From: a virus
Direction: 5' to 3' (one strand)
Length of the DNA stretch: 64,000 bases
IMG/VR virus record: IMGVR_UViG_3300028840_002702
Coordinates: 18,745 to 82,744 of that record
Part shown: positions 1-64,000 of the stretch, piece by piece
How positions within the stretch are numbered: position 1 is the stretch's first letter
Layout of the letters: every line of letters starts with the position of its first letter
Notes under the pieces: model-generated
What the model was told of the DNA's origin: nothing
Seen by the model: the letters and a program-made list of their open reading frames with translations, nothing else
Databases searched by the model: none
Translations under genes and position numbers: made by a program

Positions 1-2
1 CC

Positions 3-311
3 GAAATTGCCGAGATATTAAATAACCAAGGATTTGATGTAATTTGTACGTTTATAACACCTCAATATTCACATCATAAGCTTTTACGTTCTCTTATTAC
101 TAGAATTAAATTAATTCATATTGATACTCCTGTAAAAATTTGTGAAGAAAGAGATATTAAAGGTATGTGGGCAAAAGCTAAACAGGGAAAAATTAAAGGT
201 TTTACTGGATATGATTCATGTTTTGAAATTCCCAATGCTGATTTACGTATAGATACAACACAATCGATCGAAAAATGTGTTAAAGAAATTTTTAAAATAT
301 ATGAAGGCTAA
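3..311 (+). CDS. cysC: Adenylyl-sulfate (APS) kinase, 5'-truncated by the window edge
   Basis: My translation of frame 3 gives ...DVICTFITP...HIDTPVKICEERDIKGMWAKAKQGKIKGFTGYDSCFEIP...; this matches the CysC C-terminal signature (CE.RD.KGL/M..A..G.I..FTG). Stop at 309-311. Confidence 0.88.
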   Translation, partial: EIAEILNNQGFDVICTFITPQYSHHKLLRSLITRIKLIHIDTPVKICEERDIKGMWAKAKQGKIKGFTGYDSCFEIPNADLRIDTTQSIEKCVKEIFKIYEG

Positions 312-313
312 AA

Positions 314-895
314 ATGAAAAAATATACAATTAAATTAGCAAATAAAAATGGAGAGATGTCACAAGACTCCATGCATGCTAATGATGAAAATGAATTACGT
401 ATGCTTGCAAAAATGCAGGGTATGGAACTTGTAGAAATTATGGATGAACAGGATTTAACTTTTGAAAATGTAGCTAATGTTAAATTAGATGAAAATCTTC
501 TCGATGAAAATGGTAAACTTAAACCAATGACCATCGAACAACAAGCTATGGCTGAATTAGCAGCTGAAACTAATCCTGAACTTGCAGCTCAGCTTCCACC
601 TGAAATGCGTCCTATGCAACGTGATTCTCAAGGAAATTTAATATCACCACCTCCACCACAAGTTACAGTTGCATCGAAAAAAGAAAAAGCAACTTTTTAT
701 ACTGACAAAACAACTGGTATAGAGTTTAAATTTGTTGGTGATACTGTCTATCGTAAAGATTGGATTGAAGCTGATACCGATGATTTCAAAATCATTAGAA
801 AAAAATCTAGTAGACAAATTCCAAATGAAGAAATTATTGTTTTTAAACACGATTGGATTGAAATAGAAGAAGAAAGCGGAGACGAAGATGAGTAA
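314..895 (+). CDS. Hypothetical protein; N-terminus weakly resembles the PilC/GspF N-terminal beta-beta-alpha module
   Basis: 193-aa ORF; begins MKKYTIKLANKNGEMSQDSMHANDENELRMLAKMQGM; has a Pro-rich linker. Confidence 0.6.
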   Translation: MKKYTIKLANKNGEMSQDSMHANDENELRMLAKMQGMELVEIMDEQDLTFENVANVKLDENLLDENGKLKPMTIEQQAMAELAAETNPELAAQLPPEMRPMQRDSQGNLISPPPPQVTVASKKEKATFYTDKTTGIEFKFVGDTVYRKDWIEADTDDFKIIRKKSSRQIPNEEIIVFKHDWIEIEEESGDEDE

Positions 896-1709
896 AATTG
901 GCATCGGAATAATTACATGTAACAGAGAAGATTTTTTACAGACTTCATATATGTCTGTTGCAGTATCTTCTGCTATTCAATTACATGATTGTTTCGTTGT
1001 TAATGATGGTGATCCACTTAGTGATGAAACAAGAAACATTATTGGACTAAGTGATGATAACCTTATTCAACATAAGAAAAATTGCGGTGTTGCAGTATCT
1101 AAAAATAACGCATTAAAACGCATGATGGATAATGGCTGTGATCATTTATTTCTAATGGAAGATGATATCAAGTTAACTAATATTTCAACTATTCCAAAAT
1201 ATATTGAAGTTGCAGAAAAGTCTGGTATTCAACATCTTAACTACGGCGGTCATGGAATTTATAATAGAACTAAACAAGGTGAAATTGTAACTCGTGCGAC
1301 TGTTAAAGTTAAAGATAGTGATATTAGTTTAAATCTTTACTATAATATTCTTGGTGCTTTTTCGTATTATTCAAGAGAAGTAATTGAAAAAGTTGGTTAT
1401 ATGGACGAAACTTTTCATAATGCTATGGAACATGTTGATCATACATATCAGATTATTAAAGCAGGATTTCATCCTCCATATTGGTGGTTTGCTGATCTTG
1501 CTAATAGCTGGGAATATATCGATGATATTAAACCATTCCATCAAGAAAGTGTAATTAGAAAAAATCATGATGAGTGGATGGAGAATTATAAAATTGCTTC
1601 AGAATATTTTGCAACTAAAAATGGTCACTTTCCAACAGCTGTTCCTGATCCTGGACAAGCTGTTGTTGGACAATCACTTAAATTTTTGAGAGATAAATAT
1701 GGAAATTAA
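888..1709 (+). CDS. Glycosyltransferase family 2 (GT-A fold)
   Basis: IGIGIITCNR, VVNDG, GVAVSKN, FLMEDDI, VGYMDETF..EHVD motifs. Confidence 0.85.
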   Translation: MSKIGIGIITCNREDFLQTSYMSVAVSSAIQLHDCFVVNDGDPLSDETRNIIGLSDDNLIQHKKNCGVAVSKNNALKRMMDNGCDHLFLMEDDIKLTNISTIPKYIEVAEKSGIQHLNYGGHGIYNRTKQGEIVTRATVKVKDSDISLNLYYNILGAFSYYSREVIEKVGYMDETFHNAMEHVDHTYQIIKAGFHPPYWWFADLANSWEYIDDIKPFHQESVIRKNHDEWMENYKIASEYFATKNGHFPTAVPDPGQAVVGQSLKFLRDKYGN

Positions 1710-2478
1710 AAGTAAAATTGGTGTTGGAATAATTACTTATAAACGTGAAAAAATGTTTAATGAAACATTAGACACAATTCCACGCGATAAAGTTCACCAT
1801 ATCGTAGCTGTTAATGACAGCCCTGATGTTAAATATAACTTTGAAGATAAAGATGTTCAGTATATAGAAAATAAAGTTAATCAAGGTGTTGGTATCTCAA
1901 AAAATATTGCTTTGACTAAGCTTATTAATGCTGGATGTACTCATCTTTTTATTATTGAAGACGACATTCTAATTAAAGATCCAGATGTATTTGAATATTT
2001 TATTAAATGTGCAGCAGAATCTGGAATTTGGCATTTGAATTATGGTCATACCGGATCAAAACAAATAATTCATAGAAAGAAATATGACGAACAAGAATTG
2101 ATATTCTATCCAGATCCTCAGGGTGGATTTCAATATTTTCATATCACATTGATTAATAAGTTTAAAGGTTTTGATCCAGTGTATAAGAATGCATTTGAAC
2201 ATGCAGATTATACTTATGTGTTAACAAAGGCTGGATTAATGCCACCATTTTGGTGTTTTCCTTGTCCAGCAGAACCTGAAAATTACATAGAAATTAATGG
2301 AGATTATGAAGAATCTACCATTACTGATAAACCTATGTATAAAGAAAATTATAGTACGTCGGCACAACACTGGGTTCAAAAACATGGATCTTTTGTCTCG
2401 GCAATTCCAAGACCAACTATAAATGATGTTGAAATAAGCCTTAAAAAAATTAAAGAAATGTATAGCGTGGGAAAATAA
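1699..2478 (+). CDS. Glycosyltransferase family 2, paralog of the upstream gene
   Basis: IGVGIITYKR, GVGISKN, FIIEDDI, GFDPVY..FEHAD. Confidence 0.85.
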   Translation: MEIKSKIGVGIITYKREKMFNETLDTIPRDKVHHIVAVNDSPDVKYNFEDKDVQYIENKVNQGVGISKNIALTKLINAGCTHLFIIEDDILIKDPDVFEYFIKCAAESGIWHLNYGHTGSKQIIHRKKYDEQELIFYPDPQGGFQYFHITLINKFKGFDPVYKNAFEHADYTYVLTKAGLMPPFWCFPCPAEPENYIEINGDYEESTITDKPMYKENYSTSAQHWVQKHGSFVSAIPRPTINDVEISLKKIKEMYSVGK

Positions 2479-2479
2479 A

Positions 2480-3940
2480 ATGATTGATTTTTCAAATGTA
2501 ACATTTATATATCACTATAGAAAAGACTGTGACGAACGTCTTGAAAATTTAAAGATTTCACTTGGATATTACAAAGAGCATTTTAAAGATGTTGAAGTAA
2601 TTTTAGTAGAAGATGATAAAGCATTAACTATTGATAAAGAAAAAGAACTTATGTCTATGATTGATAAAGTATTCTTTTTGAAAAATAGTGGTGTTTATGC
2701 TCGACCAGCTAGTTATAATGTTGCTGCTAAGTTATCTACTAGACCAATTATTATGACTATGGATACTGATGTTATTCTTAAACCTGAATATCTTGAAAAA
2801 GCTATTAAACTTCTTGATAATGAAAAAATTGGTATGATTATTCCTTATAATGGCATTGTGATTAATACTGATCAAACAATTAAAGATAAGTTTAAAGAAA
2901 ATGCTAATTATGATATTCTATTAGATTATGTTCCAAAGCAATTTGATATTCTTTATAAAGAAGAACATACTCAAATTCAACACAATAGAAGTGTTGGCGG
3001 TATTACAATTTTTAAGAAAGACCGTTACAATGATTTTGGTGGTTATAATCCAAACTTTCTTGGTTGGGGATTTGAAGACAATGAACTTGTTTGCCGTATT
3101 AAGAAAATGGGTTATGAAATTGGTCGTATTAATAATAAAGATGCTTGGATTTGGCATTTAACTCATCCTGGAACAATTAAAAATAATCATCCATTCTATG
3201 ATAATAATCAAAAAATTAATAATGCGGTTACTCGAATGAATAAAGAAGAATTGCGTTTATATATTGATTCTTGGATGAAAAATGCAAGTGCTGAATTTGC
3301 TGAAATGATTAAAGGAAAACGTGTTGCAGTTGTTGGTCCAGCACCTCATATTGTTGGATCTAAACAACGTGAACTTATTGATTCTTATGATATTGTTGTA
3401 CGTATCAATAAAGCTCTTCCAATTCCAGAACATTTACAAGTTGATATTGGAACAAAAACTGATCTTCTTTATAATTGTCTTAATACTTGGGATGAATGTG
3501 GCGGAGCATATAATATTGATCTTTGGAAAAAAAGTGGAGCTCAATGGGTTATTTGCCCATATCCACCAATTAAACCATTTGATGTTGATATCAAAAAATT
3601 TATAAATCATAATAATAATCGTATTCCATTTAGACATTTTCCAATTGGTCCATATAATGAGTTATTTAAAACTTTAGGTACACGACCAAATTCTGGTTAT
3701 TTGGCAATTCTTGATTTATTAATGTATGATATTGAAGAACTTTATATTACAGGATTTTCCTTCTTTAAAGGTGGCTATTATCCAGAATATAGACAAAAGA
3801 ATGAACAACAAGTAATGGACTTTATGTCTAAAGGATGTGGTCACAAACAAGGTCCACAGATTGAACATTTTAAAGCTTTAATGAGAAAAGATAGTCGAAT
3901 TAAAGTTGATGATTATTTAAAGGATATGTTAAATGATTAA
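2480..3940 (+). CDS. Fusion of a GT2/GT7-type galactosyltransferase and a GT29 sialyltransferase-like domain
   Basis: N-half has MDTD and GGYNPNFLGWGFEDNE; C-half has sialylmotif-L-like KRVAVVGPAP..IDSYDIVVRIN and motif-S-like RPNSG...LYITGF. Confidence 0.8.
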   Translation: MIDFSNVTFIYHYRKDCDERLENLKISLGYYKEHFKDVEVILVEDDKALTIDKEKELMSMIDKVFFLKNSGVYARPASYNVAAKLSTRPIIMTMDTDVILKPEYLEKAIKLLDNEKIGMIIPYNGIVINTDQTIKDKFKENANYDILLDYVPKQFDILYKEEHTQIQHNRSVGGITIFKKDRYNDFGGYNPNFLGWGFEDNELVCRIKKMGYEIGRINNKDAWIWHLTHPGTIKNNHPFYDNNQKINNAVTRMNKEELRLYIDSWMKNASAEFAEMIKGKRVAVVGPAPHIVGSKQRELIDSYDIVVRINKALPIPEHLQVDIGTKTDLLYNCLNTWDECGGAYNIDLWKKSGAQWVICPYPPIKPFDVDIKKFINHNNNRIPFRHFPIGPYNELFKTLGTRPNSGYLAILDLLMYDIEELYITGFSFFKGGYYPEYRQKNEQQVMDFMSKGCGHKQGPQIEHFKALMRKDSRIKVDDYLKDMLND

Positions 3941-4580
3941 AAATACATTAAAGATAAATATAGATTTATCAACAGCTACCAAATATGATAAACTTATAGG
4001 AAATTTAAGTAAAAATATGTATGGAAGAATATGTGAAGCCCCAGCAGTTCATATTCTTCCAATAATAAAAGATTATATGGGAGATAAATGTAAAGTTTAT
4101 GTTGAAACTGGATCTTTATTCGGAGGATCTTTAATATTATTAATGCAAGATGAAACACCATGTGAATTTATTGGTATTGATTTATTTGATGGTTATTACG
4201 ATAAAGATATAGATCCAGTATCAAAATTAACTTTATGTGTAGATGATGTTCATAAAAATATTGAAAAATATAATAAACATGAACATAAATATACTCTTAT
4301 TAAAGGAAGTTCATATGATCTAAACACTGTAGAAAAATTTAGAAGTTTAGGAAAAAGTATTGATCTATTATTTATTGACGGAGATCATTCTGAAATAGGT
4401 GTTCTTGGTGATTATAATTCTTATAAGGAATTTGTAAATAAAGACGGATTAATTATGTTCGATAATTATGAATCATGTTGGAAAGAAGTAAAACCAACAG
4501 TTGATTCAATTGATTTTGAAAATGATGGATTTCAAAAAATAGGTCAATATGGACAAGCATTAATAGTTAAGAAAAAATGA
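3933..4580 (+). CDS. Class I SAM-dependent methyltransferase (Methyltransf_24-like)
   Basis: VETGSLFGGS, IGIDLF, DLLFIDGDHS, LIMFDNY. Confidence 0.85.
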   Translation: MIKNTLKINIDLSTATKYDKLIGNLSKNMYGRICEAPAVHILPIIKDYMGDKCKVYVETGSLFGGSLILLMQDETPCEFIGIDLFDGYYDKDIDPVSKLTLCVDDVHKNIEKYNKHEHKYTLIKGSSYDLNTVEKFRSLGKSIDLLFIDGDHSEIGVLGDYNSYKEFVNKDGLIMFDNYESCWKEVKPTVDSIDFENDGFQKIGQYGQALIVKKK

Positions 4581-5275
4581 GTTATACATTAAAAATATAT
4601 GGTGAAAGATGTTCTGGTACTAATTATCTTAAAGAGCTTTTAAAGAAAAATATCAAAGAACAAGTTTATATGCATACAGATAAAAATCATATAGTTAATT
4701 ATTGGAAACATGCATGTCCTGAAGAAATTAAAAGTACCGAACGTTTTACAGTAAAAGGCGATAAAATTTTATATATTTTTATCATACGTGAGTTAGATTC
4801 ATGGTTAAAATCATTTTTCAAATATCAATATCATCTTGTAAAGAAAAAATATTTTAAACAATTTGTAAAAGATCCATTTGTTGTTAAACATACACATAAA
4901 GACTATTTTTCAAATAAGTCTATTAATTTTGATGATGAAGATAAAACAGTTTTTGAATTAAGATATTATAAGATAAATTCTTATTTAGAATTTGCAAAAA
5001 CACACGATTGTATTTTTGTTAATCTTTATTGGTTGCAACAAAATTATAAGAAATTTTTTGATATAATAAAAGAAAATTTTTCTGATATTAGAATTAATGA
5101 AAATATTGTAAATATTGATAAACATACAAAAACAAAAAATTCTATTAAAAATAGAACATATAATGATATTGATATAGAAGAAGTAAGAAATTTAATATCA
5201 AATCAGACTGATAAAATTATGGAAGATTTTGTAAATAATTTAACTTATAAAATAGAGAAAAATGGAGAGAAATAA
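4577..5275 (+). CDS. Sulfotransferase-like protein
   Basis: N-terminal PAPS-binding-loop-like IYGERCSGTNYL; 3'-phosphate-binding-like FIIRE..SWLKS. Confidence 0.6.
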   Translation: MSYTLKIYGERCSGTNYLKELLKKNIKEQVYMHTDKNHIVNYWKHACPEEIKSTERFTVKGDKILYIFIIRELDSWLKSFFKYQYHLVKKKYFKQFVKDPFVVKHTHKDYFSNKSINFDDEDKTVFELRYYKINSYLEFAKTHDCIFVNLYWLQQNYKKFFDIIKENFSDIRINENIVNIDKHTKTKNSIKNRTYNDIDIEEVRNLISNQTDKIMEDFVNNLTYKIEKNGEK

Positions 5276-6282
5276 TGAAACCAATTATTACATTATTGGG
5301 TTATACAGGATCAAATCATTCACATTATTGGCCACAGCTAAGATTTTTTGACGTTTTTAAACATGCTGGTTATGATGTTGAATGGGTAAATATGAATGAA
5401 GTTCGCCAGACAAATCGCCCAAGAATTTATATTACATGGAATCAACCTGCATGTGATATAGTCGTTGCAAGAGGTCTTTATAACCATAAGCGTGGAGATG
5501 TAATTATTCAGAAATTAACTTCACTTGGAGCTGGTGATGATCATGTTAATTGGGGAAATGATGCAATGGGTTTCTTCCAAAAATGGTCTTGGAATACTTA
5601 TAAACGTGTAGAATATTTTTATGATATGGGTGTAAATATTCATGCTTTTGGTTGTAAAACAGTATCTGAACCATTTCCTGAAAAACATCGTATAGTATCA
5701 AAACTTGGTGATAGAGTTCATTGGTTTAATTGGGGTCCTTGTCTTTATGATTATAATGAACTTCAAAATATGAAACCAATTATAACTGATTTTAAATATG
5801 ATATTGGTTATGTTGGAATGAAGTGGGGATCAGTTGGTCGTGGAAATATTGATTCATGGGAAACTTATATTGATCCATTAGTAAAAGAATTTTCAAATAA
5901 TGCTTTAGCTGGTGCTGGAAATCCAATGGGTCAAGTTAGTAATGAAGTTCATAAAGAAATTTTAACACAGTCTAGATTATGTCCAATTATGCACTGTCCT
6001 TCATGGATTGCAGAACAAGGTTGCCAAGATAGAACATATACTGTATTTGCATCTGGTAGATTTGGTGTTATTGATAATCCAGGAATTTACGAGTTCTTCG
6101 ATGAAAAAGAAGTTGTATGTGAAACAGATCCGGGTGAATATTTTGAGAAATCAAAATACTTTGCTAATAATATAGATGCACAGATTCCTTATATTGAAAC
6201 ATTCCAAAAACGTATTAAGGAAGAGCTTAATTTCTATGTCACATGGCCTAGAATTATAGAAAAGGTTTGGAAGGAAAATTAA
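5275..6282 (+). CDS. Glycosyltransferase (GT-B, CgeB/GT1-like C-terminal domain)
   Basis: YDIGYVG; DRTYTVFASG-F-VIDN; C-terminal GT-B pattern. Confidence 0.65.
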   Translation: MKPIITLLGYTGSNHSHYWPQLRFFDVFKHAGYDVEWVNMNEVRQTNRPRIYITWNQPACDIVVARGLYNHKRGDVIIQKLTSLGAGDDHVNWGNDAMGFFQKWSWNTYKRVEYFYDMGVNIHAFGCKTVSEPFPEKHRIVSKLGDRVHWFNWGPCLYDYNELQNMKPIITDFKYDIGYVGMKWGSVGRGNIDSWETYIDPLVKEFSNNALAGAGNPMGQVSNEVHKEILTQSRLCPIMHCPSWIAEQGCQDRTYTVFASGRFGVIDNPGIYEFFDEKEVVCETDPGEYFEKSKYFANNIDAQIPYIETFQKRIKEELNFYVTWPRIIEKVWKEN

Positions 6283-6283
6283 G

Positions 6284-7093
6284 ATGAGTTTAATAAGTCA
6301 AAAAGAATATGATAAACTTCCAAATAAAGAAGATTATACTGCTCTATCAGGTGTTATTCCATTAAATAACGAAATAGTTTATATACATAATGACGAAATT
6401 ATAGTAGATCAAGATACATATCATAACTGTAATTGTATGTCTGTTGCTACTGGTGACGAAACATTCGAAGAAGAATTTTCAATGAGAACTTTTCCTCCAT
6501 CATTAAACGATAATGAATGGTGGAGGATTGGTGAGGATCCAGATCCTATAAAACAAAAGTTAAAACTACATCTAGGTTGTGGTAATAAACATATTGACGG
6601 TTATACAAATATCGATTGTAGATATCAACCAGGTGTAGATAAAATTGATAATGTTCAATATCTTCGTAGTTATAAAGAATGTAGCATAGATGAAATTTAT
6701 GCTTGTCATGTTCTTGAACATGTTGGCAGATGGAATTATCTAGATACGCTTAAACGTTGGTTTAATCTTTTAAAACCTGGTGCTAAACTTTATATTGCAG
6801 TTCCTGATTTTGAAGCGATTGCCGAATATTATATCAAAAATAAGAAAAGTCAACAAGATATTATTGGTCTTCTTTACGGCGGTCAAGATTACGAAGGTAA
6901 TATTCATACATACTGTTGGGACTTTAAACAACTTTCAATTGATTTAGCTTCTCTTGGATTTAAAGATATTAAACGTTATGATTGGCGAGAAACTGATCAT
7001 GCACATATTGACGATTTTTCTCAATGTTACTTGCCTCATATGGACAAAGAAAACGGAACATTAATGAGTTTAAATGTGGTTGCAACAAAATGA
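6284..7093 (+). CDS. SAM-dependent methyltransferase with N-terminal extension
   Basis: KLHLGCG, YTNID, HVLEH, LKPGAKLYIAVPD. Confidence 0.85.
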   Translation: MSLISQKEYDKLPNKEDYTALSGVIPLNNEIVYIHNDEIIVDQDTYHNCNCMSVATGDETFEEEFSMRTFPPSLNDNEWWRIGEDPDPIKQKLKLHLGCGNKHIDGYTNIDCRYQPGVDKIDNVQYLRSYKECSIDEIYACHVLEHVGRWNYLDTLKRWFNLLKPGAKLYIAVPDFEAIAEYYIKNKKSQQDIIGLLYGGQDYEGNIHTYCWDFKQLSIDLASLGFKDIKRYDWRETDHAHIDDFSQCYLPHMDKENGTLMSLNVVATK

Positions 7094-7950
7094 TTAGAGT
7101 AGCACTTAAAAATTTTTGGAAAACATGTCCAAATGAAAAGTTTGCGATGGATATGTTGGCACCAATGCAAAATGATTTCGATATTGTTTACGACGAAGAA
7201 AATCCTGATATCGAAATCTGCTCTACTTTTGGCACTGAACCTCTTAATCCAAAAATTATTAGTGTTTTTTGGGCTATGGAAGGTATCTGGGATATTAAAA
7301 AGTTCGATATATCAAAGTATGATTATGCATTTTACTTCTTTCCAGAATCTATGGTCAATGATCCTAAATATTGTAGAATTAATATGGTTTCACCAGGACT
7401 AGTTGGTCCACGAAATATTAATATTAACGAAGTAAAATTAACACATACTAAATTTTGCAATTTTATTTATAGTCATCCTGTTCCATTTAGAAACGAAATG
7501 TGTGGGGTAATATCTCAATATAAACGTGTAGATGCACCCGGATGTTGTATGAATAATATGGAACCAATTGGAAAACATAGTGATCCATGGACAAGTAGAA
7601 ATTCTAGTTCTTGGGTAAATGAAAAATTTGAGTTTCTTAAGCAATATAAATTTACAATTGCATGTGAAAATCATAGTCTTCCAGGATATGTTACTGAAAA
7701 AATTATTCAACCATTAAATGCAAATAGCATTCCGCTATATTGGGGTAATCCATATATCGCTTTAGATTATAATCCAAAAGCTTTTATTAATTATTATGAC
7801 TTTGGAAATATGATTGATTTTGTCAAAAAAATCAAAGAAGTCGATAATGATAATAAATTGTATGAAGCAATGCTACATGAACCAAAAGCATTTCAGCATA
7901 ATCAACAACGTAGTATAGATCATTGGGCAAAAATTTTGTTATCAGTTTAG
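7090..7950 (+). CDS. GT10 alpha-1,3/4-fucosyltransferase-like protein
   Basis: FCNFIYSH, YKFTIACEN..PGYVTEKI, IPLYWG; ATG at 7090 overlaps the upstream stop. Confidence 0.85.
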   Translation: MIRVALKNFWKTCPNEKFAMDMLAPMQNDFDIVYDEENPDIEICSTFGTEPLNPKIISVFWAMEGIWDIKKFDISKYDYAFYFFPESMVNDPKYCRINMVSPGLVGPRNININEVKLTHTKFCNFIYSHPVPFRNEMCGVISQYKRVDAPGCCMNNMEPIGKHSDPWTSRNSSSWVNEKFEFLKQYKFTIACENHSLPGYVTEKIIQPLNANSIPLYWGNPYIALDYNPKAFINYYDFGNMIDFVKKIKEVDNDNKLYEAMLHEPKAFQHNQQRSIDHWAKILLSV

Positions 7951-7978
7951 TTTACATTGAAAAAAATTAGATTATAAT
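7951..7978 (+). promoter_or_regulatory. sigma70-like promoter
   Basis: TTTACA-N16-TATAAT upstream of GAGG RBS and ATG 7995. Confidence 0.6.
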
Positions 7979-7994
7979 AATCAAAGAGGTTAAT

Positions 7995-8813
7995 ATGATC
8001 AAAATAAAATTTCATGCAAACTGGCGGCCAGATGATTATGTCTTCAACTGGATTTCTAAATATACAGCCAACGGTACAACGTGGGGAGATCTTCAACTTG
8101 TTTCTGGTAATGATTATGATTATTTAGTTATTATGAATTACCCAACTAGTGGATATAAATTCGATCCAAAACGTGCAATCTTTCTACAAACCGAAGCTCC
8201 TGATATTAGACGTAATTGGGGTAAATGGAATGATTCTATGGATAAATCTCCATACTTTTATGTCTATCCTTTCCCAACTGTATTTGGTTGGTCGATGAAT
8301 ATTTCTTACCAAGAACTTCAAGAAAAAGAATTTGATAAAATTTCCGTTATGTCTGGTGTTATTTCTAATAAGAATCACTTTTATGGACAAAAACGACGTC
8401 TTGAATTTGTTAACAAATATTTGAAAAACAAAGATTATTACACTGCATTTGGTCGTGGTAATGGACTACCAACTGTTGATAAAAGTGAAGCTTTATATGA
8501 TTACAAATATACTTTTAATGTAGAAAACCAATTTGAGAAAAATTTTATTACTGAAAAACTTCATGATGGATTTATTGCAGAATGTTTAACTTTTTATGAC
8601 GGTTGTCCAAATACTGAAGATTTTTATGATGACGACGCATATATCAGAATTGATATTTCCGATTATGATAAAACTATTACAATTATCGAACAAGCAATTG
8701 AAGATAATGAATGGCAAAAGCGTCTTGAAAAAATTAAACAAATGAAATATAGAATTATGAATGAATTACAACCAATGCCTTTGGTTGAAAAAATTATTAA
8801 GGAAAATCAATAA
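7995..8813 (+). CDS. GT10 fucosyltransferase-like protein
   Basis: YKYTFNVEN..NFITEKLHD, FYDGCPN. Confidence 0.8.
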   Translation: MIKIKFHANWRPDDYVFNWISKYTANGTTWGDLQLVSGNDYDYLVIMNYPTSGYKFDPKRAIFLQTEAPDIRRNWGKWNDSMDKSPYFYVYPFPTVFGWSMNISYQELQEKEFDKISVMSGVISNKNHFYGQKRRLEFVNKYLKNKDYYTAFGRGNGLPTVDKSEALYDYKYTFNVENQFEKNFITEKLHDGFIAECLTFYDGCPNTEDFYDDDAYIRIDISDYDKTITIIEQAIEDNEWQKRLEKIKQMKYRIMNELQPMPLVEKIIKENQ

Positions 8814-8814
8814 T

Positions 8815-9399
8815 ATGCATGGACATATTTTAATACTCGAAAATAAAGATACTATGAAAGACAATATTGTTGGTGGTATTTTGGTAGAAATTGGATCTGA
8901 TAGAGCATCTGGATCTACTAAAGCATTAGCTCAAATGGCTAAAGAATTTGATATGGATTTCTATACTGTTGATCCAGACGAAGGTGCGTATGAACGTTCA
9001 ACAAATATTCTTAAAAATATTGATGAAGATTTTAAAGCTGTACAAGATCTTGGTGAAAATTTCTTAGATAAATTTGATGGTGAAATTAATTTGATTTATA
9101 TGGATGCGTTTGATAATGTATTAGAAAATTGGCCACATAAACAAGCAACAATTGATACTTATAAGAAACGTGGTGTTGATCTTAATAATGAAAATTCTTG
9201 GAAAATGCATCTAGAGGCATGTCAAAATGCGATTGATAAAATTCCAGTTGGATGCTATATTTGTTTTGATGATACAGTTCAACGTGGCAATGAATGGGAA
9301 GGCAAAGGTAAATTAGCAATTCCATTCTTATTAAAAAATGGTTTTGATATTATTGATAATGACTATAATAATTGTCTAATACTTCAGAAGGAAAAATAA
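8815..9399 (+). CDS. Putative class I methyltransferase
   Basis: LVEIGS..GST, YTVD, LIYMDAFD, ICFDD..GKG. Confidence 0.7.
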   Translation: MHGHILILENKDTMKDNIVGGILVEIGSDRASGSTKALAQMAKEFDMDFYTVDPDEGAYERSTNILKNIDEDFKAVQDLGENFLDKFDGEINLIYMDAFDNVLENWPHKQATIDTYKKRGVDLNNENSWKMHLEACQNAIDKIPVGCYICFDDTVQRGNEWEGKGKLAIPFLLKNGFDIIDNDYNNCLILQKEK

Positions 9400-10061
9400 T
9401 GGCCCATAAAATTTTTATTCCAATTAAGGCGGAATCGCAAAGAGTACCTGGAAAAAATTTCAGAGATTTTCATGGTAAACCTTTATGGAAACATACATTA
9501 GATAAATTAGTAGATTATGATGTATACGTAGATACAGATTCTGGTGTTTTAGTAAGAGAACTTGAAGAAACATACGAAAATGTAACTGTAATTCCAAGAC
9601 GTCAAATGCATATAGGAAATGATGTTCCTGTTAATTGGTTGCTTGGTTATTTTGCAAATGAATGTCATGAAGACGATATCGTAGCACAAGTTCACGTAAC
9701 ATCTCCATTCTTAAAAGCTGAAACGCTTGATAAAATATTTAAAATGTTTGAAGGTGGTGGAGTTGATTCAGTAGCAACTGTTGATGTTATTCAAGCAAGA
9801 TGTTGGCGAACAGAAGCACCGAAAAGATTTATTCCAATTAACCATGATCCAGAGATTCTTGAACAAACACAAGATATTAATCCTGTTTATGTTGAGAATT
9901 CTTTAGTTTATGCGTTTCATGTTAGTCATTTTTTGAATACGCGAAATAGATTTAGTGGAGCTTATAAGCTCTTTTATGAAACACAATTTCCTGAAAGTTT
10001 AGATATTGATACAGAAGCAGATTGGGATTTGTGTGTTAAAATGGGAGAAATTTACAAATGA
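9399..10061 (+). CDS. neuA: Acylneuraminate (CMP-ulosonic acid) cytidylyltransferase, NeuA-like
   Basis: IPIKAESQRVPGKN..GKPL, VDTDS, HVTSPFL, SLDIDTEADW. Confidence 0.85.
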   Translation: MAHKIFIPIKAESQRVPGKNFRDFHGKPLWKHTLDKLVDYDVYVDTDSGVLVRELEETYENVTVIPRRQMHIGNDVPVNWLLGYFANECHEDDIVAQVHVTSPFLKAETLDKIFKMFEGGGVDSVATVDVIQARCWRTEAPKRFIPINHDPEILEQTQDINPVYVENSLVYAFHVSHFLNTRNRFSGAYKLFYETQFPESLDIDTEADWDLCVKMGEIYK

Positions 10062-12193
10062 ATAATGGTAATGGATTGAAATTTATTTTTGGCATTAAAG
10101 CTTTAGATCCATATAAGACAAGAAGATTAATAGAACAATTTGAACAAACACGTAGTAAAAATACTAATTGGCTTCTTATTGTAGCATATAATAGATTTGA
10201 TTCAGAAGTTTGTGAAATTGTTAGTATGCTTGATAATCTAACAAAAGTTGAAACAATCGCTCTAAATTGTATTAATAATCCAGGTCAAATGACTAATAAG
10301 ATTTTTAAAGAAGCCAGTAAATATGAATTTGATTATGGTTTTATTGCAAGTGATTCTGTTCAATTTAAAAAAGAAGGCTGGGATGGTCTTTATTATAATG
10401 CATCAAATTATACAAATTATGACTGCTTATATTTCTATGATCAAGAAAACCCAGTTTGTAATGAGACTCCTCGTAATTGGAGCCCTGTTATTAATAGATG
10501 TCAATTAAAGCATGTTAGAGATACATTTTTTACTTTTACAAAATATTCTCTTAACAAAGTTGGTTATTATGATTTAGAAAATATGCCAATATTAGCAGCA
10601 CACGATTTCTTTTTAAGAGCTGCTGATCTAAGTTTCAACGATAAATATGATCCTTATGATGCATTTAATAGTGAGCAATACGTAAAAGCTGATCCAGAAT
10701 TTCCACCATTTGCAGGCGTTGATTCACCAGAACTTAAGAGAATGAGTCAACCACGTACATCACATAGAGTCGAATTTAAAAGTATTTATGATAAACTTTT
10801 CGATTGTGATAAGATTGTAACATTTGTTATGTGTCTTAAAGAACGATCTGATCGTGCAATGAAATCTATTAAAAGTGTTGTAACAGCGGCAAATTTAAAA
10901 TATATGGATTTTATCATTGTTGAAGATAAAAGTCTTGATCAATTAGATCTTTCGAAGTTTAAATATGTTGATAAAATCAAACATTATGTTGTTAACACTG
11001 GTGATTCTTGGAATAGATCAAAGCTTTTAAATTTTGGATTTAAACGTGCAACAACACCATTAATCGCAAGTTGGGATTGTGACATTCTATTTCCTAAAGC
11101 TTTTGGGAAAAAATTAAAAGAAGTTTGTGATCCACTTGATTTTGAAAGAAATATTATGAAAATTAATTCAAAAGAATCTGCAGAATGTTTCGTTAATGGT
11201 ACTCTTTATGAAAAGGGAGCGATTAGAGGCGGAATGTGGTTATATGATAAAAATGTTCTTGAATCAGTTGGTGGATATGACGAAGCATTTGTAGAATGGG
11301 GTCATGAAGAAATGGATATTCATGAACGTCTTGAACGAGCTCGTCAAACTAATATTATTGAAATGAAAGATATTAATATAGATTTAATTCTTACTCATAT
11401 TTCTCATAGTGATTCTTTACGTGGTGATTGTGTTAATAATCATAGAAATCATGATATTCGCTGTGCTCATAAACATTATGGAATTACAAATGTTAATCAT
11501 AATGGTTGGGGTCAACTTCCAATTTTAAGAAAAAGAAGTACTGATACAGCGTATGCTAATTTTCTTAAAGGAAAACGTGTTGCAGTTGTTGGTCCAGCAC
11601 CTTCTATTATTGGATCTAAACAAAGAAAATTAATAGATTCTTATGATGTAGTTGTTCGTATAAATAAAGCAATGCCAGTTCCAAAGAATCTTTATAAAGA
11701 TACTGGCGGTCGATGTGATGTACTTTATAATTGTATGAATACAAGTGAAGAATGTGGTGGAACTATTGATTTTATCGCATTAAAAAAAGGTAAAACAAAA
11801 TGGATTGCTTGTCCTTATCCAAAAGCTGGTGAATTTGAAAAAGATGTAACTAAATTTGAACAAATAAATCCCAAGTTTCCATTTCATGTAATTGATACTG
11901 AAAGATACTTTGCTGTTGAAAATTATATTGGAACACGTCCAAATACAGGAATTGGTACAATTCTTGACTTACTTGATCACGACATTGAAGAACTTTATAT
12001 AACTGGATTTACATTTTTCCAAGGTGGTTATCATGAACATTACCGTGGTTATACTGAAGAACATGTAATGGATTTTATGGCTCAATATGGAAAACACGAT
12101 CAAGAACCTCAGAAGAATTTAATTAAAGAACTATATTTGTATGATCCTCGTATTAATGTAGATGAAACACTTAAAGAAATTTTGGAGAGATAA
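10058..12193 (+). CDS. Multidomain glycosyltransferase: GT-A, GT2/GT7 and GT29-like C-terminal domains
   Basis: WNRSKLLNFG, WDCD, GGYDEAFVEWGHEE; C-terminal KRVAVVGPAP..IDSYDVVVRIN and RPNTG closely similar to the C-half of 2480..3940. Confidence 0.8.
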   Translation: MNNGNGLKFIFGIKALDPYKTRRLIEQFEQTRSKNTNWLLIVAYNRFDSEVCEIVSMLDNLTKVETIALNCINNPGQMTNKIFKEASKYEFDYGFIASDSVQFKKEGWDGLYYNASNYTNYDCLYFYDQENPVCNETPRNWSPVINRCQLKHVRDTFFTFTKYSLNKVGYYDLENMPILAAHDFFLRAADLSFNDKYDPYDAFNSEQYVKADPEFPPFAGVDSPELKRMSQPRTSHRVEFKSIYDKLFDCDKIVTFVMCLKERSDRAMKSIKSVVTAANLKYMDFIIVEDKSLDQLDLSKFKYVDKIKHYVVNTGDSWNRSKLLNFGFKRATTPLIASWDCDILFPKAFGKKLKEVCDPLDFERNIMKINSKESAECFVNGTLYEKGAIRGGMWLYDKNVLESVGGYDEAFVEWGHEEMDIHERLERARQTNIIEMKDINIDLILTHISHSDSLRGDCVNNHRNHDIRCAHKHYGITNVNHNGWGQLPILRKRSTDTAYANFLKGKRVAVVGPAPSIIGSKQRKLIDSYDVVVRINKAMPVPKNLYKDTGGRCDVLYNCMNTSEECGGTIDFIALKKGKTKWIACPYPKAGEFEKDVTKFEQINPKFPFHVIDTERYFAVENYIGTRPNTGIGTILDLLDHDIEELYITGFTFFQGGYHEHYRGYTEEHVMDFMAQYGKHDQEPQKNLIKELYLYDPRINVDETLKEILER

Positions 12194-12194
12194 T

Positions 12195-12941
12195 ATGCCA
12201 ATACGTTCCGAAAATTATAATGCTCGTCAAGATATCAACTTATGGCAACAAATTCCATCTACGGTAGTAACTGAAATATATACACAATTTACTAGAGTAA
12301 ATGGAATCGTATTTGATTTAGAACATGGTTGTTTTAACGATGAAACTTTATATTCGTGTATTCAAGTTGCATGTCTTGGTAAAAAACGTCCAATAGTTAG
12401 ACTTCCTTATTTAGATAAAGGTAGATTAAGAATGTGTTTAGATGCTGGTGTTGGTGGTGTAATTCTATCAACAGTTGAAACTAAAAAACAAGCACAAAAA
12501 TTTCTTGATGAATGTCTTTATTCTAGAAAACGAGGTCAGGGACTTGTTCGTCAAAATATGTGGAATGATGCTATGATAGCAGATGGTAGAAATTATATTG
12601 ACAATCATTTACAAATTATTCCACAGATCGAAACTAAGAAAGGTGTAGAAAATATTGACAAAATTTATGATAAGCGATTTACTTATTATATGGTTGGCCC
12701 TTATGATCTATCCGCAAGTTATGGATGTGCTGGTAATTTTGAAGCTCCAGAATTTCAAAATGCAATGTCTAAATTGGGACAAAAATTAGGTGAGGATGGT
12801 AAATTAGCTTTCCATCTTGTTAAAGATATAACTAAATCAAAAGTATATGCTAAGGCTGATTGTGGAATGCTAGCACTTGGCATGGATACAATTTTTTTAA
12901 ATGAAGGAATGGAACAATGTATAAAGATAGTATCGCGGTAA
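12195..12941 (+). CDS. HpcH/HpaI family pyruvate aldolase
   Basis: DLEHG, LDAGVGGV, QIETKKGVENID, VGPYDLSAS. Confidence 0.88.
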   Translation: MPIRSENYNARQDINLWQQIPSTVVTEIYTQFTRVNGIVFDLEHGCFNDETLYSCIQVACLGKKRPIVRLPYLDKGRLRMCLDAGVGGVILSTVETKKQAQKFLDECLYSRKRGQGLVRQNMWNDAMIADGRNYIDNHLQIIPQIETKKGVENIDKIYDKRFTYYMVGPYDLSASYGCAGNFEAPEFQNAMSKLGQKLGEDGKLAFHLVKDITKSKVYAKADCGMLALGMDTIFLNEGMEQCIKIVSR

Positions 12942-13831
12942 CATCAAAAACATTATCAAATCAAGAAGGATTTGTTAAATGGCTTAAAAGACATTTTAAA
13001 GAAGTTAAATTAAATCAAAGTGATAAATTACGTGATGAAAAACTTATAGAGTTTTTATCTGATGTAGATTATGTTGTACTTGGTACTGAACCATTCCATA
13101 AAGATATTATCAAAAATACTAAAAATTTAAAGGCGGTCTTTAAATATGGAGTTGGTATTGATAACATCGATTTCTTTGTTGCTGGTAAAAATAATCTTCC
13201 TATTTATTATAAGAAAGGTACAAATAGTGATGCTGTTACTGAAATTGCTTTAAGTTATATTATTCAATTATTGAGAAATCAACATATTAGTTTTGCCGCT
13301 GCCCGAAATGGTTGTTGGGATAAACAAAAGGGTAAAGAACTATCTGAATCAATTATTGGAATTATCGGTTTTGGTAATATTGGTCAATGTCTAAATACTA
13401 AACTTACTAGTCTTTTATGTTATGATATCTTATGGCATGATAAAAACAATCATAAAAATTCAATTTGTAACAAAGATTTAGAATTTGTTTTAAGTAACGC
13501 TGATGTTATTTCAATTCATATTGATAATGAAGATAGAATGAATACTAATTTCTTTGACGATGAAAAATTAAGTCTTCTTAAAGATGGTGCATATATTGTC
13601 AATACAGCACGTGGTTCTATAATGGATTATGATGCGCTTGAAAAACATCTTCCAAGACTTGGAGGAGTTGCATTAGACGTTTATCCTTATGAACCTAATA
13701 TTCCTGAATTTTTATTGGATTCTGACAAAGTTATTTTATCATGTCATATTTGCGGAAGTTCAGAACAAGGTTTGAAGAATGGTGAAGAGTTTATTAAAGA
13801 AAGTATTAAAACTCATATGGAGAAAAAATAA
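12917..13831 (+). CDS. D-2-hydroxyacid (phosphoglycerate-type) dehydrogenase
   Basis: YGVGIDNID, GIIGFGNIG, VNTARG, ALDVYPYEP, SCHICG. Confidence 0.9.
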   Translation: MYKDSIAVTSKTLSNQEGFVKWLKRHFKEVKLNQSDKLRDEKLIEFLSDVDYVVLGTEPFHKDIIKNTKNLKAVFKYGVGIDNIDFFVAGKNNLPIYYKKGTNSDAVTEIALSYIIQLLRNQHISFAAARNGCWDKQKGKELSESIIGIIGFGNIGQCLNTKLTSLLCYDILWHDKNNHKNSICNKDLEFVLSNADVISIHIDNEDRMNTNFFDDEKLSLLKDGAYIVNTARGSIMDYDALEKHLPRLGGVALDVYPYEPNIPEFLLDSDKVILSCHICGSSEQGLKNGEEFIKESIKTHMEKK

Positions 13832-14106
13832 TGAAGTGTTATAAATATACTGCAATGGATGCTCAAGGAAAAGAGAAAAGTGGAAATATAGATGCTGAGA
13901 ATGAAAATGATGCTAATGCTAAATTGAAAGAAATCGGTCTTTTTCCTACAAGTATTTCTAAAATAAAAACACCTAAGCAACCATCTGAAGAAGATAAAAA
14001 ATCTACTATAGAACAAATTTTTGACAATTCCCTTATCAGAGAACCTGAAAAAATCAAAATTAAACTTTTCGGGTTAATTACAGTACTAACAATAGAGAAA
14101 AACTAA
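13831..14106 (+). CDS. Stand-alone PilC/GspF N-terminal-domain-like small protein
   Basis: YKYTAMDAQGKEKSGNIDAENENDANAKLKEIGLFPTSI matches the typical first ~45 residues of type II secretion F/PilC proteins; no membrane body follows. Confidence 0.65.
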   Translation: MKCYKYTAMDAQGKEKSGNIDAENENDANAKLKEIGLFPTSISKIKTPKQPSEEDKKSTIEQIFDNSLIREPEKIKIKLFGLITVLTIEKN

Positions 14107-14108
14107 AT

Positions 14109-14381
14109 ATGGAATGGATTAAAGAAGACGTAGAAAAAATATCTGAGATGTTTGATATTACCAAAGAAGAAGTTATGGATTTAGAATGTTTTAGTCTAGA
14201 CCTTACAGATGATGAAATGGAACAACTAACAGAAGATATTCGCGATCTTGAATATGATGTTGAAGAAGGTAAAGGAACGTGCAAATTATGTTTTGATAAT
14301 CCATCTTCATTTCTTACCGCAACAGAAGCTTATGATGAATTCTATGGTTATGAACCATCTGATATTTCATTTGACGAATAA
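14109..14381 (+). CDS. Small acidic hypothetical protein
   Basis: 90 aa, strongly D/E rich, one CxxC. Confidence 0.6.
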   Translation: MEWIKEDVEKISEMFDITKEEVMDLECFSLDLTDDEMEQLTEDIRDLEYDVEEGKGTCKLCFDNPSSFLTATEAYDEFYGYEPSDISFDE

Positions 14382-14464
14382 AAATATTAAAAAGTTTTGT
14401 GAAGAGTTTATTTTTACGAGATTTGGTTTATCTATAAACAATTAAAATATTTTTAGGAGTCTTT

Positions 14465-15652
14465 ATGCTTTCACAATATAATGTTATAACACACCCCGCT
14501 GATAACGGAGGTTGTGGACATTACCGAATGAAATTTCCAGCTTGGGCAGCACAATCTTTGCGTAAAGATATTAGCATAGTTGAATCACCCAAGCTAATTC
14601 ATATCCCAGGATTTTATCAAGACGTTAGAATGGTACGCATTCAGCGCCAATTAGCAGATTATTCATTTAAATTTGTACTTGAGTTTCTAAAGCCATTATC
14701 CGAAAAAATTGGATTTTGGCTTTCTTATGAAATTGATGATGTTGTTGGACGTCATGATATTCCACGCTATAATTCCGGTTGGCAAACATTTCAGAATGAT
14801 AAACTCATGATGAATATGAAATATATTTTGCAACTCTGCGATGTAGTTACTGTTACAACACCGGAACTTGGTAATTATTATCATAGAAAATTTGGTGTTG
14901 ATAAAAATAATATCATAGTAATTCCAAACTATCTTCCAAGATGGTGGATTGGTGAAAGTTATGATTTGGAAAAAATCAAAGCTAAAATTCAATCTGAACA
15001 TAAACCTAGAATTGGATTTATTAGTTCATCTACTCATTTTGATCTATTTAATAGAAATGATGGTGTTGATGATTTTACACATATCGTAGATTTTATTAGA
15101 GATACTGTTGATAAATATCGGTGGGTATTTATCGGTGGGGTTCCACAACAACTAAAAGATTTAGTTGAAGATAAAAAGATTGAATTTAATCCCGGTTTTG
15201 ATATTTTGAATTATACGCGAATTGTTAATAGTATGAAGTTTGACTTAATGGTTGCTCCTCTTCAAGATAATGTTTTTAATAGATGTAAATCTAATATCAA
15301 ATTTATTGAAATGGCCGCACTTGGTATTCCTTGTATTGTTCAAGATTTAACTCCATACAAAAAATATACTGATCTTCGCTTTACTGATGCAAATGATCTT
15401 CAAGATAAGATTGATTTTGTATTATCTAATAAAGAAAGATATCTTGACCTCGTTAAAAATAATCGTGACATCATTGATAATGGTGATTCTAACGCACCAA
15501 AAGGATGGTGGCTCGAAAATAATATGGATGTTTGGTTCCAACAATTTTGTGTTAATCAACGTTCATTACGTTTTGATTTAAGAGAAATTAATTTCGAAGA
15601 AATAACTCCGGAAAATAAAAATAACGCCGGTGAAATAACGTTTGAGGTTTAA
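14465..15652 (+). CDS. GT4-like (GT-B) glycosyltransferase
   Basis: GGCGHYR, YEIDD, VTVTT, APLQDNVFNRCKSNIKFIE..LGIPCI; AGGAG RBS. Confidence 0.85.
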   Translation: MLSQYNVITHPADNGGCGHYRMKFPAWAAQSLRKDISIVESPKLIHIPGFYQDVRMVRIQRQLADYSFKFVLEFLKPLSEKIGFWLSYEIDDVVGRHDIPRYNSGWQTFQNDKLMMNMKYILQLCDVVTVTTPELGNYYHRKFGVDKNNIIVIPNYLPRWWIGESYDLEKIKAKIQSEHKPRIGFISSSTHFDLFNRNDGVDDFTHIVDFIRDTVDKYRWVFIGGVPQQLKDLVEDKKIEFNPGFDILNYTRIVNSMKFDLMVAPLQDNVFNRCKSNIKFIEMAALGIPCIVQDLTPYKKYTDLRFTDANDLQDKIDFVLSNKERYLDLVKNNRDIIDNGDSNAPKGWWLENNMDVWFQQFCVNQRSLRFDLREINFEEITPENKNNAGEITFEV

Positions 15653-15653
15653 G

Positions 15654-16361
15654 ATGCAAGATATTTTATGTGGAATTTTAAATTATGGTAGAACCCATAA
15701 AGATATGAAAAAAGTACCCAATAAGATAAAGGGTGATGTCGTTATTTGTACCGATAATCCTGAATTTTGGGGTAAAAGAGAAACAATTGCAGCTGAAGAA
15801 TCTGTTGCAGCTAGTAAAAATAAGATTATAGATTTAGCTATTGAACGTGGTTATAAATATGTGTTTATTATAGAAGATGACATTATTCCAAAGAATAAAA
15901 GTCTTTTTCTTGAATATAAACAAATGATGCAAAAATATGATTTATGTGGTATTATGTATGGTTATGATACTCCAATGAATAAAGTATTTGGAAAAAGACC
16001 TAATGCATCACTTATAATTACTGATCATCAAGGACATATAGTAAATATTAATCGCTATCCTTGTTCATCTTTTATTGGCTTAAAAGTTAAACCTGACATG
16101 GTTAAATTTGATGAACAACTTTGTATTTTGGAAACAGATTTTTTGTTTATTGATATGCATAAAAAGGGTGATCACCCATTTAATGGCTTCTTTTTTGACA
16201 TATCAAAAAGCTGGGAAAAATTTAAGAAAATTGATGTTAAAAGTATTCGTAAGAAAAATCTTAATATGATTAATAAAGACCGTGAAGTAAGAAAAAAATG
16301 CGAAATTAAGCCAGATTTTTCTGCTGATGCAGTCCTCAAATATATGAACGAACACAGGTAA
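15654..16361 (+). CDS. Divergent GT2-like protein
   Basis: SVAASKN..FIIEDDI, as in the GT2 genes at 888 and 1699. Confidence 0.7.
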   Translation: MQDILCGILNYGRTHKDMKKVPNKIKGDVVICTDNPEFWGKRETIAAEESVAASKNKIIDLAIERGYKYVFIIEDDIIPKNKSLFLEYKQMMQKYDLCGIMYGYDTPMNKVFGKRPNASLIITDHQGHIVNINRYPCSSFIGLKVKPDMVKFDEQLCILETDFLFIDMHKKGDHPFNGFFFDISKSWEKFKKIDVKSIRKKNLNMINKDREVRKKCEIKPDFSADAVLKYMNEHR

Positions 16362-16365
16362 AAAC

Positions 16366-16746
16366 ATGGAAAACATGGAAGTAGAAATGCCGAAAGGTAT
16401 TGACTTCAATCCAGCAGGATTGGGTGGAGTCTACAGTAGAAAAGTTCATCTATCTGAAGATTCTACTGCACTCAATGATTTAGTAATTATTAAAATCATT
16501 GAACAAGATAGTAATAAACAAAAAGTTGGAGATATCTTTCTTCCTGATTCTACCATTACAAATGTAGAATTGTTGAAAGGCGAGATTATTAGTCTAGGTC
16601 CCGAAGCAGCGAGGGCAAACATCCAAAAGGGTGACATTGTTTTATATGACAAGTGGTCAACCTTCTATAAACCGCCGACCACTCCTGGAACATTTGTAAT
16701 CACAAAAATTGAGAATGTAATTTCTAAAGTTAAAAAGGAAAATTAG
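16366..16746 (+). CDS. groES: Co-chaperonin GroES
   Basis: ALNDLVII..GDIFLPD..GEIISLGP..GDIVLY. Confidence 0.8.
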   Translation: MENMEVEMPKGIDFNPAGLGGVYSRKVHLSEDSTALNDLVIIKIIEQDSNKQKVGDIFLPDSTITNVELLKGEIISLGPEAARANIQKGDIVLYDKWSTFYKPPTTPGTFVITKIENVISKVKKEN

Positions 16747-16747
16747 T

Positions 16748-19075
16748 ATGTCGCTTAGAGCGCTCTCCGACTATACAATCTACGCTAAATATGCCAGATA
16801 TTTACCTGACATGTTTAGACGTGAAACATGGGAAGAACAAGTAGAACGTGTATTTGCAATGCACGCTACAAGATTTACTGACGTTTTGGAAAATAATCCA
16901 GAATTTAAAGACGAATTTGAATTTGCAAAACGTCAAGTACTTAAGAAACGTGTATTAGGTAGCCAACGAAGTCTTCAATTTGGCGGGCCGCAGATAGAAA
17001 AACATAATGCAAAGATGTATAATTGCGCATTTGGATATATTGATAGACTAGAGGCTTTTAATGAAGCCTTTTATCTTTTATTATGCGGAGTTGGAGTAGG
17101 ATTTAGTGTTCAACAACATCATGTCAGTTGTCTTCCCGTAATTAATAAGATTTCAGATGATGCAGAAGAAGTTATATTTGAAATTGAAGATTCAATTGAA
17201 GGTTGGTCTGAATCTCTATCTGCACTTTTAAGTTCTTACTATAAAGAAGGTTTAATGCCTGAAATGTATGGTAAGAAAATTAAATTTGTATACGATAAAA
17301 TTCGTCCTGAAGGTGAACTTATTTCTGGTGGATTTAAAGCACCTGGCCCAAATGGTTTGGAAAAATCATTGGAAAAAATTAGAACACTTCTAAATAGAAC
17401 AGAAACAAAACTACGTCCAATTGATGCTTATGATATTCTTATGCATATGTCTGATGCAGTTCTTTCTGGTGGTGTACGTCGATCAGCAACTATTTGTTTG
17501 TTCTCTCCCGACGACGATGAAATGATGAATGCAAAAACTGGCAATTGGTTTAAAGAAAATCCACAGCGTGCTCGTTCTAATAACTCAGCTTTATTAGTTA
17601 GAGGTGAAACTTCTGAAGAACAATTTGCCAAATTAATGAAGTCAACAAAAGAATTTGGTGAACCTGGTTTTATTTGGGCTGAAGACAAAGATATCGGTTT
17701 TAATCCATGTGCTGAAATTGGTTTGTATCCAAGAACTTTAGATGGACGTTCTGGATTTCAGTTTTGTAATCTTACTGAAATTAATGGCAAATGGTGTTCA
17801 AGTAAAGATAATTTCTTGAAAGCTTGTAGAGCAAGTGCAATTATTGGTACAATGCAAGCTGCTTATACTGATTTTAAATACGTATCTGACGCTACTAAAG
17901 AAATTACTGAATACGAATCATTACTTGGTTGTTCAATTACTGGAATGATGGATAATCCAGATGTTCTTTTTGATCCAAAAATTCAGAAAGAAGGTGCCAA
18001 ATGTATAATTGAGGTTAATGAAAAAATTGCTAAAATGATTGGTATCCGTCCAGCAGCTCGTGTTACAGCAGTTAAGCCAGCTGGTACAACTTCTTGTGTT
18101 CTTGGTACAGCATCTGGTATTCACCCGCATCATTCTCGTCGTTATATGCGTCGTGTTCAAGCTAACTATTTAGAATTTCCAGTTAGACAATTCGCAGAAG
18201 TTAATCCATCTGCTGTTGAAGATTCTGTATGGAGCAATAATAACACCGATAAAGTTATTACATTCCTTTGTGAAGTTCCGCCAGGAGCTATTGTTAAGAA
18301 CCAACTAAAAGCAACTGATTTGCTTGAACGTGTTAAATTAACACAACAAAATTGGATTGAAGCTGGTACTGTAAAAGAACGTTGTCGAATACCTGAACTT
18401 CGACATAATGTTTCTAATACTGTTACTGTTCTTGATGATGAATGGGATGAAGTAGAAAATTATATCTTTGAAAATAGAGGTTGGTTTGCAGGTATTTCAT
18501 TACTTCCAGCTTCTGGTGATAAAGATTATCCACAAGCACCATTTACAACAGTACATACACCTCGTGAAATTGTACGTGAATATGGTGACGCATCAGTATT
18601 TGCTTCTGGAGTAATTGTAGATGGTCTTAAAGCATTCAATAATAATCTATGGGATGCATGTAACTGTGTTCTTGGTATTGGCGAAGTACTTCCAGAGAAA
18701 AAATCTCATCGAGAAGAACCAACACGACCACGTAAAAATGGTTATTCACCTGAAGAATTTAATAAGAAACTTGTTAAATATGCAAGAGACCTTGAAAAAT
18801 ATTATGCTTCTGTTGAAGAGTATGATAAATGGTGGTATAAGAAAGAATGGGTCCGCCGCGCGGAAGGTTTTGCTGAAAAATATTTTAATGGTGATCTAAA
18901 GCGTATGACATACTGTTTAAAAGATGTCAATAACTGGAAAGTTTGGTGTGATCTTAATAGAGAATATAAAGAAATTGATTGGTCTGAAGTTCAAGAACTT
19001 GAAGCACATTATGAATCAGTAGATACTATGGGCGCCCAAGCTTGTTCTGGCGGCAAATGTGAAATTAGCTTCTAA
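16748..19075 (+). CDS. nrdJ: Class II (adenosylcobalamin-dependent) ribonucleotide reductase, monomeric type
   Basis: RRETWEE, YNCAF, GGVRRSA, NPCAEI, CNLTEIN, VKPAGT, C-terminal ACSGGKCE; no small subunit adjacent. Confidence 0.9.
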   Translation: MSLRALSDYTIYAKYARYLPDMFRRETWEEQVERVFAMHATRFTDVLENNPEFKDEFEFAKRQVLKKRVLGSQRSLQFGGPQIEKHNAKMYNCAFGYIDRLEAFNEAFYLLLCGVGVGFSVQQHHVSCLPVINKISDDAEEVIFEIEDSIEGWSESLSALLSSYYKEGLMPEMYGKKIKFVYDKIRPEGELISGGFKAPGPNGLEKSLEKIRTLLNRTETKLRPIDAYDILMHMSDAVLSGGVRRSATICLFSPDDDEMMNAKTGNWFKENPQRARSNNSALLVRGETSEEQFAKLMKSTKEFGEPGFIWAEDKDIGFNPCAEIGLYPRTLDGRSGFQFCNLTEINGKWCSSKDNFLKACRASAIIGTMQAAYTDFKYVSDATKEITEYESLLGCSITGMMDNPDVLFDPKIQKEGAKCIIEVNEKIAKMIGIRPAARVTAVKPAGTTSCVLGTASGIHPHHSRRYMRRVQANYLEFPVRQFAEVNPSAVEDSVWSNNNTDKVITFLCEVPPGAIVKNQLKATDLLERVKLTQQNWIEAGTVKERCRIPELRHNVSNTVTVLDDEWDEVENYIFENRGWFAGISLLPASGDKDYPQAPFTTVHTPREIVREYGDASVFASGVIVDGLKAFNNNLWDACNCVLGIGEVLPEKKSHREEPTRPRKNGYSPEEFNKKLVKYARDLEKYYASVEEYDKWWYKKEWVRRAEGFAEKYFNGDLKRMTYCLKDVNNWKVWCDLNREYKEIDWSEVQELEAHYESVDTMGAQACSGGKCEISF

Positions 19076-19082
19076 TTAATAA

Positions 19083-19172
19083 GGAACTTGGAATTTCAAA
19101 TTTTAATTGTAATTCATAATCAGAAATATGGGTCCTGATGAATTTGTTACAATTAATGAAATTCCAAGTTCC
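19083..19172 (+). other. Long intergenic hairpin downstream of nrdJ
   Basis: Perfect 16-bp inverted repeat GGAACTTGGAATTTCA / TGAAATTCCAAGTTCC with further inner pairing (TAATTGTAA / TTACAATTA). Confidence 0.75.
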
Positions 19173-19201
19173 GAATTTTAACAAAAAAGAGAAAAAGAGA
19201 A

Positions 19202-19534
19202 ATGAAAAAAGAAAATTTATCAGCGGGGCATATTACGTTAGGATGTCTTTGGGTTTTAATGATATTTCCAATAGCAATATTTTTAAACGCATACACCTTA
19301 ATGAATATTTGGAATTGGTTTATTTCACCATTAGGTCTTACTACAATAAATTTAGTACACGCTATGGGGATCTCAACAGTTATTGGATTTTTCTTAATCA
19401 ATATTAAAACTAATGATTCTCCAGTAAAAACTAACGAAACTATTATTGAATTAATAACTAGATGTACAGCAAAAATAATTTTTGTTCCATTGTTCATACT
19501 TTTGTATGGTTATATTTTGTCAAAATTTATGTAA
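19202..19534 (+). CDS. Small membrane protein
   Basis: Three hydrophobic segments. Confidence 0.7.
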   Translation: MKKENLSAGHITLGCLWVLMIFPIAIFLNAYTLMNIWNWFISPLGLTTINLVHAMGISTVIGFFLINIKTNDSPVKTNETIIELITRCTAKIIFVPLFILLYGYILSKFM

Positions 19535-19543
19535 GGTATAATT

Positions 19544-19945
19544 ATGAAAGAATTAACTATTTATGATTTAGCTGAAACGTTATGGCGTGTAGATACCGAT
19601 CCTATTTTATTAGGTGTTTTCGATGGTTATGAAATTTTTAATACTCAATTTCATATTGAAATGAAGGATATAAATCCAAATGCCGTTATTGCATGTAATA
19701 TTGAAGAAGGTTGGATTGATATTGAACCAATTAAAAATGCACAAATACCGGCTCAACCATTTATGACAACACAAAATAGTATAGCTAATAAATTAGTGCA
19801 ACGACCTGATTTATATGATAAAGTTACTAAACGTCGCACACTTATTGGAAAAGTTATTATCTATGATTTAGAAGGTTTAAAACCACTTGTTGAATTTGAA
19901 AGAACAATTAAATCTCCAGGATTTTCTATTTATGAAGCAGGGTAA
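19544..19945 (+). CDS. Hypothetical protein
   Basis: 133-aa ORF with AAGG RBS. Confidence 0.65.
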   Translation: MKELTIYDLAETLWRVDTDPILLGVFDGYEIFNTQFHIEMKDINPNAVIACNIEEGWIDIEPIKNAQIPAQPFMTTQNSIANKLVQRPDLYDKVTKRRTLIGKVIIYDLEGLKPLVEFERTIKSPGFSIYEAG

Positions 19946-20858
19946 TAAAGAATATATTCAAGATTGTCAAAAACCATTTGGCACAAATAGTCATATTGTT
20001 AAAACTTTAATTAATTTGATGTCTACTGAGCCCCTTTTTGGGGTTCAGGCTATTAGTGATATCAATAAATGTGTATATGCTGTTGATACTCATACTGATA
20101 TGTACATTAATAATGATGTAAATCCAGTAAAAATTAATGATCATGATAAATTTACTATGACCGCTAGATCTATGGAAGAATTAGCTAAGAAATTAGATAA
20201 GTATATTGTAGAAGAAATTATAGATTGGGTTCAACATGTTGAGCCACTAGATCTAGATATTTCTAACGAAGATACAATTAAAGTTTGTCTAAGATCTAGT
20301 TATTTAAAATTGACACGAAGTCTTTCAAGACCAATTCAACCACAAGATTTAGTTGTTATTGGACCACCTCGTGTTACGTCATTTATTCCACCACTAAATC
20401 GTAGAATTAATAATGAATCTGATACTACCATTGTTACACATGGTGCTGAATCAAATCCATTCATGAGTCCTGTGATTTTGGCAATTGAACATATTGGTGT
20501 AAGTCATAGAGATTATGCTATTAGATGTGCTGTTAAAATTTTAGATCCTGATATTCATTTTTGTATAATGGAGAATACAAAAACTCCAATATATTCTAAA
20601 GATGAAGAAACTGATCTAAAAATTGATCCTACAATGGTTCCTAGAAAGATTAATACACCTGTTGAATTTAAGCAGCTAACACCAAATAATATAACTGATG
20701 ATGAAAAAGAAATGATTTTGAAAAAATGGAAACCACTTCTTGACGCTGATAAAATTCCAATGGATGATAATACGCGCGCAGCTACAGCAATGGTACTTGA
20801 AAATACACAACGTGCTTTTCAGGTTCCAGAACAAAATAAAAATAAAAAGAAAAATTAA
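19932..20858 (+). CDS. Hypothetical protein with a C-terminal segment resembling the T4-type gp23 capsid N-terminus
   Basis: C-terminal ILKKWKPLLD...TRAATAMVLENTQ. Confidence 0.6.
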   Translation: MKQGNKEYIQDCQKPFGTNSHIVKTLINLMSTEPLFGVQAISDINKCVYAVDTHTDMYINNDVNPVKINDHDKFTMTARSMEELAKKLDKYIVEEIIDWVQHVEPLDLDISNEDTIKVCLRSSYLKLTRSLSRPIQPQDLVVIGPPRVTSFIPPLNRRINNESDTTIVTHGAESNPFMSPVILAIEHIGVSHRDYAIRCAVKILDPDIHFCIMENTKTPIYSKDEETDLKIDPTMVPRKINTPVEFKQLTPNNITDDEKEMILKKWKPLLDADKIPMDDNTRAATAMVLENTQRAFQVPEQNKNKKKN

Positions 20859-20919
20859 GATTAGTTTACTTTGATATTTTTTGATTTATATACAAACATA
20901 AATTTATTTAGAGGATATT

Positions 20920-21243
20920 ATGGCTAAAAAACAAAAAGAATCAACCAAATTTTCTTTGGCATTAAAAGAACTCGGTTACGAATCAATCGGTGAATTTGTT
21001 GAACTAGTAGGTGGCTTTGCTGCTATGATTAGTGAAGGTAAAGATGCAAGTATTATGGCAAAACCACTTGCTGAACACTGTGGTGTTTTGATTGAACGTA
21101 TGGGACACCTTGATGCTGTTAAGAAAAAGAACCGCGATCTCAAAGAAATTGATGAACAAATTGAGAAAGCAAAAGAAGATAAACCAGCAATTACAATGGA
21201 TTTGGATCCTTCATTGATTGCAAACCTTAAAGGTCAAAAATAA
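20920..21243 (+). CDS. Hypothetical protein
   Basis: GAGG RBS; TTTACT-N16-TATATA promoter at 20865-20892. Confidence 0.7.
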   Translation: MAKKQKESTKFSLALKELGYESIGEFVELVGGFAAMISEGKDASIMAKPLAEHCGVLIERMGHLDAVKKKNRDLKEIDEQIEKAKEDKPAITMDLDPSLIANLKGQK

Positions 21244-21734
21244 TGATTAAATTTTCAAAAGTACGTGACGTAAAATCACCAACCCGAGCTAATACTACTG
21301 ACGCAGGTATTGATTGGTTTATTCCTAATGATCTTACTAACGAAGTCTTTGAAGAAAAGAATAAAGTTAGTAATGCTTATGTTGGTTTAGGCGGTATTGT
21401 AATTACACCACATGGTAGAGCGTGTATTCCAGCTGGAATACATATTAATATCGATGAAGGTTGGGCGCTTATTGCTGCTAATAAATCAGGCGTAGCTACT
21501 AAGAAAGGTCTTGTATTTGGTGCACAAGTTGTTGATAGTGATTATCAAGGTGAAGTTCACATTAGCGTAATTAATACAACTGATAAAGAAGTAATTCTTG
21601 AATTTGGTGCTAAAATTATTCAATTCCTTTATATGCCAGTTGGATTGGATATGCCAGAAGAAGTTCCATTTGAAGATCTTTATACTGAAGAAACTAATCG
21701 TGGTACTGGTGGATTTGGATCATCTGGAGTATAA
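21243..21734 (+). CDS. dut: Trimeric dUTPase
   Basis: DAGID, NKSG, VDSDYQGE, RGTGGFGSSG. Confidence 0.95.
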   Translation: MIKFSKVRDVKSPTRANTTDAGIDWFIPNDLTNEVFEEKNKVSNAYVGLGGIVITPHGRACIPAGIHINIDEGWALIAANKSGVATKKGLVFGAQVVDSDYQGEVHISVINTTDKEVILEFGAKIIQFLYMPVGLDMPEEVPFEDLYTEETNRGTGGFGSSGV

Positions 21735-21737
21735 TAA

Positions 21738-22037
21738 ATGTCTATAACCAAACAAACTGTGTATATATGCGATAATTGTAATGACAAGAAAACATATAAT
21801 GAAGATACGTTTGGTGGAGCTCGCCCCTATGTGTACAATTTAGAATGTACTGGGGGTGGAGTTCTAAGAGATTCTAAACAGACTAAATACAATTTTTGTT
21901 CTCTTCAATGTGTGGGTGAGCATGTGCATAAACAAATTGAATTAGAATCTGTAAATAAAAACCAAGACACACGTGTACAGGATGCTTTAGATGCCCTCAA
22001 AGGAAATTATAGATCAGACGTTTCTACGGATAGCTAG
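21738..22037 (+). CDS. Small Zn-finger-like hypothetical protein
   Basis: CDNC...FCSLQC. Confidence 0.6.
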   Translation: MSITKQTVYICDNCNDKKTYNEDTFGGARPYVYNLECTGGGVLRDSKQTKYNFCSLQCVGEHVHKQIELESVNKNQDTRVQDALDALKGNYRSDVSTDS

Positions 22038-22479
22038 AGAAATAGCTAACTTTTCAAATTGTGTTTCATTTAATGTTGGTTGTGTTATCGTAAAAGATGG
22101 TCGCATAATTTCAATGGGTTACAATGGTACACCAAAGGGATTTCAAAATTGTTCAGAACGATTTCCAAATTTAATTGAACGCCCTCGTAAAACATGGTCA
22201 ACTGATGAACGTGACGAACATCATGCTTTTTCAGAAGCTCATGAAATTCACGCAGAAGAAAATGCGATCAATTTTGCTGCTCGACATGGTTTAAGTATTG
22301 AAGGTTCAGATGTCTATTGTACTTTACAACCTTGTAATCGTTGTCTTAAAATGTTATGTGCACCAGGAATTAAGCGTATTATTTATAGTGAAGAATATGA
22401 TAAATGTAATCATTGTTCGGAAGTAAGGGAAATGGTAATAAATAGTGGAATTAAATTAGAATGGATCCCCTTAAAGTAA
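21991..22479 (+). CDS. dCMP deaminase
   Basis: GYNGTP, HAEENA, PCNRC. Confidence 0.92.
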   Translation: MPSKEIIDQTFLRIAREIANFSNCVSFNVGCVIVKDGRIISMGYNGTPKGFQNCSERFPNLIERPRKTWSTDERDEHHAFSEAHEIHAEENAINFAARHGLSIEGSDVYCTLQPCNRCLKMLCAPGIKRIIYSEEYDKCNHCSEVREMVINSGIKLEWIPLK

Positions 22480-22853
22480 TAATTGCTGGAACTAGATCAA
22501 TTGAAGATATCCAATTAATTTATAATGCTATTGAAGATTCTGGTTTTGAAATTTCAGAAGTTGTGAGTGGTTGTGCTAGAGGTGTAGATTCTCTGGGTGA
22601 ACAATGGGCAGAAGAAAATAATATTTCTATCAAAAAGTTTCCCGCTGATTGGAAAGATTTAGAAACTCCACCTGTACGAATTAAAACAAACGGATATGGT
22701 CAGTATAATGCATTAGCTGGATTTGTTAGAAATCAAAAAATGGCTAATTACGCTAATGCACTTATAGCAATAACTACAGGAAGTCCTGGAACTAAGGATA
22801 TGATAGATCGTGCAAAGAAAAATGGTCTATATGTATTTGTAAAATATGTCTAA
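22461..22853 (+). CDS. SLOG-superfamily (DUF2493/YspA-like) protein
   Basis: IIAGTR, VSGCARGVD, PADW, RNQKM, SPGTKDM. Confidence 0.8.
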   Translation: MDPLKVIIAGTRSIEDIQLIYNAIEDSGFEISEVVSGCARGVDSLGEQWAEENNISIKKFPADWKDLETPPVRIKTNGYGQYNALAGFVRNQKMANYANALIAITTGSPGTKDMIDRAKKNGLYVFVKYV

Positions 22854-23934
22854 AAAAGTATTTGTATCAGGTTGTTATGATATTATCCATGGTGGCCATG
22901 TAGAATTTTTTACTCAAGCTAAAAATCATGGTGGACCAAAAGCAAAATTAATTGTTAGTTTTGCAAGTGATGATGTTTTACTTAAATATAAAGATCGAAA
23001 ATCGTCTTTACCTCAAGAACATAAAAAACGAATTTTAGAATCACTTGCAGTAGTTGATGAAGTGGTTATAGGAACTAACGTGGACAGTGACGGGATAGAT
23101 TTCTATGATCATTTCATTAATTTAAAACCGGATTATCTTGTAGTTACTGAAGATGATAAATATGAAGAACAAAAAAGAGCACTTTGCAAAAAAGTTGGTA
23201 CTGAATATATAATTCTTCCAAAAACATTACATTATGAAAAGATCTCAACAACTGAAATTGTTAATTGGATTAAAGCTCCAAAAGAAGTTCCATTAAGAGT
23301 TGATTTTGCTGGTGGTTGGTTAGATGTTCCAAAATATTCAGATAAAGATGCATACATTGTAAACTGCTCAATCAGTCCTTTAGTATCACTTAAAGAATGG
23401 TCATACAACATTAAAAGTGGATTGGGTGGATCTGGCGCTTATGCAATACTCACAGGTGTTGATGGTGTTAAGAGTGAATTAGATATGGGTGTTGGGTGGC
23501 AAGATCCAGCAATTATTCAAGAAACTGGATTATGTGTTTGGCGATCTGGTGAAAAACCTGTATTAGAAGTTAAAGTTAATCCCGATTTTCTTCAAGGTAA
23601 GATGGCATTATTTTGGACTGGTTATGATCATGATACTCCATCAAATGTAAATAACAAACGTCCATTTGATAAAATTAAACGTGCATCAATACGTGCAGCA
23701 GACGCTGTAGTTGAAAAAGATTATAATCTACTTTGTATTGCTATAGATATTTCGTTTTCAGCTCAATTATCAGAAGGCATGGCTTGGCTTCCTATTACAG
23801 ATGGTTGTATAGCACGTAAATATTGCGGTGGTGGTTGGGGTGGCTATGCTCTATATATGTTTGATACAGAAAACAATAGAGATAAATTTTGTGAACGAAC
23901 AGATGTAATTCCAATAGAACCATTTATGCGATGA
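22846..23934 (+). CDS. Fusion of a cytidylyltransferase-family nucleotidyltransferase and a GHMP sugar kinase
   Basis: GCYDIIHGGH (HxGH), ISTTEI; PLRVDFAGGWLD, SGLGGSGA, WQD, CGGGWGG. Confidence 0.85.
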   Translation: MSKKVFVSGCYDIIHGGHVEFFTQAKNHGGPKAKLIVSFASDDVLLKYKDRKSSLPQEHKKRILESLAVVDEVVIGTNVDSDGIDFYDHFINLKPDYLVVTEDDKYEEQKRALCKKVGTEYIILPKTLHYEKISTTEIVNWIKAPKEVPLRVDFAGGWLDVPKYSDKDAYIVNCSISPLVSLKEWSYNIKSGLGGSGAYAILTGVDGVKSELDMGVGWQDPAIIQETGLCVWRSGEKPVLEVKVNPDFLQGKMALFWTGYDHDTPSNVNNKRPFDKIKRASIRAADAVVEKDYNLLCIAIDISFSAQLSEGMAWLPITDGCIARKYCGGGWGGYALYMFDTENNRDKFCERTDVIPIEPFMR

Positions 23935-24383
23935 AGTTTCAAACAACAGCTGATAGTCCAAATAGAATTCGAGATAAACAATGGGTTGAAGAAACTTATA
24001 ATCTCGACGAATTTGGCTGTTCAGCTTATGAAATTTATACGCTTAAACGAACGTTAATTGCAATAGGATATATTAGGATAGTATATGGTGATCATGGTCC
24101 ATATATTGAATTAGACGAGAAAAATCTAATTGAAGATAATTGGAAACCGATCATTAGAAAAAGTAAATATGCATATTACGACGAACGCTATCCAATAGAT
24201 GGTTCAGAATGTATGTTGTATATTCAGAAAAGACGAGTAACTGATCTTGCTAATCCTCCTAAAGGAAAAAGATCAGTTCGAAATGACAGAATTGGTGGAT
24301 ATGCAGATTACAGAGTTGGCAAATTGTATATCTCACCAGAATTTATTTTACCACAAAAGGCTGTAGATCTGAGTGAACTATGA
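23931..24383 (+). CDS. Hypothetical protein
   Basis: 150-aa translationally coupled ORF (RIVYGDHGPYIE). Confidence 0.65.
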   Translation: MKFQTTADSPNRIRDKQWVEETYNLDEFGCSAYEIYTLKRTLIAIGYIRIVYGDHGPYIELDEKNLIEDNWKPIIRKSKYAYYDERYPIDGSECMLYIQKRRVTDLANPPKGKRSVRNDRIGGYADYRVGKLYISPEFILPQKAVDLSEL

Positions 24384-24748
24384 AAATTACTAATACTTAT
24401 GAAGCAAAACTTTATATTGGTCTAAAAGAAGGTTATGAAGGCTGGGTACGTGATATTACTGAAATTGAAACAGTTTGTCAACAATATTGTAACGATATTG
24501 GTCTTGGAGTAACTATTACACCAACAAAATTTGTTTATACCGGTGGAAATGAAAATGGCGCAATTATTGGATTGATTAATTATCCACGATTCCCAAAAGA
24601 ACCAGAAGAAATAACTCAACATATGGCAAATATTGCTGCTATACTGATCCCAAAATTGAAACAACATAGAGCAACTATTGTTTGTACAGATAAAACAATT
24701 ATGATTGAAAAGGAAGATATTGAAGATGGAAATGAAAAAACAGATTGA
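24380..24748 (+). CDS. Hypothetical phage protein
   Basis: Coupled ORF with LINYPRFP motif. Confidence 0.7.
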   Translation: MKITNTYEAKLYIGLKEGYEGWVRDITEIETVCQQYCNDIGLGVTITPTKFVYTGGNENGAIIGLINYPRFPKEPEEITQHMANIAAILIPKLKQHRATIVCTDKTIMIEKEDIEDGNEKTD

Positions 24749-25178
24749 AGAACAATTTGACATAATGGTTGCATTTTATGACGCTTTTATTCGAAGCGAA
24801 CATAATAAAGATGTACATTTTATCACTGATTCAGAAAAAGCTAATGAAGCAATACCAGTTGCAAAACCAATGGAAAGACGATTTGGTTATGCATTTTTTT
24901 CAAAAGAATTTTATCGTGATATGATATTTCTTTATAATGGAATGCAATTTAAGGGTGATGTAACTCCTCTATTAATCATGCAAGATGAAGAAAAAGTTTA
25001 TGCTTTATTATACAGTCCGAGTTTTCGTAAACTGGAACCAGAAGAAATTGTTCCAAAATATATTTTTGCTGTTGAAAAATTAATCAATGAAGAACATTCT
25101 AAAGAAGGAAGTAAAATCGTTGGAGTGCGGTTCCTTTGTCCTTGGAATGAATTCGTTGAAGAAGATGATGTAAAATAA
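24726..25178 (+). CDS. Hypothetical protein
   Basis: Coupled ORF; start uncertain. Confidence 0.6.
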   Translation: MEMKKQIEEQFDIMVAFYDAFIRSEHNKDVHFITDSEKANEAIPVAKPMERRFGYAFFSKEFYRDMIFLYNGMQFKGDVTPLLIMQDEEKVYALLYSPSFRKLEPEEIVPKYIFAVEKLINEEHSKEGSKIVGVRFLCPWNEFVEEDDVK

Positions 25179-25198
25179 TTTTTCTGTCAAAATTTTAA

Positions 25199-25381
25199 TC
25201 AAAGTATATTAAGGTCGTAGAAGATTTATTCACTTATAAGTTAGGATTAGTTACTGAACATTCTGATTATCCAATAACACAGCATGTTCTTAATGTATGT
25301 GATTGGAAAACTATGAAATGTGGAGGAACTACCATAAGTGGTGGAGGAGGATCTAATTATGAAAAATTTGATGAATTATAA
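25199..25381 (+). pseudogene. Start-less 60-codon reading frame, possible gene remnant
   Basis: Open frame SKYIKVVEDLFTYKLG...GGGGSNYEKFDEL with a stop immediately upstream and no ATG near the 5' end. Confidence 0.35.
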
Positions 25382-25384
25382 ATA
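25377..25384 (+). promoter_or_regulatory. T4-type late promoter
   Basis: TATAAATA followed by AAGGAG RBS and ATG 25402. Confidence 0.7.
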
Positions 25385-25401
25385 TCTTAAAGGAGATTTT
25401 T

Positions 25402-25791
25402 ATGAACAAATTTAATAAAAAATACGAAAAATTACTTCAAGAATATCGCTATCATTCTGATTATGCAAAACTTGGAACTGAAAACAGAGCAACTTTAGAA
25501 GTTGAAAATTTACCTGCAGGTTATGTTTGGGAATTACTTAATAAAGATAATTTTCAAGCTGTAACAAAACAAATTGGCGCCCCACCCTCAACAGATGATG
25601 GACAAGAAATTTTTGTTTTGAAAAAAGGTTCTGAATATAAAGTTGCTTTTATTGTTAATCCAAAAGATGGTACTCCTGTTCTTCTTTTCCATAAATATGG
25701 TACTAAAGGATTAGAAAAACATGCAGAAGCATTAGATATAACTTTTGATGATATTGGAGCCGGTGATTGGCGAGAGTATATTCAAAAATAA
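25402..25791 (+). CDS. Putative internal head protein (divergent leader-family member)
   Basis: MNKFNKKYEKLLQE leader; late promoter upstream. Confidence 0.6.
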   Translation: MNKFNKKYEKLLQEYRYHSDYAKLGTENRATLEVENLPAGYVWELLNKDNFQAVTKQIGAPPSTDDGQEIFVLKKGSEYKVAFIVNPKDGTPVLLFHKYGTKGLEKHAEALDITFDDIGAGDWREYIQK

Positions 25792-25905
25792 TTTCTATCA
25801 AATTTATAAATCAAAGTATATTTCTTAGTATACTTTGATTTTTTCTTGTTTATATATCTATATCTGAAACGAAAGACGGTAATACCGCAACACGAGGAGA
25901 AATTA

Positions 25906-28575
25906 ATGTACAGAAATGTAGTGTACCGTGTCGGTCCTGACACTGGTTGGAAAGGTGAAATTACGCTTTACACCTGGGATGAAGATGGAATTCCCGAAGA
26001 AAGAGTTTACCCCCACAAATCAAGACTTTATTACGAACGCCCAAATGGACATTATAAATCCATGTATGGCACTCTACTCGAAAAGAAAGAATTTGATTCT
26101 ATTATTGAAAGATCTCGATGGATAAAAAATAATCCTGGTATTAAAATCTTTGAATGTTTTCATCCCGAACGTGAATTTCTAATTGATTACTTTGATGGTG
26201 AACAAGAAAAAGATGATTTTGCAAAACACGAACTTCGTACACATATTATCGATATTGAAATAGCGGTTGAAGAAGAATTCCCGCTACCAAGTAATCCAAT
26301 TTATCCAATTAATGTACTTACTGTGTATGACAATTATCTTGATGAATATCATACATGGATCTTTAAACATAAAAAATGGTGTAAGCCAGATACAGACTTT
26401 ACAATAATCCCAGATGATATTGATAAAAGCGTTGAAATTCCTACAAACGTTGAATTACATGTATTTGATGATGAAATGGAAATGTATATGGACTTTCTTC
26501 GTTGGTTCAAACATAATAGACCAGATGTTTTAACTGGTTGGAATGTAGAAGACTTTGATATTCCATATCTTGTTGAACGTATTGAAGTATTTCTTGGTGA
26601 AACTGTTGAACTATTATCTCCTGTCGGTACTATTAAGAAAGAAATGCGCGAACAACGTGGGTTTGATTCTCGTAAACTCTATTCTTATAAAGTTAAAGGT
26701 ATTTCTACGTTAGACTATTTACCAATTTATCGTTTTAAATTCGGCGCTAATCTTCCATCATATAAATTAGAAAATGTAGCTATGGAAGAACTTGGATATG
26801 GTAAAATTAGTTATGAAGGATCATTTAAGCAGTTCTATCGTAATCATTTTGTAAAATTTGTATATTACAATATTATTGACGTAAAAGTAGTTAAGGATTT
26901 AGATACAAAACTTAAATATATAGCTCTTGCTCGTAACATTTGTAATATTGGTTTAAGTGAATATGAATCAATCTTTAGATCTTCACCAGCTATTATCGGT
27001 GCTCTTTGTCTTCAAGCACATCAAATGGACGTAAAAATTATGACAAACGCTGGTGTTGAACCAGTTGAAGCTAGTTTTACAGGTGCGTTTGTGTTTGATG
27101 TTAAACGTGGTATTTATCATGGTGGAACAAGTTCATTAGACTTAAATTCGCTATATCCAAACTTGATGATTAACTTAAATATTAGTCCTGAGACTAAAAT
27201 AGGTAAGATAATTTATCGAGATGATGATGAAATTATGATTAAATTTCAAAATGGATCTATCAAAAAGATGCATCCATCGAAATTAGAAGAACTTCGTGGT
27301 AAAGTTACAATATCTCCAAATGGTGTCTTATACATTAATCCGAAGAAAAAGGTTGGATTAATGCCAGCATTCCTTGAACGTCTTTATAAGAAACGTAAAG
27401 AAGTTCAAGCTCGAGATAAAGTTGTACAAGATAAAATCGAGAAAATTAAAGCCAAACTTAAAGAACTTTCTAAAGAAAAAGTTGATATTGTTAAACCAAA
27501 ATTAGCTGAGCTTGAAACATTGCATCAAAATCTAAATAATAGACAACATGCTTATAAAATCTTTCTTAATTCTATTTATGGTCAGCTTGGTAACCGTTAC
27601 TTCCCACTATTTGATCTTGATAATGCTGAAGCTGTTACACTCTCAGGACAAAAAGTAATTAAAGAATCTGCACGTTTTCTACAAACATATTTTCAAAAGA
27701 AATACAAGCTTTCAGATTATGAAGCACCGCTTGCTGGTGATACTGACTCATTATATTTTGATTGTTCACCAACAACACAAGCAGTACTTGGCCATCTTCC
27801 TGAAAAATGGGATGACGAAATGATTCAACGAGTTTGTGACGAGCTTGATAAAGATCTTGTGAAAAAGATTAATGCCAATTGTGGTAGAATTACTGAACAA
27901 GAGTTTATGTCTCCGTTAAAAAATATTGTATTTAAACGTGAAACATTCTGTACTGAAGCAATGTTCCTTGCTAAGAAACGTAATATTCTACATGTTCGTA
28001 ACGATGAAGGTATTCCAGTAGATAAATGGAAATGTACTGGTGTTGATATTAAACGTAATGAACTTCCTGGAAAAATCAAAGATTCATTAAAGCATATTAT
28101 GTTTACTTCTCTTGTTGATAGATGGACAGCTGGTGATTATGCTGGTGAAATCAAAGAAGTTTGGCATAAATTTAATGAATTGACAGCTGATGATATTGCT
28201 TTTAATAAAGGTTATACAACTGAAAAGAAATCTAATGGATTTTTGAAAGCTGAAAAAGGATCTCTAATACATGCTAGAGGTGCAATCTATCATAATCATA
28301 TTATCGAAAATTTGAAACTTGAAGATCAATACGATAAAATTCAAGTTGGAGATAAAATTAGATTTGCACGAGTATTAAAAACTAATGTGTATGGTATAGA
28401 TGTTATCGCTTGGAAAGACGAATGGCCACCAGAATTTGATGAAATTTTTACTATTGATTATCAAATGATGTTTGAAAAAGTTGTTCTCGCTCCTCTTAAA
28501 AGGATTATTGAAATCAACAATTGGTCAAGAATGCACCCAGCAAACGAAGTAGAAACAGATATAATGAATTTGTAA
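25906..28575 (+). CDS. Family B DNA polymerase (T4 gp43-like)
   Basis: DIE, GWNVEDFDIPY, YNIID, DLNSLYP, KIFLNSIYG, GDTDS, KKR; GAGGAG RBS; promoter TATACT-N16-TATATA at 25829-25856. Confidence 0.96.
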   Translation: MYRNVVYRVGPDTGWKGEITLYTWDEDGIPEERVYPHKSRLYYERPNGHYKSMYGTLLEKKEFDSIIERSRWIKNNPGIKIFECFHPEREFLIDYFDGEQEKDDFAKHELRTHIIDIEIAVEEEFPLPSNPIYPINVLTVYDNYLDEYHTWIFKHKKWCKPDTDFTIIPDDIDKSVEIPTNVELHVFDDEMEMYMDFLRWFKHNRPDVLTGWNVEDFDIPYLVERIEVFLGETVELLSPVGTIKKEMREQRGFDSRKLYSYKVKGISTLDYLPIYRFKFGANLPSYKLENVAMEELGYGKISYEGSFKQFYRNHFVKFVYYNIIDVKVVKDLDTKLKYIALARNICNIGLSEYESIFRSSPAIIGALCLQAHQMDVKIMTNAGVEPVEASFTGAFVFDVKRGIYHGGTSSLDLNSLYPNLMINLNISPETKIGKIIYRDDDEIMIKFQNGSIKKMHPSKLEELRGKVTISPNGVLYINPKKKVGLMPAFLERLYKKRKEVQARDKVVQDKIEKIKAKLKELSKEKVDIVKPKLAELETLHQNLNNRQHAYKIFLNSIYGQLGNRYFPLFDLDNAEAVTLSGQKVIKESARFLQTYFQKKYKLSDYEAPLAGDTDSLYFDCSPTTQAVLGHLPEKWDDEMIQRVCDELDKDLVKKINANCGRITEQEFMSPLKNIVFKRETFCTEAMFLAKKRNILHVRNDEGIPVDKWKCTGVDIKRNELPGKIKDSLKHIMFTSLVDRWTAGDYAGEIKEVWHKFNELTADDIAFNKGYTTEKKSNGFLKAEKGSLIHARGAIYHNHIIENLKLEDQYDKIQVGDKIRFARVLKTNVYGIDVIAWKDEWPPEFDEIFTIDYQMMFEKVVLAPLKRIIEINNWSRMHPANEVETDIMNL

Positions 28576-28625
28576 CTATACTTTGTTTAAATCTAGGTTA
28601 TATTATTAAATAAGGTCATGCATTA

Positions 28626-28958
28626 ATGAATATAGGTGAATTGAAGGAGATGATCTGGTCAATTATCGACGTACATATTGGAGGGATTCCAGTTACGGAG
28701 AAAATTTACATAGACATCAGTAACAACTATTTGCAAGAAGATGAACTAGGATTCTGTGAAACAACTGATGATTTTAAATCAGCATTCATAACATTTAATG
28801 AATTAGAACTTAATTGTATGGATGATTCAGAACAAATTGACGTTATATGTCATGAAATAGCTCATTTAATTTGTGAAGATAAAGAAGAATTTGAAGAACA
28901 TGATCAACTATGGCAGAATGTTGTAGTTGCACTTGGTGGAATGCCAAATTATTATTGA
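28626..28958 (+). CDS. SprT-like zinc metalloprotease domain protein
   Basis: HEIAH...HDQLWQ...LGG; promoter TATACT-N16-TATATT at 28577-28604. Confidence 0.75.
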   Translation: MNIGELKEMIWSIIDVHIGGIPVTEKIYIDISNNYLQEDELGFCETTDDFKSAFITFNELELNCMDDSEQIDVICHEIAHLICEDKEEFEEHDQLWQNVVVALGGMPNYY

Positions 28959-28968
28959 GAGTTAAATA

Positions 28969-30171
28969 ATGAAAATCTGTTGTATTGAATATAATTTTGA
29001 TGCATTTAATGGTGGTGCAGCCACCTTTACCCGAGAGACAGTCAAACTATTTAATAAGTATTCTGATACGTTTGATGTAGATATTGTACAGTACGATCCA
29101 ATTGAAAAGAAGTGTGAAGTACTTGAAGTTAAACATATTGATGACGTTGATATAGAATCTTACGATATTGTAATGCATGGATGTGTAAACTGTGTTAATC
29201 GTGAGAATGACGAAATTCTTGATCTGTTAGTTAGCTTGAAGAATCCTCGTACTGTATTCTTTGAACATGACCGTTATCCTGTACAACGTGTATTTTGGCA
29301 TCAAAAGAAAAAAGCACGTACTGCAATGGCATGTGATTATATTATTACATGTCATCCTTTTATGTATAAAGAATTTGTTGAAGATAAAAGTAGAATCTTA
29401 GAATATAATACTTGGTTGAACTATAGAGATGTAACTGATGTTACTGAAGTTAAACCTTTTAATGAGCGCGAAATTGATGTTCTTTATCAAGCTCGTATTG
29501 CTCCCAAGAAAGGTTCTGATGGATATCTTGAATTTGCAACAACAACTAAAGAACTTGGTCTTTATGAAAATTATATGATGTATGGATTTACTGGAATGCC
29601 AGCAGAAATTTCTTGTAAAAAACATCCATCAGTATTTACTCGAATTCATAAAGATCCAAATAAACTGGTTTATAATACTCCAAAATCATTTATTGAACTT
29701 AATAAATTTGTTACCACAAATGAAGGTGTCTTAGATAATTTCAATAATGCTAAAATTACTTGGGCAGCTTATAAACTTGGTAAACAAAGTAAAGATGTAA
29801 ATGTTAAAATGCATAAAGGATGGGAAGGTGCTCAGCTCGAAGCTTTGGCTGCTGGAACTATTCTTATCTGTAATGGTTTACAACGTGATCTTGAAATCTG
29901 CGGTAAACGTCTCGAAGAATATGGTTGTTTTTTCTTTATCGACGATAACCAAATGGAGCCGCTAATTGAAGAAGTTAAGAATGCTAATCTTGAAGAAATG
30001 TATCAGAAGTTAATGGAATTTAGAAAGATTCTATTTAATGATAAGAATTTCGTTCAAGGTTGGGCTGATGTTTTAATTCCGATTTATAAAGGTGAAAAGA
30101 AAGAAACTTTTATAATTGAAGCAAGCACTTTTAAGGAATATAAAGAAAATAACAGTACAAGAACTAATTAA
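28969..30171 (+). CDS. GT-B glycosyltransferase resembling T4 DNA alpha-glucosyltransferase
   Basis: 400 aa; MKICCI..GGAATFTRE, VFFEHD, YQARIAPKKG, EGAQLEALAAG; lies next to the DNA polymerase. Confidence 0.65.
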   Translation: MKICCIEYNFDAFNGGAATFTRETVKLFNKYSDTFDVDIVQYDPIEKKCEVLEVKHIDDVDIESYDIVMHGCVNCVNRENDEILDLLVSLKNPRTVFFEHDRYPVQRVFWHQKKKARTAMACDYIITCHPFMYKEFVEDKSRILEYNTWLNYRDVTDVTEVKPFNEREIDVLYQARIAPKKGSDGYLEFATTTKELGLYENYMMYGFTGMPAEISCKKHPSVFTRIHKDPNKLVYNTPKSFIELNKFVTTNEGVLDNFNNAKITWAAYKLGKQSKDVNVKMHKGWEGAQLEALAAGTILICNGLQRDLEICGKRLEEYGCFFFIDDNQMEPLIEEVKNANLEEMYQKLMEFRKILFNDKNFVQGWADVLIPIYKGEKKETFIIEASTFKEYKENNSTRTN

Positions 30172-30193
30172 CATTTTAATAATTGAGGACTAA

Positions 30194-31480
30194 ATGAAAA
30201 AACATAAAGCTATCGCATATGCGATTTTTACCGGATCAAATTATATCGGCTGTATGAATACGGGTCGTTTTGAACAAGACACAATTCTTGAAAATTCTGA
30301 TGCATGTTTAGAAGGAAATTCGATGCATCTCGCTGGGTGTACTGCAAATTTAAAAATTGTCAAACCTAGTGAATGGAAAGAAGAAAATTATTTAGAAAAT
30401 CATCCAAGTTGTGGTTGTGATTATTTCTATGCTAATCCAAATTGTAGTGGATTAAGTCGAATTAATCGTAATGCTAATGCAGATCATTACAGAAATTTTT
30501 CTCTAAATGAATCTGTTGATATTATTGACAAGCTTGGTCCAAAAACTTTCTTTATTGAAAATGCTCCAACACTAAGTAGTCAAACTGGCTGGCCTATTCT
30601 TACTCGAATGGCAGAAGTACTTGGCGAAAATTACACATTCAATGTAACTCGTGATTATGGAAAATTTCACAATGTTCCAATGGGAAGACATCGTACTTTG
30701 GTAACTGGTTATCGCCGTGATGTTTTTGATAATAAAACTTTCAAACTTCCACATAAAGTTGTAACAACTAAAAAACTACTTGAAGAAGTTGGTTCAGATT
30801 TGATGCCACAAGATGTAGGTGTATTTAATTACGAACCATTTACTCATGATATGATTCAAATTGTTGAACAAAATTTCGAGATCTTTCAAGAAATTATTGA
30901 GAAGTATCAAAAGAAATTTACTATACTTTCTATTATTCTTTCAACTCATCCTCGTAATATCAATAAAGCGTTGGAAGAATCTTATGACTGGGATACAATC
31001 ATAAGAAAAACTAAGATGGAAAATGACAAGCATAAAGATAGTATTATTCGAGACATTGATCGTAAGATTGTGAAACTCGCTGGAGGCGGGGGTGTCTGGG
31101 ATAAGAGTCCAACACTGATTCATAAAGATGTTCAAATGGGAATTAGTCTGACTGCTATGGCAATTATGTATAATTACGAAGAACGTCGTTTGTTTAATAT
31201 CCGCGAATACGCAAACATGATGGGATATCCAAATGATTTCGTATTCAAACCTGGTGTTACAATTGGACATATTGCACAGGGTGTTCCAGCGAATTTTGCA
31301 CAATATGTTCATGAACATATCGCTAACGTTCTTGATAATCCTCAAGGTAATGTTGAATCAGTTGATGCTGATGCGGTTGTTCAATTGAATAATGCTAAAG
31401 AAGCAAGAACTGCAGCGGTTGATCTTGAAAGATTTAAAATACTCGGAAATATTAACTCAGCATTTGTAAAAGGAGAATAA
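30194..31480 (+). CDS. C5-cytosine DNA methyltransferase-like protein
   Basis: PNCSGLS (motif IV), IENAP (VI), VPMGRHR (VIII), RLFNIREYANMMGYP (IX), IAQGVP (X); motif I is degenerate (IFTGS). Confidence 0.8.
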   Translation: MKKHKAIAYAIFTGSNYIGCMNTGRFEQDTILENSDACLEGNSMHLAGCTANLKIVKPSEWKEENYLENHPSCGCDYFYANPNCSGLSRINRNANADHYRNFSLNESVDIIDKLGPKTFFIENAPTLSSQTGWPILTRMAEVLGENYTFNVTRDYGKFHNVPMGRHRTLVTGYRRDVFDNKTFKLPHKVVTTKKLLEEVGSDLMPQDVGVFNYEPFTHDMIQIVEQNFEIFQEIIEKYQKKFTILSIILSTHPRNINKALEESYDWDTIIRKTKMENDKHKDSIIRDIDRKIVKLAGGGGVWDKSPTLIHKDVQMGISLTAMAIMYNYEERRLFNIREYANMMGYPNDFVFKPGVTIGHIAQGVPANFAQYVHEHIANVLDNPQGNVESVDADAVVQLNNAKEARTAAVDLERFKILGNINSAFVKGE

Positions 31481-31483
31481 CAG

Positions 31484-32773
31484 TTGAAAAAGATCTGTGT
31501 ATTTAAAGTTGGTAAAAGTCCAAAGTTTTTCTGCAATGTAGATGTCAATGATCATCAATCGCGTATGATGGGTGACTGGGAGTTAGTCGAACTTATTCGA
31601 CTACTCTCAAATGAACATCCTGATGATCAAATTTATATTGTAGGACGAGCAAGACCTCAAAAGGGTTTTGATTTTAATGAACAATTCCCAAATGGTAATG
31701 TAAAGTATCTTCGTTTTGATAAAGATAAAGAAGATACTTCATTTGAGGCTGCACAATTCTATACTTCACATCCAGAGCTTGAAACAGTTGATGAATTCCA
31801 TTATCTTATGGGTCCACATGCCAGATATAATGGAAATATGAAACTCTGGGATGACGAAAAGGATAAACCAGTAAAAAGTATGATGTGTTTTGAAAATTAT
31901 GTAGCTCCTCTACATGCTTTAATGAACGCACATCCAAAAGCTGCCCATTTTCCATACATTTCTGACCGTCGATATGTATTTATTGGCCGAGATTTGGTTA
32001 CACAGCCCAAAATTATGCTTGCACAGAACGTCAAACCGTTCGAATTGGAGAATATTACCTTCAATAAAGCTGATGAAACGTCAAAACAGGGTTCTCAAGG
32101 GCCTAAAAAGTACACAATGGTACCATTTAGGTTCGATACATTGGTACTTTATGGTAAAAATAGGGACGAAATGACCCAAAATATGGTAAATTGGGAGTCC
32201 AGACCGTACGAAATATCAGTTGTAGCCAATCAAGTGGCCCCAAATATGGAAGGAAGTAGGTTCCAGGAGATCAAAAAGAACGTTCTGGACGTATATCCGG
32301 CCGAAAAAGTGGGTATAATTGGTCAGTGGAAGATAAAAGAAGTGGTAGAAGACCATATAGATTACGTTCATGAGGGTAGAACTGATGGTTGGGGTACTGA
32401 TTATTACGAAGAAATGAAGAAATTTAAGTATTCTATCATATTCTTTAACTGGAGAGACTGTTCTACTAAGACATCTAGAGCTCAAATTAAGGATAATTGG
32501 ATAACACCTAAGGTTTATGAAACAATGCTGCTTGGATGTGGTACTTTTATCCATGTAGAAGACCCTGAAATGCGTAAATGGTTCATTCCATACCTTGGAG
32601 ATAAACTACTTTTCAGCACACCTGAAGAGTTGAAGCATAAAATTGATACTTTTACTAAACAAGATATCATTGATGCTCAATTAGAAGTACTAAAACAGTC
32701 ATATTTTGATGGTTCTTACTTCAAAAAATTTATTGATAACGTAAGAAGTAAAATTTATGGCAATAGTAAATAA
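31484..32773 (+). CDS. GT-B protein resembling T4 DNA beta-glucosyltransferase
   Basis: SDRR resembles BGT TDIR; DNWITPKVYETM...STPEEL resembles BGT DNFITLRVWETM...NNRAEL; TTG start with AGGAG RBS. Confidence 0.6.
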   Translation: MKKICVFKVGKSPKFFCNVDVNDHQSRMMGDWELVELIRLLSNEHPDDQIYIVGRARPQKGFDFNEQFPNGNVKYLRFDKDKEDTSFEAAQFYTSHPELETVDEFHYLMGPHARYNGNMKLWDDEKDKPVKSMMCFENYVAPLHALMNAHPKAAHFPYISDRRYVFIGRDLVTQPKIMLAQNVKPFELENITFNKADETSKQGSQGPKKYTMVPFRFDTLVLYGKNRDEMTQNMVNWESRPYEISVVANQVAPNMEGSRFQEIKKNVLDVYPAEKVGIIGQWKIKEVVEDHIDYVHEGRTDGWGTDYYEEMKKFKYSIIFFNWRDCSTKTSRAQIKDNWITPKVYETMLLGCGTFIHVEDPEMRKWFIPYLGDKLLFSTPEELKHKIDTFTKQDIIDAQLEVLKQSYFDGSYFKKFIDNVRSKIYGNSK

Positions 32774-33140
32774 ACAATTTGAAGATTTTGTAGCATATGA
32801 TCCACACCAACTAATAAATTGCGGTCATAACTGGCTACCAGAGAAAAGTAATATGTATAAAGTAAACGATGTAATTAAATTTTCTAATACACAATTGGTT
32901 CATCCAGATATCATTAATAAAAAGTTTCTAATAACTGAACGATTAGTAGCTCATGTATCAATGATTTCTTTAGATGAAGATGAAATTGCACTTAATATCG
33001 ACTATCAAACTGTTCAAGATTTAGGTGGAGCAAAAATTGGATATCGTAGACAGAAAGCTGTTGGATTCTGGGCAAGTCTACGTAAAGATCCTGAATATGA
33101 AATTATTAATCTTGCAAATGAGAAAAATATAGATGGCTAA
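32757..33140 (+). CDS. Hypothetical protein
   Basis: Coupled ORF, 127 aa. Confidence 0.6.
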   Translation: MAIVNKQFEDFVAYDPHQLINCGHNWLPEKSNMYKVNDVIKFSNTQLVHPDIINKKFLITERLVAHVSMISLDEDEIALNIDYQTVQDLGGAKIGYRRQKAVGFWASLRKDPEYEIINLANEKNIDG

Positions 33141-33339
33141 TTTTGAAAATATCTCAAATGGAAAACACGGTGAAAATTCAAACGCATTTTGTGAACATTG
33201 TTATACACTTGAAAAGGGTATTGAATTATATATGGACGGATGTACTTGGTGTAGAGCTTGTATGATTGCAAATGGTTGGACTGATGAAAAACTTAATGAT
33301 ATGAGAGATAATGGTACTGAATATGACGATACAATCTGA
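33133..33339 (+). CDS. Small Cys-rich protein
   Basis: CEHC...CRAC. Confidence 0.55.
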   Translation: MANFENISNGKHGENSNAFCEHCYTLEKGIELYMDGCTWCRACMIANGWTDEKLNDMRDNGTEYDDTI

Positions 33340-33580
33340 ACCAGAACATCATAAACGTTATAGAGTAGCATGGGAGGCTCATAGAGATCCCGATACACCA
33401 AAATCTTGCTTAAAAGATATTGAAAATGAAATGGATAATGCTCAGAATGATTTTAAGTGGGATGAATTTCAAGAATTCAAACAAACACTTCCAGGTTATA
33501 TAGAACATTGGGAAAAAATGAAAAATGATCTTGATAAAAAATTGCTTGATATTATTGACAAAGAGATAAAAGATAAATAA
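33323..33580 (+). CDS. Hypothetical protein
   Basis: Coupled ORF. Confidence 0.55.
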   Translation: MTIQSEPEHHKRYRVAWEAHRDPDTPKSCLKDIENEMDNAQNDFKWDEFQEFKQTLPGYIEHWEKMKNDLDKKLLDIIDKEIKDK

Positions 33581-34197
33581 TGAAAAATACTATTGAACTT
33601 TTAGGAATTTATGGATCAGATTTAACACATGCACAATCGGCATGGACTTCAACTGAACGTGAATTAGATCAAAAGAAATTAAATCGTGTACCACAACTAT
33701 TAAAATATCTAGCTGAAAATAAACATGAAACTCCATTTGAGAAAAGTACATTACATTTCTTGGTAACATCAGAAATTGCTTCTCATATTCACATGCTTAA
33801 ACATCGAATTGGTGTTTCTATTAATGCTGAATCTGCTCGTTATAAAGAATTAAATGATGACAAATACTATATTCCTGACGATTGGCCAGAATTTCTACGT
33901 AAAGATTATATCAATTATATGGAAAAAGCATTTGAAAAATATCATGAAGTTTTAGCTCATTTAGAAATAATTGGATTTGATAGAAAACGTGCTAAAGAAT
34001 CTGCTAGATTTTATCTTCCATACGCTAATCAAATCAAATGTGATATAACATTTAACTTTCGATCATTTGTTCACTTTCAACGTCTTAGAAATGATGAACA
34101 TGCTCAATTAGAAATTAGAGAAATTGCGCAACAGATGCTTAAGTTAGTTAAAGATCATGGTGATTTTTTCCATACAATTAATGCGTTTAACTTGTAG
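33580..34197 (+). CDS. thyX: Flavin-dependent thymidylate synthase
   Basis: HETPFE, KHR-x8-SARY, ESARFYLP, NFRSF, HAQLEIR. Confidence 0.93.
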   Translation: MKNTIELLGIYGSDLTHAQSAWTSTERELDQKKLNRVPQLLKYLAENKHETPFEKSTLHFLVTSEIASHIHMLKHRIGVSINAESARYKELNDDKYYIPDDWPEFLRKDYINYMEKAFEKYHEVLAHLEIIGFDRKRAKESARFYLPYANQIKCDITFNFRSFVHFQRLRNDEHAQLEIREIAQQMLKLVKDHGDFFHTINAFNL

Positions 34198-34227
34198 ATA
34201 AATAATGATTTTAGAGGAAACAGAATA

Positions 34228-34845
34228 ATGAGTGTAAAAGTACAATTTTGGTCTTATAATGATCCTGATTTACATGTAGCATGGTTTCAAAATCTATCTG
34301 ATTTAGATTATGTAGAAATTAAAGAAGGTGACATTTTATCTGAAGGTTGTGATATTTTAGTAAGTCCAGCAAATAGTTTTGGTTTTATGGATGGCGGCAT
34401 AGATCTTCATTATAGAAATTTTTTTGGAATGGAGTTAGAAACCAGAGTTAAAAATGAAATTATTAATTATCGGGATGGTGAACTTCCTGTAGGAGATGCA
34501 CTAACAGTACCAACAATGAATGAAAAATTTCAATGGTTAATGGTACTTCCAACTATGAGAACACCAACTATTCTAAGACCTTCTGATCCAAATATTTATC
34601 TCGCGGCAAAAAGATTAGCATGGAGTATAAAAGGTTGGATGAATGAAGGTCGAGATAAGATTATTGCAGTCCCTGGACTTGGAACCGGTGTTGGTAAAAT
34701 GCCTCCAGATATTTGTGCTAAACATATTAGACTTGCTTTTGATAGGGTTATGAGTCCTAAAACTTGGTCTCCAACATGTTTTAGTGATGCTAAACTTCCT
34801 GGTGATACTCGTATGAGTATGCACGATTTCTTTCCTTCATTTTAA
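34228..34845 (+). CDS. Macro-domain (ADP-ribose processing) protein
   Basis: GDI, VSPANSFGFMDGGID, PTMR, PGLGTGVG. Confidence 0.9.
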   Translation: MSVKVQFWSYNDPDLHVAWFQNLSDLDYVEIKEGDILSEGCDILVSPANSFGFMDGGIDLHYRNFFGMELETRVKNEIINYRDGELPVGDALTVPTMNEKFQWLMVLPTMRTPTILRPSDPNIYLAAKRLAWSIKGWMNEGRDKIIAVPGLGTGVGKMPPDICAKHIRLAFDRVMSPKTWSPTCFSDAKLPGDTRMSMHDFFPSF

Positions 34846-34916
34846 TTAAAAAGATTTACACAAATGGTTTACTTAGAACTATTTGTGTTTATTTATTTTT
34901 AACAAAGGAAATTAAA

Positions 34917-35156
34917 ATGGATAAGAAAATTGTAAAAATTCCTTTACGTGATCGTTTTCGAAATGGAGGAAATCAAAGAACTAGTATTCTTGGTTATCTT
35001 GAAACAGACGAAATTGAATTATCAACTTTAGCATGGTTATTAGCCAATAAAATTGAATTGAAATTGGCTGGGGAAGTAAGACTTGATCAACATGGTCACT
35101 ATGAATTAACAGAAATTAGATTTGAAGCAATTCCACATGAGCGTAATAAAAAGTAG
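34917..35156 (+). CDS. Hypothetical protein
   Basis: 79 aa with AAGGA RBS. Confidence 0.55.
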   Translation: MDKKIVKIPLRDRFRNGGNQRTSILGYLETDEIELSTLAWLLANKIELKLAGEVRLDQHGHYELTEIRFEAIPHERNKK

Positions 35157-35700
35157 TATAATAGTAGAAGGTTTAGATTGTACAGGAAAAAGTACAATAA
35201 TCAAACATATTCAAAATGAAATTCCTCGATTAAAATATTATCATTTTGAATTCCCACAAGGTAATACTGATATTGAAAAGTATGCATTTCAATGGGGTCA
35301 GTTTGATATGATGTTTAAATTTATTGAATTGACAAATGGTAGTACACAGTTTATATTTGATAGAGCACATATCGGTGAATATATTTGGGGTCCAAAATAT
35401 CGAAAAATGTTTCCTGATTATATGCCAATGATTGAAGATAAGTATAAAAATCTTCCAATAGTTTTACTTCATGTTCATGCTCACCATTCAAAAATTTATC
35501 AACGTTTTGAACAACGTGAAGATGAGAAAACACCTGGTATTATGTATATTAAAGAATATCTAAATAAGTTTAGACTATTCTGTGAACGGAGTCCATTTTA
35601 TACAATATCACTTAATACGACCGATTTGGAAACACCAGATCAAATTAGCGCTGCAGTTAAAGATGTAGTTAGACAAATAGACGAATTCGAAAATAAATGA
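35137..35700 (+). CDS. Thymidylate-kinase-like dNMP kinase
   Basis: VEGLDCTGKST P-loop; FDRAHIGEYIWG. Confidence 0.85.
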   Translation: MSVIKSSIIVEGLDCTGKSTIIKHIQNEIPRLKYYHFEFPQGNTDIEKYAFQWGQFDMMFKFIELTNGSTQFIFDRAHIGEYIWGPKYRKMFPDYMPMIEDKYKNLPIVLLHVHAHHSKIYQRFEQREDEKTPGIMYIKEYLNKFRLFCERSPFYTISLNTTDLETPDQISAAVKDVVRQIDEFENK

Positions 35701-36431
35701 AAATTTTCAAAGACATACATAAAGCATATCGTGGCGTATTAATTGATGTTCGCGATAATTACGATCACATTTGTGCTCCACGTGAACAAGAAATTAGAGA
35801 AATCAGAGACTACTCATTTCGTATTGATAATCCAGTAGCTGAAGCTATTATTACAGCTGATGAAAAACGAAATGAAGTTATTGAAGATTATACTATGAAA
35901 GAATGGAAATTGTACGATTCATGTAGTAACCAAGTTCAGGATTTTGCAAAAGCATCCAAATTTTGGAATAAGCTACAAAATCCTGATGGTACAGTGAACT
36001 CAGCATATGGTTATTTGATTTGGAAGAAAAAATCTTTTGGAACCATAGCTTACGGTGATGGTCTGCATAGAACTCCATGGGAATGGGCTAAAGAATCTTT
36101 GATAAGAGATAAAGATTCTCGTCAGGCATTTCTTAAATTCTCTTTGCCAGAACACCAATGGTTTGGGAATAAAGATCAGACTTGTACGATGCATGCTAAT
36201 TTCCTCATTCGTGATGATAAGTTACATTTAACTGTTGTTATGCGTAGTAATGATGTTAAACTTGGCTTAGCTTACGATCTTCCATGGTTTGTATCTCTCT
36301 TGGATAGAATGCAAGATGATCTTATTGAGACTTATCCAGAATTGAAAATTGGAACTTATACTCATATTGCTCATAGTATGCATATGTACGAAAGAGATTT
36401 AGAAGATATTAGTAAGATGATCGGGGTTTAA
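35697..36431 (+). CDS. Thymidylate synthase homologue, dCMP hydroxymethylase type
   Basis: NSAYG, DSRQA, catalytic Cys in DQTCT, MRSNDVKLGLAYD (Asp at the dCMP-specificity position as in T4 gp42), SMHMYE. Confidence 0.82.
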   Translation: MKIFKDIHKAYRGVLIDVRDNYDHICAPREQEIREIRDYSFRIDNPVAEAIITADEKRNEVIEDYTMKEWKLYDSCSNQVQDFAKASKFWNKLQNPDGTVNSAYGYLIWKKKSFGTIAYGDGLHRTPWEWAKESLIRDKDSRQAFLKFSLPEHQWFGNKDQTCTMHANFLIRDDKLHLTVVMRSNDVKLGLAYDLPWFVSLLDRMQDDLIETYPELKIGTYTHIAHSMHMYERDLEDISKMIGV

Positions 36432-36444
36432 CTATCCTAAAATT

Positions 36445-36720
36445 TCATTTCTTGGCTAATTCATTTTTTTCATTAATGGAATCAAATTCAATACAAAGTT
36501 TAATCATTTCAGAATTTAGTTGTAGTTTTTGATTTTGTTTATTAAGAATTTTAACTAAACGTTTTCTTGTTGTTGAATCAACTGATTTACTTTTAAGAGC
36601 GTTTTCAATTTTAGAAATACGGACCATCTGAGATTGACGTTGAACATGAAGCTGTATCATTGTATCAGATGCCATTGTCACTGTAGAAACTAATAAAAGA
36701 GCCAAGATTAGAAATTTCAT
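36445..36720 (-). CDS. Small secreted protein
   Basis: Signal-peptide-like MKFLILALLLVSTVTMA; AAGGA RBS on the minus strand. Confidence 0.65.
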   Translation of the reverse strand: MKFLILALLLVSTVTMASDTMIQLHVQRQSQMVRISKIENALKSKSVDSTTRKRLVKILNKQNQKLQLNSEMIKLCIEFDSINEKNELAKK

Positions 36721-36895
36721 TAAAATTTTTCCTTTTGGTTTAAATTGTATAATATTATATAGAATTTTCTATGCCAAACTTGGAAAAAATGACACATTTA
36801 TTTATGACAGAATAACTTACGACTATCTATGATAGAAGCTAATGAGAATGTGTGACATTAATATCACATTATAATGAGATATAAAAGTACCAACT

Positions 36896-37180
36896 ATGAA
36901 TAAACAACAAATAAAAGAGACAATAATATCCCTTTATCCTGACTTAACGTCATCACAACTCAATGAAATAACTGAGTATATAATGATCTCTGAAGTTGAT
37001 TTTGATAAAGTATTAATTGAAGAATTTGCACAAAAAATACAAAATTATATTGATAGACAAACATGGAGTCTTTTAAGAAGTGCAATAATGGAACAAGATG
37101 AATTTGAAGAAACAAAAATGGTTACTCCGTTTAATCCGTTTGAAAATAACTTAAATATATTTGGTGATAATGATGATTAG
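36896..37180 (+). CDS. Hypothetical protein
   Basis: 94-aa ORF. Confidence 0.55.
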   Translation: MNKQQIKETIISLYPDLTSSQLNEITEYIMISEVDFDKVLIEEFAQKIQNYIDRQTWSLLRSAIMEQDEFEETKMVTPFNPFENNLNIFGDNDD

Positions 37181-37553
37181 TTTATGGAAAGATAAAAATA
37201 CTGGTGAGTGGATTACAGATGATGGTCAAATATTTGATATTGATGATTATATCTTAATAGATATATTTGATTTTTGTGGATGCGGTCATACAAAATCTGC
37301 AGTTGAACATATTATCGGTGCTCTAAAACTTATTAAAGAAAAAGATGAAATTAATAAAAATACTAAATTCGAAGATTGGTATGAAGAATGGGCTGAAAAA
37401 GTAAGTAATTTCTTTAATCATGATAGGGGTGCTCAAACAATTATGTGGTATTGTTTTGACAGAGCGGGACTTACTGACCATGGTGGCAGTGTTCCTGGTT
37501 GGTTAACTGAAAAAGGATATGATCTTATAGATCTATATGAAAAGGTAACTTAA
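37170..37553 (+). CDS. Hypothetical phage protein
   Basis: FCGCG and HGGSVPGWLTEKG motifs. Confidence 0.7.
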   Translation: MMISLWKDKNTGEWITDDGQIFDIDDYILIDIFDFCGCGHTKSAVEHIIGALKLIKEKDEINKNTKFEDWYEEWAEKVSNFFNHDRGAQTIMWYCFDRAGLTDHGGSVPGWLTEKGYDLIDLYEKVT

Positions 37554-37555
37554 AA

Positions 37556-37933
37556 ATGAAAAGTAGACAAGGATTTGTAAGTAATAGTAGTTCATCTAGC
37601 TTTGTTATAATTGGAGCTAAACTTAAACAAGATATTCAAAATATTTCTGAAGAAAAAATGATTGAAATTATGAAATCATTTAAACTTGAATATGATGAAA
37701 AATATCCTGAAGATTCTTTTTGGGATTATGCATATTGTGAAGATTTTGGTGGTATTGGTATCGTACATAATACTAATTGTGTTGGAAAAACAGTCGCAAC
37801 ATGGGATGATTGTACTAGTATCAAAGAATTTAATATGAAAAATTTTGATCCTGAAAAAATTAAAAAACAAATTAAAGATATATTTGGCGAAGATGTTGAT
37901 GTTAAAATGTATTGTGGAATGACATACGGGTAA
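37556..37933 (+). CDS. MKxRxGFVSNSSSSSF-motif protein
   Basis: N-terminal MKSRQGFVSNSSSSSF. Confidence 0.75.
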   Translation: MKSRQGFVSNSSSSSFVIIGAKLKQDIQNISEEKMIEIMKSFKLEYDEKYPEDSFWDYAYCEDFGGIGIVHNTNCVGKTVATWDDCTSIKEFNMKNFDPEKIKKQIKDIFGEDVDVKMYCGMTYG

Positions 37934-37938
37934 AAATT

Positions 37939-38625
37939 ATGAAAAGAAGAGACGGATTTGTAAGTAATAGTAGTAGCAGTAGTTTTATTCTTGGATCTCA
38001 TAAAACTGTTCTTCAATATGCTATTGATATGGTTCCCTATAGAGAATGGGAAAATATTGACTGTGAATTAATTGAACAACTACGAAGTCTTCAAGATGAT
38101 CCAACATGGAATGATAATGCGCCAATAATGTTTAATTCTTGTAATTATGATACATTAATTGCTAGACTTGGTGATCATGTTTATATAAGTACATGTAATA
38201 ATCATCAATTTTATAATGCCTTCGACCATGAAGATATAGTAAATGTTAATCCCGAAACTGCTGAAAAAGAACTTGGTATCATAATGAATCCAGGAGAAGC
38301 TACTGATTATGCATATGATCTTTATGACTTATATCTGGATAGCTATAGTTTCTACTTTACACATGTCAGTGAAGAATTTATAAACGAATCTAAAACTGAT
38401 ATTAGAGATCAACCAAAACGTATTAAATCTATGGTTGATAATGTTGCAAAAAGTACTGAAAAAGAAGACAGATGGGAATGTAATACTTCTGATCTATCTT
38501 TTGATGAAATGGTTGCTTTAATGTATCTTATTAAATCCGGTCAAGCAGATACTATTATTTGTATCTCAGATACAACATTCTCTCGACTTGATAATAAAAT
38601 GAAAGATAAATTCATTAAATACTAA
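37939..38625 (+). CDS. MKxRxGFVSNSSSSSF-motif protein
   Basis: N-terminal MKRRDGFVSNSSSSSF. Confidence 0.75.
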   Translation: MKRRDGFVSNSSSSSFILGSHKTVLQYAIDMVPYREWENIDCELIEQLRSLQDDPTWNDNAPIMFNSCNYDTLIARLGDHVYISTCNNHQFYNAFDHEDIVNVNPETAEKELGIIMNPGEATDYAYDLYDLYLDSYSFYFTHVSEEFINESKTDIRDQPKRIKSMVDNVAKSTEKEDRWECNTSDLSFDEMVALMYLIKSGQADTIICISDTTFSRLDNKMKDKFIKY

Positions 38626-38643
38626 TTGTAACTGCGAAACATT

Positions 38644-38670
38644 GGAGTCGGCTTTATGTCGGCTCCTTTT
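38644..38670 (+). terminator. Rho-independent terminator
   Basis: GGAGTCGGC-TTTAT-GTCGGCTCC followed by TTTT. Confidence 0.75.
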
Positions 38671-38678
38671 GTTGTTTT

Positions 38679-38686
38679 TATAAATA
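38679..38686 (+). promoter_or_regulatory. T4-type late promoter
   Basis: TATAAATA upstream of the four EAFK-family genes. Confidence 0.7.
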
Positions 38687-38708
38687 TTTCATAAAAAGGA
38701 TTTATCAT

Positions 38709-39260
38709 ATGAAATTTAACACAATAATGGAAGCATTTAAAATACCTTCTAAACAAAAACGTTTAGAAAAGATTGGTTTTAATGAAGAATTATTCCAACA
38801 AAATATTAAAGAAGCAAGAGATAATACTAGCTTCAATGATTTTGATATTAAACTAGAATCGGATTTAACACCTTATGGTCTTGAAAGTCTAGTAACACGT
38901 CAACTAATAAAATCTGCTGAATTATATGATGGATTTAAACATGAAAAAAATACAACATTCGACTCAGTAATATTATTCATAAAAGAAGCTGAAGACTATA
39001 AAATCGACCTCAAGTACATAATTAAATCTGATGATTATGAACAAGTCGAAATATCATTTTATGTATTCTTTGATTATCCTAATTATAAACTATCAAAAGG
39101 TACATTTGGTGCACGAAAATTTTATAACAGAATAACACATGAAGATGTTTTAGATCTAAGAAACTATATCTTAACACCAGATGATGTTAGTGTTAGTGAA
39201 AGTTGGGGTATTACAGTTGATACTTCTTATTTTAAACTTAGTGAGCTCAGAGATGAATAA
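38709..39260 (+). CDS. EAFKxP-leader family, putative internal head protein
   Basis: MKFNTIMEAFKIPSK. Confidence 0.7.
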   Translation: MKFNTIMEAFKIPSKQKRLEKIGFNEELFQQNIKEARDNTSFNDFDIKLESDLTPYGLESLVTRQLIKSAELYDGFKHEKNTTFDSVILFIKEAEDYKIDLKYIIKSDDYEQVEISFYVFFDYPNYKLSKGTFGARKFYNRITHEDVLDLRNYILTPDDVSVSESWGITVDTSYFKLSELRDE

Positions 39261-39777
39261 ATTTACAAACAAATATAATACTTTATTGGAAGCATTTAAA
39301 CTTCCACAATCTAATACACTAATTAGGCAGTATCAAAATTTATACGATTTAACAGAAGAACAAACTGAAAAATTCATAAAACATGCGGATTTTGTTGATA
39401 AATTAAAAACGATCAAATTTGAAATTCCTGTTAGTAAAGATCCAGATAATAATTATGATATGGTTGGTAAAATCCATAAAGTAATTGAAAAGGTCTTACC
39501 AAAAAATTATGAAATTGACGCAATGAATAATGTATTCTGGGGTAAACCAATGTTTTACACTAAAATAACAGTTGCTAATAGAGAAAATGATGGTACTGCT
39601 GCGATAGTTATTCATATAAATCAGGCCGCCAATGGTAAAATTATTGTTGATAATTTTATTTATTTTGATGATGTCAAATTTTTAAATTCAGAAGAAGTAT
39701 CTTTAATGGATGATACAATAACAGATAATATCTTTAATGATATAAGATCAGTACCAAATATTTTTTCAGTAAAATAG
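39253..39777 (+). CDS. EAFKxP-leader family, putative internal head protein
   Basis: MNKFTNKYNTLLEAFKLPQS. Confidence 0.7.
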   Translation: MNKFTNKYNTLLEAFKLPQSNTLIRQYQNLYDLTEEQTEKFIKHADFVDKLKTIKFEIPVSKDPDNNYDMVGKIHKVIEKVLPKNYEIDAMNNVFWGKPMFYTKITVANRENDGTAAIVIHINQAANGKIIVDNFIYFDDVKFLNSEEVSLMDDTITDNIFNDIRSVPNIFSVK

Positions 39778-39786
39778 GAATATAAA

Positions 39787-40332
39787 ATGAATAAATTTAA
39801 TAACAAATATAAACAATTGATAGAAGCATTCAAAGGTCCATCAAAAGACCAAATATTAAAATATTATGGGTTAAGTACTGGTGAATTTTTACAAAAGTAC
39901 AAACTATTTTTTCGCGATATAAGTTTTAAATCATTTGATATTTACATTTCTGAAAAATTTATGGAAGAAATAATTCAAATATTGATTAAATCATATATTG
40001 GTTCTAAAAATAAGATCTGGAGTGATACACCGGATCTTACATCACTTATAATTGAACGTAATTTTGATGATGAATCAGTTATTTGGTTATATTTTGACTT
40101 TATAAATCTTAAAGAGAAAAATATAATTGATGTTTCATTAATGTATGATCCTCATAATCAAAAAGTTGATAGATCTTTATTTATACGTGGAAATCAGGTA
40201 TTTAATATTGATGGTTCTATGTTAGATGAGCAAATATTGTATAAATTTATAGATAAAATGCAAAATATAAAATTAGATGTCGAATTAGGTAATAAAATTA
40301 TACATAGTCTTAATACGGAAGATTTAAAATGA
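39787..40332 (+). CDS. EAFKxP-leader family, putative internal head protein
   Basis: MNKFNNKYKQLIEAFKGPSK. Confidence 0.7.
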   Translation: MNKFNNKYKQLIEAFKGPSKDQILKYYGLSTGEFLQKYKLFFRDISFKSFDIYISEKFMEEIIQILIKSYIGSKNKIWSDTPDLTSLIIERNFDDESVIWLYFDFINLKEKNIIDVSLMYDPHNQKVDRSLFIRGNQVFNIDGSMLDEQILYKFIDKMQNIKLDVELGNKIIHSLNTEDLK

Positions 40333-40853
40333 AATTAGAAACATTTTTAGAAGCATTCAAAGTGCCACAACATGAAGATTTAATTAAAAAGTTCGAAGTA
40401 GAAGGTGCCGTAGAAATGTTCAAACTATTTGGACAAATCAAGTGGGATCCATTTACATTTGAATTTATAGATCAGATAAAACTTGATTATGAAAAACAAC
40501 AAAATCAATCATTTTCTCTCTTAATTACACTCTTTAAAAATATGAATTATGATACTAAAATATTTGAAGCAACATTAGAAAATAAAATATATGTTCGCCC
40601 ACTATCTGATGATTTAGTGCAATTTGATGGAACTAAATTTTCTATATCAGTTGCAAATTCTGGTAAAATTATATTCAATATTGAAGCAGTCGCTCAAAAT
40701 GAAAATTCGTTATCACGCTTTTCTCAAATAGGACCATTTGAAATCTACGATGAAAAGAAAATGAATACTGCTATTAATATCATTACTTCAGATTACGCTA
40801 CACTTCATCTCATTGACGATGGCGGTCAAGGTTCAAAAATTCAACTTCCCTAA
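40329..40853 (+). CDS. EAFKxP-leader family, putative internal head protein
   Basis: MKLETFLEAFKVPQH. Confidence 0.7.
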   Translation: MKLETFLEAFKVPQHEDLIKKFEVEGAVEMFKLFGQIKWDPFTFEFIDQIKLDYEKQQNQSFSLLITLFKNMNYDTKIFEATLENKIYVRPLSDDLVQFDGTKFSISVANSGKIIFNIEAVAQNENSLSRFSQIGPFEIYDEKKMNTAINIITSDYATLHLIDDGGQGSKIQLP

Positions 40854-41063
40854 AAATATTCCATCACAAGCATGGCGGCAGACTTACGATCATGCTCACC
40901 TTAAAACATTAATTGAATATAAATTTCGCTATTATATATCTTCATGGCAGTTCGAGATCATTCCGAAAGCCATGGGGATATACACTCATCCCTTAGGGAC
41001 GGATACGATTCAAAGCCTCTTCCTATATGATCCGAAGATTCCTATATAGGGGCTTCAAAAATA

Positions 41064-41113
41064 ATCAAAAGACGATCAAAAGACGATCAAAAGACGATCA
41101 AAAGACGATCAAA
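41064..41113. repeat. 11-bp tandem repeat ATCAAAAGACG, about 4.5 copies
   Basis: Read directly; unit junctions form GATC. Confidence 0.95.
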
Positions 41114-41159
41114 CAATCATCAATCATCAATCATCTATCATATCTTATCTTATCTTATT

Positions 41160-41215
41160 ATCATATCATCAATCATATCATCAATCATATCATCAATCAT
41201 ATCATCAATCATATC
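41160..41215. repeat. 12-bp tandem repeat ATCATATCATCA, 4+ copies, within a G-free tract
   Basis: Read directly. Confidence 0.9.
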
Positions 41216-41348
41216 TCAACAAACGGGTTATAACCTCAAGAACCCTTCCCATCCCAGAAACCCTCTATTGGCATTTTTCTACGAGCAGGTTATAACCAGT
41301 TGTACCGCGCTTATTAACCTCTGAAGTATATGGCTTTTTGTTACGAGC

Positions 41349-41805
41349 CAGTTGTTCTAAACAACTTTGGAAGTAAGTAATATACCCGTTGTTACGAGCT
41401 CTAATTAGATTAAAGTAATATACCAGTTGTTCTAAACAACTTTGGAAGTAAGTAATATACCCGTTGCTACGAGCTCTAATTAGATTAAAGTAATACACCT
41501 GTTGTTCTAAACATATACATTCTACGAGGTTGTGTACGAGTTGTTACGAGCTTGAATACATTCAAGTTATTCGCACGTTGTTCTAAACAACTTTGGAAGT
41601 AAGTAATATACCCGTTGCTACGAGCTCTAATTAGATTAAAGTAATACACCTGTTGTTTCAAGCTCTAATTAGATTAAAGTAATATACCAGTTGTTCCTAA
41701 CTATTTTGGGAGTAAGTAATACACCTGTTGTTCCTAACTATTTTGGGAGTAAGTAATATACCCGTTGTTTCAAGCTCTAATTAGATTAATGTAATACACC
41801 CGTTG
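41349..41805. repeat. 37-38 bp period array: 17-bp core AAGTAATAYACCHGTTG alternating with a few types of 20-21 bp linker
   Basis: Cores start at 41375, 41413, 41450, 41488, (41527 and 41564 degenerate), 41601, 41639, 41677, 41714, 41751, 41789. Confidence 0.92.
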
Positions 41806-41894
41806 CTTGGTACTTAAAAACCTTTAAAGTATTTGACTATTAGTAGGGAAACTAAGAATCAAAGCTATTAGCAAAATACTACATCCCAGCGTTG

Positions 41895-41975
41895 TTACGA
41901 GCCTTTTGCTACGAGCCTTTGTATACGAGCCTTTTGTAACCGGCTTTTAGATACGAGCTCTTTTGAACGAGACTT
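41895..41975 (+). repeat. 14-bp period ACGAG repeat, 6 units
   Basis: ACGAG at 41897, 41911, 41925, (ACCGG 41939), 41953, 41967. Confidence 0.9.
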
Positions 41976-42023
41976 AAAGCGAAAAAAAGTTTTAAAAAAG
42001 TAGTACTTTTTAATATTTATGTA

Positions 42024-42051
42024 TTTACTTATATCAGTTTTGAATTATATT
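42024..42051 (+). promoter_or_regulatory. Early promoter TTTACT-N16-TATATT
   Basis: The same consensus recurs more than 10 times downstream. Confidence 0.8.
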
Positions 42052-42149
42052 ATATATAGGTGGAGGGTAATATATAATGGATATATTAACCCTGCTGCCG
42101 CCCTTAATTAAAACGGGCATTGCGCCCAACACCAAAAAGGAGATCTACC

Positions 42150-42581
42150 ATGATCACCAAAAACGCCGCCACTCTGGCAATCCTGACCGAAGCCCTCAAC
42201 TCCCTGGCAGTCCGTGCGAAGAAGAACAAACTCCAAGACGGTGACACTAAGTTGCTCGAATCCATCTGGCGTTGCTCCTTCACATCCCACACCAAATACG
42301 ACCGCGAAGCGGTTGGCGAGTTCGCAAAAATCATCAACTACGGCGGAACACCTCCTACCAAGCCGGAAAACGATGATCAGGAACAATACGACTACGTCGT
42401 ATCCAACGCCCATAAGTGGATCGCAAAATGGGATATCTGCCCTAAGATAACCGCTAAGCTCGAAGAAGAAGCTGCCAAGAAGAAAGCTGAGGAGCAAGCC
42501 GCGAAGGAAGCTGAGAAAGCGGCTAAGGAAGCCGAAGCCGCCGCTCAGAAGGACGAATCCTCGGAAGAGAAATCCGCCTAA
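42150..42581 (+). CDS. GC-rich early protein with EAK-rich C-terminal tail; paralog of 60430..60927
   Basis: IWRCSFTSHT..NYGG..HKWI.KW shared with the paralog; AAGGAG RBS. Confidence 0.85.
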   Translation: MITKNAATLAILTEALNSLAVRAKKNKLQDGDTKLLESIWRCSFTSHTKYDREAVGEFAKIINYGGTPPTKPENDDQEQYDYVVSNAHKWIAKWDICPKITAKLEEEAAKKKAEEQAAKEAEKAAKEAEAAAQKDESSEEKSA

Positions 42582-42595
42582 CGGATAACCACCCT

Positions 42596-42625
42596 CCCCG
42601 GACCTCCATGGTCCGGGGACCTTTT
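42596..42625 (+). terminator. GC-rich hairpin, terminator-like
   Basis: CCCCGGACC-TCCAT-GGTCCGGGG then CTTTT. Confidence 0.65.
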
Positions 42626-42777
42626 GAGTCGCATTAATTGTCCAGAGCAAATAGTTGTACAGAGAAATTCTCGCGAGCTCGCCGCAATTAGTGGATTCAA
42701 GAGGTCCTCGGATACCTTGAAATCCGCAACTTAACCAAACAACGAGCTCCTTTCAACGAGCTCAAAGGAACGAAGAA

Positions 42778-43017
42778 ATGAGCATGATCATGGCAATGGT
42801 CCCTCACAAGACAACATCTGCCGGGGTACCAATCATCCCTCGTCAGCATCTCTCAACTGAAACTCGCTTTAACGCCCGTGAACGTGGTGGTGCGGTTCTT
42901 ATCACTGGGGAGAAGATCTCCTATAAGAAAGGTGTTGGTTACCTTTATACTCACTCCTACTCCCTCCGTGCAAAATTGGACACATTCCTCCACTGGTGGG
43001 ATGGCAAAGTACTCTAA
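42778..43017 (+). CDS. Hypothetical early protein
   Basis: AAGGA RBS; 79 aa. Confidence 0.6.
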   Translation: MSMIMAMVPHKTTSAGVPIIPRQHLSTETRFNARERGGAVLITGEKISYKKGVGYLYTHSYSLRAKLDTFLHWWDGKVL

Positions 43018-43052
43018 CGAGCCTTAACGAACGAGCATAAAGGAACGAGATA

Positions 43053-43781
43053 ATGTCTCACACTTTTCTTAAAACAAATTATGCCGATCATGGCATATGT
43101 CTAGGCGTTCCCTACTCTGATGGGAGCGGTTATACCACACCGCAAGTGGTAGAATACAACTTGGCGCGCCGAATGTTCTATAACTGGCGGGTAGCAGTAT
43201 ATCGCAACAGTGATAGTCAGATGCAAGTTTTGATCAATCCTACCGATCAAGAAGAAGCATCTGGATGGTTTAATGGTTCAGAAGAAGTCGAAGGACGAAT
43301 CATCGAATATGTTGCAATAGACTGTGGATCATTTTTTGATATGGATGATGGAACATGTCTTCGAATGTCACATCCAATGGAAGAATTGATTGAGTGGTCA
43401 TGCATCCTCAACGTATTCAAAGCTAAATTCTGCCCAGACATTGAATTGGCACCTAGTGCAGGATTCATTGGAGCCAAACGGAATGCGAGAGATTACAAGG
43501 TTCGATTAATAGAAGCAATCTCCTCGGCAGACTTTGAAGGGAAGGATGAGATGATCAGTAACGAGCCCTTTCCAACGACCACTTTTGATCATCAACTTGA
43601 TCAAAATGATCGCGATAAGATCATTACTAAGATCAATGAGATCTTAAAAGATGGTGTTAAAGTTGGTTGTGATTCAACGATCGTTGGCAATACTCGACAA
43701 ATCTGGAAAGCTCTTGGAATTGATCAACATCAAGAAAACCGAGTTGTTAACCTACTGAAGCGTGTAATTGATAACATCTAA
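43053..43781 (+). CDS. Hypothetical early protein
   Basis: 242 aa; AAGGA RBS. Confidence 0.7.
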   Translation: MSHTFLKTNYADHGICLGVPYSDGSGYTTPQVVEYNLARRMFYNWRVAVYRNSDSQMQVLINPTDQEEASGWFNGSEEVEGRIIEYVAIDCGSFFDMDDGTCLRMSHPMEELIEWSCILNVFKAKFCPDIELAPSAGFIGAKRNARDYKVRLIEAISSADFEGKDEMISNEPFPTTTFDHQLDQNDRDKIITKINEILKDGVKVGCDSTIVGNTRQIWKALGIDQHQENRVVNLLKRVIDNI

Positions 43782-43792
43782 ATACGAAGATC

Positions 43793-44059
43793 ATGTCAAA
43801 CAAAGAAATTATAACATGGAATACTGGGCGCCAGTATACGAGGGAAGGTCAACGAATTGGAGCAACTATCCATGAAGGAATAGTTCAATTCTCTGATTAT
43901 GACCGAATGGTATCGGGGACCTTCCCACATATACCTGGTATTGATCTGAAAGAACAAGTCATGGATCACTACGACAATAACAAATATAGTTGTAGTATGC
44001 CATATGAACACCGACAGGAGTTGGAAGAGTATATCAAGGAACATGCACCAACCCTCTAA
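43793..44059 (+). CDS. Hypothetical early protein
   Basis: WNTGRQYT.EGQRI motif. Confidence 0.7.
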   Translation: MSNKEIITWNTGRQYTREGQRIGATIHEGIVQFSDYDRMVSGTFPHIPGIDLKEQVMDHYDNNKYSCSMPYEHRQELEEYIKEHAPTL

Positions 44060-44076
44060 CAAGAAAGGAACGAGCT

Positions 44077-44256
44077 ATGATCAACGAGCTAGAACAACAA
44101 GAACGACCACCTCAAGTAGTAAAAGAAGAACTAATCAATCTTCTCCAGGAATTCTCAGATCATCTCTTCAGTGGAAACTATGATGGTGATTGGGATGAAG
44201 ATGATATCCAAGATATCAAGAATGCAACAGGAATCCTCCAAGACGAAATTGAATAG
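44077..44256 (+). CDS. Small acidic protein (59 aa, not in the ORF track)
   Basis: MINELEQQERPPQ...DGDWDEDDIQD...; AAGGA RBS. Confidence 0.65.
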   Translation: MINELEQQERPPQVVKEELINLLQEFSDHLFSGNYDGDWDEDDIQDIKNATGILQDEIE

Positions 44257-44264
44257 GACGAGCT

Positions 44265-44564
44265 ATGACGAACGAGAAATGTAAATGTAAATGGGGCCAG
44301 TATTATTCTGAGAATGAACATGGTCAATCCGTATGGGTCTGTGACGAATGTGGTGCAGTTCGTGATAAACCAAAAGAACAAGAATTCACCTGCGCAGAAT
44401 GTAATAAGGAGATTCATGGCAGAATCAATCTAGTGGATCCAGGATCCTATGGATTTGTTAGATTCAAAAATGAACCACATGAAGAGATCTGTGATGAATG
44501 CTGGGATCGCAGAGTCAATAACCAAGGAGATCGTTACTACCTAAATAGCGAGGCAGCCTACTAA
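44265..44564 (+). CDS. Cys-rich Zn-finger protein
   Basis: CKC, CDEC, CAEC, CDEC. Confidence 0.7.
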   Translation: MTNEKCKCKWGQYYSENEHGQSVWVCDECGAVRDKPKEQEFTCAECNKEIHGRINLVDPGSYGFVRFKNEPHEEICDECWDRRVNNQGDRYYLNSEAAY

Positions 44565-44753
44565 ATGAAATATGAGAAGATTAAAATCGTTATAGGTGCA
44601 TTGTGTCTAATAGCATCTATAGGAATAATTACATATATCAGTACGAGACCAATCAACGAGCTTGGCTTGTACGAGTTTGTAATCAATTCATTCTTTCTGA
44701 TACTATGTGCAATCATAGTAGATAAATGGTTGTTTATAAGGATGCGTGACTAG
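44565..44753 (+). CDS. Small two-TM membrane protein
   Basis: Two hydrophobic segments; GAGG RBS. Confidence 0.6.
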   Translation: MKYEKIKIVIGALCLIASIGIITYISTRPINELGLYEFVINSFFLILCAIIVDKWLFIRMRD

Positions 44754-44845
44754 TGTCACTCGGTGTCCCTCGTTAGCTATCACGCGAGCGAGAACACAAT
44801 TCCCAACAACCCAAACAAACCCTCCCTAACGGGTAGACCTATGTC

Positions 44846-44873
44846 TATATAATCACGTTTCGTTAAAAGTAAA
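44846..44873 (-). promoter_or_regulatory. Leftward promoter of the TTTACT-N16 class
   Basis: Minus strand reads TTTACT-N16-TATATA, the same variant as at 20865. Confidence 0.5.
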
Positions 44874-44903
44874 CTAAGAAAAGACTGGAGTTGAAAAAAA
44901 GTT

Positions 44904-45071
44904 ATGTTCAATAAGAATGCTCTAATTATAATAGGAGTAGTACTGTTCATTTATGGTGTTATCTTTCCCCCACCTAAATCAATTGAATTCATGCGTCAAC
45001 CAATGATTACTGCATCTATTATCCTATTAGTATTAGGTAGTACATATACAAACTTGGATAAAAAAGAATGA
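44904..45071 (+). CDS. Small membrane protein (55 aa)
   Basis: MFNKNALIIIGVVLFIYGVIFP...; GGAG upstream; a 34-aa hydrophobic ORF (45068-45172) is coupled to it. Confidence 0.5.
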   Translation: MFNKNALIIIGVVLFIYGVIFPPPKSIEFMRQPMITASIILLVLGSTYTNLDKKE

Positions 45072-45354
45072 AGAACTCAACAAAAGAACTTTTAATATTC
45101 ATTGCATTATTCCTTAGTATATTATTCATGATGACTGCACCTCTATGGATGTATTGGATTCTTGGAAAGTGATCGCAAATGATCATTTTCAGTAGAAAAG
45201 TTGGAATAACCCTAGGGAAGATTTACCTCGTTGTATAAAAATGATCACTTTTTGATCATATGATCACTATTTTTGATCATATGAGAGCTCATATGTATAC
45301 TCCAGATGCTGCTCGTGAACTCTTGTGTTTGAGAATGGGCTGGGATGATCAAAG

Positions 45355-45441
45355 AGATGGGGTGAGATGGCAGTAGATGGCAGTAGATGGCAGTAGATGG
45401 CAGTAGATGGGGTGAGATGGCAGTAGATGGCAGTAGATGGG
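45355..45441. repeat. 10-bp tandem repeat AGATGG(CAGT/GGTG), 9 copies
   Basis: AGATGG every 10 bp from 45355 to 45435. Confidence 0.95.
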
Positions 45442-45770
45442 AATAAACGCCCATAGGTTTGCATATAAAACAACTTGCATGAACATACCGTGATGCATGA
45501 GAGTCTTTGATGGCCGTGTCTGGGCATCTTACCTACCCACATAGTAGTATGTATCCCTATAAGAAGTGTTGTATTAGCATATGATTACCTATTGTATATC
45601 CTATTATTATTATGTGTATGTATACTAACGAGAGTTGTACTACGAGCTTTTTTATTTCTTTTATTTCTTGCCTGATTCTATATCTTTTGAGACGAGTTTG
45701 AGGAAGTACGATTGTTGTGGGGAAAAATTGCAATTTTTCAATAAATAGTTCTATACAAATGGAGTATAAA

Positions 45771-46250
45771 ATGAAATTTAAGAAATTAATTGAGGCGTTT
45801 AACTATACTACTTCTATAGAGAAAGCTAAAGAAAAGTGGTATAAAGATTTTAATGCAATCAAGTTTAGTGACTTTGAAGTGAGGTGGGATCCGGAAAAAG
45901 ACAATATTGAATCTGTGATGAAAGCTTTATATGATGCTGATCAGTATGATGAAGATTGGGATGACCATGGACCTCCATTCTGGGAAATTGACATGCCATT
46001 ACCTTGGAATGATAATATTCTTTTTACTATTAATCCGTATGAGAATGGTAACATTTCAGTTAGTGTATCTGGGTTTAAAGGACGTGATGGTGTAAGAAGT
46101 GGTGTAGCGGTTAGTGATATTTTCTTAGGTACTGGGCGATTTATTAAAGGATCTTTTACAAACAAGGATCTAGAAGAGATGATGGATGAAGTGTTGGAAA
46201 AGATTATAGATAGAGATCTCCTACACCCTGCATCAAAAGATGACAATTAA
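45771..46250 (+). CDS. EAF-leader family, putative internal head protein
   Basis: MKFKKLIEAFNY; AATAAATA at 45740-45747; GGAG RBS. Confidence 0.7.
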   Translation: MKFKKLIEAFNYTTSIEKAKEKWYKDFNAIKFSDFEVRWDPEKDNIESVMKALYDADQYDEDWDDHGPPFWEIDMPLPWNDNILFTINPYENGNISVSVSGFKGRDGVRSGVAVSDIFLGTGRFIKGSFTNKDLEEMMDEVLEKIIDRDLLHPASKDDN

Positions 46251-46301
46251 TATGTGATATATCCAGAACTTAAATAACGAGATGTCAACTACGAGATTTT
46301 T

Positions 46302-46327
46302 GGGAGCTTTTGGCTCCCATTATTTTT
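46302..46327 (+). terminator. Rho-independent terminator
   Basis: GGGAGC-TTTTG-GCTCCC followed by a T-rich tail. Confidence 0.65.
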
Positions 46328-46350
46328 GTTTAAAAAAGTTTAAGGATAAT

Positions 46351-46378
46351 TTTACTTTGTTAATTTACATGTTATATT
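46351..46378 (+). promoter_or_regulatory. Early promoter
   Basis: TTTACT-N16-TATATT with extended -10 TG. Confidence 0.8.
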
Positions 46379-46420
46379 ATAATAACAACTTATAATGGAC
46401 TTAATAAAAGGAACATTGTT

Positions 46421-46693
46421 ATGGGCAGGTATATTGAAGGCCCCGCAAAAGGTAAAGTTAATCACATCGTTGACATGGGCGCAACTGTTATCAGTGAAGA
46501 TGGTGCACGACAAATCATGGAATCAGGTGACGAAGACAATGGTGTAATTATTGTTGTTGATAATGGACCATTTGAAGCCGCTGCGTGGGCATTTGATCTT
46601 CGTGAGTTCAAAGTATTCACTAACCCTCGTGATCACCGTCCAAAAACTTTCTTAACCATGAACCGTGAAACTATTATGAAGGTAGCTAAATAA
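46421..46693 (+). CDS. Hypothetical early protein
   Basis: VVDNGPFEAA motif; AAGGA RBS. Confidence 0.75.
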   Translation: MGRYIEGPAKGKVNHIVDMGATVISEDGARQIMESGDEDNGVIIVVDNGPFEAAAWAFDLREFKVFTNPRDHRPKTFLTMNRETIMKVAK

Positions 46694-47058
46694 TGATTAC
46701 ACGGACTAAACTATCCGAAACAGCAATTGATGAGATTGCATACTGTATTGAACGTGGTAGTAAACTTACAGCAATTAAAACATTGCGTCAACACATCAAA
46801 ATTAGTCTTTTAGATGCAAAAGAACTAATTGAAGCGTATGATTGTCCAGCTAATTATAGTAGCAATAATGGAAGTCTTACTGTAATCCGTAGTGCAGAAG
46901 ATGAAAGACTTGCATATAAATCTGCAAACCGTTTCCGTGCTGATATGGCACGGTATGAATTTGTTACACATACCTTTGAAGAAATAATGGATGACGTAAT
47001 ACGTGAATTTGGTCACGTTCGAGCACTTCAATACATCGCAAATCAAATGGAGGTTTAG
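46693..47058 (+). CDS. Protein with a ribosomal L7/L12 C-terminal-like domain
   Basis: KLTAIKTLRQHIKISLLDAKELIE versus L12 KIxxIKxxRxxxGLGLKEAKDLVE. Confidence 0.6.
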   Translation: MITRTKLSETAIDEIAYCIERGSKLTAIKTLRQHIKISLLDAKELIEAYDCPANYSSNNGSLTVIRSAEDERLAYKSANRFRADMARYEFVTHTFEEIMDDVIREFGHVRALQYIANQMEV

Positions 47059-48177
47059 ATGCCGCGACGTACACAATCGTTACTTGGTGAACTGGTTGAA
47101 GGTTCATGGGAAGAAATCCAGAATTATAACCATGCTGAATTCTTTGATTTTGCCGCCGGAACAATCGATGATTTGACCGAGGAAGAAGCATGGGATTACT
47201 GGGAAGGTGTTGGACTTACACCTCATGCAGATAATGAACATGATCTTGACTGGGAAGAAACTAAAGATCTTGTAGGAGTTTGGGAGTATGAGTAAAGAAC
47301 TTATCGGGTATCTTGCCTTTTCTAAATCAGGCATTAAGTTCATCAAACCATCTAAACAACGTAAACCGAAAACACAATACAACTTCGGTGGACGAGATGC
47401 TACTATCGAGAAATGTGGTAGTCAATGGGAAGGTGTGTTTGATGATGATCATGGTCACACTTTCATTGCTGATCGGAAACGAGATGTAATTAATGATATG
47501 AAATGTCATGTTAATGTTTCGTAAAATTTGAAGTTGGAGAAAATCAATGAATATTTTACAAAAGCAACTATTGGATAAAAAGATTGTTGGTATTCATGAG
47601 ATCGAAGGATCATGTGTAGATCAATATCATTTGATATTGAATGATGGTACTAAAATTGTTATCAGTAACGAGCATCATACTGGTTCTTTTGAAGTTCATG
47701 AACCTGGAATGATTTGCGGGGGTACTGTTAAAATTCATCGCGATGAATTTGTAAAAGGTCGTACTGAAGATTTCTTTGATCCTTGTTGTATGGTATGTCA
47801 TGAAGAAATTGAAACAGCAATTCTTTATGAAGCTGGACATGAATCTACTTACGTATGTTGTCCAATGTGTTATGAACAAACGAAGTAAGTATTAAAGAAG
47901 ATACTAAAGAGGAAATATAATGTCAGGAAAAATTGAATGGTCAAAGTCTGGATCTTATTCAACAATTCATCCTGAGAAAATCGGGAAAGTCACTGCACCA
48001 AATGGTAAACAATATCGTGCCAAACCAACACTTAATTGTTGTGACTGTGCTTTCTCTTCAATGTTTTCACCATGTAATGATCGTCAAACATTACCATGTG
48101 AGACGGGTGATTTGATTACTATTGATGGCAAAACATATCGTATGGAACGAGATACTGCATGGGAAAAGGTTACTTAA
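47059..48177 (+). CDS. Four small early ORFs (47059-47295, 47288-47524, 47547-47888, 47920-48177)
   Basis: Closely packed ORFs with RBSs; acidic or Cys-rich; no function recognised. Confidence 0.6.
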
Positions 48178-48211
48178 GAAATCTTTTGTTCATTATTTTT
48201 ATAAAAATGTT

Positions 48212-48239
48212 TTTACTTTTATTAAAATGATGTTATATT
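48212..48239 (+). promoter_or_regulatory. Early promoter
   Basis: TTTACT-N16-TATATT. Confidence 0.8.
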
Positions 48240-48315
48240 ATATTAAACCGCAAGGAATATAATAAAGGATATTAAGTGAAAGACCAAATCAAATTTTTAA
48301 ACCTCTTTAAACCAT

Positions 48316-48627
48316 GTGGAGAATATTGTGGCTAAGATTACATTAGACTTTGCTGTTGTAACTGAAGAAGAAACGATGGCTTTGTATCAAGAGTTCATTG
48401 AATATCTCTTGGATTTCGGATGTAATAATCCTGATGTACGTGCAATGACGTACGAAGAATTAAAAGAATATCATGCTACAAGAAATCCTAATTCAAACGA
48501 CTTTACACTTACTGGTCATATTGACGACATCAAACTATATCTTAAAGAGAAATACTGTGTTGGTATGACTGAAGAAGATATTAAAGAAACAATAAATTCA
48601 ATTGAAGATAGCGGAGATGTAAAATGA
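48316..48627 (+). CDS. Acidic hypothetical protein
   Basis: 103 aa; start uncertain. Confidence 0.55.
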   Translation: MENIVAKITLDFAVVTEEETMALYQEFIEYLLDFGCNNPDVRAMTYEELKEYHATRNPNSNDFTLTGHIDDIKLYLKEKYCVGMTEEDIKETINSIEDSGDVK

Positions 48628-49058
48628 CTAAAGAAGAACGTGCCGCTTATATGAGGGAGTATCGAAAGAAAAATCCCGAATATGCTAAAAAATGTAGTGA
48701 ATATACGAGACAATGGCGGGAAAATAATCCGGAACGAAGCAAAGAATTATGTGATAAATCACGTGAAAAGAATCGTGATAAAATTAATGCACGGAAACGT
48801 GCAAAACGTGCAGCTGATCCTGAGAAAGAACGTGAAAAAGAACGTGCATATCGTGCACGTAATCCTGAATTAACTAAAGCACGGAACAAAATATCTAACG
48901 ACAAAGCTATTGAAGAACGTCGTAATGATGAAGAGAAACGATTGGCGTATAATAAACGTATGCGTGAATATCGTAGAAAGAATCCTGAAAAGATCAAAGC
49001 AATTAACGATAAATGCAGAAAGAAAAAATTGGAGGAAGAAAATGTCAAAGAAAGTTGA
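48624..49058 (+). CDS. Basic R/K/E-rich repeat protein
   Basis: Repeated MREYRxKNPE-type units; GGAG RBS. Confidence 0.7.
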   Translation: MTKEERAAYMREYRKKNPEYAKKCSEYTRQWRENNPERSKELCDKSREKNRDKINARKRAKRAADPEKEREKERAYRARNPELTKARNKISNDKAIEERRNDEEKRLAYNKRMREYRRKNPEKIKAINDKCRKKKLEEENVKES

Positions 49059-49647
49059 ATGGACTGAGAACATGATTGCTGATTATGTATCAGTTGATGA
49101 ACTCCAAGATGTCGAAGCTCCCGACGGGAAAAAGTATCGCGCAATTGAATCTAAAGAATGTGAAAACTGTGTATTCAAAAATACTACTAAGCCATGCCTA
49201 CCATGTGGTGTTGGTGATACAATTGTTATTGAAGGACAGGTTTATCGTCTTGAAACTGGTTTAGAATGGGAAGAAATAAAAATGATGAAATATCTAGTAA
49301 GTGAAGATTACCAACAAAATGTTTCAACTATGCAAATAATGTTTGATGATCTGTGTAAGAAGCACAAAATTAAAACAAAATTTGTAGCTGAAGCAGAACT
49401 CCCAAGTGATGGAATGGGTGATATCTATATTCATCCAAGCGAAGCAGGTCCTGGAAATGAAAAACCTTACTTTATGATTCTTGGTAATCGAGATGAAATC
49501 ATTTCATGTGAAGGATTGGATAAAGATGCTAAAGTCTATTACCCAGAACATTGTGCTTTAGCTTATTGTGCCGCAGATGGTGACACCGAAGATGTTTTTA
49601 AGACTGAAGAAGAAATTGTACAATGTTTAAAACAATTTGATAATTAA
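49042..49647 (+). CDS. Hypothetical protein whose N-terminal domain is paralogous to 47920..48177
   Basis: APDGKKYRA..CxxC.F..LPC..GD.I.I.G..YR shared; GGAGG RBS. Confidence 0.7.
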   Translation: MSKKVEWTENMIADYVSVDELQDVEAPDGKKYRAIESKECENCVFKNTTKPCLPCGVGDTIVIEGQVYRLETGLEWEEIKMMKYLVSEDYQQNVSTMQIMFDDLCKKHKIKTKFVAEAELPSDGMGDIYIHPSEAGPGNEKPYFMILGNRDEIISCEGLDKDAKVYYPEHCALAYCAADGDTEDVFKTEEEIVQCLKQFDN

Positions 49648-49703
49648 AAGTAATTAAAAACCTGTTTAATCTAATAAATAATAAAAACAAACAGGTTATT
49701 TTA

Positions 49704-50246
49704 ATGTCTAAATTTGATGACAAATATTTACAATTGATGGAAGCATTTAAACTTCCATCATCAAAAGATATGGCAAAGCTACTTACTGGGCGATTTGGTA
49801 AGTCAATGTATTTTGAACCATTCAATATTAAATTAGAAGATTATCTCTATTATAATAACGAAGGTTTACCAACTGGCTTTAAAGAAGAATTAAGAGATTT
49901 TCTTATAAGCAAAATATCTGGAGATTATGAACTAAAAGATACTAATTATGGATGGGATCCTGATTACAAAGAATATAGAAATCTAAGTATAGATGGTAAA
50001 GGTAGTAAGGGGAAAGAGAAAAGTTATCCTTCTATTTGGATGTCTTTGCCAAAGTACTCACATGGTAATCAACATGTTGTAAAAATTACGGTATATTATT
50101 ATAGTAAAAGTTATACACCTCTTGCGACACAAACTCTTGCAATACAGACAGACAATAACTTTACTGAAAAAACAATTAATGACCTTTTAACTAAAGTAGC
50201 AGGTAAAGCTACAAAAGAAAAAGAATTAAGGATTTATGGAAGATGA
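49704..50246 (+). CDS. EAFKxP-leader family, putative internal head protein
   Basis: MSKFDDKYLQLMEAFKLPSSK; AATAAATA at 49673-49680. Confidence 0.72.
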   Translation: MSKFDDKYLQLMEAFKLPSSKDMAKLLTGRFGKSMYFEPFNIKLEDYLYYNNEGLPTGFKEELRDFLISKISGDYELKDTNYGWDPDYKEYRNLSIDGKGSKGKEKSYPSIWMSLPKYSHGNQHVVKITVYYYSKSYTPLATQTLAIQTDNNFTEKTINDLLTKVAGKATKEKELRIYGR

Positions 50247-51298
50247 ATAAATTTAATGACAAATACAATAAATTAATGGAATCTTTTAACGTTCCTACAA
50301 TGGATAAAAGACTTGATAAATTTATTGATCGCTTACCTGTTCCAATTAAGGTAGGACCTTTTAGTATTAAAATAAACGAAGATTTTATAAGTAGAGAAAA
50401 CTTAGAAGTAATTAAAGATGCAATAATATTCCCAGAACATTCTGATGATGTGGAAATTAGGATAGTATCCAGACATTACGGTGTTCCGGGGACAAGCACA
50501 GAGGTTGGATTAGTTAATATGTATATTAAAACAACTGACGGTAAAAAGCTTCAATATAATTTTACTATATCACGTGATCTTGAACAAACTTTTGCAAGTT
50601 TCGCAATAGACGACGGTGTCTATCAATTTTATGATGAAATAACATTTGATGAAGAAGCCAAAGAATTAACTGATGATCATTTAAATGCTATCGTTATTAA
50701 AGTTGCTATTGATATTCCGGAAGAAGATTATGATTTAGAAGATTTAGAAGAAGCTTTTAAAATTCCTAAAAATGCTTTTGTTAAAAAAGCAACTGAAGGA
50801 CATGATATCAACTTAGATAAATTTGAAATTGATACTGAAGGAATGTCCAAAGTTAAAGCAGCTTTTGAATTTGCAGATGCTATTAAAAACAATTTATCAG
50901 GTGATTTTGAAATGTCGTTTCTATCTTGGCAACATCCTAGGAAAAAATCAAACGTATTACATACAATCAAGCTAATATTTGATGAAAATAAATCAATGAC
51001 TATTTTAGTTACAACGCTTGATCCAGCTACAATACAATTCCGAGGAGAAGGAAAACCTAAAACATTTAGAGATCTTCAAAAAAGACAACAAAGATACAAA
51101 AACGCTCGATCGAAATTTCAATCACCACAAGAGTTTATAACATTATTTATCTCAAGATTTGATGATGAAACTAAGAAAGCTGGTTCTGGACAAATACGAT
51201 TACTTAACGTTGGTAAAGATGGTAATGTATTAAAATCTGATGTTGTTGAAGAAGAAATTCATAATAGTGCTAAACAGTTTGTAACTGGCAAAAAATAA
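50243..51298 (+). CDS. Double-length EAFKxP-family protein
   Basis: MNKFNDKYNKLMESFNVP leader plus internal LEDLEEAFKIPK. Confidence 0.72.
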   Translation: MNKFNDKYNKLMESFNVPTMDKRLDKFIDRLPVPIKVGPFSIKINEDFISRENLEVIKDAIIFPEHSDDVEIRIVSRHYGVPGTSTEVGLVNMYIKTTDGKKLQYNFTISRDLEQTFASFAIDDGVYQFYDEITFDEEAKELTDDHLNAIVIKVAIDIPEEDYDLEDLEEAFKIPKNAFVKKATEGHDINLDKFEIDTEGMSKVKAAFEFADAIKNNLSGDFEMSFLSWQHPRKKSNVLHTIKLIFDENKSMTILVTTLDPATIQFRGEGKPKTFRDLQKRQQRYKNARSKFQSPQEFITLFISRFDDETKKAGSGQIRLLNVGKDGNVLKSDVVEEEIHNSAKQFVTGKK

Positions 51299-51307
51299 TT
51301 TAATTAA

Positions 51308-51336
51308 ACTCCCAGGTTTTCTTGGGAGTATTTTTG
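51308..51336 (+). terminator. Rho-independent terminator
   Basis: ACTCCCAGG-TTTT-CTTGGGAGT then ATTTTT. Confidence 0.7.
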
Positions 51337-51359
51337 TGTAAAATTTTTATAAAGATTAT

Positions 51360-51387
51360 TTTACTTTGAATAATTCTATGTTATATT
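51360..51387 (+). promoter_or_regulatory. Early promoter
   Basis: TTTACT-N16-TATATT; identical core to 56817-56844. Confidence 0.82.
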
Positions 51388-51423
51388 ATATTAACTTAGG
51401 AATATATTAATATAAGGAATAAC

Positions 51424-52005
51424 ATGAAAAACAATTTAACATCTACTATGCAACAAATTGATGTAAGTCCTAAAGATTTCATTAATACTCCAAAAGCAAA
51501 AGAATTAGGCTGGAATATACACAATCATTGTTTTCCTGAAGTTCCATATACATATTTTGCATATTTCCAAGATGTTGAAGATGCATTATCGCTTTCATGT
51601 CATCAAGAAAATTCTCTTAATTGGGAACTTAATATTAAGAAAGACACTGAAGTGGTCACCACATATTTCCTTTCCAAGAACGATGCATATCAATTTATTA
51701 AGATGTTCTTTGGAATTGAAGTCAATGAGTCTTTTGCACGAATTGAGGAACCGGTTAATTGTTGTGATGAACCATTTGTTCGAGATATTTTTTATATTTG
51801 GTCATGTCCAACATGTAAAAGTAGCTTTGATAAGGACGGATGGTATTGTGAGCCATCCCCTGATAAACGATGTCATTACTATTCAAGAGATGGAAAAATT
51901 TCTCTTCGAAATGGTAATACAGTTGATATTCCAACTGACCATGATCCTGAGTATGAAACAGATGATTGCTGCATTTTCTGTGGTGATCCAGATGAAAGGA
52001 AATAA
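51424..52005 (+). CDS. Hypothetical protein with Cys-rich C-terminus
   Basis: CPTC...CIFCGDPDERK; AAGGA RBS. Confidence 0.7.
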   Translation: MKNNLTSTMQQIDVSPKDFINTPKAKELGWNIHNHCFPEVPYTYFAYFQDVEDALSLSCHQENSLNWELNIKKDTEVVTTYFLSKNDAYQFIKMFFGIEVNESFARIEEPVNCCDEPFVRDIFYIWSCPTCKSSFDKDGWYCEPSPDKRCHYYSRDGKISLRNGNTVDIPTDHDPEYETDDCCIFCGDPDERK

Positions 52006-52006
52006 C

Positions 52007-52429
52007 ATGAAAACTAAAGTAAAAGCTGTAACGGTTAAGAATTCTAAGGAAGTTCCAGAACAGCTTATGGTCAAAGATGGAAAGCTTCTTTGTAAGGATG
52101 GATCTGAACCTGACTTTTCTAATTTTCCAGATGGTGATGTGAGTCTTATTATGACTGAAAGGTTTAAGAGAGATTTGGATGACGTATGGATGCTTAATCA
52201 TTGGGGTGCTTAAATGGTAATGACTATAAAACCAATAATACCATTTGAAGTATTCGTGATAAGTATGGTTGGTTTATTTATCATCAGTCTTTTATTCATT
52301 GCATGGAAGTCTGTTAATTCCAAGCTCGAAAAGGAATGGCTACTAAATGGTAGTATTATTATAGGTATCATGTGGTGTATTACATTTGTCGCAGTTGTGT
52401 ATGAAAACTGGGATAAAATGTTTCTCTAA
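52007..52429 (+). CDS. Two small ORFs (52007-52213; 52214-52429, membrane protein)
   Basis: RBSs present; the second has two hydrophobic segments. Confidence 0.55.
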
Positions 52430-52432
52430 AAT

Positions 52433-52460
52433 TTTACTTTATTATAATGTAAGTTATATT
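52433..52460 (+). promoter_or_regulatory. Early promoter
   Basis: TTTACT-N16-TATATT. Confidence 0.75.
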
Positions 52461-52500
52461 AAATTTTATGTGGCAATCTAGATGAAAGGAAATAATAAAG

Positions 52501-52800
52501 ATGAGCGACAACCAACAAATCGTACGATGGGCGAATGCTATCGCCCGGGCAACACAAAAAGTTGAATTCAACAATGAAGCTGCTGAGCTTGGTTGGGAAC
52601 ATGATGAATTTGGAATCATGGCACAAGTGTTGGTCGATGATGCAATGCTTGAAATGGATCCACAATGTATAGGCGAAGACGTTGAAGCTTATGGTGAATT
52701 CCTCGAAAATGATTCTGAAAATTGGTGGCATTGGATTGATCAAACAATCGGCACCGATTGGGGAAAAGTAGCTAAAGTGATTCACGAAGAAGGTTATTAA
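52501..52800 (+). CDS. Small acidic protein
   Basis: D/E- and W-rich, 99 aa. Confidence 0.7.
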   Translation: MSDNQQIVRWANAIARATQKVEFNNEAAELGWEHDEFGIMAQVLVDDAMLEMDPQCIGEDVEAYGEFLENDSENWWHWIDQTIGTDWGKVAKVIHEEGY

Positions 52801-52859
52801 TTTAGTAGAAAGAAATGACAATAATTTTGATTCTACCATATCTTAAAAGGAAAAAAGAG

Positions 52860-53033
52860 ATGCCAACAAAACCAACACTCAGAGATGACGCCGAACAAAT
52901 CGTTGATACTTATGGTATGAATGTATGTAGTGAAACCATTTACGAATGGGCAAATGAATTTCTTGTTGATTACTCAGATTTGCAAGATGAAGTATATAAA
53001 GTAATCAGAGAACGAAAAGAAGCTGAAGCTTAA
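52860..53033 (+). CDS. Small hypothetical protein
   Basis: AAGGA RBS, begins MPTKPTLRDD. Confidence 0.55.
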   Translation: MPTKPTLRDDAEQIVDTYGMNVCSETIYEWANEFLVDYSDLQDEVYKVIRERKEAEA

Positions 53034-53620
53034 CGCCAACTAAATGATTTGCCTGGAATAGTTTTAAAGCCGGATATGTCTACTTTAATGCTTGATAAAA
53101 TATTTAAGATTTCTTGTAATTTCTTAGAATCTAATTCATTCCATGGCAACTCAGTGTCAATAACCTCTTTAAATCCACCAACCAATTGTTTCGGTAATTC
53201 ATGACCAAGAACTTGACCAGTATCTAATGTTAGTTCTAAAATGATATCAATTATATCATAATTGAAATCAATAATCATTTTACAATTAGCTACATTACCT
53301 ACATTAATATCAAATGCTTTTGTTATTGTTCTGTTTTCTCTCCAATTATTTGGATCGAGTAAAGGAATTTTTTGACTAATATGTATTTCGTTACCAATTG
53401 GTTTAACTTTAGCACCTTCAGGTACACTGAGTGCATAAGTTAATGTACGTTTCAAATTAATTTTTCTTTTAATTGGACGGAACATTGTAGTAACTTTAAT
53501 ATTATTAAGAAAGTTTTTAAATGGTTCAGTTAAGAATGATACATTCTTTTTCTTTATAGCATCTTTTGGTATTTTAAATGCTTCTTTAAGAATATTATAA
53601 GTTTTAATAAATTGTTTCAT
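53030..53620 (-). CDS. EAFKxP-leader family, putative internal head protein (minus strand)
   Basis: MKQFIKTYNILKEAFKIPK; TATAAATA on the minus strand at 53645-53652. Confidence 0.72.
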   Translation of the reverse strand: MKQFIKTYNILKEAFKIPKDAIKKKNVSFLTEPFKNFLNNIKVTTMFRPIKRKINLKRTLTYALSVPEGAKVKPIGNEIHISQKIPLLDPNNWRENRTITKAFDINVGNVANCKMIIDFNYDIIDIILELTLDTGQVLGHELPKQLVGGFKEVIDTELPWNELDSKKLQEILNILSSIKVDISGFKTIPGKSFSWR

Positions 53621-53693
53621 AAATCACCGATTGACCTTTTTGATTATTTATAATCCGAAAGTAAACTTTTGTTAAATTTTTTAATGGGAACAG

Positions 53694-53721
53694 TTTACTT
53701 TGATAAAATCTATGTTATATT
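53694..53721 (+). promoter_or_regulatory. Early promoter
   Basis: TTTACT-N16-TATATT followed by a small hairpin (GGAAATA / TATTTCC). Confidence 0.8.
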
Positions 53722-53781
53722 ATAATAAGTTATGGAAATAGATATTTCCTTACATTCTTAAACTTAACCGTGGAGAGTAAC

Positions 53782-54243
53782 ATGCAGAATCAACTTATTT
53801 ATGTCTGCCACTTCGACATTATCTGGGAAGACTTCGCAGCTATCTTGGGAGAAATTCACAAGATTGGAGCTGGGAAACAAATCGTCGAAATCGAATGGCA
53901 TGGTCCAGCCGGCGGAAATCCTCTTCTTCAAATTGTTTTCAATGAAGAGCAACTTACAGAATTCTACAAAATCTATACTGGCGCTGATCCAGTTGTAGTA
54001 ATTGACGAAGAAACAACAACACCAATTGCATCTGATTATGATGAATTTCTAAATCTTCATACTATTTCATATTCAATTGATGCAATCAAAAATCATCTGA
54101 AACACGAACTGGTTCATAAGGTTGGCTTAGATGGAATTCCACTTAAAGAAATGTGCGAAGCGCTTGGAATTTCAGATAAATTCTATGAACTTGGTCGTGT
54201 ACAATATGAAGCAATGACTAACCATCTATTTACTGAGGAATAA
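53782..54243 (+). CDS. Hypothetical protein
   Basis: HGPAGGNP motif; GGAG RBS. Confidence 0.7.
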   Translation: MQNQLIYVCHFDIIWEDFAAILGEIHKIGAGKQIVEIEWHGPAGGNPLLQIVFNEEQLTEFYKIYTGADPVVVIDEETTTPIASDYDEFLNLHTISYSIDAIKNHLKHELVHKVGLDGIPLKEMCEALGISDKFYELGRVQYEAMTNHLFTEE

Positions 54244-54247
54244 ATAA

Positions 54248-54631
54248 ATGTCAACAAGGGCAATGGTCGGAATTTTGGACGTGGAAACGGGTAAGATCTC
54301 AGCATCTTATTGTCACTGGGCATCAGAGTTGGATGATGAACTCCCTAATTACTGGGATTCAGAACACGGTGCAGAACAATTAGCCTATCATGGTTATATG
54401 TCGGAAATTGATCGGGGTGAAATTGAAGTAACTCCTGGCGCAATTCCTGGTGAAGATACTGAGGAATACTCGGAGTATAAAAATATTACAGAGCTCATGG
54501 AAAAGATGGCAATCTGTGACTATTTTTATATTTGGGAAAATAACGATTGGACTGTGTATGGAGGTTATCACAGTTATCAACTCGGCAGAGATGTATGGGA
54601 TGATGATGAGGATGACGAATACAAAGACTAA
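54248..54631 (+). CDS. Acidic phage protein of the MSTR...YCHW type
   Basis: MSTRAMVG...YCHW, DYFYIW; GAGG RBS. Confidence 0.7.
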   Translation: MSTRAMVGILDVETGKISASYCHWASELDDELPNYWDSEHGAEQLAYHGYMSEIDRGEIEVTPGAIPGEDTEEYSEYKNITELMEKMAICDYFYIWENNDWTVYGGYHSYQLGRDVWDDDEDDEYKD

Positions 54632-54671
54632 TTCAAGGCAAAAATAAGTTAAAAATAATTTAATTATTGTA

Positions 54672-54699
54672 TTTACTTTTATTCGTTTTGAATTATATT
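54672..54699 (+). promoter_or_regulatory. Early promoter
   Basis: TTTACT-N16-TATATT followed by a hairpin (AATGGAA / TTCCATT). Confidence 0.78.
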
Positions 54700-54775
54700 T
54701 ATATTAAGGAATGGAATAATGGTTCCATTTTATAACTTAACCAAACTAAAACCAGCAACAACCGGAGGCTACGGG

Positions 54776-55462
54776 ATGCTGAAATTGACAAAAGATGAAC
54801 GCCATGAAAGAATGATCGCAATTCATGGATCGGGAAAACCACTGACTGACCACGTGGATGAAATACTTGCAATTAATGAACAGCTTGTTCAATCTCAAGC
54901 TCGCCACAATGCACGCTTTAACCGAACTGGTCTTGATGTAAATGACTTTATTCAAATTGGTTTATTGGCAATTACACATTGCTGCGATAACTTCAAACCT
55001 GAAGAACATGTAAATGATCTTAACAATCTTGATGAAATTCAAGAGGTTTGGAAATCCTACATGTACAAACGAATCAAAAACAAACAACGTAACTTGAACC
55101 GCCTCAAGAAATACGAAAACGAAAATGGACTTCCAACAAGTCTAGAAGTTGCAACCGCTTCTGATGACGACGATACAAAGCTCCATGAAGTTATCGAAGA
55201 TGAAGGTGCTGATAAGTTTGCTGATTTATTTAGCATGGATTACAAAATCATTGCTGAAATGATTGAATCAGAAACTGTTCTAACAGAACGTGAACGAACC
55301 ACAATTATCCACAAACTTGGATTATGGGATCAACCTATTCTAAAGAATGTTGAGATTGCTGATATTATCGGAGTTACTAAAGCCGATGTCAAAAATCAAT
55401 TTGATCGTGGAATCCGTAAATTGCGGGCACGGTTGATCGAACTTGATCCATCTTTAATCTAA
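54776..55462 (+). CDS. sigma70-family RNA polymerase sigma factor
   Basis: Region 2 NEQLVQSQA..DFIQIGLLAI..FKP; region 4 LTERER..EIADIIGVTKADV..RGIRKLR; GGAGG RBS. Confidence 0.85.
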   Translation: MLKLTKDERHERMIAIHGSGKPLTDHVDEILAINEQLVQSQARHNARFNRTGLDVNDFIQIGLLAITHCCDNFKPEEHVNDLNNLDEIQEVWKSYMYKRIKNKQRNLNRLKKYENENGLPTSLEVATASDDDDTKLHEVIEDEGADKFADLFSMDYKIIAEMIESETVLTERERTTIIHKLGLWDQPILKNVEIADIIGVTKADVKNQFDRGIRKLRARLIELDPSLI

Positions 55463-55474
55463 TGGAGGTACCAC

Positions 55475-56157
55475 ATGCCAACTAAAGAAACCACAAAACA
55501 CAAGAAAGATCAATACGAAGATTTTAATGATCCACGTATTGATACTAGTCGCCCATTGTATTTCCCGACTCCTGCCCACGAGGACATGATGCGAGACTTA
55601 CGTGACAAACAATTAATCGCCGGAATTGAAGGAGCAGACGACTAATGAATGCTGAAGACCTTGATAAATGTCATCTCACACATAATTTGATTGCACTCGA
55701 ATACCGAAGTTTTGATCAAAATTATCGTGGTGATGATCCAATTGAAGATACTAAACCACTTCAAGCACTTGAAGTAGAAGAAGCAGAAGAGTTTATAGCC
55801 GCAATTATGGGTGACGAAAATAATTCAATTGAAGATCAAATTCGTCATTTAGCAGTTCGTATTGAATACCTTCTACCAGGCGTCAAAGATCTTCCTGAAG
55901 AACAATACGAAGAAGTGATGGAAGCTCTTCGGATTATTAACGTAACAATCTGAGATCGAACAATGAATGATCCAGTTTTTGGGAATAGAAGTGTTGAGCA
56001 AATAATTAGTGAATTCAAAGATTATCTTGATAAAATGTCTGATGAAGAATTCAACGATATTGTAAAGTTTGCTGAAGCTCTCCCACCAGTCCAAATCATA
56101 TGTCCGTTTGATCACGAGAATGATATTAACGAGAGTTCATTAACGAGTAAAAAATAG
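55475..56157 (+). CDS. Three small ORFs (55475-55645, 55645-55953, 55963-56157)
   Basis: Closely packed, acidic, no function recognised. Confidence 0.55.
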
Positions 56158-56179
56158 TTAAAAAAGTTTTAAAGATTAT

Positions 56180-56207
56180 TTTACTTTGTTAAATAACATG
56201 TTATATT
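56180..56207 (+). promoter_or_regulatory. Early promoter
   Basis: TTTACT-N16-TATATT. Confidence 0.82.
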
Positions 56208-56246
56208 ATAATATGATTTGGAATACTTAACCAAAAAGGAGTACCA

Positions 56247-56798
56247 ATGAAAAACGCAACCGCAATGCAACTGGCTCAACTCTGTGATGCCAATACCTTT
56301 GAAGCCGCAATCGAATTTGTTGATAAGTTCAACATCACATTCGGAACAAGCATTTCACCAACTGAAGTTGTTCTCGAAATGAACAAGAACGGATACAAGA
56401 TTCCGGTGAACTTTGAATTCGATCACCTCGAAACTTTCTCTAAGGTTCTTCCATGCGGAGTGAAGGGAAAGAAAATGACTGTACTCGTTACAACAAAATC
56501 TGAAATTACTGTCGATCTTTCTAAAGATATTGACCTTCAAATTTTGGCAGAAGTAACTGCTAAGGGTACATCCGAGACCATTAAAAGCATGGTCAAACCA
56601 ACCAAGAAGAAACGAAAGAAATCAATTACCCGGAAAATTTGGACAGCTGAAGATGATGAACTCGTAATGAGTGATGAAAAAATCTCATTGCTGGCCGAAC
56701 TTCTTGGTCGGTCCCAACAAGCGGTTTATAATCGCCGCTATAACCTCCGCAAACAAGCTGCTAACGCAGCCGGTAATGGCCCAGTATTTTTGTGTTAA
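56247..56798 (+). CDS. Putative DNA-binding protein with a C-terminal Myb/SANT-like HTH
   Basis: WTAEDDELV...LAELLGRSQQAVYNRRYNL; AAGGAG RBS. Confidence 0.7.
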   Translation: MKNATAMQLAQLCDANTFEAAIEFVDKFNITFGTSISPTEVVLEMNKNGYKIPVNFEFDHLETFSKVLPCGVKGKKMTVLVTTKSEITVDLSKDIDLQILAEVTAKGTSETIKSMVKPTKKKRKKSITRKIWTAEDDELVMSDEKISLLAELLGRSQQAVYNRRYNLRKQAANAAGNGPVFLC

Positions 56799-56816
56799 AA
56801 AAATTATAAAGATGAT

Positions 56817-56844
56817 TTTACTTTGAATAATTCTATGTTATATT
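56817..56844 (+). promoter_or_regulatory. Early promoter
   Basis: TTTACT-N16-TATATT. Confidence 0.82.
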
Positions 56845-56882
56845 ATTATATCAAAGGAATAACTTAACTTAAGGAATGTTAG

Positions 56883-58428
56883 ATGCCTGATAAAATGACT
56901 GCAGAAGATCTCATTGCGCATGTTGGAACGGACATTGATCCGCTATTAAAAGCGGGATTATTTCTTGACACAACAGACTTAATGGCACGCAATGGAACAC
57001 TTAGATTCTGGGATCCAAAAACAGATGAGCTTTACACTCTTAACGAAGCAACTGGTTATGTTCGTCGCTTCACTACAACAAATTCTTACAAGAAACATTT
57101 ACCGTACCCACTTAATCCCCGTCCGAGTAAGACGGTTACCCACGGACAATTCTTTCAAACGAAGGAACGAGTACTAGGGGATTACATTAGACTTCATGAT
57201 ATTAAAGAACAAGTCAAACGAGTTTTACAAACATTAAGGAGGAGACATGCCGCGCTCAATAAAAACACCTGACGAAATAGCACAAAACGTGCTTAATCAA
57301 CTAACATGTGCATGTGGCGATATTGCTGCTTGTACTGTAGATTACGATGGTAATATTTTAAGACAATTACCTGGACTTGGAGACTCTCGCTGGACACGTC
57401 GAGCACGCCAAGCAAAGGCTGATGGAGTTATTGATCTTCATGGTTGGCTGGCGGATGAAATCTATAACGACTCTGATACAATTCGTGATTATTTAGGAGA
57501 CTGGATCCACGATAATTGTAATAATGACGTTGAACTCTATAACAAAGTTTGTATTGAGCTTATTCAAATTGGACACTCAGCAGTAAAATCTGCTGCACAA
57601 ACACTTATAAGGGATTAAGTTAATGAAAGCGCATGATAAACGTGATATCTTTAAAACAGTTGTTGCACGTCTCAACGATTGTAAAACCGAACTTAAAGAT
57701 ATCACGGAAGATCCAGACGATTCTCAATGTAAGGATGTATCATCCTTTAAAAACATGTTTAATGACATGATTGACGACGCTACTTGGTATATGAATCATT
57801 ATGAGAAAATTGCCGATGCTTGTTGCAAATCATGTGAAAAAGAATTAGATCAAAGATGGATTCATTGTCCATTTTGTGGAACCAAAAGAGCTGCCTAATG
57901 TTTATCGCAACAACCTTTATTATACCCGCAATTGTTTTAGCACTACTAGTTGTAGGAATCTTTAAAAGATCAAGACAATTACTTGAAATTAAAGAATTTG
58001 AAAAAGAATGTAGTTCATTACATTTCCGAGCGAAAAATATAATGAAAGTTGTTAACAATGATATTGAAATTATTAAGAATGAAAAACGACGAGTATTAGC
58101 TGCATGGTCAATGGTAGATCTTTATCACGATTCAGTTAAAATTGGTGATGAAGAAACTATCAAGAAGTGTGGCACTTGGTTTAAAAATTCTAAGAAAGAA
58201 AATCTCTTTGACGAGGAATAGATGATGCGAAATCTTTTTAAAGTATTATGGAAAGAGTTTAAAACTCTTGTTGCAATTGCAGGATTATTCTCAGTATTAA
58301 CTCTTGCTGTTTGGGGTACAGCATATGTTACAGCAAAGCATTGCCGAATACAAGCTGAGAAAGAGAAGCGTATACTTGCCAAAGTATTCTACGAATATCG
58401 GTTGAAAAATCCACCGAAGCAAAAGTAA
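56883..58428 (+). CDS. Operon of five small ORFs (56883-57272, 57247-57618, 57623-57898 Zn ribbon, 57898-58221 TM, 58222-58428 TM)
   Basis: Coupled ORFs; CxxC..CPFCG in the third; hydrophobic segments in the last two. Confidence 0.6.
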
Positions 58429-58446
58429 AATAATTTTAAAATAGTT

Positions 58447-58474
58447 TTTACTTTTTAACTTTTCATGTTATATT
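58447..58474 (+). promoter_or_regulatory. Early promoter
   Basis: TTTACT-N16-TATATT. Confidence 0.8.
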
Positions 58475-58510
58475 ATAATATCAAAGAAAATAAGAATAAG
58501 GATTATAAAG

Positions 58511-60313
58511 ATGTTCTGTGAAACATGTAAAATGAATGACCGCTTAGTTGAAGGCGATTTCTTTTGTGAAGAATGTAACGAAGCTAAATGCGAAGAGTGT
58601 ATGTTAAACTGTGAAGCATGTGGTTTCGATCTTTGTGATTCTTGTAATGAAGATTTGGATGTATGTCCACAATGTAAAGAACCTTTAAAATGAAAAATAT
58701 TGTTTGTTATCTCGTATTGCTCACCATCGCAATTGTAGGTCTTGTTAGATGTGAACAAGTTGAATCAATACTTGGAAGCTACGCATTTTTAATGAGTGCA
58801 ATTGCGATAGTGATTCTTATTTTTATGGAGATAATAACAATTGCAACTGGAGAAAATAAATGAGAATGCTTGTAACATTTGGTCAAGAACATGCTCATAG
58901 AATCAATAACCAAACTCTTGACAAAGATTCAGTGGCAGTAATTAATTGTGATAATTATGATCACGGTCGCAAACTTGCATTTGAATTTTTTGATAACAAA
59001 TTTCACAATACATATGAAGAAGGAAAAGAACCGTCTAACTTAATGTTCTGGTTCCCACGAGGAAAAATCGAGGTTAATTAATGCCTAAAGTACAAATTGT
59101 TAAATATGATATCACGGTTACTGAACCACCATTTACTTTAATTGTTGTTGGTGAGTTTGAATATGATGAACCAATAGATGATCATCTCGGAGAAAAACGC
59201 TCAATAATCTTGGCTCGTGAATGTAGAAAACAAGGTTTTGATATGCAGTTTATTACATCAAGTGATGCTGAAGGATATGATCATGATGTTTTTGTTCATC
59301 TAACACAAGAAGAATGGCCGCATTGTAGTGATGGTAAATTTAATTGTTTTTGTTCTCGGGATGAAAAACTCTATAATCGATATAACGAATTTAACTATAT
59401 TGATATTGAGAGTACCAATTTTCCTCCGTGTCCCATTTGTGATAATAATGCAGTTTATCCATCTGAATTTTTCTTTAATAAAGAAGAACCAAATCTTACT
59501 TGTATGAAATGTAATTTAAATCTACATTTAGCTGATTGGAAAATATTAGCGGAGCGAGTAGACAGAACAAAGGTTGCAACTATCTAATGGATTATTACGA
59601 ACAAGAACGCATTAAACAACAAAAATTTGATCGGCAATTTAAAGCTGCTCAACAACGTTACGATAACCAGCTTCCACCTGATTATGAAGATGGCCCTGAA
59701 TTTGAAGACTATCCCAGCGAATATCGTGGGTGGAAATGTCTTGAATGTCATGAAATTTATTTGGCATCAGAATATGATGATGAACCAACGAAATGTCAAT
59801 GTTGTTTTGAATGTGCAGATGAATATCCGGATCCTCATCCAGGATTTGAAGAGTACATTGATTATAATGGATTTAATCAGTATCAAAATGATGCTGAAGC
59901 CGAAGCTGCATTAGATGCAATGGATTGGTAACATGAAAAAACGAAATAGATATACTCATCGAAATATTTTTGGCAAGGTTATGGAAACTTTCTATAACTT
60001 TCATGGAACTGTTGAAGAAGCAGTAGAAATTCTTCGTCCACATCACTGGATCTTAAATGAAATTTATAAGAACAGTCTTGAAGAAGAAACCAAGCTTAGT
60101 AAAGAATATGGGTTTGATTCTAAACCTGATACTAGGAGTGGCGAAGAAACATATGGATATAAATCAGACGAAGATATCTTATGTAACCTCTTTTATATCT
60201 CAGATCGATGGGGTTGTGCATTTCGTGTCAGATGGATACTTGATTTAATTGATCGTTATGATGAAAACAAGAATAATTCTAAAGACAAAAAAAGTTTTAA
60301 AAAAATAATATGA
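58511..60313 (+). CDS. Operon of six small ORFs (58511-58693 Cys-rich, 58690-58863 TM, 58860-59081, 59081-59587, 59587-59931, 59933-60313)
   Basis: Translationally coupled starts and stops; many CxxC motifs. Confidence 0.6.
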
Positions 60314-60317
60314 AGTT

Positions 60318-60345
60318 TATACTTTTTAATGTTTGATGTTATATT
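60318..60345 (+). promoter_or_regulatory. Early promoter
   Basis: TATACT-N16-TATATT followed by a long 5' hairpin. Confidence 0.78.
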
Positions 60346-60429
60346 ATATTATCAAAGGAATAATAGTAAATCCATTATTATTCCCTTTAATTAAAACTGG
60401 GCCTCTGCCCACAACATGGAGTAACCACC

Positions 60430-60927
60430 ATGATCAGCAAAGCTGAAGCAATCCAAGCCATCCTGGCTGAAGCCGTCGCCTCCCTTGAGGCTCGTAAAGA
60501 CAACCTGACATCCGAAGACATCGCCCTCCTCGGCGCTATCTGGCGTTGCAGCTACACCTCCCACACCAACTTCAACAGTGAAGTGGTTGAATCCTTTGGC
60601 CGCATCACCAACTACGGTGGCGACCTTCCGATGATCGACGGTCTGACCGAAGAAGAAACCGAAGAGTACACCGCGATCGTTAAGAACGGTCACAAGTGGA
60701 TCGGTAAGTGGGGCGTAATGCCGGAAATTACCGAACGCCTCGAAGCTGAAGAAGCCGAACGGAAGCGTCTGGAAGAAGAAGCCAAGGCGGAAGCCAAGGT
60801 GAAAGCCGAGCAGGAAAAGAAGGAAAAGGAAGAAGCTGAAGCGAAAGCTGCAGCCGAAGCCGAAGCCGAAGAACAATCCGAGCCGGCCCAGACCACGAAG
60901 AAAGGCAGCAAAAAGAAGTCTGCCTAA
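60430..60927 (+). CDS. GC-rich early protein with EAK-rich tail; paralog of 42150..42581
   Basis: IWRCSYTSHT..NYGG..HKWIGKW; ends KSA like its paralog. Confidence 0.85.
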   Translation: MISKAEAIQAILAEAVASLEARKDNLTSEDIALLGAIWRCSYTSHTNFNSEVVESFGRITNYGGDLPMIDGLTEEETEEYTAIVKNGHKWIGKWGVMPEITERLEAEEAERKRLEEEAKAEAKVKAEQEKKEKEEAEAKAAAEAEAEEQSEPAQTTKKGSKKKSA

Positions 60928-60950
60928 CTTCCACACTACCCTGGAATAAT

Positions 60951-60978
60951 TACGGGGTCCAATTGGACCCCGTACTTT
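60951..60978 (+). terminator. GC-rich hairpin, terminator-like
   Basis: TACGGGGTCC-AATT-GGACCCCGTA then CTTT. Confidence 0.7.
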
Positions 60979-60983
60979 AATGG

Positions 60984-61131
60984 TATCTTAATAAGATATT
61001 ACTAGTTTTAAACTAGCGTCGCATCATCTTGACTAGTAATATCTTATTAAGATATCATAAGAAGTAGTAGGCTGGTCGAAGCTCTCCAATAGGATGACAA
61101 TCGCTGGTAAGACTCACTTATGATATCTTAA
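60984..61131 (+). other. Two overlapping long inverted repeats (structured intergenic RNA)
   Basis: 23-bp perfect IR 60984-61006 / 61032-61054; 15-bp perfect IR 61047-61061 / 61117-61131. Confidence 0.75.
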
Positions 61132-61159
61132 TTAAATCTTAATCAAAAGGAAAGCTACA

Positions 61160-63542
61160 ATGGCTACATGCTTTAGAGTCTATTCAGATGGTAGCAAGAA
61201 AAAATTCTCACCGCAATCATTAGCCGACCAAAATGACTGGATTGAATTTAATAAGATCCATCGTTTTGGTTGTGCTTTAGTTGTTGGTGATAGATATATT
61301 GATGGCACTGGATATCCAGCTGCTAGACAACATGCGGAACACTTTGTTGAAGAAATGAAAGGATCAGGGTGGTTAACATGACAAATTTAAACTGGCCTTC
61401 GACCAACGAACTATTTAACAATTGGTATAAAGGTGATGCTTTTATTGAACCTGCTCAACCTGCTCAACCTGATTGGATAAAGAAGTTTAATGACTTTTGT
61501 AATCTATTACCTGAAGCAGATGATTCAGTTCCATATAGTAAAGAATTATACAACCGTATTGAGAAGATTGTTCCCGAACAAATGATTGATTGGATGATTG
61601 GTGATGGACCAGGATTTTATGATTGGGCTTTACGTCATCAAACTGAAGTTGAGAAATATGTAGACTTAGTAATCGATACTAAGTTAGAATATGACAAATC
61701 TCAAGAAGATTTAAAGAAAGAAGATGTTGAAAGAATGAATAACAACGCTTGGCTACTTACGCAAGAACTTGAAGGATTGGAAGAACATCAATCTACATTA
61801 CGATCTGTCAATGAACAACTTCAAAGTTCTCATTTACAAATAGCAATTCGAGATATTGATGAAGCAATTGATAGTATCCGAGAAGTAATTGATGAATGTG
61901 AGGATGCAGATGAAGAAGCGAATTAAGAAAAAGATGGTCCGTGATGGAATATGTCCTTGTTGTAAAAGTGGTAATGGAATTGCGCATTTTGATTCTACCA
62001 CTTACAAACGGTTTATGAATGTTTGTACTGATTGTTTTACTTGTTCTATCATTAATGAAAATGGACATATTGAATATGAAGTAAATGAAGAATTTAAAAA
62101 GACATGGCAAGAAGCTGAAAAACAACCCATGTCTCCTCAGATGAAAAAGTTCCTAGAAAAATTGGAGGATAATAATGGAAGTAGCAACGACAATAACGAA
62201 GATCTTTAAACGTCGAGTTGAAGATATAGACTATGTATTGGATATTCCTCATTGCATGACAAAGGGTGAGTCTATTGGTTGCCCTTGTAATCACGAAACA
62301 GTTTGTAATGGTGATGGTGCAGCACGAGAGTTTAACCACGAAGATATGTATGAAATCAAAACAACAGGCTTTCCAAGCTGGTGTCCATTAGAGAATAAAA
62401 ATGATTGATAATACGCTTAAATTAATTGAACAGGGTAAACTACGAGAGAAAGAACTCTGTAAAGAACAAAAGCTCTGTGATATTTGTAAGCGTCATTTGG
62501 CGATTAAGCCACGTATTTGGTTTGGTATTTCATTAGATATTTGTACTGAGTGTATCAAGAGTCACAATATTATTCTTAACCAAAAGGAAAAGTGATATGG
62601 ACAACAAAACACATGCAAGAATGCGGCATTTTTATCTGTACGCAAAACATCATTACAAAGCTTCTGATGATGTAATGGCTGATCTTAAAGTTATCTATGA
62701 TGACTTTGTTGGTCACGATTGTGGTGAAGAACGAGACATCATGCACTGGCTTTTGAAACTCGGTTATCTACATATCAAATCTGAACGTGATTTTTCTGAA
62801 TTTATGAATGACATTCATCCAATGAATGCTTTCCGAGTTGGATGTAGTTCACCTGGATTTATGCAACCATCTGAAGATCCATATTGGACACGAGTAGCCC
62901 GAGCTATTCTTTCAAGACTTTTCAATACGACTGTTAATGAAATTGATTTTGATCTCGGTGAACCAGATGAAAGTCTTTTACCACTACGATTTAAACAAGA
63001 ATTCATTGATGAAATGAATGAAATCGGATTTGAATATGATGGTGATAGTACGTTCACACATAACTATCAATACGAATATACAATTGCTGGTCCAACTACC
63101 GCTTTTGTATGTGTCGATTGGATTAATCGTACTGCCAAAGCATATGATGATACTGAAGAAGATAACGAAGAAGTTTGGCACTATGCAAACCTTTACGATG
63201 CTATCAGGAATATTAAAGAAATAGCAGAATCAGGAACATTCGATATCAGACAATCATAATAACGAAGATAGTCTAGACTCTAGCACTTAAACTGACATAA
63301 ATAAAGGAACACATATTATGACAATCGGAGATGTCGTTAAACACAAAGAAACAACCAAGTATAACAATTGGATGGATCAAGTTGATAAACTTCTATCTAA
63401 GCAGTTTGGAGTTACTTCCCAACATCTAGAAGATTATATTTGGAGAAATTGTTTCGAAAGTGGATCTTCACCTGCTGAGGCTATTGATGATTTTATCTAT
63501 GATAATTATCCTGAATTGGCTGATGAAATGGGTATGAACTGA
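61160..63542 (+). CDS. Run of hypothetical early ORFs (61160-61381, 61378-61926, ~61910-62209, 62175-62408, 62401-62595, 62597-63259, 63318-63542)
   Basis: Closely packed ORFs with RBSs; no function recognised. Confidence 0.6.
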
Positions 63543-63629
63543 TCTTCATAAACTTCCAACTGTACATTTAACCGCTAAACAAAGAGCATTAGCAAAGCTA
63601 ACTGCTAAAGATAAAGAGGCACCTGGATT

Positions 63630-64000
63630 ATGATTATGTTTGCAAAGGGTGAAGCACGCTACGGCGGTAAAGGTAGTCCTACTGATGATATTACATTAGA
63701 AAATACACCAATAAACTGTGGAGAGTATTACTATTTTATGGGTCAAGAGCGTGTTTATGTAAAACAAGTACATCGATCGGAAATGTTTAGTAATCAAGTT
63801 ATGTGTTTAGTTGCACCTGATGGCGAAAGTTATACGTATATTATTGCTGAATCATTAACTAAGAACGCTGAAGACTTTGACCTTAAAGCTTGGGATGAAT
63901 ATCTTAAACCGTTTAAACAAGCTAGAGAACAGTATGAAGAAGAAAATAAAGACAACCCTGTTATACAGTTTCGTAAAGATTTGAGAGAAGTTAGTAAACA
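63630..64000 (+). CDS. Hypothetical protein, 3'-truncated by the window edge
   Basis: MIMFAKGEARYGGKGSP... open to the end of the window; GAGG RBS. Confidence 0.6.
   Translation, partial: MIMFAKGEARYGGKGSPTDDITLENTPINCGEYYYFMGQERVYVKQVHRSEMFSNQVMCLVAPDGESYTYIIAESLTKNAEDFDLKAWDEYLKPFKQAREQYEEENKDNPVIQFRKDLREVSK

Follow-up and report, generated by a model that had tools for sequence, protein, structure and literature searches.

We analyzed a window of 64,000 nucleotides from an 82.7-kb viral record and characterized two plus-strand genes, hereafter A and B, together with the elements that flank them (Table 1). The source phage is a distant T4-like marine myovirus; its gp43-type polymerase is ~30% identical to cyanomyovirus gp43, and the record also contains T4-like genes for a baseplate wedge, tail fibres, an SbcCD-like pair, RNR and a sigma factor, the last of the sigma-70 family and encoded at 54719–55462. 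The record is 36% complete.

Table 1. Positions of A, B and their flanking elements in the window
Feature	Position	Strand	Description or basis
A/T block AAAAAAAGTTTTAAAAAA (UP-element-like)	41982..41999	+	Upstream of the promoter of A
Promoter of A	42024..42051	+	–35 TTTACT, 16-nt spacer, –10 TATATT; register follows the class consensus
Leader of A (~92 nt)	42058..42149	+	RNA folding; putative start
Paralogue A	42150..42581	+	143 aa; BLASTP against B, codon usage
Intrinsic terminator after A	42595..42629	+	Hairpin 42595–42619, 10-bp stem (8 GC), then CCTTTTGAGT T tract; –23.3 kcal/mol
Third codon-biased ORF	42778..43017	+	79-aa orphan just downstream of A
A/T block AAAAAAAGTTTTAAAAAA	60287..60304	+	Upstream of the promoter of B; 18-mer identical to that of A
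Promoter of B	60316..60345	+	–35-like TTTATA(CT), extended –10 TGtTATATT at 60337–60345
Leader of B (~78 nt)	60352..60429	+	RNA folding; putative start
Paralogue B	60430..60927	+	165 aa; BLASTP against A, codon usage
GC-rich 10-bp hairpin after the stop codon of B	60951..60974	+	Then ACTTTAAT (weak T tract); –23.5 kcal/mol, z = –3.67

The paralogy of A and B proposed in the first-pass annotation was borne out by BLASTP (57/124 identities, 46%; E = 2e-30), as were the common motifs IWRCS(F/Y)TSHT, NYGG and HKWI(A/G)KW and the E/A/K-rich tails terminating in KSA. The start of A was placed at ATG 42150, which suits the GGAG spacing and agrees with the MITKNAA start of the orthologues, rather than at TTG 42120. 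Orthologues of A and B, from a related phage, are at the level of 68–70% identity, compared with 46% between the two copies; judged from their sequences, the paralogues separated long ago, and their family is an orphan one with ~8 members. Homologue searches gave 4 hits at E ≤ 0.001 among 1.84 billion representatives and 3 hits in each of two runs against 5.8 billion clusters, and no family match was found in Pfam, PHROG or NCBIfam. Only L19, P67, K93, W94 and P98 are invariant across all 8 homologues, and there is therefore no catalytic-looking set of residues.

The AF2 model of B (pLDDT 82.9; helices 4–21, 29–41, 50–59, 74–94 and 98–149) predicts a four-helix domain followed by a long E/K/A helix, and no fold match was found among solved structures. 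Neither fold nor family searches gave a match that would point to a takeover or anti-defence role, or to another particular function. Three runs predicted the A + B complex with an ipSAE of 0.79, against 0.00 for the best of 3 controls, a mark reached by 58/80 solved complexes and 2/110 mismatched pairs; the prediction was made from 5-row alignments and does not separate homo- from heterodimers, and close relatives of a genuine partner would reach the mark as well. The runs agreed in at least 96% of contacts with a partner pLDDT of at least 86, and the predicted interface is symmetric, comprising residues 1–19 and 32–42 of each chain, with no contacts made by the tails. The proteins are thus predicted to dimerise. 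Their net charges are –3 (A) and –12 (B); the N-domain is neutral in A (0) and acidic in B-type proteins (–7), and both tails are net negative. In P0006, a distant homologue, the K/P/A tail is basic (net charge +13).

Both genes are preceded by promoters of a T4-type early class (GTTTAC-like –35, TGnTATATT and an upstream A/T block; consensus (G/T)TTTACTTTG-N-TGtTATATT), which has ~10 members from 42 to 60.4 kb. According to PMC1524935, the –35 of T4 early promoters is GTTTAC and their upstream element is A-rich. A strict scan for the class gave 8 plus-strand matches, all within 42045–60339, and a looser scan of both strands gave 12 plus-strand hits, 10 of which are upstream of ORFs, and 3 minus-strand hits. 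The –35 sequences of A (ATTTAC) and B (TTATAC) depart from the consensus. Exact matches to the 16-mer core of AAAAAAAGTTTTAAAAAA occur in the window at 41984 and 60289 and nowhere else, and the other early-class promoters have comparable, non-identical A/T blocks. The proposal of a duplicated expression cassette accordingly holds for the leader, terminator and codon bias, which are specific to the pair, but not for the promoter, the class of which is common to ~8 other genes of the region.

All of the parts previously ascribed to this cassette (promoter, leader hairpins, linker and post-stop hairpin) are present in A and B. With the transcription start placed 7 nt past the –10 hexamer, the leader of A would comprise hairpin 1 (42059–42099), the G-free linker CCCTTAATTAAAAC (42101–42114), hairpin 2 with a GGGC/GCCC stem (42115–42127) and GGAG (42139–42142), and that of B would comprise hairpin 1 (60357–60384), a G-free linker (60385–60397) with CCTTTAATTAAAAC, hairpin 2 with a TGGGC/GCCCA stem (60398–60411) and GGAG (60418–60421). 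The minimum free energies were –30.2 kcal/mol for A (z = –3.14) and –23.0 kcal/mol for B (z = –4.30), and 0/200 shuffles folded as well in either case. Among the 10 class promoters at 42–60.4 kb, only those of A and B have such long structured leaders (–27.4 and –22.4 kcal/mol in this comparison); the leaders of the eight others are 30–70 nt long and almost unstructured (0 to –4.8 kcal/mol). The suggestion of a conserved leader element gained support from two orthologues, in which the architecture is kept with altered stem sequences. All 4 leaders consist of a hairpin, an unpaired linker of 13–15 nt and a GC hairpin of 4–5 bp (z = –2.7 to –4.3), the variants of hairpin 2 being GGGC/GCCC, UGGGC/GCCCA and GGUUC/GAACC. 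There are exactly two perfect copies of CCYTTAATTAAAAC, one at the equivalent place in each leader, while its count at ≤2 mismatches is not above chance (expected 3.09; at least 2 in 83/100 shuffles).

The GC-rich hairpin after the stop codon is the second private feature of A and B besides the leader, and it is found in 4/4 cases when the two orthologues are included; in the L003 orthologue, the equivalent hairpin is followed by ACCTTTTCGG. The hairpin of B was absent from the output of the terminator scan, which needs 5 T in 8.

We further analyzed codon usage, which had been noted as unlike that of the other genes. A (GC3 0.63–0.64) and B (0.62) indeed have the two top GC3 values of the 119 ORFs in the record (mean 0.233, sd 0.116). 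The other 48 of the 50 plus-strand genes at 42–64 kb have a mean GC3 of 0.273 (sd 0.071, maximum 0.519); the bias of A and B is ~5 sd over these neighbours, and extreme outliers are limited to 2–3 genes. The C-ending share of pyrimidine-ending codon pairs was 0.87 in A (n = 31) and 0.93 in B (n = 27), compared with 0.29 ± 0.12 in the others. In A and B together, AAC (11/11), TAC (7/7), ATC (16/18), ACC (13/19) and TCC (12/18) predominate, as do CTG and CTC for Leu (14/17; TTA 0/17 vs 34% in the background), CGT and CGC for Arg (8/9; AGA 0/9 vs 39%) and GGC and GGT for Gly (12/13). The description of these codons as C/G-ending thus applies to NNC, CTG/CTC and CGY, but not uniformly, as Glu is encoded by GAA in 41/50 cases (82%). 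AAG (63%) and GCC (47%) are also preferred, and these two preferences could in part be plain GC pull. Since GAA is at 82% and CGT and GGT are in use, there is no uniform GC shift in A and B, and the bias, on codon counts, looks like translational optimisation rather than a plain GC shift. At conserved degenerate residues, the orthologue has a different codon in 40/89 (A) and 41/114 (B) cases; the codon bias is kept in A, B and both orthologues despite a synonymous turnover of 36–48% (orthologue GC3 0.54 in L003 and 0.48 in L004, with contig GC of 0.35 and 0.41, respectively). The earlier idea of host-tuned codons gains indirect support in so far as the pattern, kept in the orthologues, is what translational selection would produce in a host with a preference for CTG/CTC, CGY, NNC and GAA; optimal codons were judged from the pattern itself, using bacterial optimal-codon generalities as the yardstick. 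A similar codon bias would arise if mRNAs were selected to be stable by having fewer AU-rich cleavage sites.

These results favor, with reasonable probability, an explanation in which A and B are small, non-enzymatic, dimer-forming helical proteins, each produced from a self-contained, high-output early unit with host-preferred codons. Each unit would be essentially monocistronic, with unmodified host sigma-70 RNA polymerase transcribing from its T4-type early promoter. The hairpin at the extreme 5΄ end of the transcript may block 5΄-end-dependent decay, the exposed G-free A/U/C linker and the small GC hairpin may serve ribosomes, as a standby or enhancer site, or a regulator, GGAG would be the Shine–Dalgarno (SD) sequence, and the 3΄ GC hairpin would close the unit. 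The coding sequences would be written in the translationally preferred codons of the host; if codons were chosen for fast, abundant translation by naive host machinery, the local GC richness would therefore reflect synonymous-site selection and not recent transfer. The sequence signals suggest early timing and high abundance; a search for RNA runs containing the sequence found none. As dimers, the proteins would act in stoichiometric amounts. Their putative target, bound through the conserved aromatic/basic patch (WRC..T.H, NYGG and KWIxKW), would be abundant and could be a host macromolecule or nucleic acid, and the E/K/A helix would serve as a non-pairing spacer or solubilising tail.

Parallels exist among known early proteins. 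The product of T7 gene 0.3 (Ocr) is a small, dimeric early protein without enzymatic activity; strong early promoters that directly follow a non-coding region rich in repeats drive its synthesis in bulk. In T7 gene 0.3 and gene 10, protective hairpins bound the transcripts and a strong SD is combined with an A/U-rich enhancer. By analogy, A and B may resemble these genes in protein type, bulk production, early promoters and their location, bounding hairpins and SD plus A/U-rich enhancer; however, they are not strongly acidic, have no fold match to solved structures and belong to another phage lineage. T4 AsiA is a small, all-helical early protein that dimerises via its N-terminal helices, and A and B are likewise small, helical proteins of a T4-type phage with an early promoter, a predicted symmetric N-terminal-helix dimer and a phage-encoded sigma-70-family factor nearby. 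However, there is no sequence or fold match, AsiA lacks the 45–70 residue E/K/A helix, and a low-copy sigma binder has no obvious need of such extreme expression signals. As reported in PMC5683454 and PMC3152331, codon bias varies among phage genes with the time of their expression, and AT-rich T4-like phages use unmodified host machinery early; the bias of A and B, in contrast, is not class-wide but confined to 2–3 genes and coupled to a private leader and terminator.

As a more specific variant of this explanation, A and B might be abundant nucleic-acid-binding proteins that attach to the leader of their own mRNA, at the structured element plus the exposed UUAAUUAAAA-type linker, and so repress their translation once their primary ligand is saturated, which we regard as rather unlikely. 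T4 gp32 is such an autogenous repressor. Its operator, as outlined in PMC3014915, has a structured element ~67 nt upstream; the A+U-rich sequence that follows is unstructured, carries UUAA(A) repeats and extends up to the RBS. The long leaders of A and B, also from a T4-like phage, resemble this operator (PMC3014915) in having structured elements 50–90 nt upstream and then an unstructured A/U-rich linker with UUAA-type repeats (UUAAUUAAAA, UUAAAUAAAC or CUAACCAAAC), but they form two simple hairpins rather than a pseudoknot, and the linker stops short of the SD, with hairpin 2 and a spacer between, and does not overlap the RBS. The gene 32 unit is described as autoregulated with a very stable, abundant mRNA (PMC3014915, PMC1524935) and conserved downstream terminators (PMC1524935); a conserved terminator is shared by A and B, as is, by our proposal, a stoichiometric need for the product. 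The specificity of the leader to A and B within the promoter class, its conservation in orthologues and the basic tail of P0006 are consistent with autogenous control. So are the conserved W, R, Y and K residues, of kinds used in nucleic-acid binding, although neither gp32 nor other nucleic-acid-binding families gave a match, the all-helical fold has no specific match, and the B-type N-domains and the tails are negatively charged.

It is less probable still that A and B are abundant structural or assembly proteins (scaffold-like, internal or involved in building an intracellular structure) for which a bulk requirement arises later in infection, rather than early factors directed at the host. 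Extreme expression signals are in keeping with bulk production, scaffolding proteins typically dimerise and have a charged, alpha-helical composition, and the polyampholyte tail with a predicted dimerising domain could drive self-assembly. However, A and B follow T4-type early promoters in a region of small genes and are well separated from the genes for tail and baseplate in the record; no late-type promoter was seen, and PHROG structural families gave no match.

Recent horizontal acquisition from a higher-GC donor, by which the GC content would be unameliorated ancestry and say nothing on expression, appears very improbable. A and B have a GC content of 0.53–0.54 in a genome of ~0.30, with codon positions 1 (0.55–0.60) and 2 (0.40) also raised, and GCC and AAG are favored. 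However, near-identical bacterial homologues, which the first-pass annotation had named as evidence for transfer, were not found in three large searches, one of them of GTDB species genomes, in which none was confirmed, and neither these searches nor INPHARED phages and IMG/VR yielded a bacterial or other higher-GC homologue. Moreover, the bias is present in all four genes despite old divergence and synonymous turnover, GAA, CGT and GGT are used, both genes are under the promoter class of the phage itself, and GC3 falls gradually across the genes downstream of A (0.52, 0.36, 0.38, 0.31 and 0.35). A reading of the GGGC..GCCC hairpin and its A-rich 5΄ flank as a minus-strand intrinsic terminator against antisense transcription, in place of a leader element, is likewise very improbable: read on the minus strand, each copy has a terminator-like score (hairpin plus GTTTTAATTA or CGTTTTAATT) and the L004 layout is identical, but the plus strand carries nearly every gene of the region (99/119 ORFs in the record), neither a minus-strand gene nor a class promoter faces the sites, the T tract of the L003 orthologue is poor on the minus strand, and the element is invariably between hairpin 1 and the SD.

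The third codon-biased ORF has a GC3 of 0.52 and a C-ending share of 0.72; the 5.8-billion-cluster search found only the ORF itself, and Pfam, PHROG and NCBIfam gave no match. Since it has no class promoter of its own, it is probably expressed through read-through from A.

Genes A and B are two old paralogues, whose products are identical at 57 of 124 aligned residues (E 2e-30), and the shared motifs that the first-pass annotation had listed are present in this alignment. Two metagenome loci from related phages carry orthologues, L003 one of the A type (70% identity) and L004 one of the B type (P0001, 68%). The IMG/VR virus record in which A and B lie, of which the window covers bases 18745-82744, is 82.7 kb long, is 36% complete according to CheckV and has an overall GC content of ~0.30. 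Its gp43-type family B DNA polymerase gave the best tblastn matches to T4-like cyanomyoviruses, at ~30% identity (2166 records matched), and the record further encodes a ribonucleotide reductase, glycosyltransferases and a sigma-70-family factor, with a baseplate wedge subunit, tail fibres and an SbcCD-like pair located 5' of the window. We read the record as a distant T4-like marine myovirus. A sequencing-run search found the sequence in two DNA runs, one from a sediment and one from a seawater metagenome, and in none of the RNA runs listed, and tRNA scans found no tRNA genes in the window, L005, L003 or L004, nor in the whole record.

Coordinates of genes A and B and of other features in the window and in related loci
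Feature	Sequence	Coordinates	Strand	Remarks
Gene A	window	42150-42581	+	143 aa
Gene B	window	60430-60927	+	165 aa
Strict-scan promoter sites	window	42045-60339	+	all 8 sites
ORF directly 3' of A	window	42778-43017	+	79 aa
B in protein collection (P0002)	window	60631-60927	+	98 aa, from internal Met
Inverted repeat after B	window	60980-61057		perfect, 28 bp
RNA fold over this repeat	window	60978-61125		-50.5 kcal/mol, z -6.35
Analogous long stem	L004	770-875		z -4.76
Sigma-70-family factor	window	54719-55462		PHROG 351, E 2e-15
Repeat-rich non-coding region	window	41064-41980		0.9 kb, directly 5' of A
75-nt unit x6	window	41348-41805		
TTGATACGAGCCTT x6	window	41892-41975		
Tandem 10-nt repeat AGATGGCAGT x7.6	window	45355-45440		30-nt super-unit x2.9
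ACGAG concentration	window	41281-46295; also 56128/56142	+	
ACGAG bracketing start codons	window	43045, 44070, 44258		GGAACGAGnnATG
ACGAG sites	L003	4598-4654, 4846-4874, 5259-5273	+	
FK-P motif family	window	40331-?, 45717-46250, 49704-50246, 50243-51298		
FK-P motif family	window	53030-53620	-	
FK-P motif family	L003	397-3378		four tandem copies
ORF in tail-fibre region	L005	1535-2911	-	458 aa; record bases 1535-2914

A strict scan of the + strand of the record, for TTATATTATA preceded by TG, gave eight sites, each 5' of a + strand ORF. A looser scan of both strands with the pattern (G/T)TT(T/A)AC-N16-18-TAYAWT gave 12 matches on the + strand, 10 of them convincing, and 3 on the - strand; A and B were missed here because their -35 boxes deviate. 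The class consensus consists of an A/T-rich block, (G/T)TTTACTTTG, a spacer and TGtTATATT. All class members have TATATT, which puts an A at -11 and a T at -7, preceded by TGt in B and in eight other members from the strict or loose scans and by AAt in A. The -35 boxes of A (ATTTACTT) and, more weakly, B (TTTATACTTT) are GTTTAC-like, and UP-like A/T blocks of the AAAAAAGTTTTAAA type lie 5' of most members, further upstream in B (~10 nt) and A (~30 nt). Early promoters of the T4 family, as described in an excerpt of PMC1524935, combine a GTTTAC -35 (-36 to -31) with a UP-like element rich in A and with a GT-rich segment just 5' of the -10. Judged by these elements, the promoters of A and B belong to the T4-type early (sigma-70) class, and host RNA polymerase would transcribe from the class promoters during the first minutes of infection. 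A sigma-70-family factor encoded within the early-promoter region suggests that the phage uses a sigma factor of its own to redirect transcription after the early phase.

The first-pass annotation had proposed a duplicated expression cassette. The small-gene region at 42-60.4 kb contains about ten class members, so the promoter was not duplicated for A and B alone, and this part of the proposal falls away; what stands is the leader, the 3' hairpin, the common string TACTTTTTAAT and an identical 18-nt A/T block that A and B share beyond the class, the 16-mer core of which occurs exactly twice in the window. The A orthologue in L003 has two complete tandem promoters upstream.

Assuming that transcription starts 7 nt past the -10 hexamer, we compared the leaders of the 10 class promoters. 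Those of A (92 nt, MFE -27.4 kcal/mol) and B (78 nt, -22.4 kcal/mol) are longer and more stably folded than the other eight (30-70 nt, 0 to -4.8 kcal/mol). The four leaders of A, B and the orthologues in L003 and L004 share one fold: a first hairpin whose start lies 0-5 nt into the predicted transcript, a G-free unpaired linker of 13-15 nt (CCCUUAAUUAAAAC, CCCUUUAAUUAAAAC, GCCCCUAACCAAACC, CCUUAAAUAAACAAAAAC), a GC hairpin of 4-5 bp (GGGC/GCCC, UGGGC/GCCCA, GGUUC/GAACC, GGGC/GCCC), and then an A/C-rich spacer, GGAG and ATG (z scores -3.14, -4.30, -2.73 and -4.04). Stem sequences vary under a constant layout, which indirectly supports the conserved leader RNA element that had been postulated; this conservation is read from four separate folds, a MAFFT alignment having left the hairpins out of register. 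The linker motif on its own is statistically unremarkable, and Rfam gave no match at the gathering threshold in the whole window. Both the leader and the 3' hairpin are private to A and B and conserved, and the leader is a compact candidate stabiliser, enhancer or autoregulatory RNA element. 5'-terminal stabilising stem-loops and the high-expression units of T7 and T4 are known systems for comparison, and by analogy the layout of A and B would give a stable, efficiently initiated and essentially monocistronic mRNA.

It is also possible, by analogy with gene 32, that A and B are under autogenous control and feed back on their own leader. An excerpt of PMC3014915 describes the gene 32 operator as a structured element far upstream and an A+U-rich run that is unstructured, carries UUAA(A) repeats and extends over the RBS, and the leader layout resembles this operator, since A, B and L004 combine an upstream hairpin with a UUAAUUAAAA-type linker (in L003 the linker reads CUAACCAAAC). 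However, the linker of A and B is parted from the SD by the second hairpin, unlike the gp32 run, and neither product has a gp32 family match; a search of the record with PF08804 (gp32) returned nothing, but the controls were equally silent. The RegB-type strong site GGAGRAYARAA, as given in the same excerpt (PMC3014915), did not fit the four SD regions in a by-eye comparison.

A GC-rich hairpin follows the stop codon in 4/4 genes (-19 to -23.5 kcal/mol), that is, in the orthologues as well as in A and B, for which it had been described earlier. In A, a 10-bp stem with 8 GC pairs is followed by CCTTTTGAGT, as in a Rho-independent terminator, and the A types, with ACCUUUU after the hairpin, have a proper intrinsic terminator. 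In the B types the U tract is weak; the sequence after the hairpin of B (ACTTTAAT) falls short of the T tract of a terminator, and B is therefore assigned a 3' hairpin only. Directly after this hairpin lies a 28-bp inverted repeat with a sigma-70-like TTGACT-18-TATCAT in its 3' arm, and L004 has a stem of other sequence at the same place. The repeat may serve as a processing site of the RNase III type, or else as a palindrome at the DNA level.

A and B have the two highest GC3 values among the 119 ORFs of the record (0.63 and 0.62; mean 0.233, sd 0.116), so that the GC-rich island noted earlier is real. Among the 50 + strand genes at 42-64 kb, the 48 besides A and B have a GC3 of 0.273 +/- 0.071, with a maximum of 0.519 in the 79-aa ORF directly 3' of A; in the five genes after this ORF, GC3 is mildly raised (0.31-0.38), and the island thus fades gradually downstream on the A side. 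The 79-aa ORF, which begins after the terminator of A, ranks third in codon bias (GC3 0.52, C-ending share 0.72), has no class promoter of its own and is an orphan that matched only itself in a 5.8-billion-cluster search. In the tail-fibre region, the GC content of a 458-aa ORF is 0.49 and is elevated at the first, second and third codon position alike (0.55, 0.51, 0.41), whereas that of A and B is driven by the third position.

The shift in A and B is codon-specific and not uniform. Pyrimidine-ending pairs are nearly all C-ending (AAC 11/11, TAC 7/7, ATC 16/18), and ACC serves for 13 of 19 Thr and TCC for 12 of 18 Ser. Leu is encoded by CTG or CTC in 14/17 cases and never by TTA (0/17; 34% in 34 long background genes), Arg by CGT or CGC in 8/9 and never by AGA (0/9; 39% in the background), and Gly by GGC or GGT in 12/13. 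Glu is still mostly GAA (41/50), and the earlier description of C/G-ending codons accordingly does not apply throughout. Such a pattern looks like translational selection for a host that is rich in tRNA-Leu(CAG) and has the usual G34 tRNAs, and an imported high-GC gene would not look like this. The orthologues in L003 and L004 have GC3 values of 0.54 and 0.48 on contigs with GC contents of 0.35 and 0.41. At conserved residues, the synonymous codon is changed at 40/89 positions between A and its orthologue, 41/114 between B and its orthologue, and 26/65 between A and B; the silent sites have therefore been extensively turned over, and all four genes have retained the bias. The pair would be a clean natural example of a phage that writes a few genes in the preferred codons of its host while the rest of the genome is AT-rich, and that gives these genes private leaders likely to stabilise the mRNA and promote translation; the pattern offers a handle for host prediction in an uncultured phage.

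Recent transfer would also account for the GC richness of A and B, and near-identical bacterial homologues, which the first-pass annotation had named as the evidence that would speak for it, were searched for and not found. The family is tiny, comprising A, B, P0001, P0003, P0004, P0008 and the distant P0005 and P0006. A search of 1.84 billion representatives gave 4 matches at E<=0.001, and two 5.8-billion-cluster searches gave 3 each, none of them identified as cellular. No homologue was confirmed among 31 pattern matches in GTDB species genomes, INPHARED gave no match at the DNA or protein level, and IMG/VR scans with B, alignment A3, P0006 and P0005 gave no confirmed match. With no cellular homologue in these collections, and no close homologue in a donor lineage of matching composition among the ~8 members found, recent transfer is disfavoured and we consider it unlikely. 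Two of the ~8 members, those in L003 and L004, lie in a phage context, the others derive from metagenome or assembly records, and a cluster look-up of the names of 5 homologues was uninformative, one being 'hypothetical protein'. The protein collection contains A at its full 143 aa (P0007) and B only as a 98-aa product, which seems to be a truncation by automatic gene call; a contig of roughly 207 kb also encodes these proteins.

Family searches with A and B gave a best E of 0.0094 in Pfam (16.1 bits against a cut-off of 30), only E 0.012 and 0.025 in PHROGs, no family in NCBIfam and a best E of 0.33 in the PDB sequence profile search. Foldseek against PDB and BFVD gave no match at E<=0.001, only generic helical-repeat matches; VIA-align against 48,161 chains gave a best Z of 9.4 (a designed repeat protein) and a best natural Z of 7.8, a result under the noise level that the tool gives for helical models; and the ESM Atlas gave no usable feature match and a structural TM of at most 0.47. 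The AF2 model of B, from an 8-row alignment (pLDDT 82.9, pTM 0.63), has helices at 4-21, 29-41, 50-59 and 74-94 and one long helix at 98-149. Only L19, P67, K93, W94 and P98 are invariant in all eight members, and the closer five also share W40 R41 C42, T45, H47, NYGG-P and K89 W90 I91 K93 W94; these residues look like a binding surface and not an active site.

Joint models of A and B reached an ipSAE of 0.79 in three runs (best of three controls, 0.00), a value reached by 58/80 solved complexes and 2/110 mismatched pairs. Contacts agreed by at least 96% between runs, the partner pLDDT was at least 86, and each chain contributes an identical surface (residues 1-19 and 32-42) to the interface, which excludes the tails. 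This modelling, which was built on our own shallow alignments and does not distinguish homodimer from heterodimer, supports dimerisation of the family, and the proteins are probably helical, non-enzymatic and dimeric. The tails are polyampholytes rich in E, K and A (net charge -5 to +4; K+R 10-18, D+E 11-21, A 14-21), replaced in P0006 by a basic K/P/A tail (net +13). Single alpha-helix domains are long, E/K/A-rich segments without hydrophobic heptads that are helical and do not pair with another chain; the modelled E/K-rich helix 98-149, lying outside the interface, has this character in silico. The C-terminal ends ...KKKSA and ...AKATA might be ClpX-type degrons, which we take as speculation. 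Anti-restriction DNA mimics such as Ocr and ArdA have a very acidic surface that imitates the phosphate spacing of DNA, whereas the N-domain has a net charge of 0 in A and -7 in B, the tails have -3 and -5, and the A-type orthologues have an overall basic pI of 8.5-8.7. Solved mimics were absent among the Foldseek and VIA-align matches listed; a similar fold may nonetheless be present.

We infer that A and B are expressed very highly and immediately by the unmodified host machinery and would act stoichiometrically on an abundant target, for which the host nucleoid, a translation component, a defence system or a nucleic acid, with feedback on their own leader, are candidates. By its combination of codons and leaders, this orphan family probably ranks among the early products that an uncultured lineage of T4-like marine phages makes in the largest amounts, and it is therefore a good candidate for a factor that acts stoichiometrically in host takeover, anti-defence or nucleic-acid coating. 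A more specific proposal, to which we give only a slim chance, is that homo- or heterodimers of A and B are a new abundant first-minute factor that feeds back on the two-hairpin leader, as in a gene-32-like operator with an unrelated helical fold, and binds an abundant host nucleic-acid-associated target, the ACGAG arrays possibly belonging to the same circuit.

The pentamer ACGAG occurs 61 times on the + and 31 times on the - strand of the window (35 versus 5 within 40-48 kb), and the + strand copies are concentrated at 41.3-46.3 kb. The spacing is exactly 14 nt in 11/60 successive gaps, ten of them among the 36 motifs at 41.0-48.5 kb, a number reached in 0/20,000 random placements. The motif often brackets start codons, and the spacing array straddles those of genes just 3' of A. 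In L003 all 19 copies are on the + strand, with none on the -, and five of them follow one another at intervals of 14 nt. The array is a candidate binding site for a translational regulator or RNA-processing factor, and together with the repeat-rich region 5' of A and the 28-bp hairpin after B it may add a layer of post-transcriptional control to the early region.

The repeat-rich region 5' of A contains ATCAAAAGACG x4.5 and ATCAATCATATC x9.4 in addition to the units in the table, and might function as an origin, as a terminus-like region or as a regulator array; the equivalent spacer in L003 is only ~600 nt, without long repeats. A tandem 10-nt repeat lies between early-region ORFs. A multi-copy protein family is defined by an N-terminal ...(E/L)(A/S)FK(I/L/V/T)P... 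motif, and in L003 each of its copies starts with MFK(T/G)P and ends with LNV.
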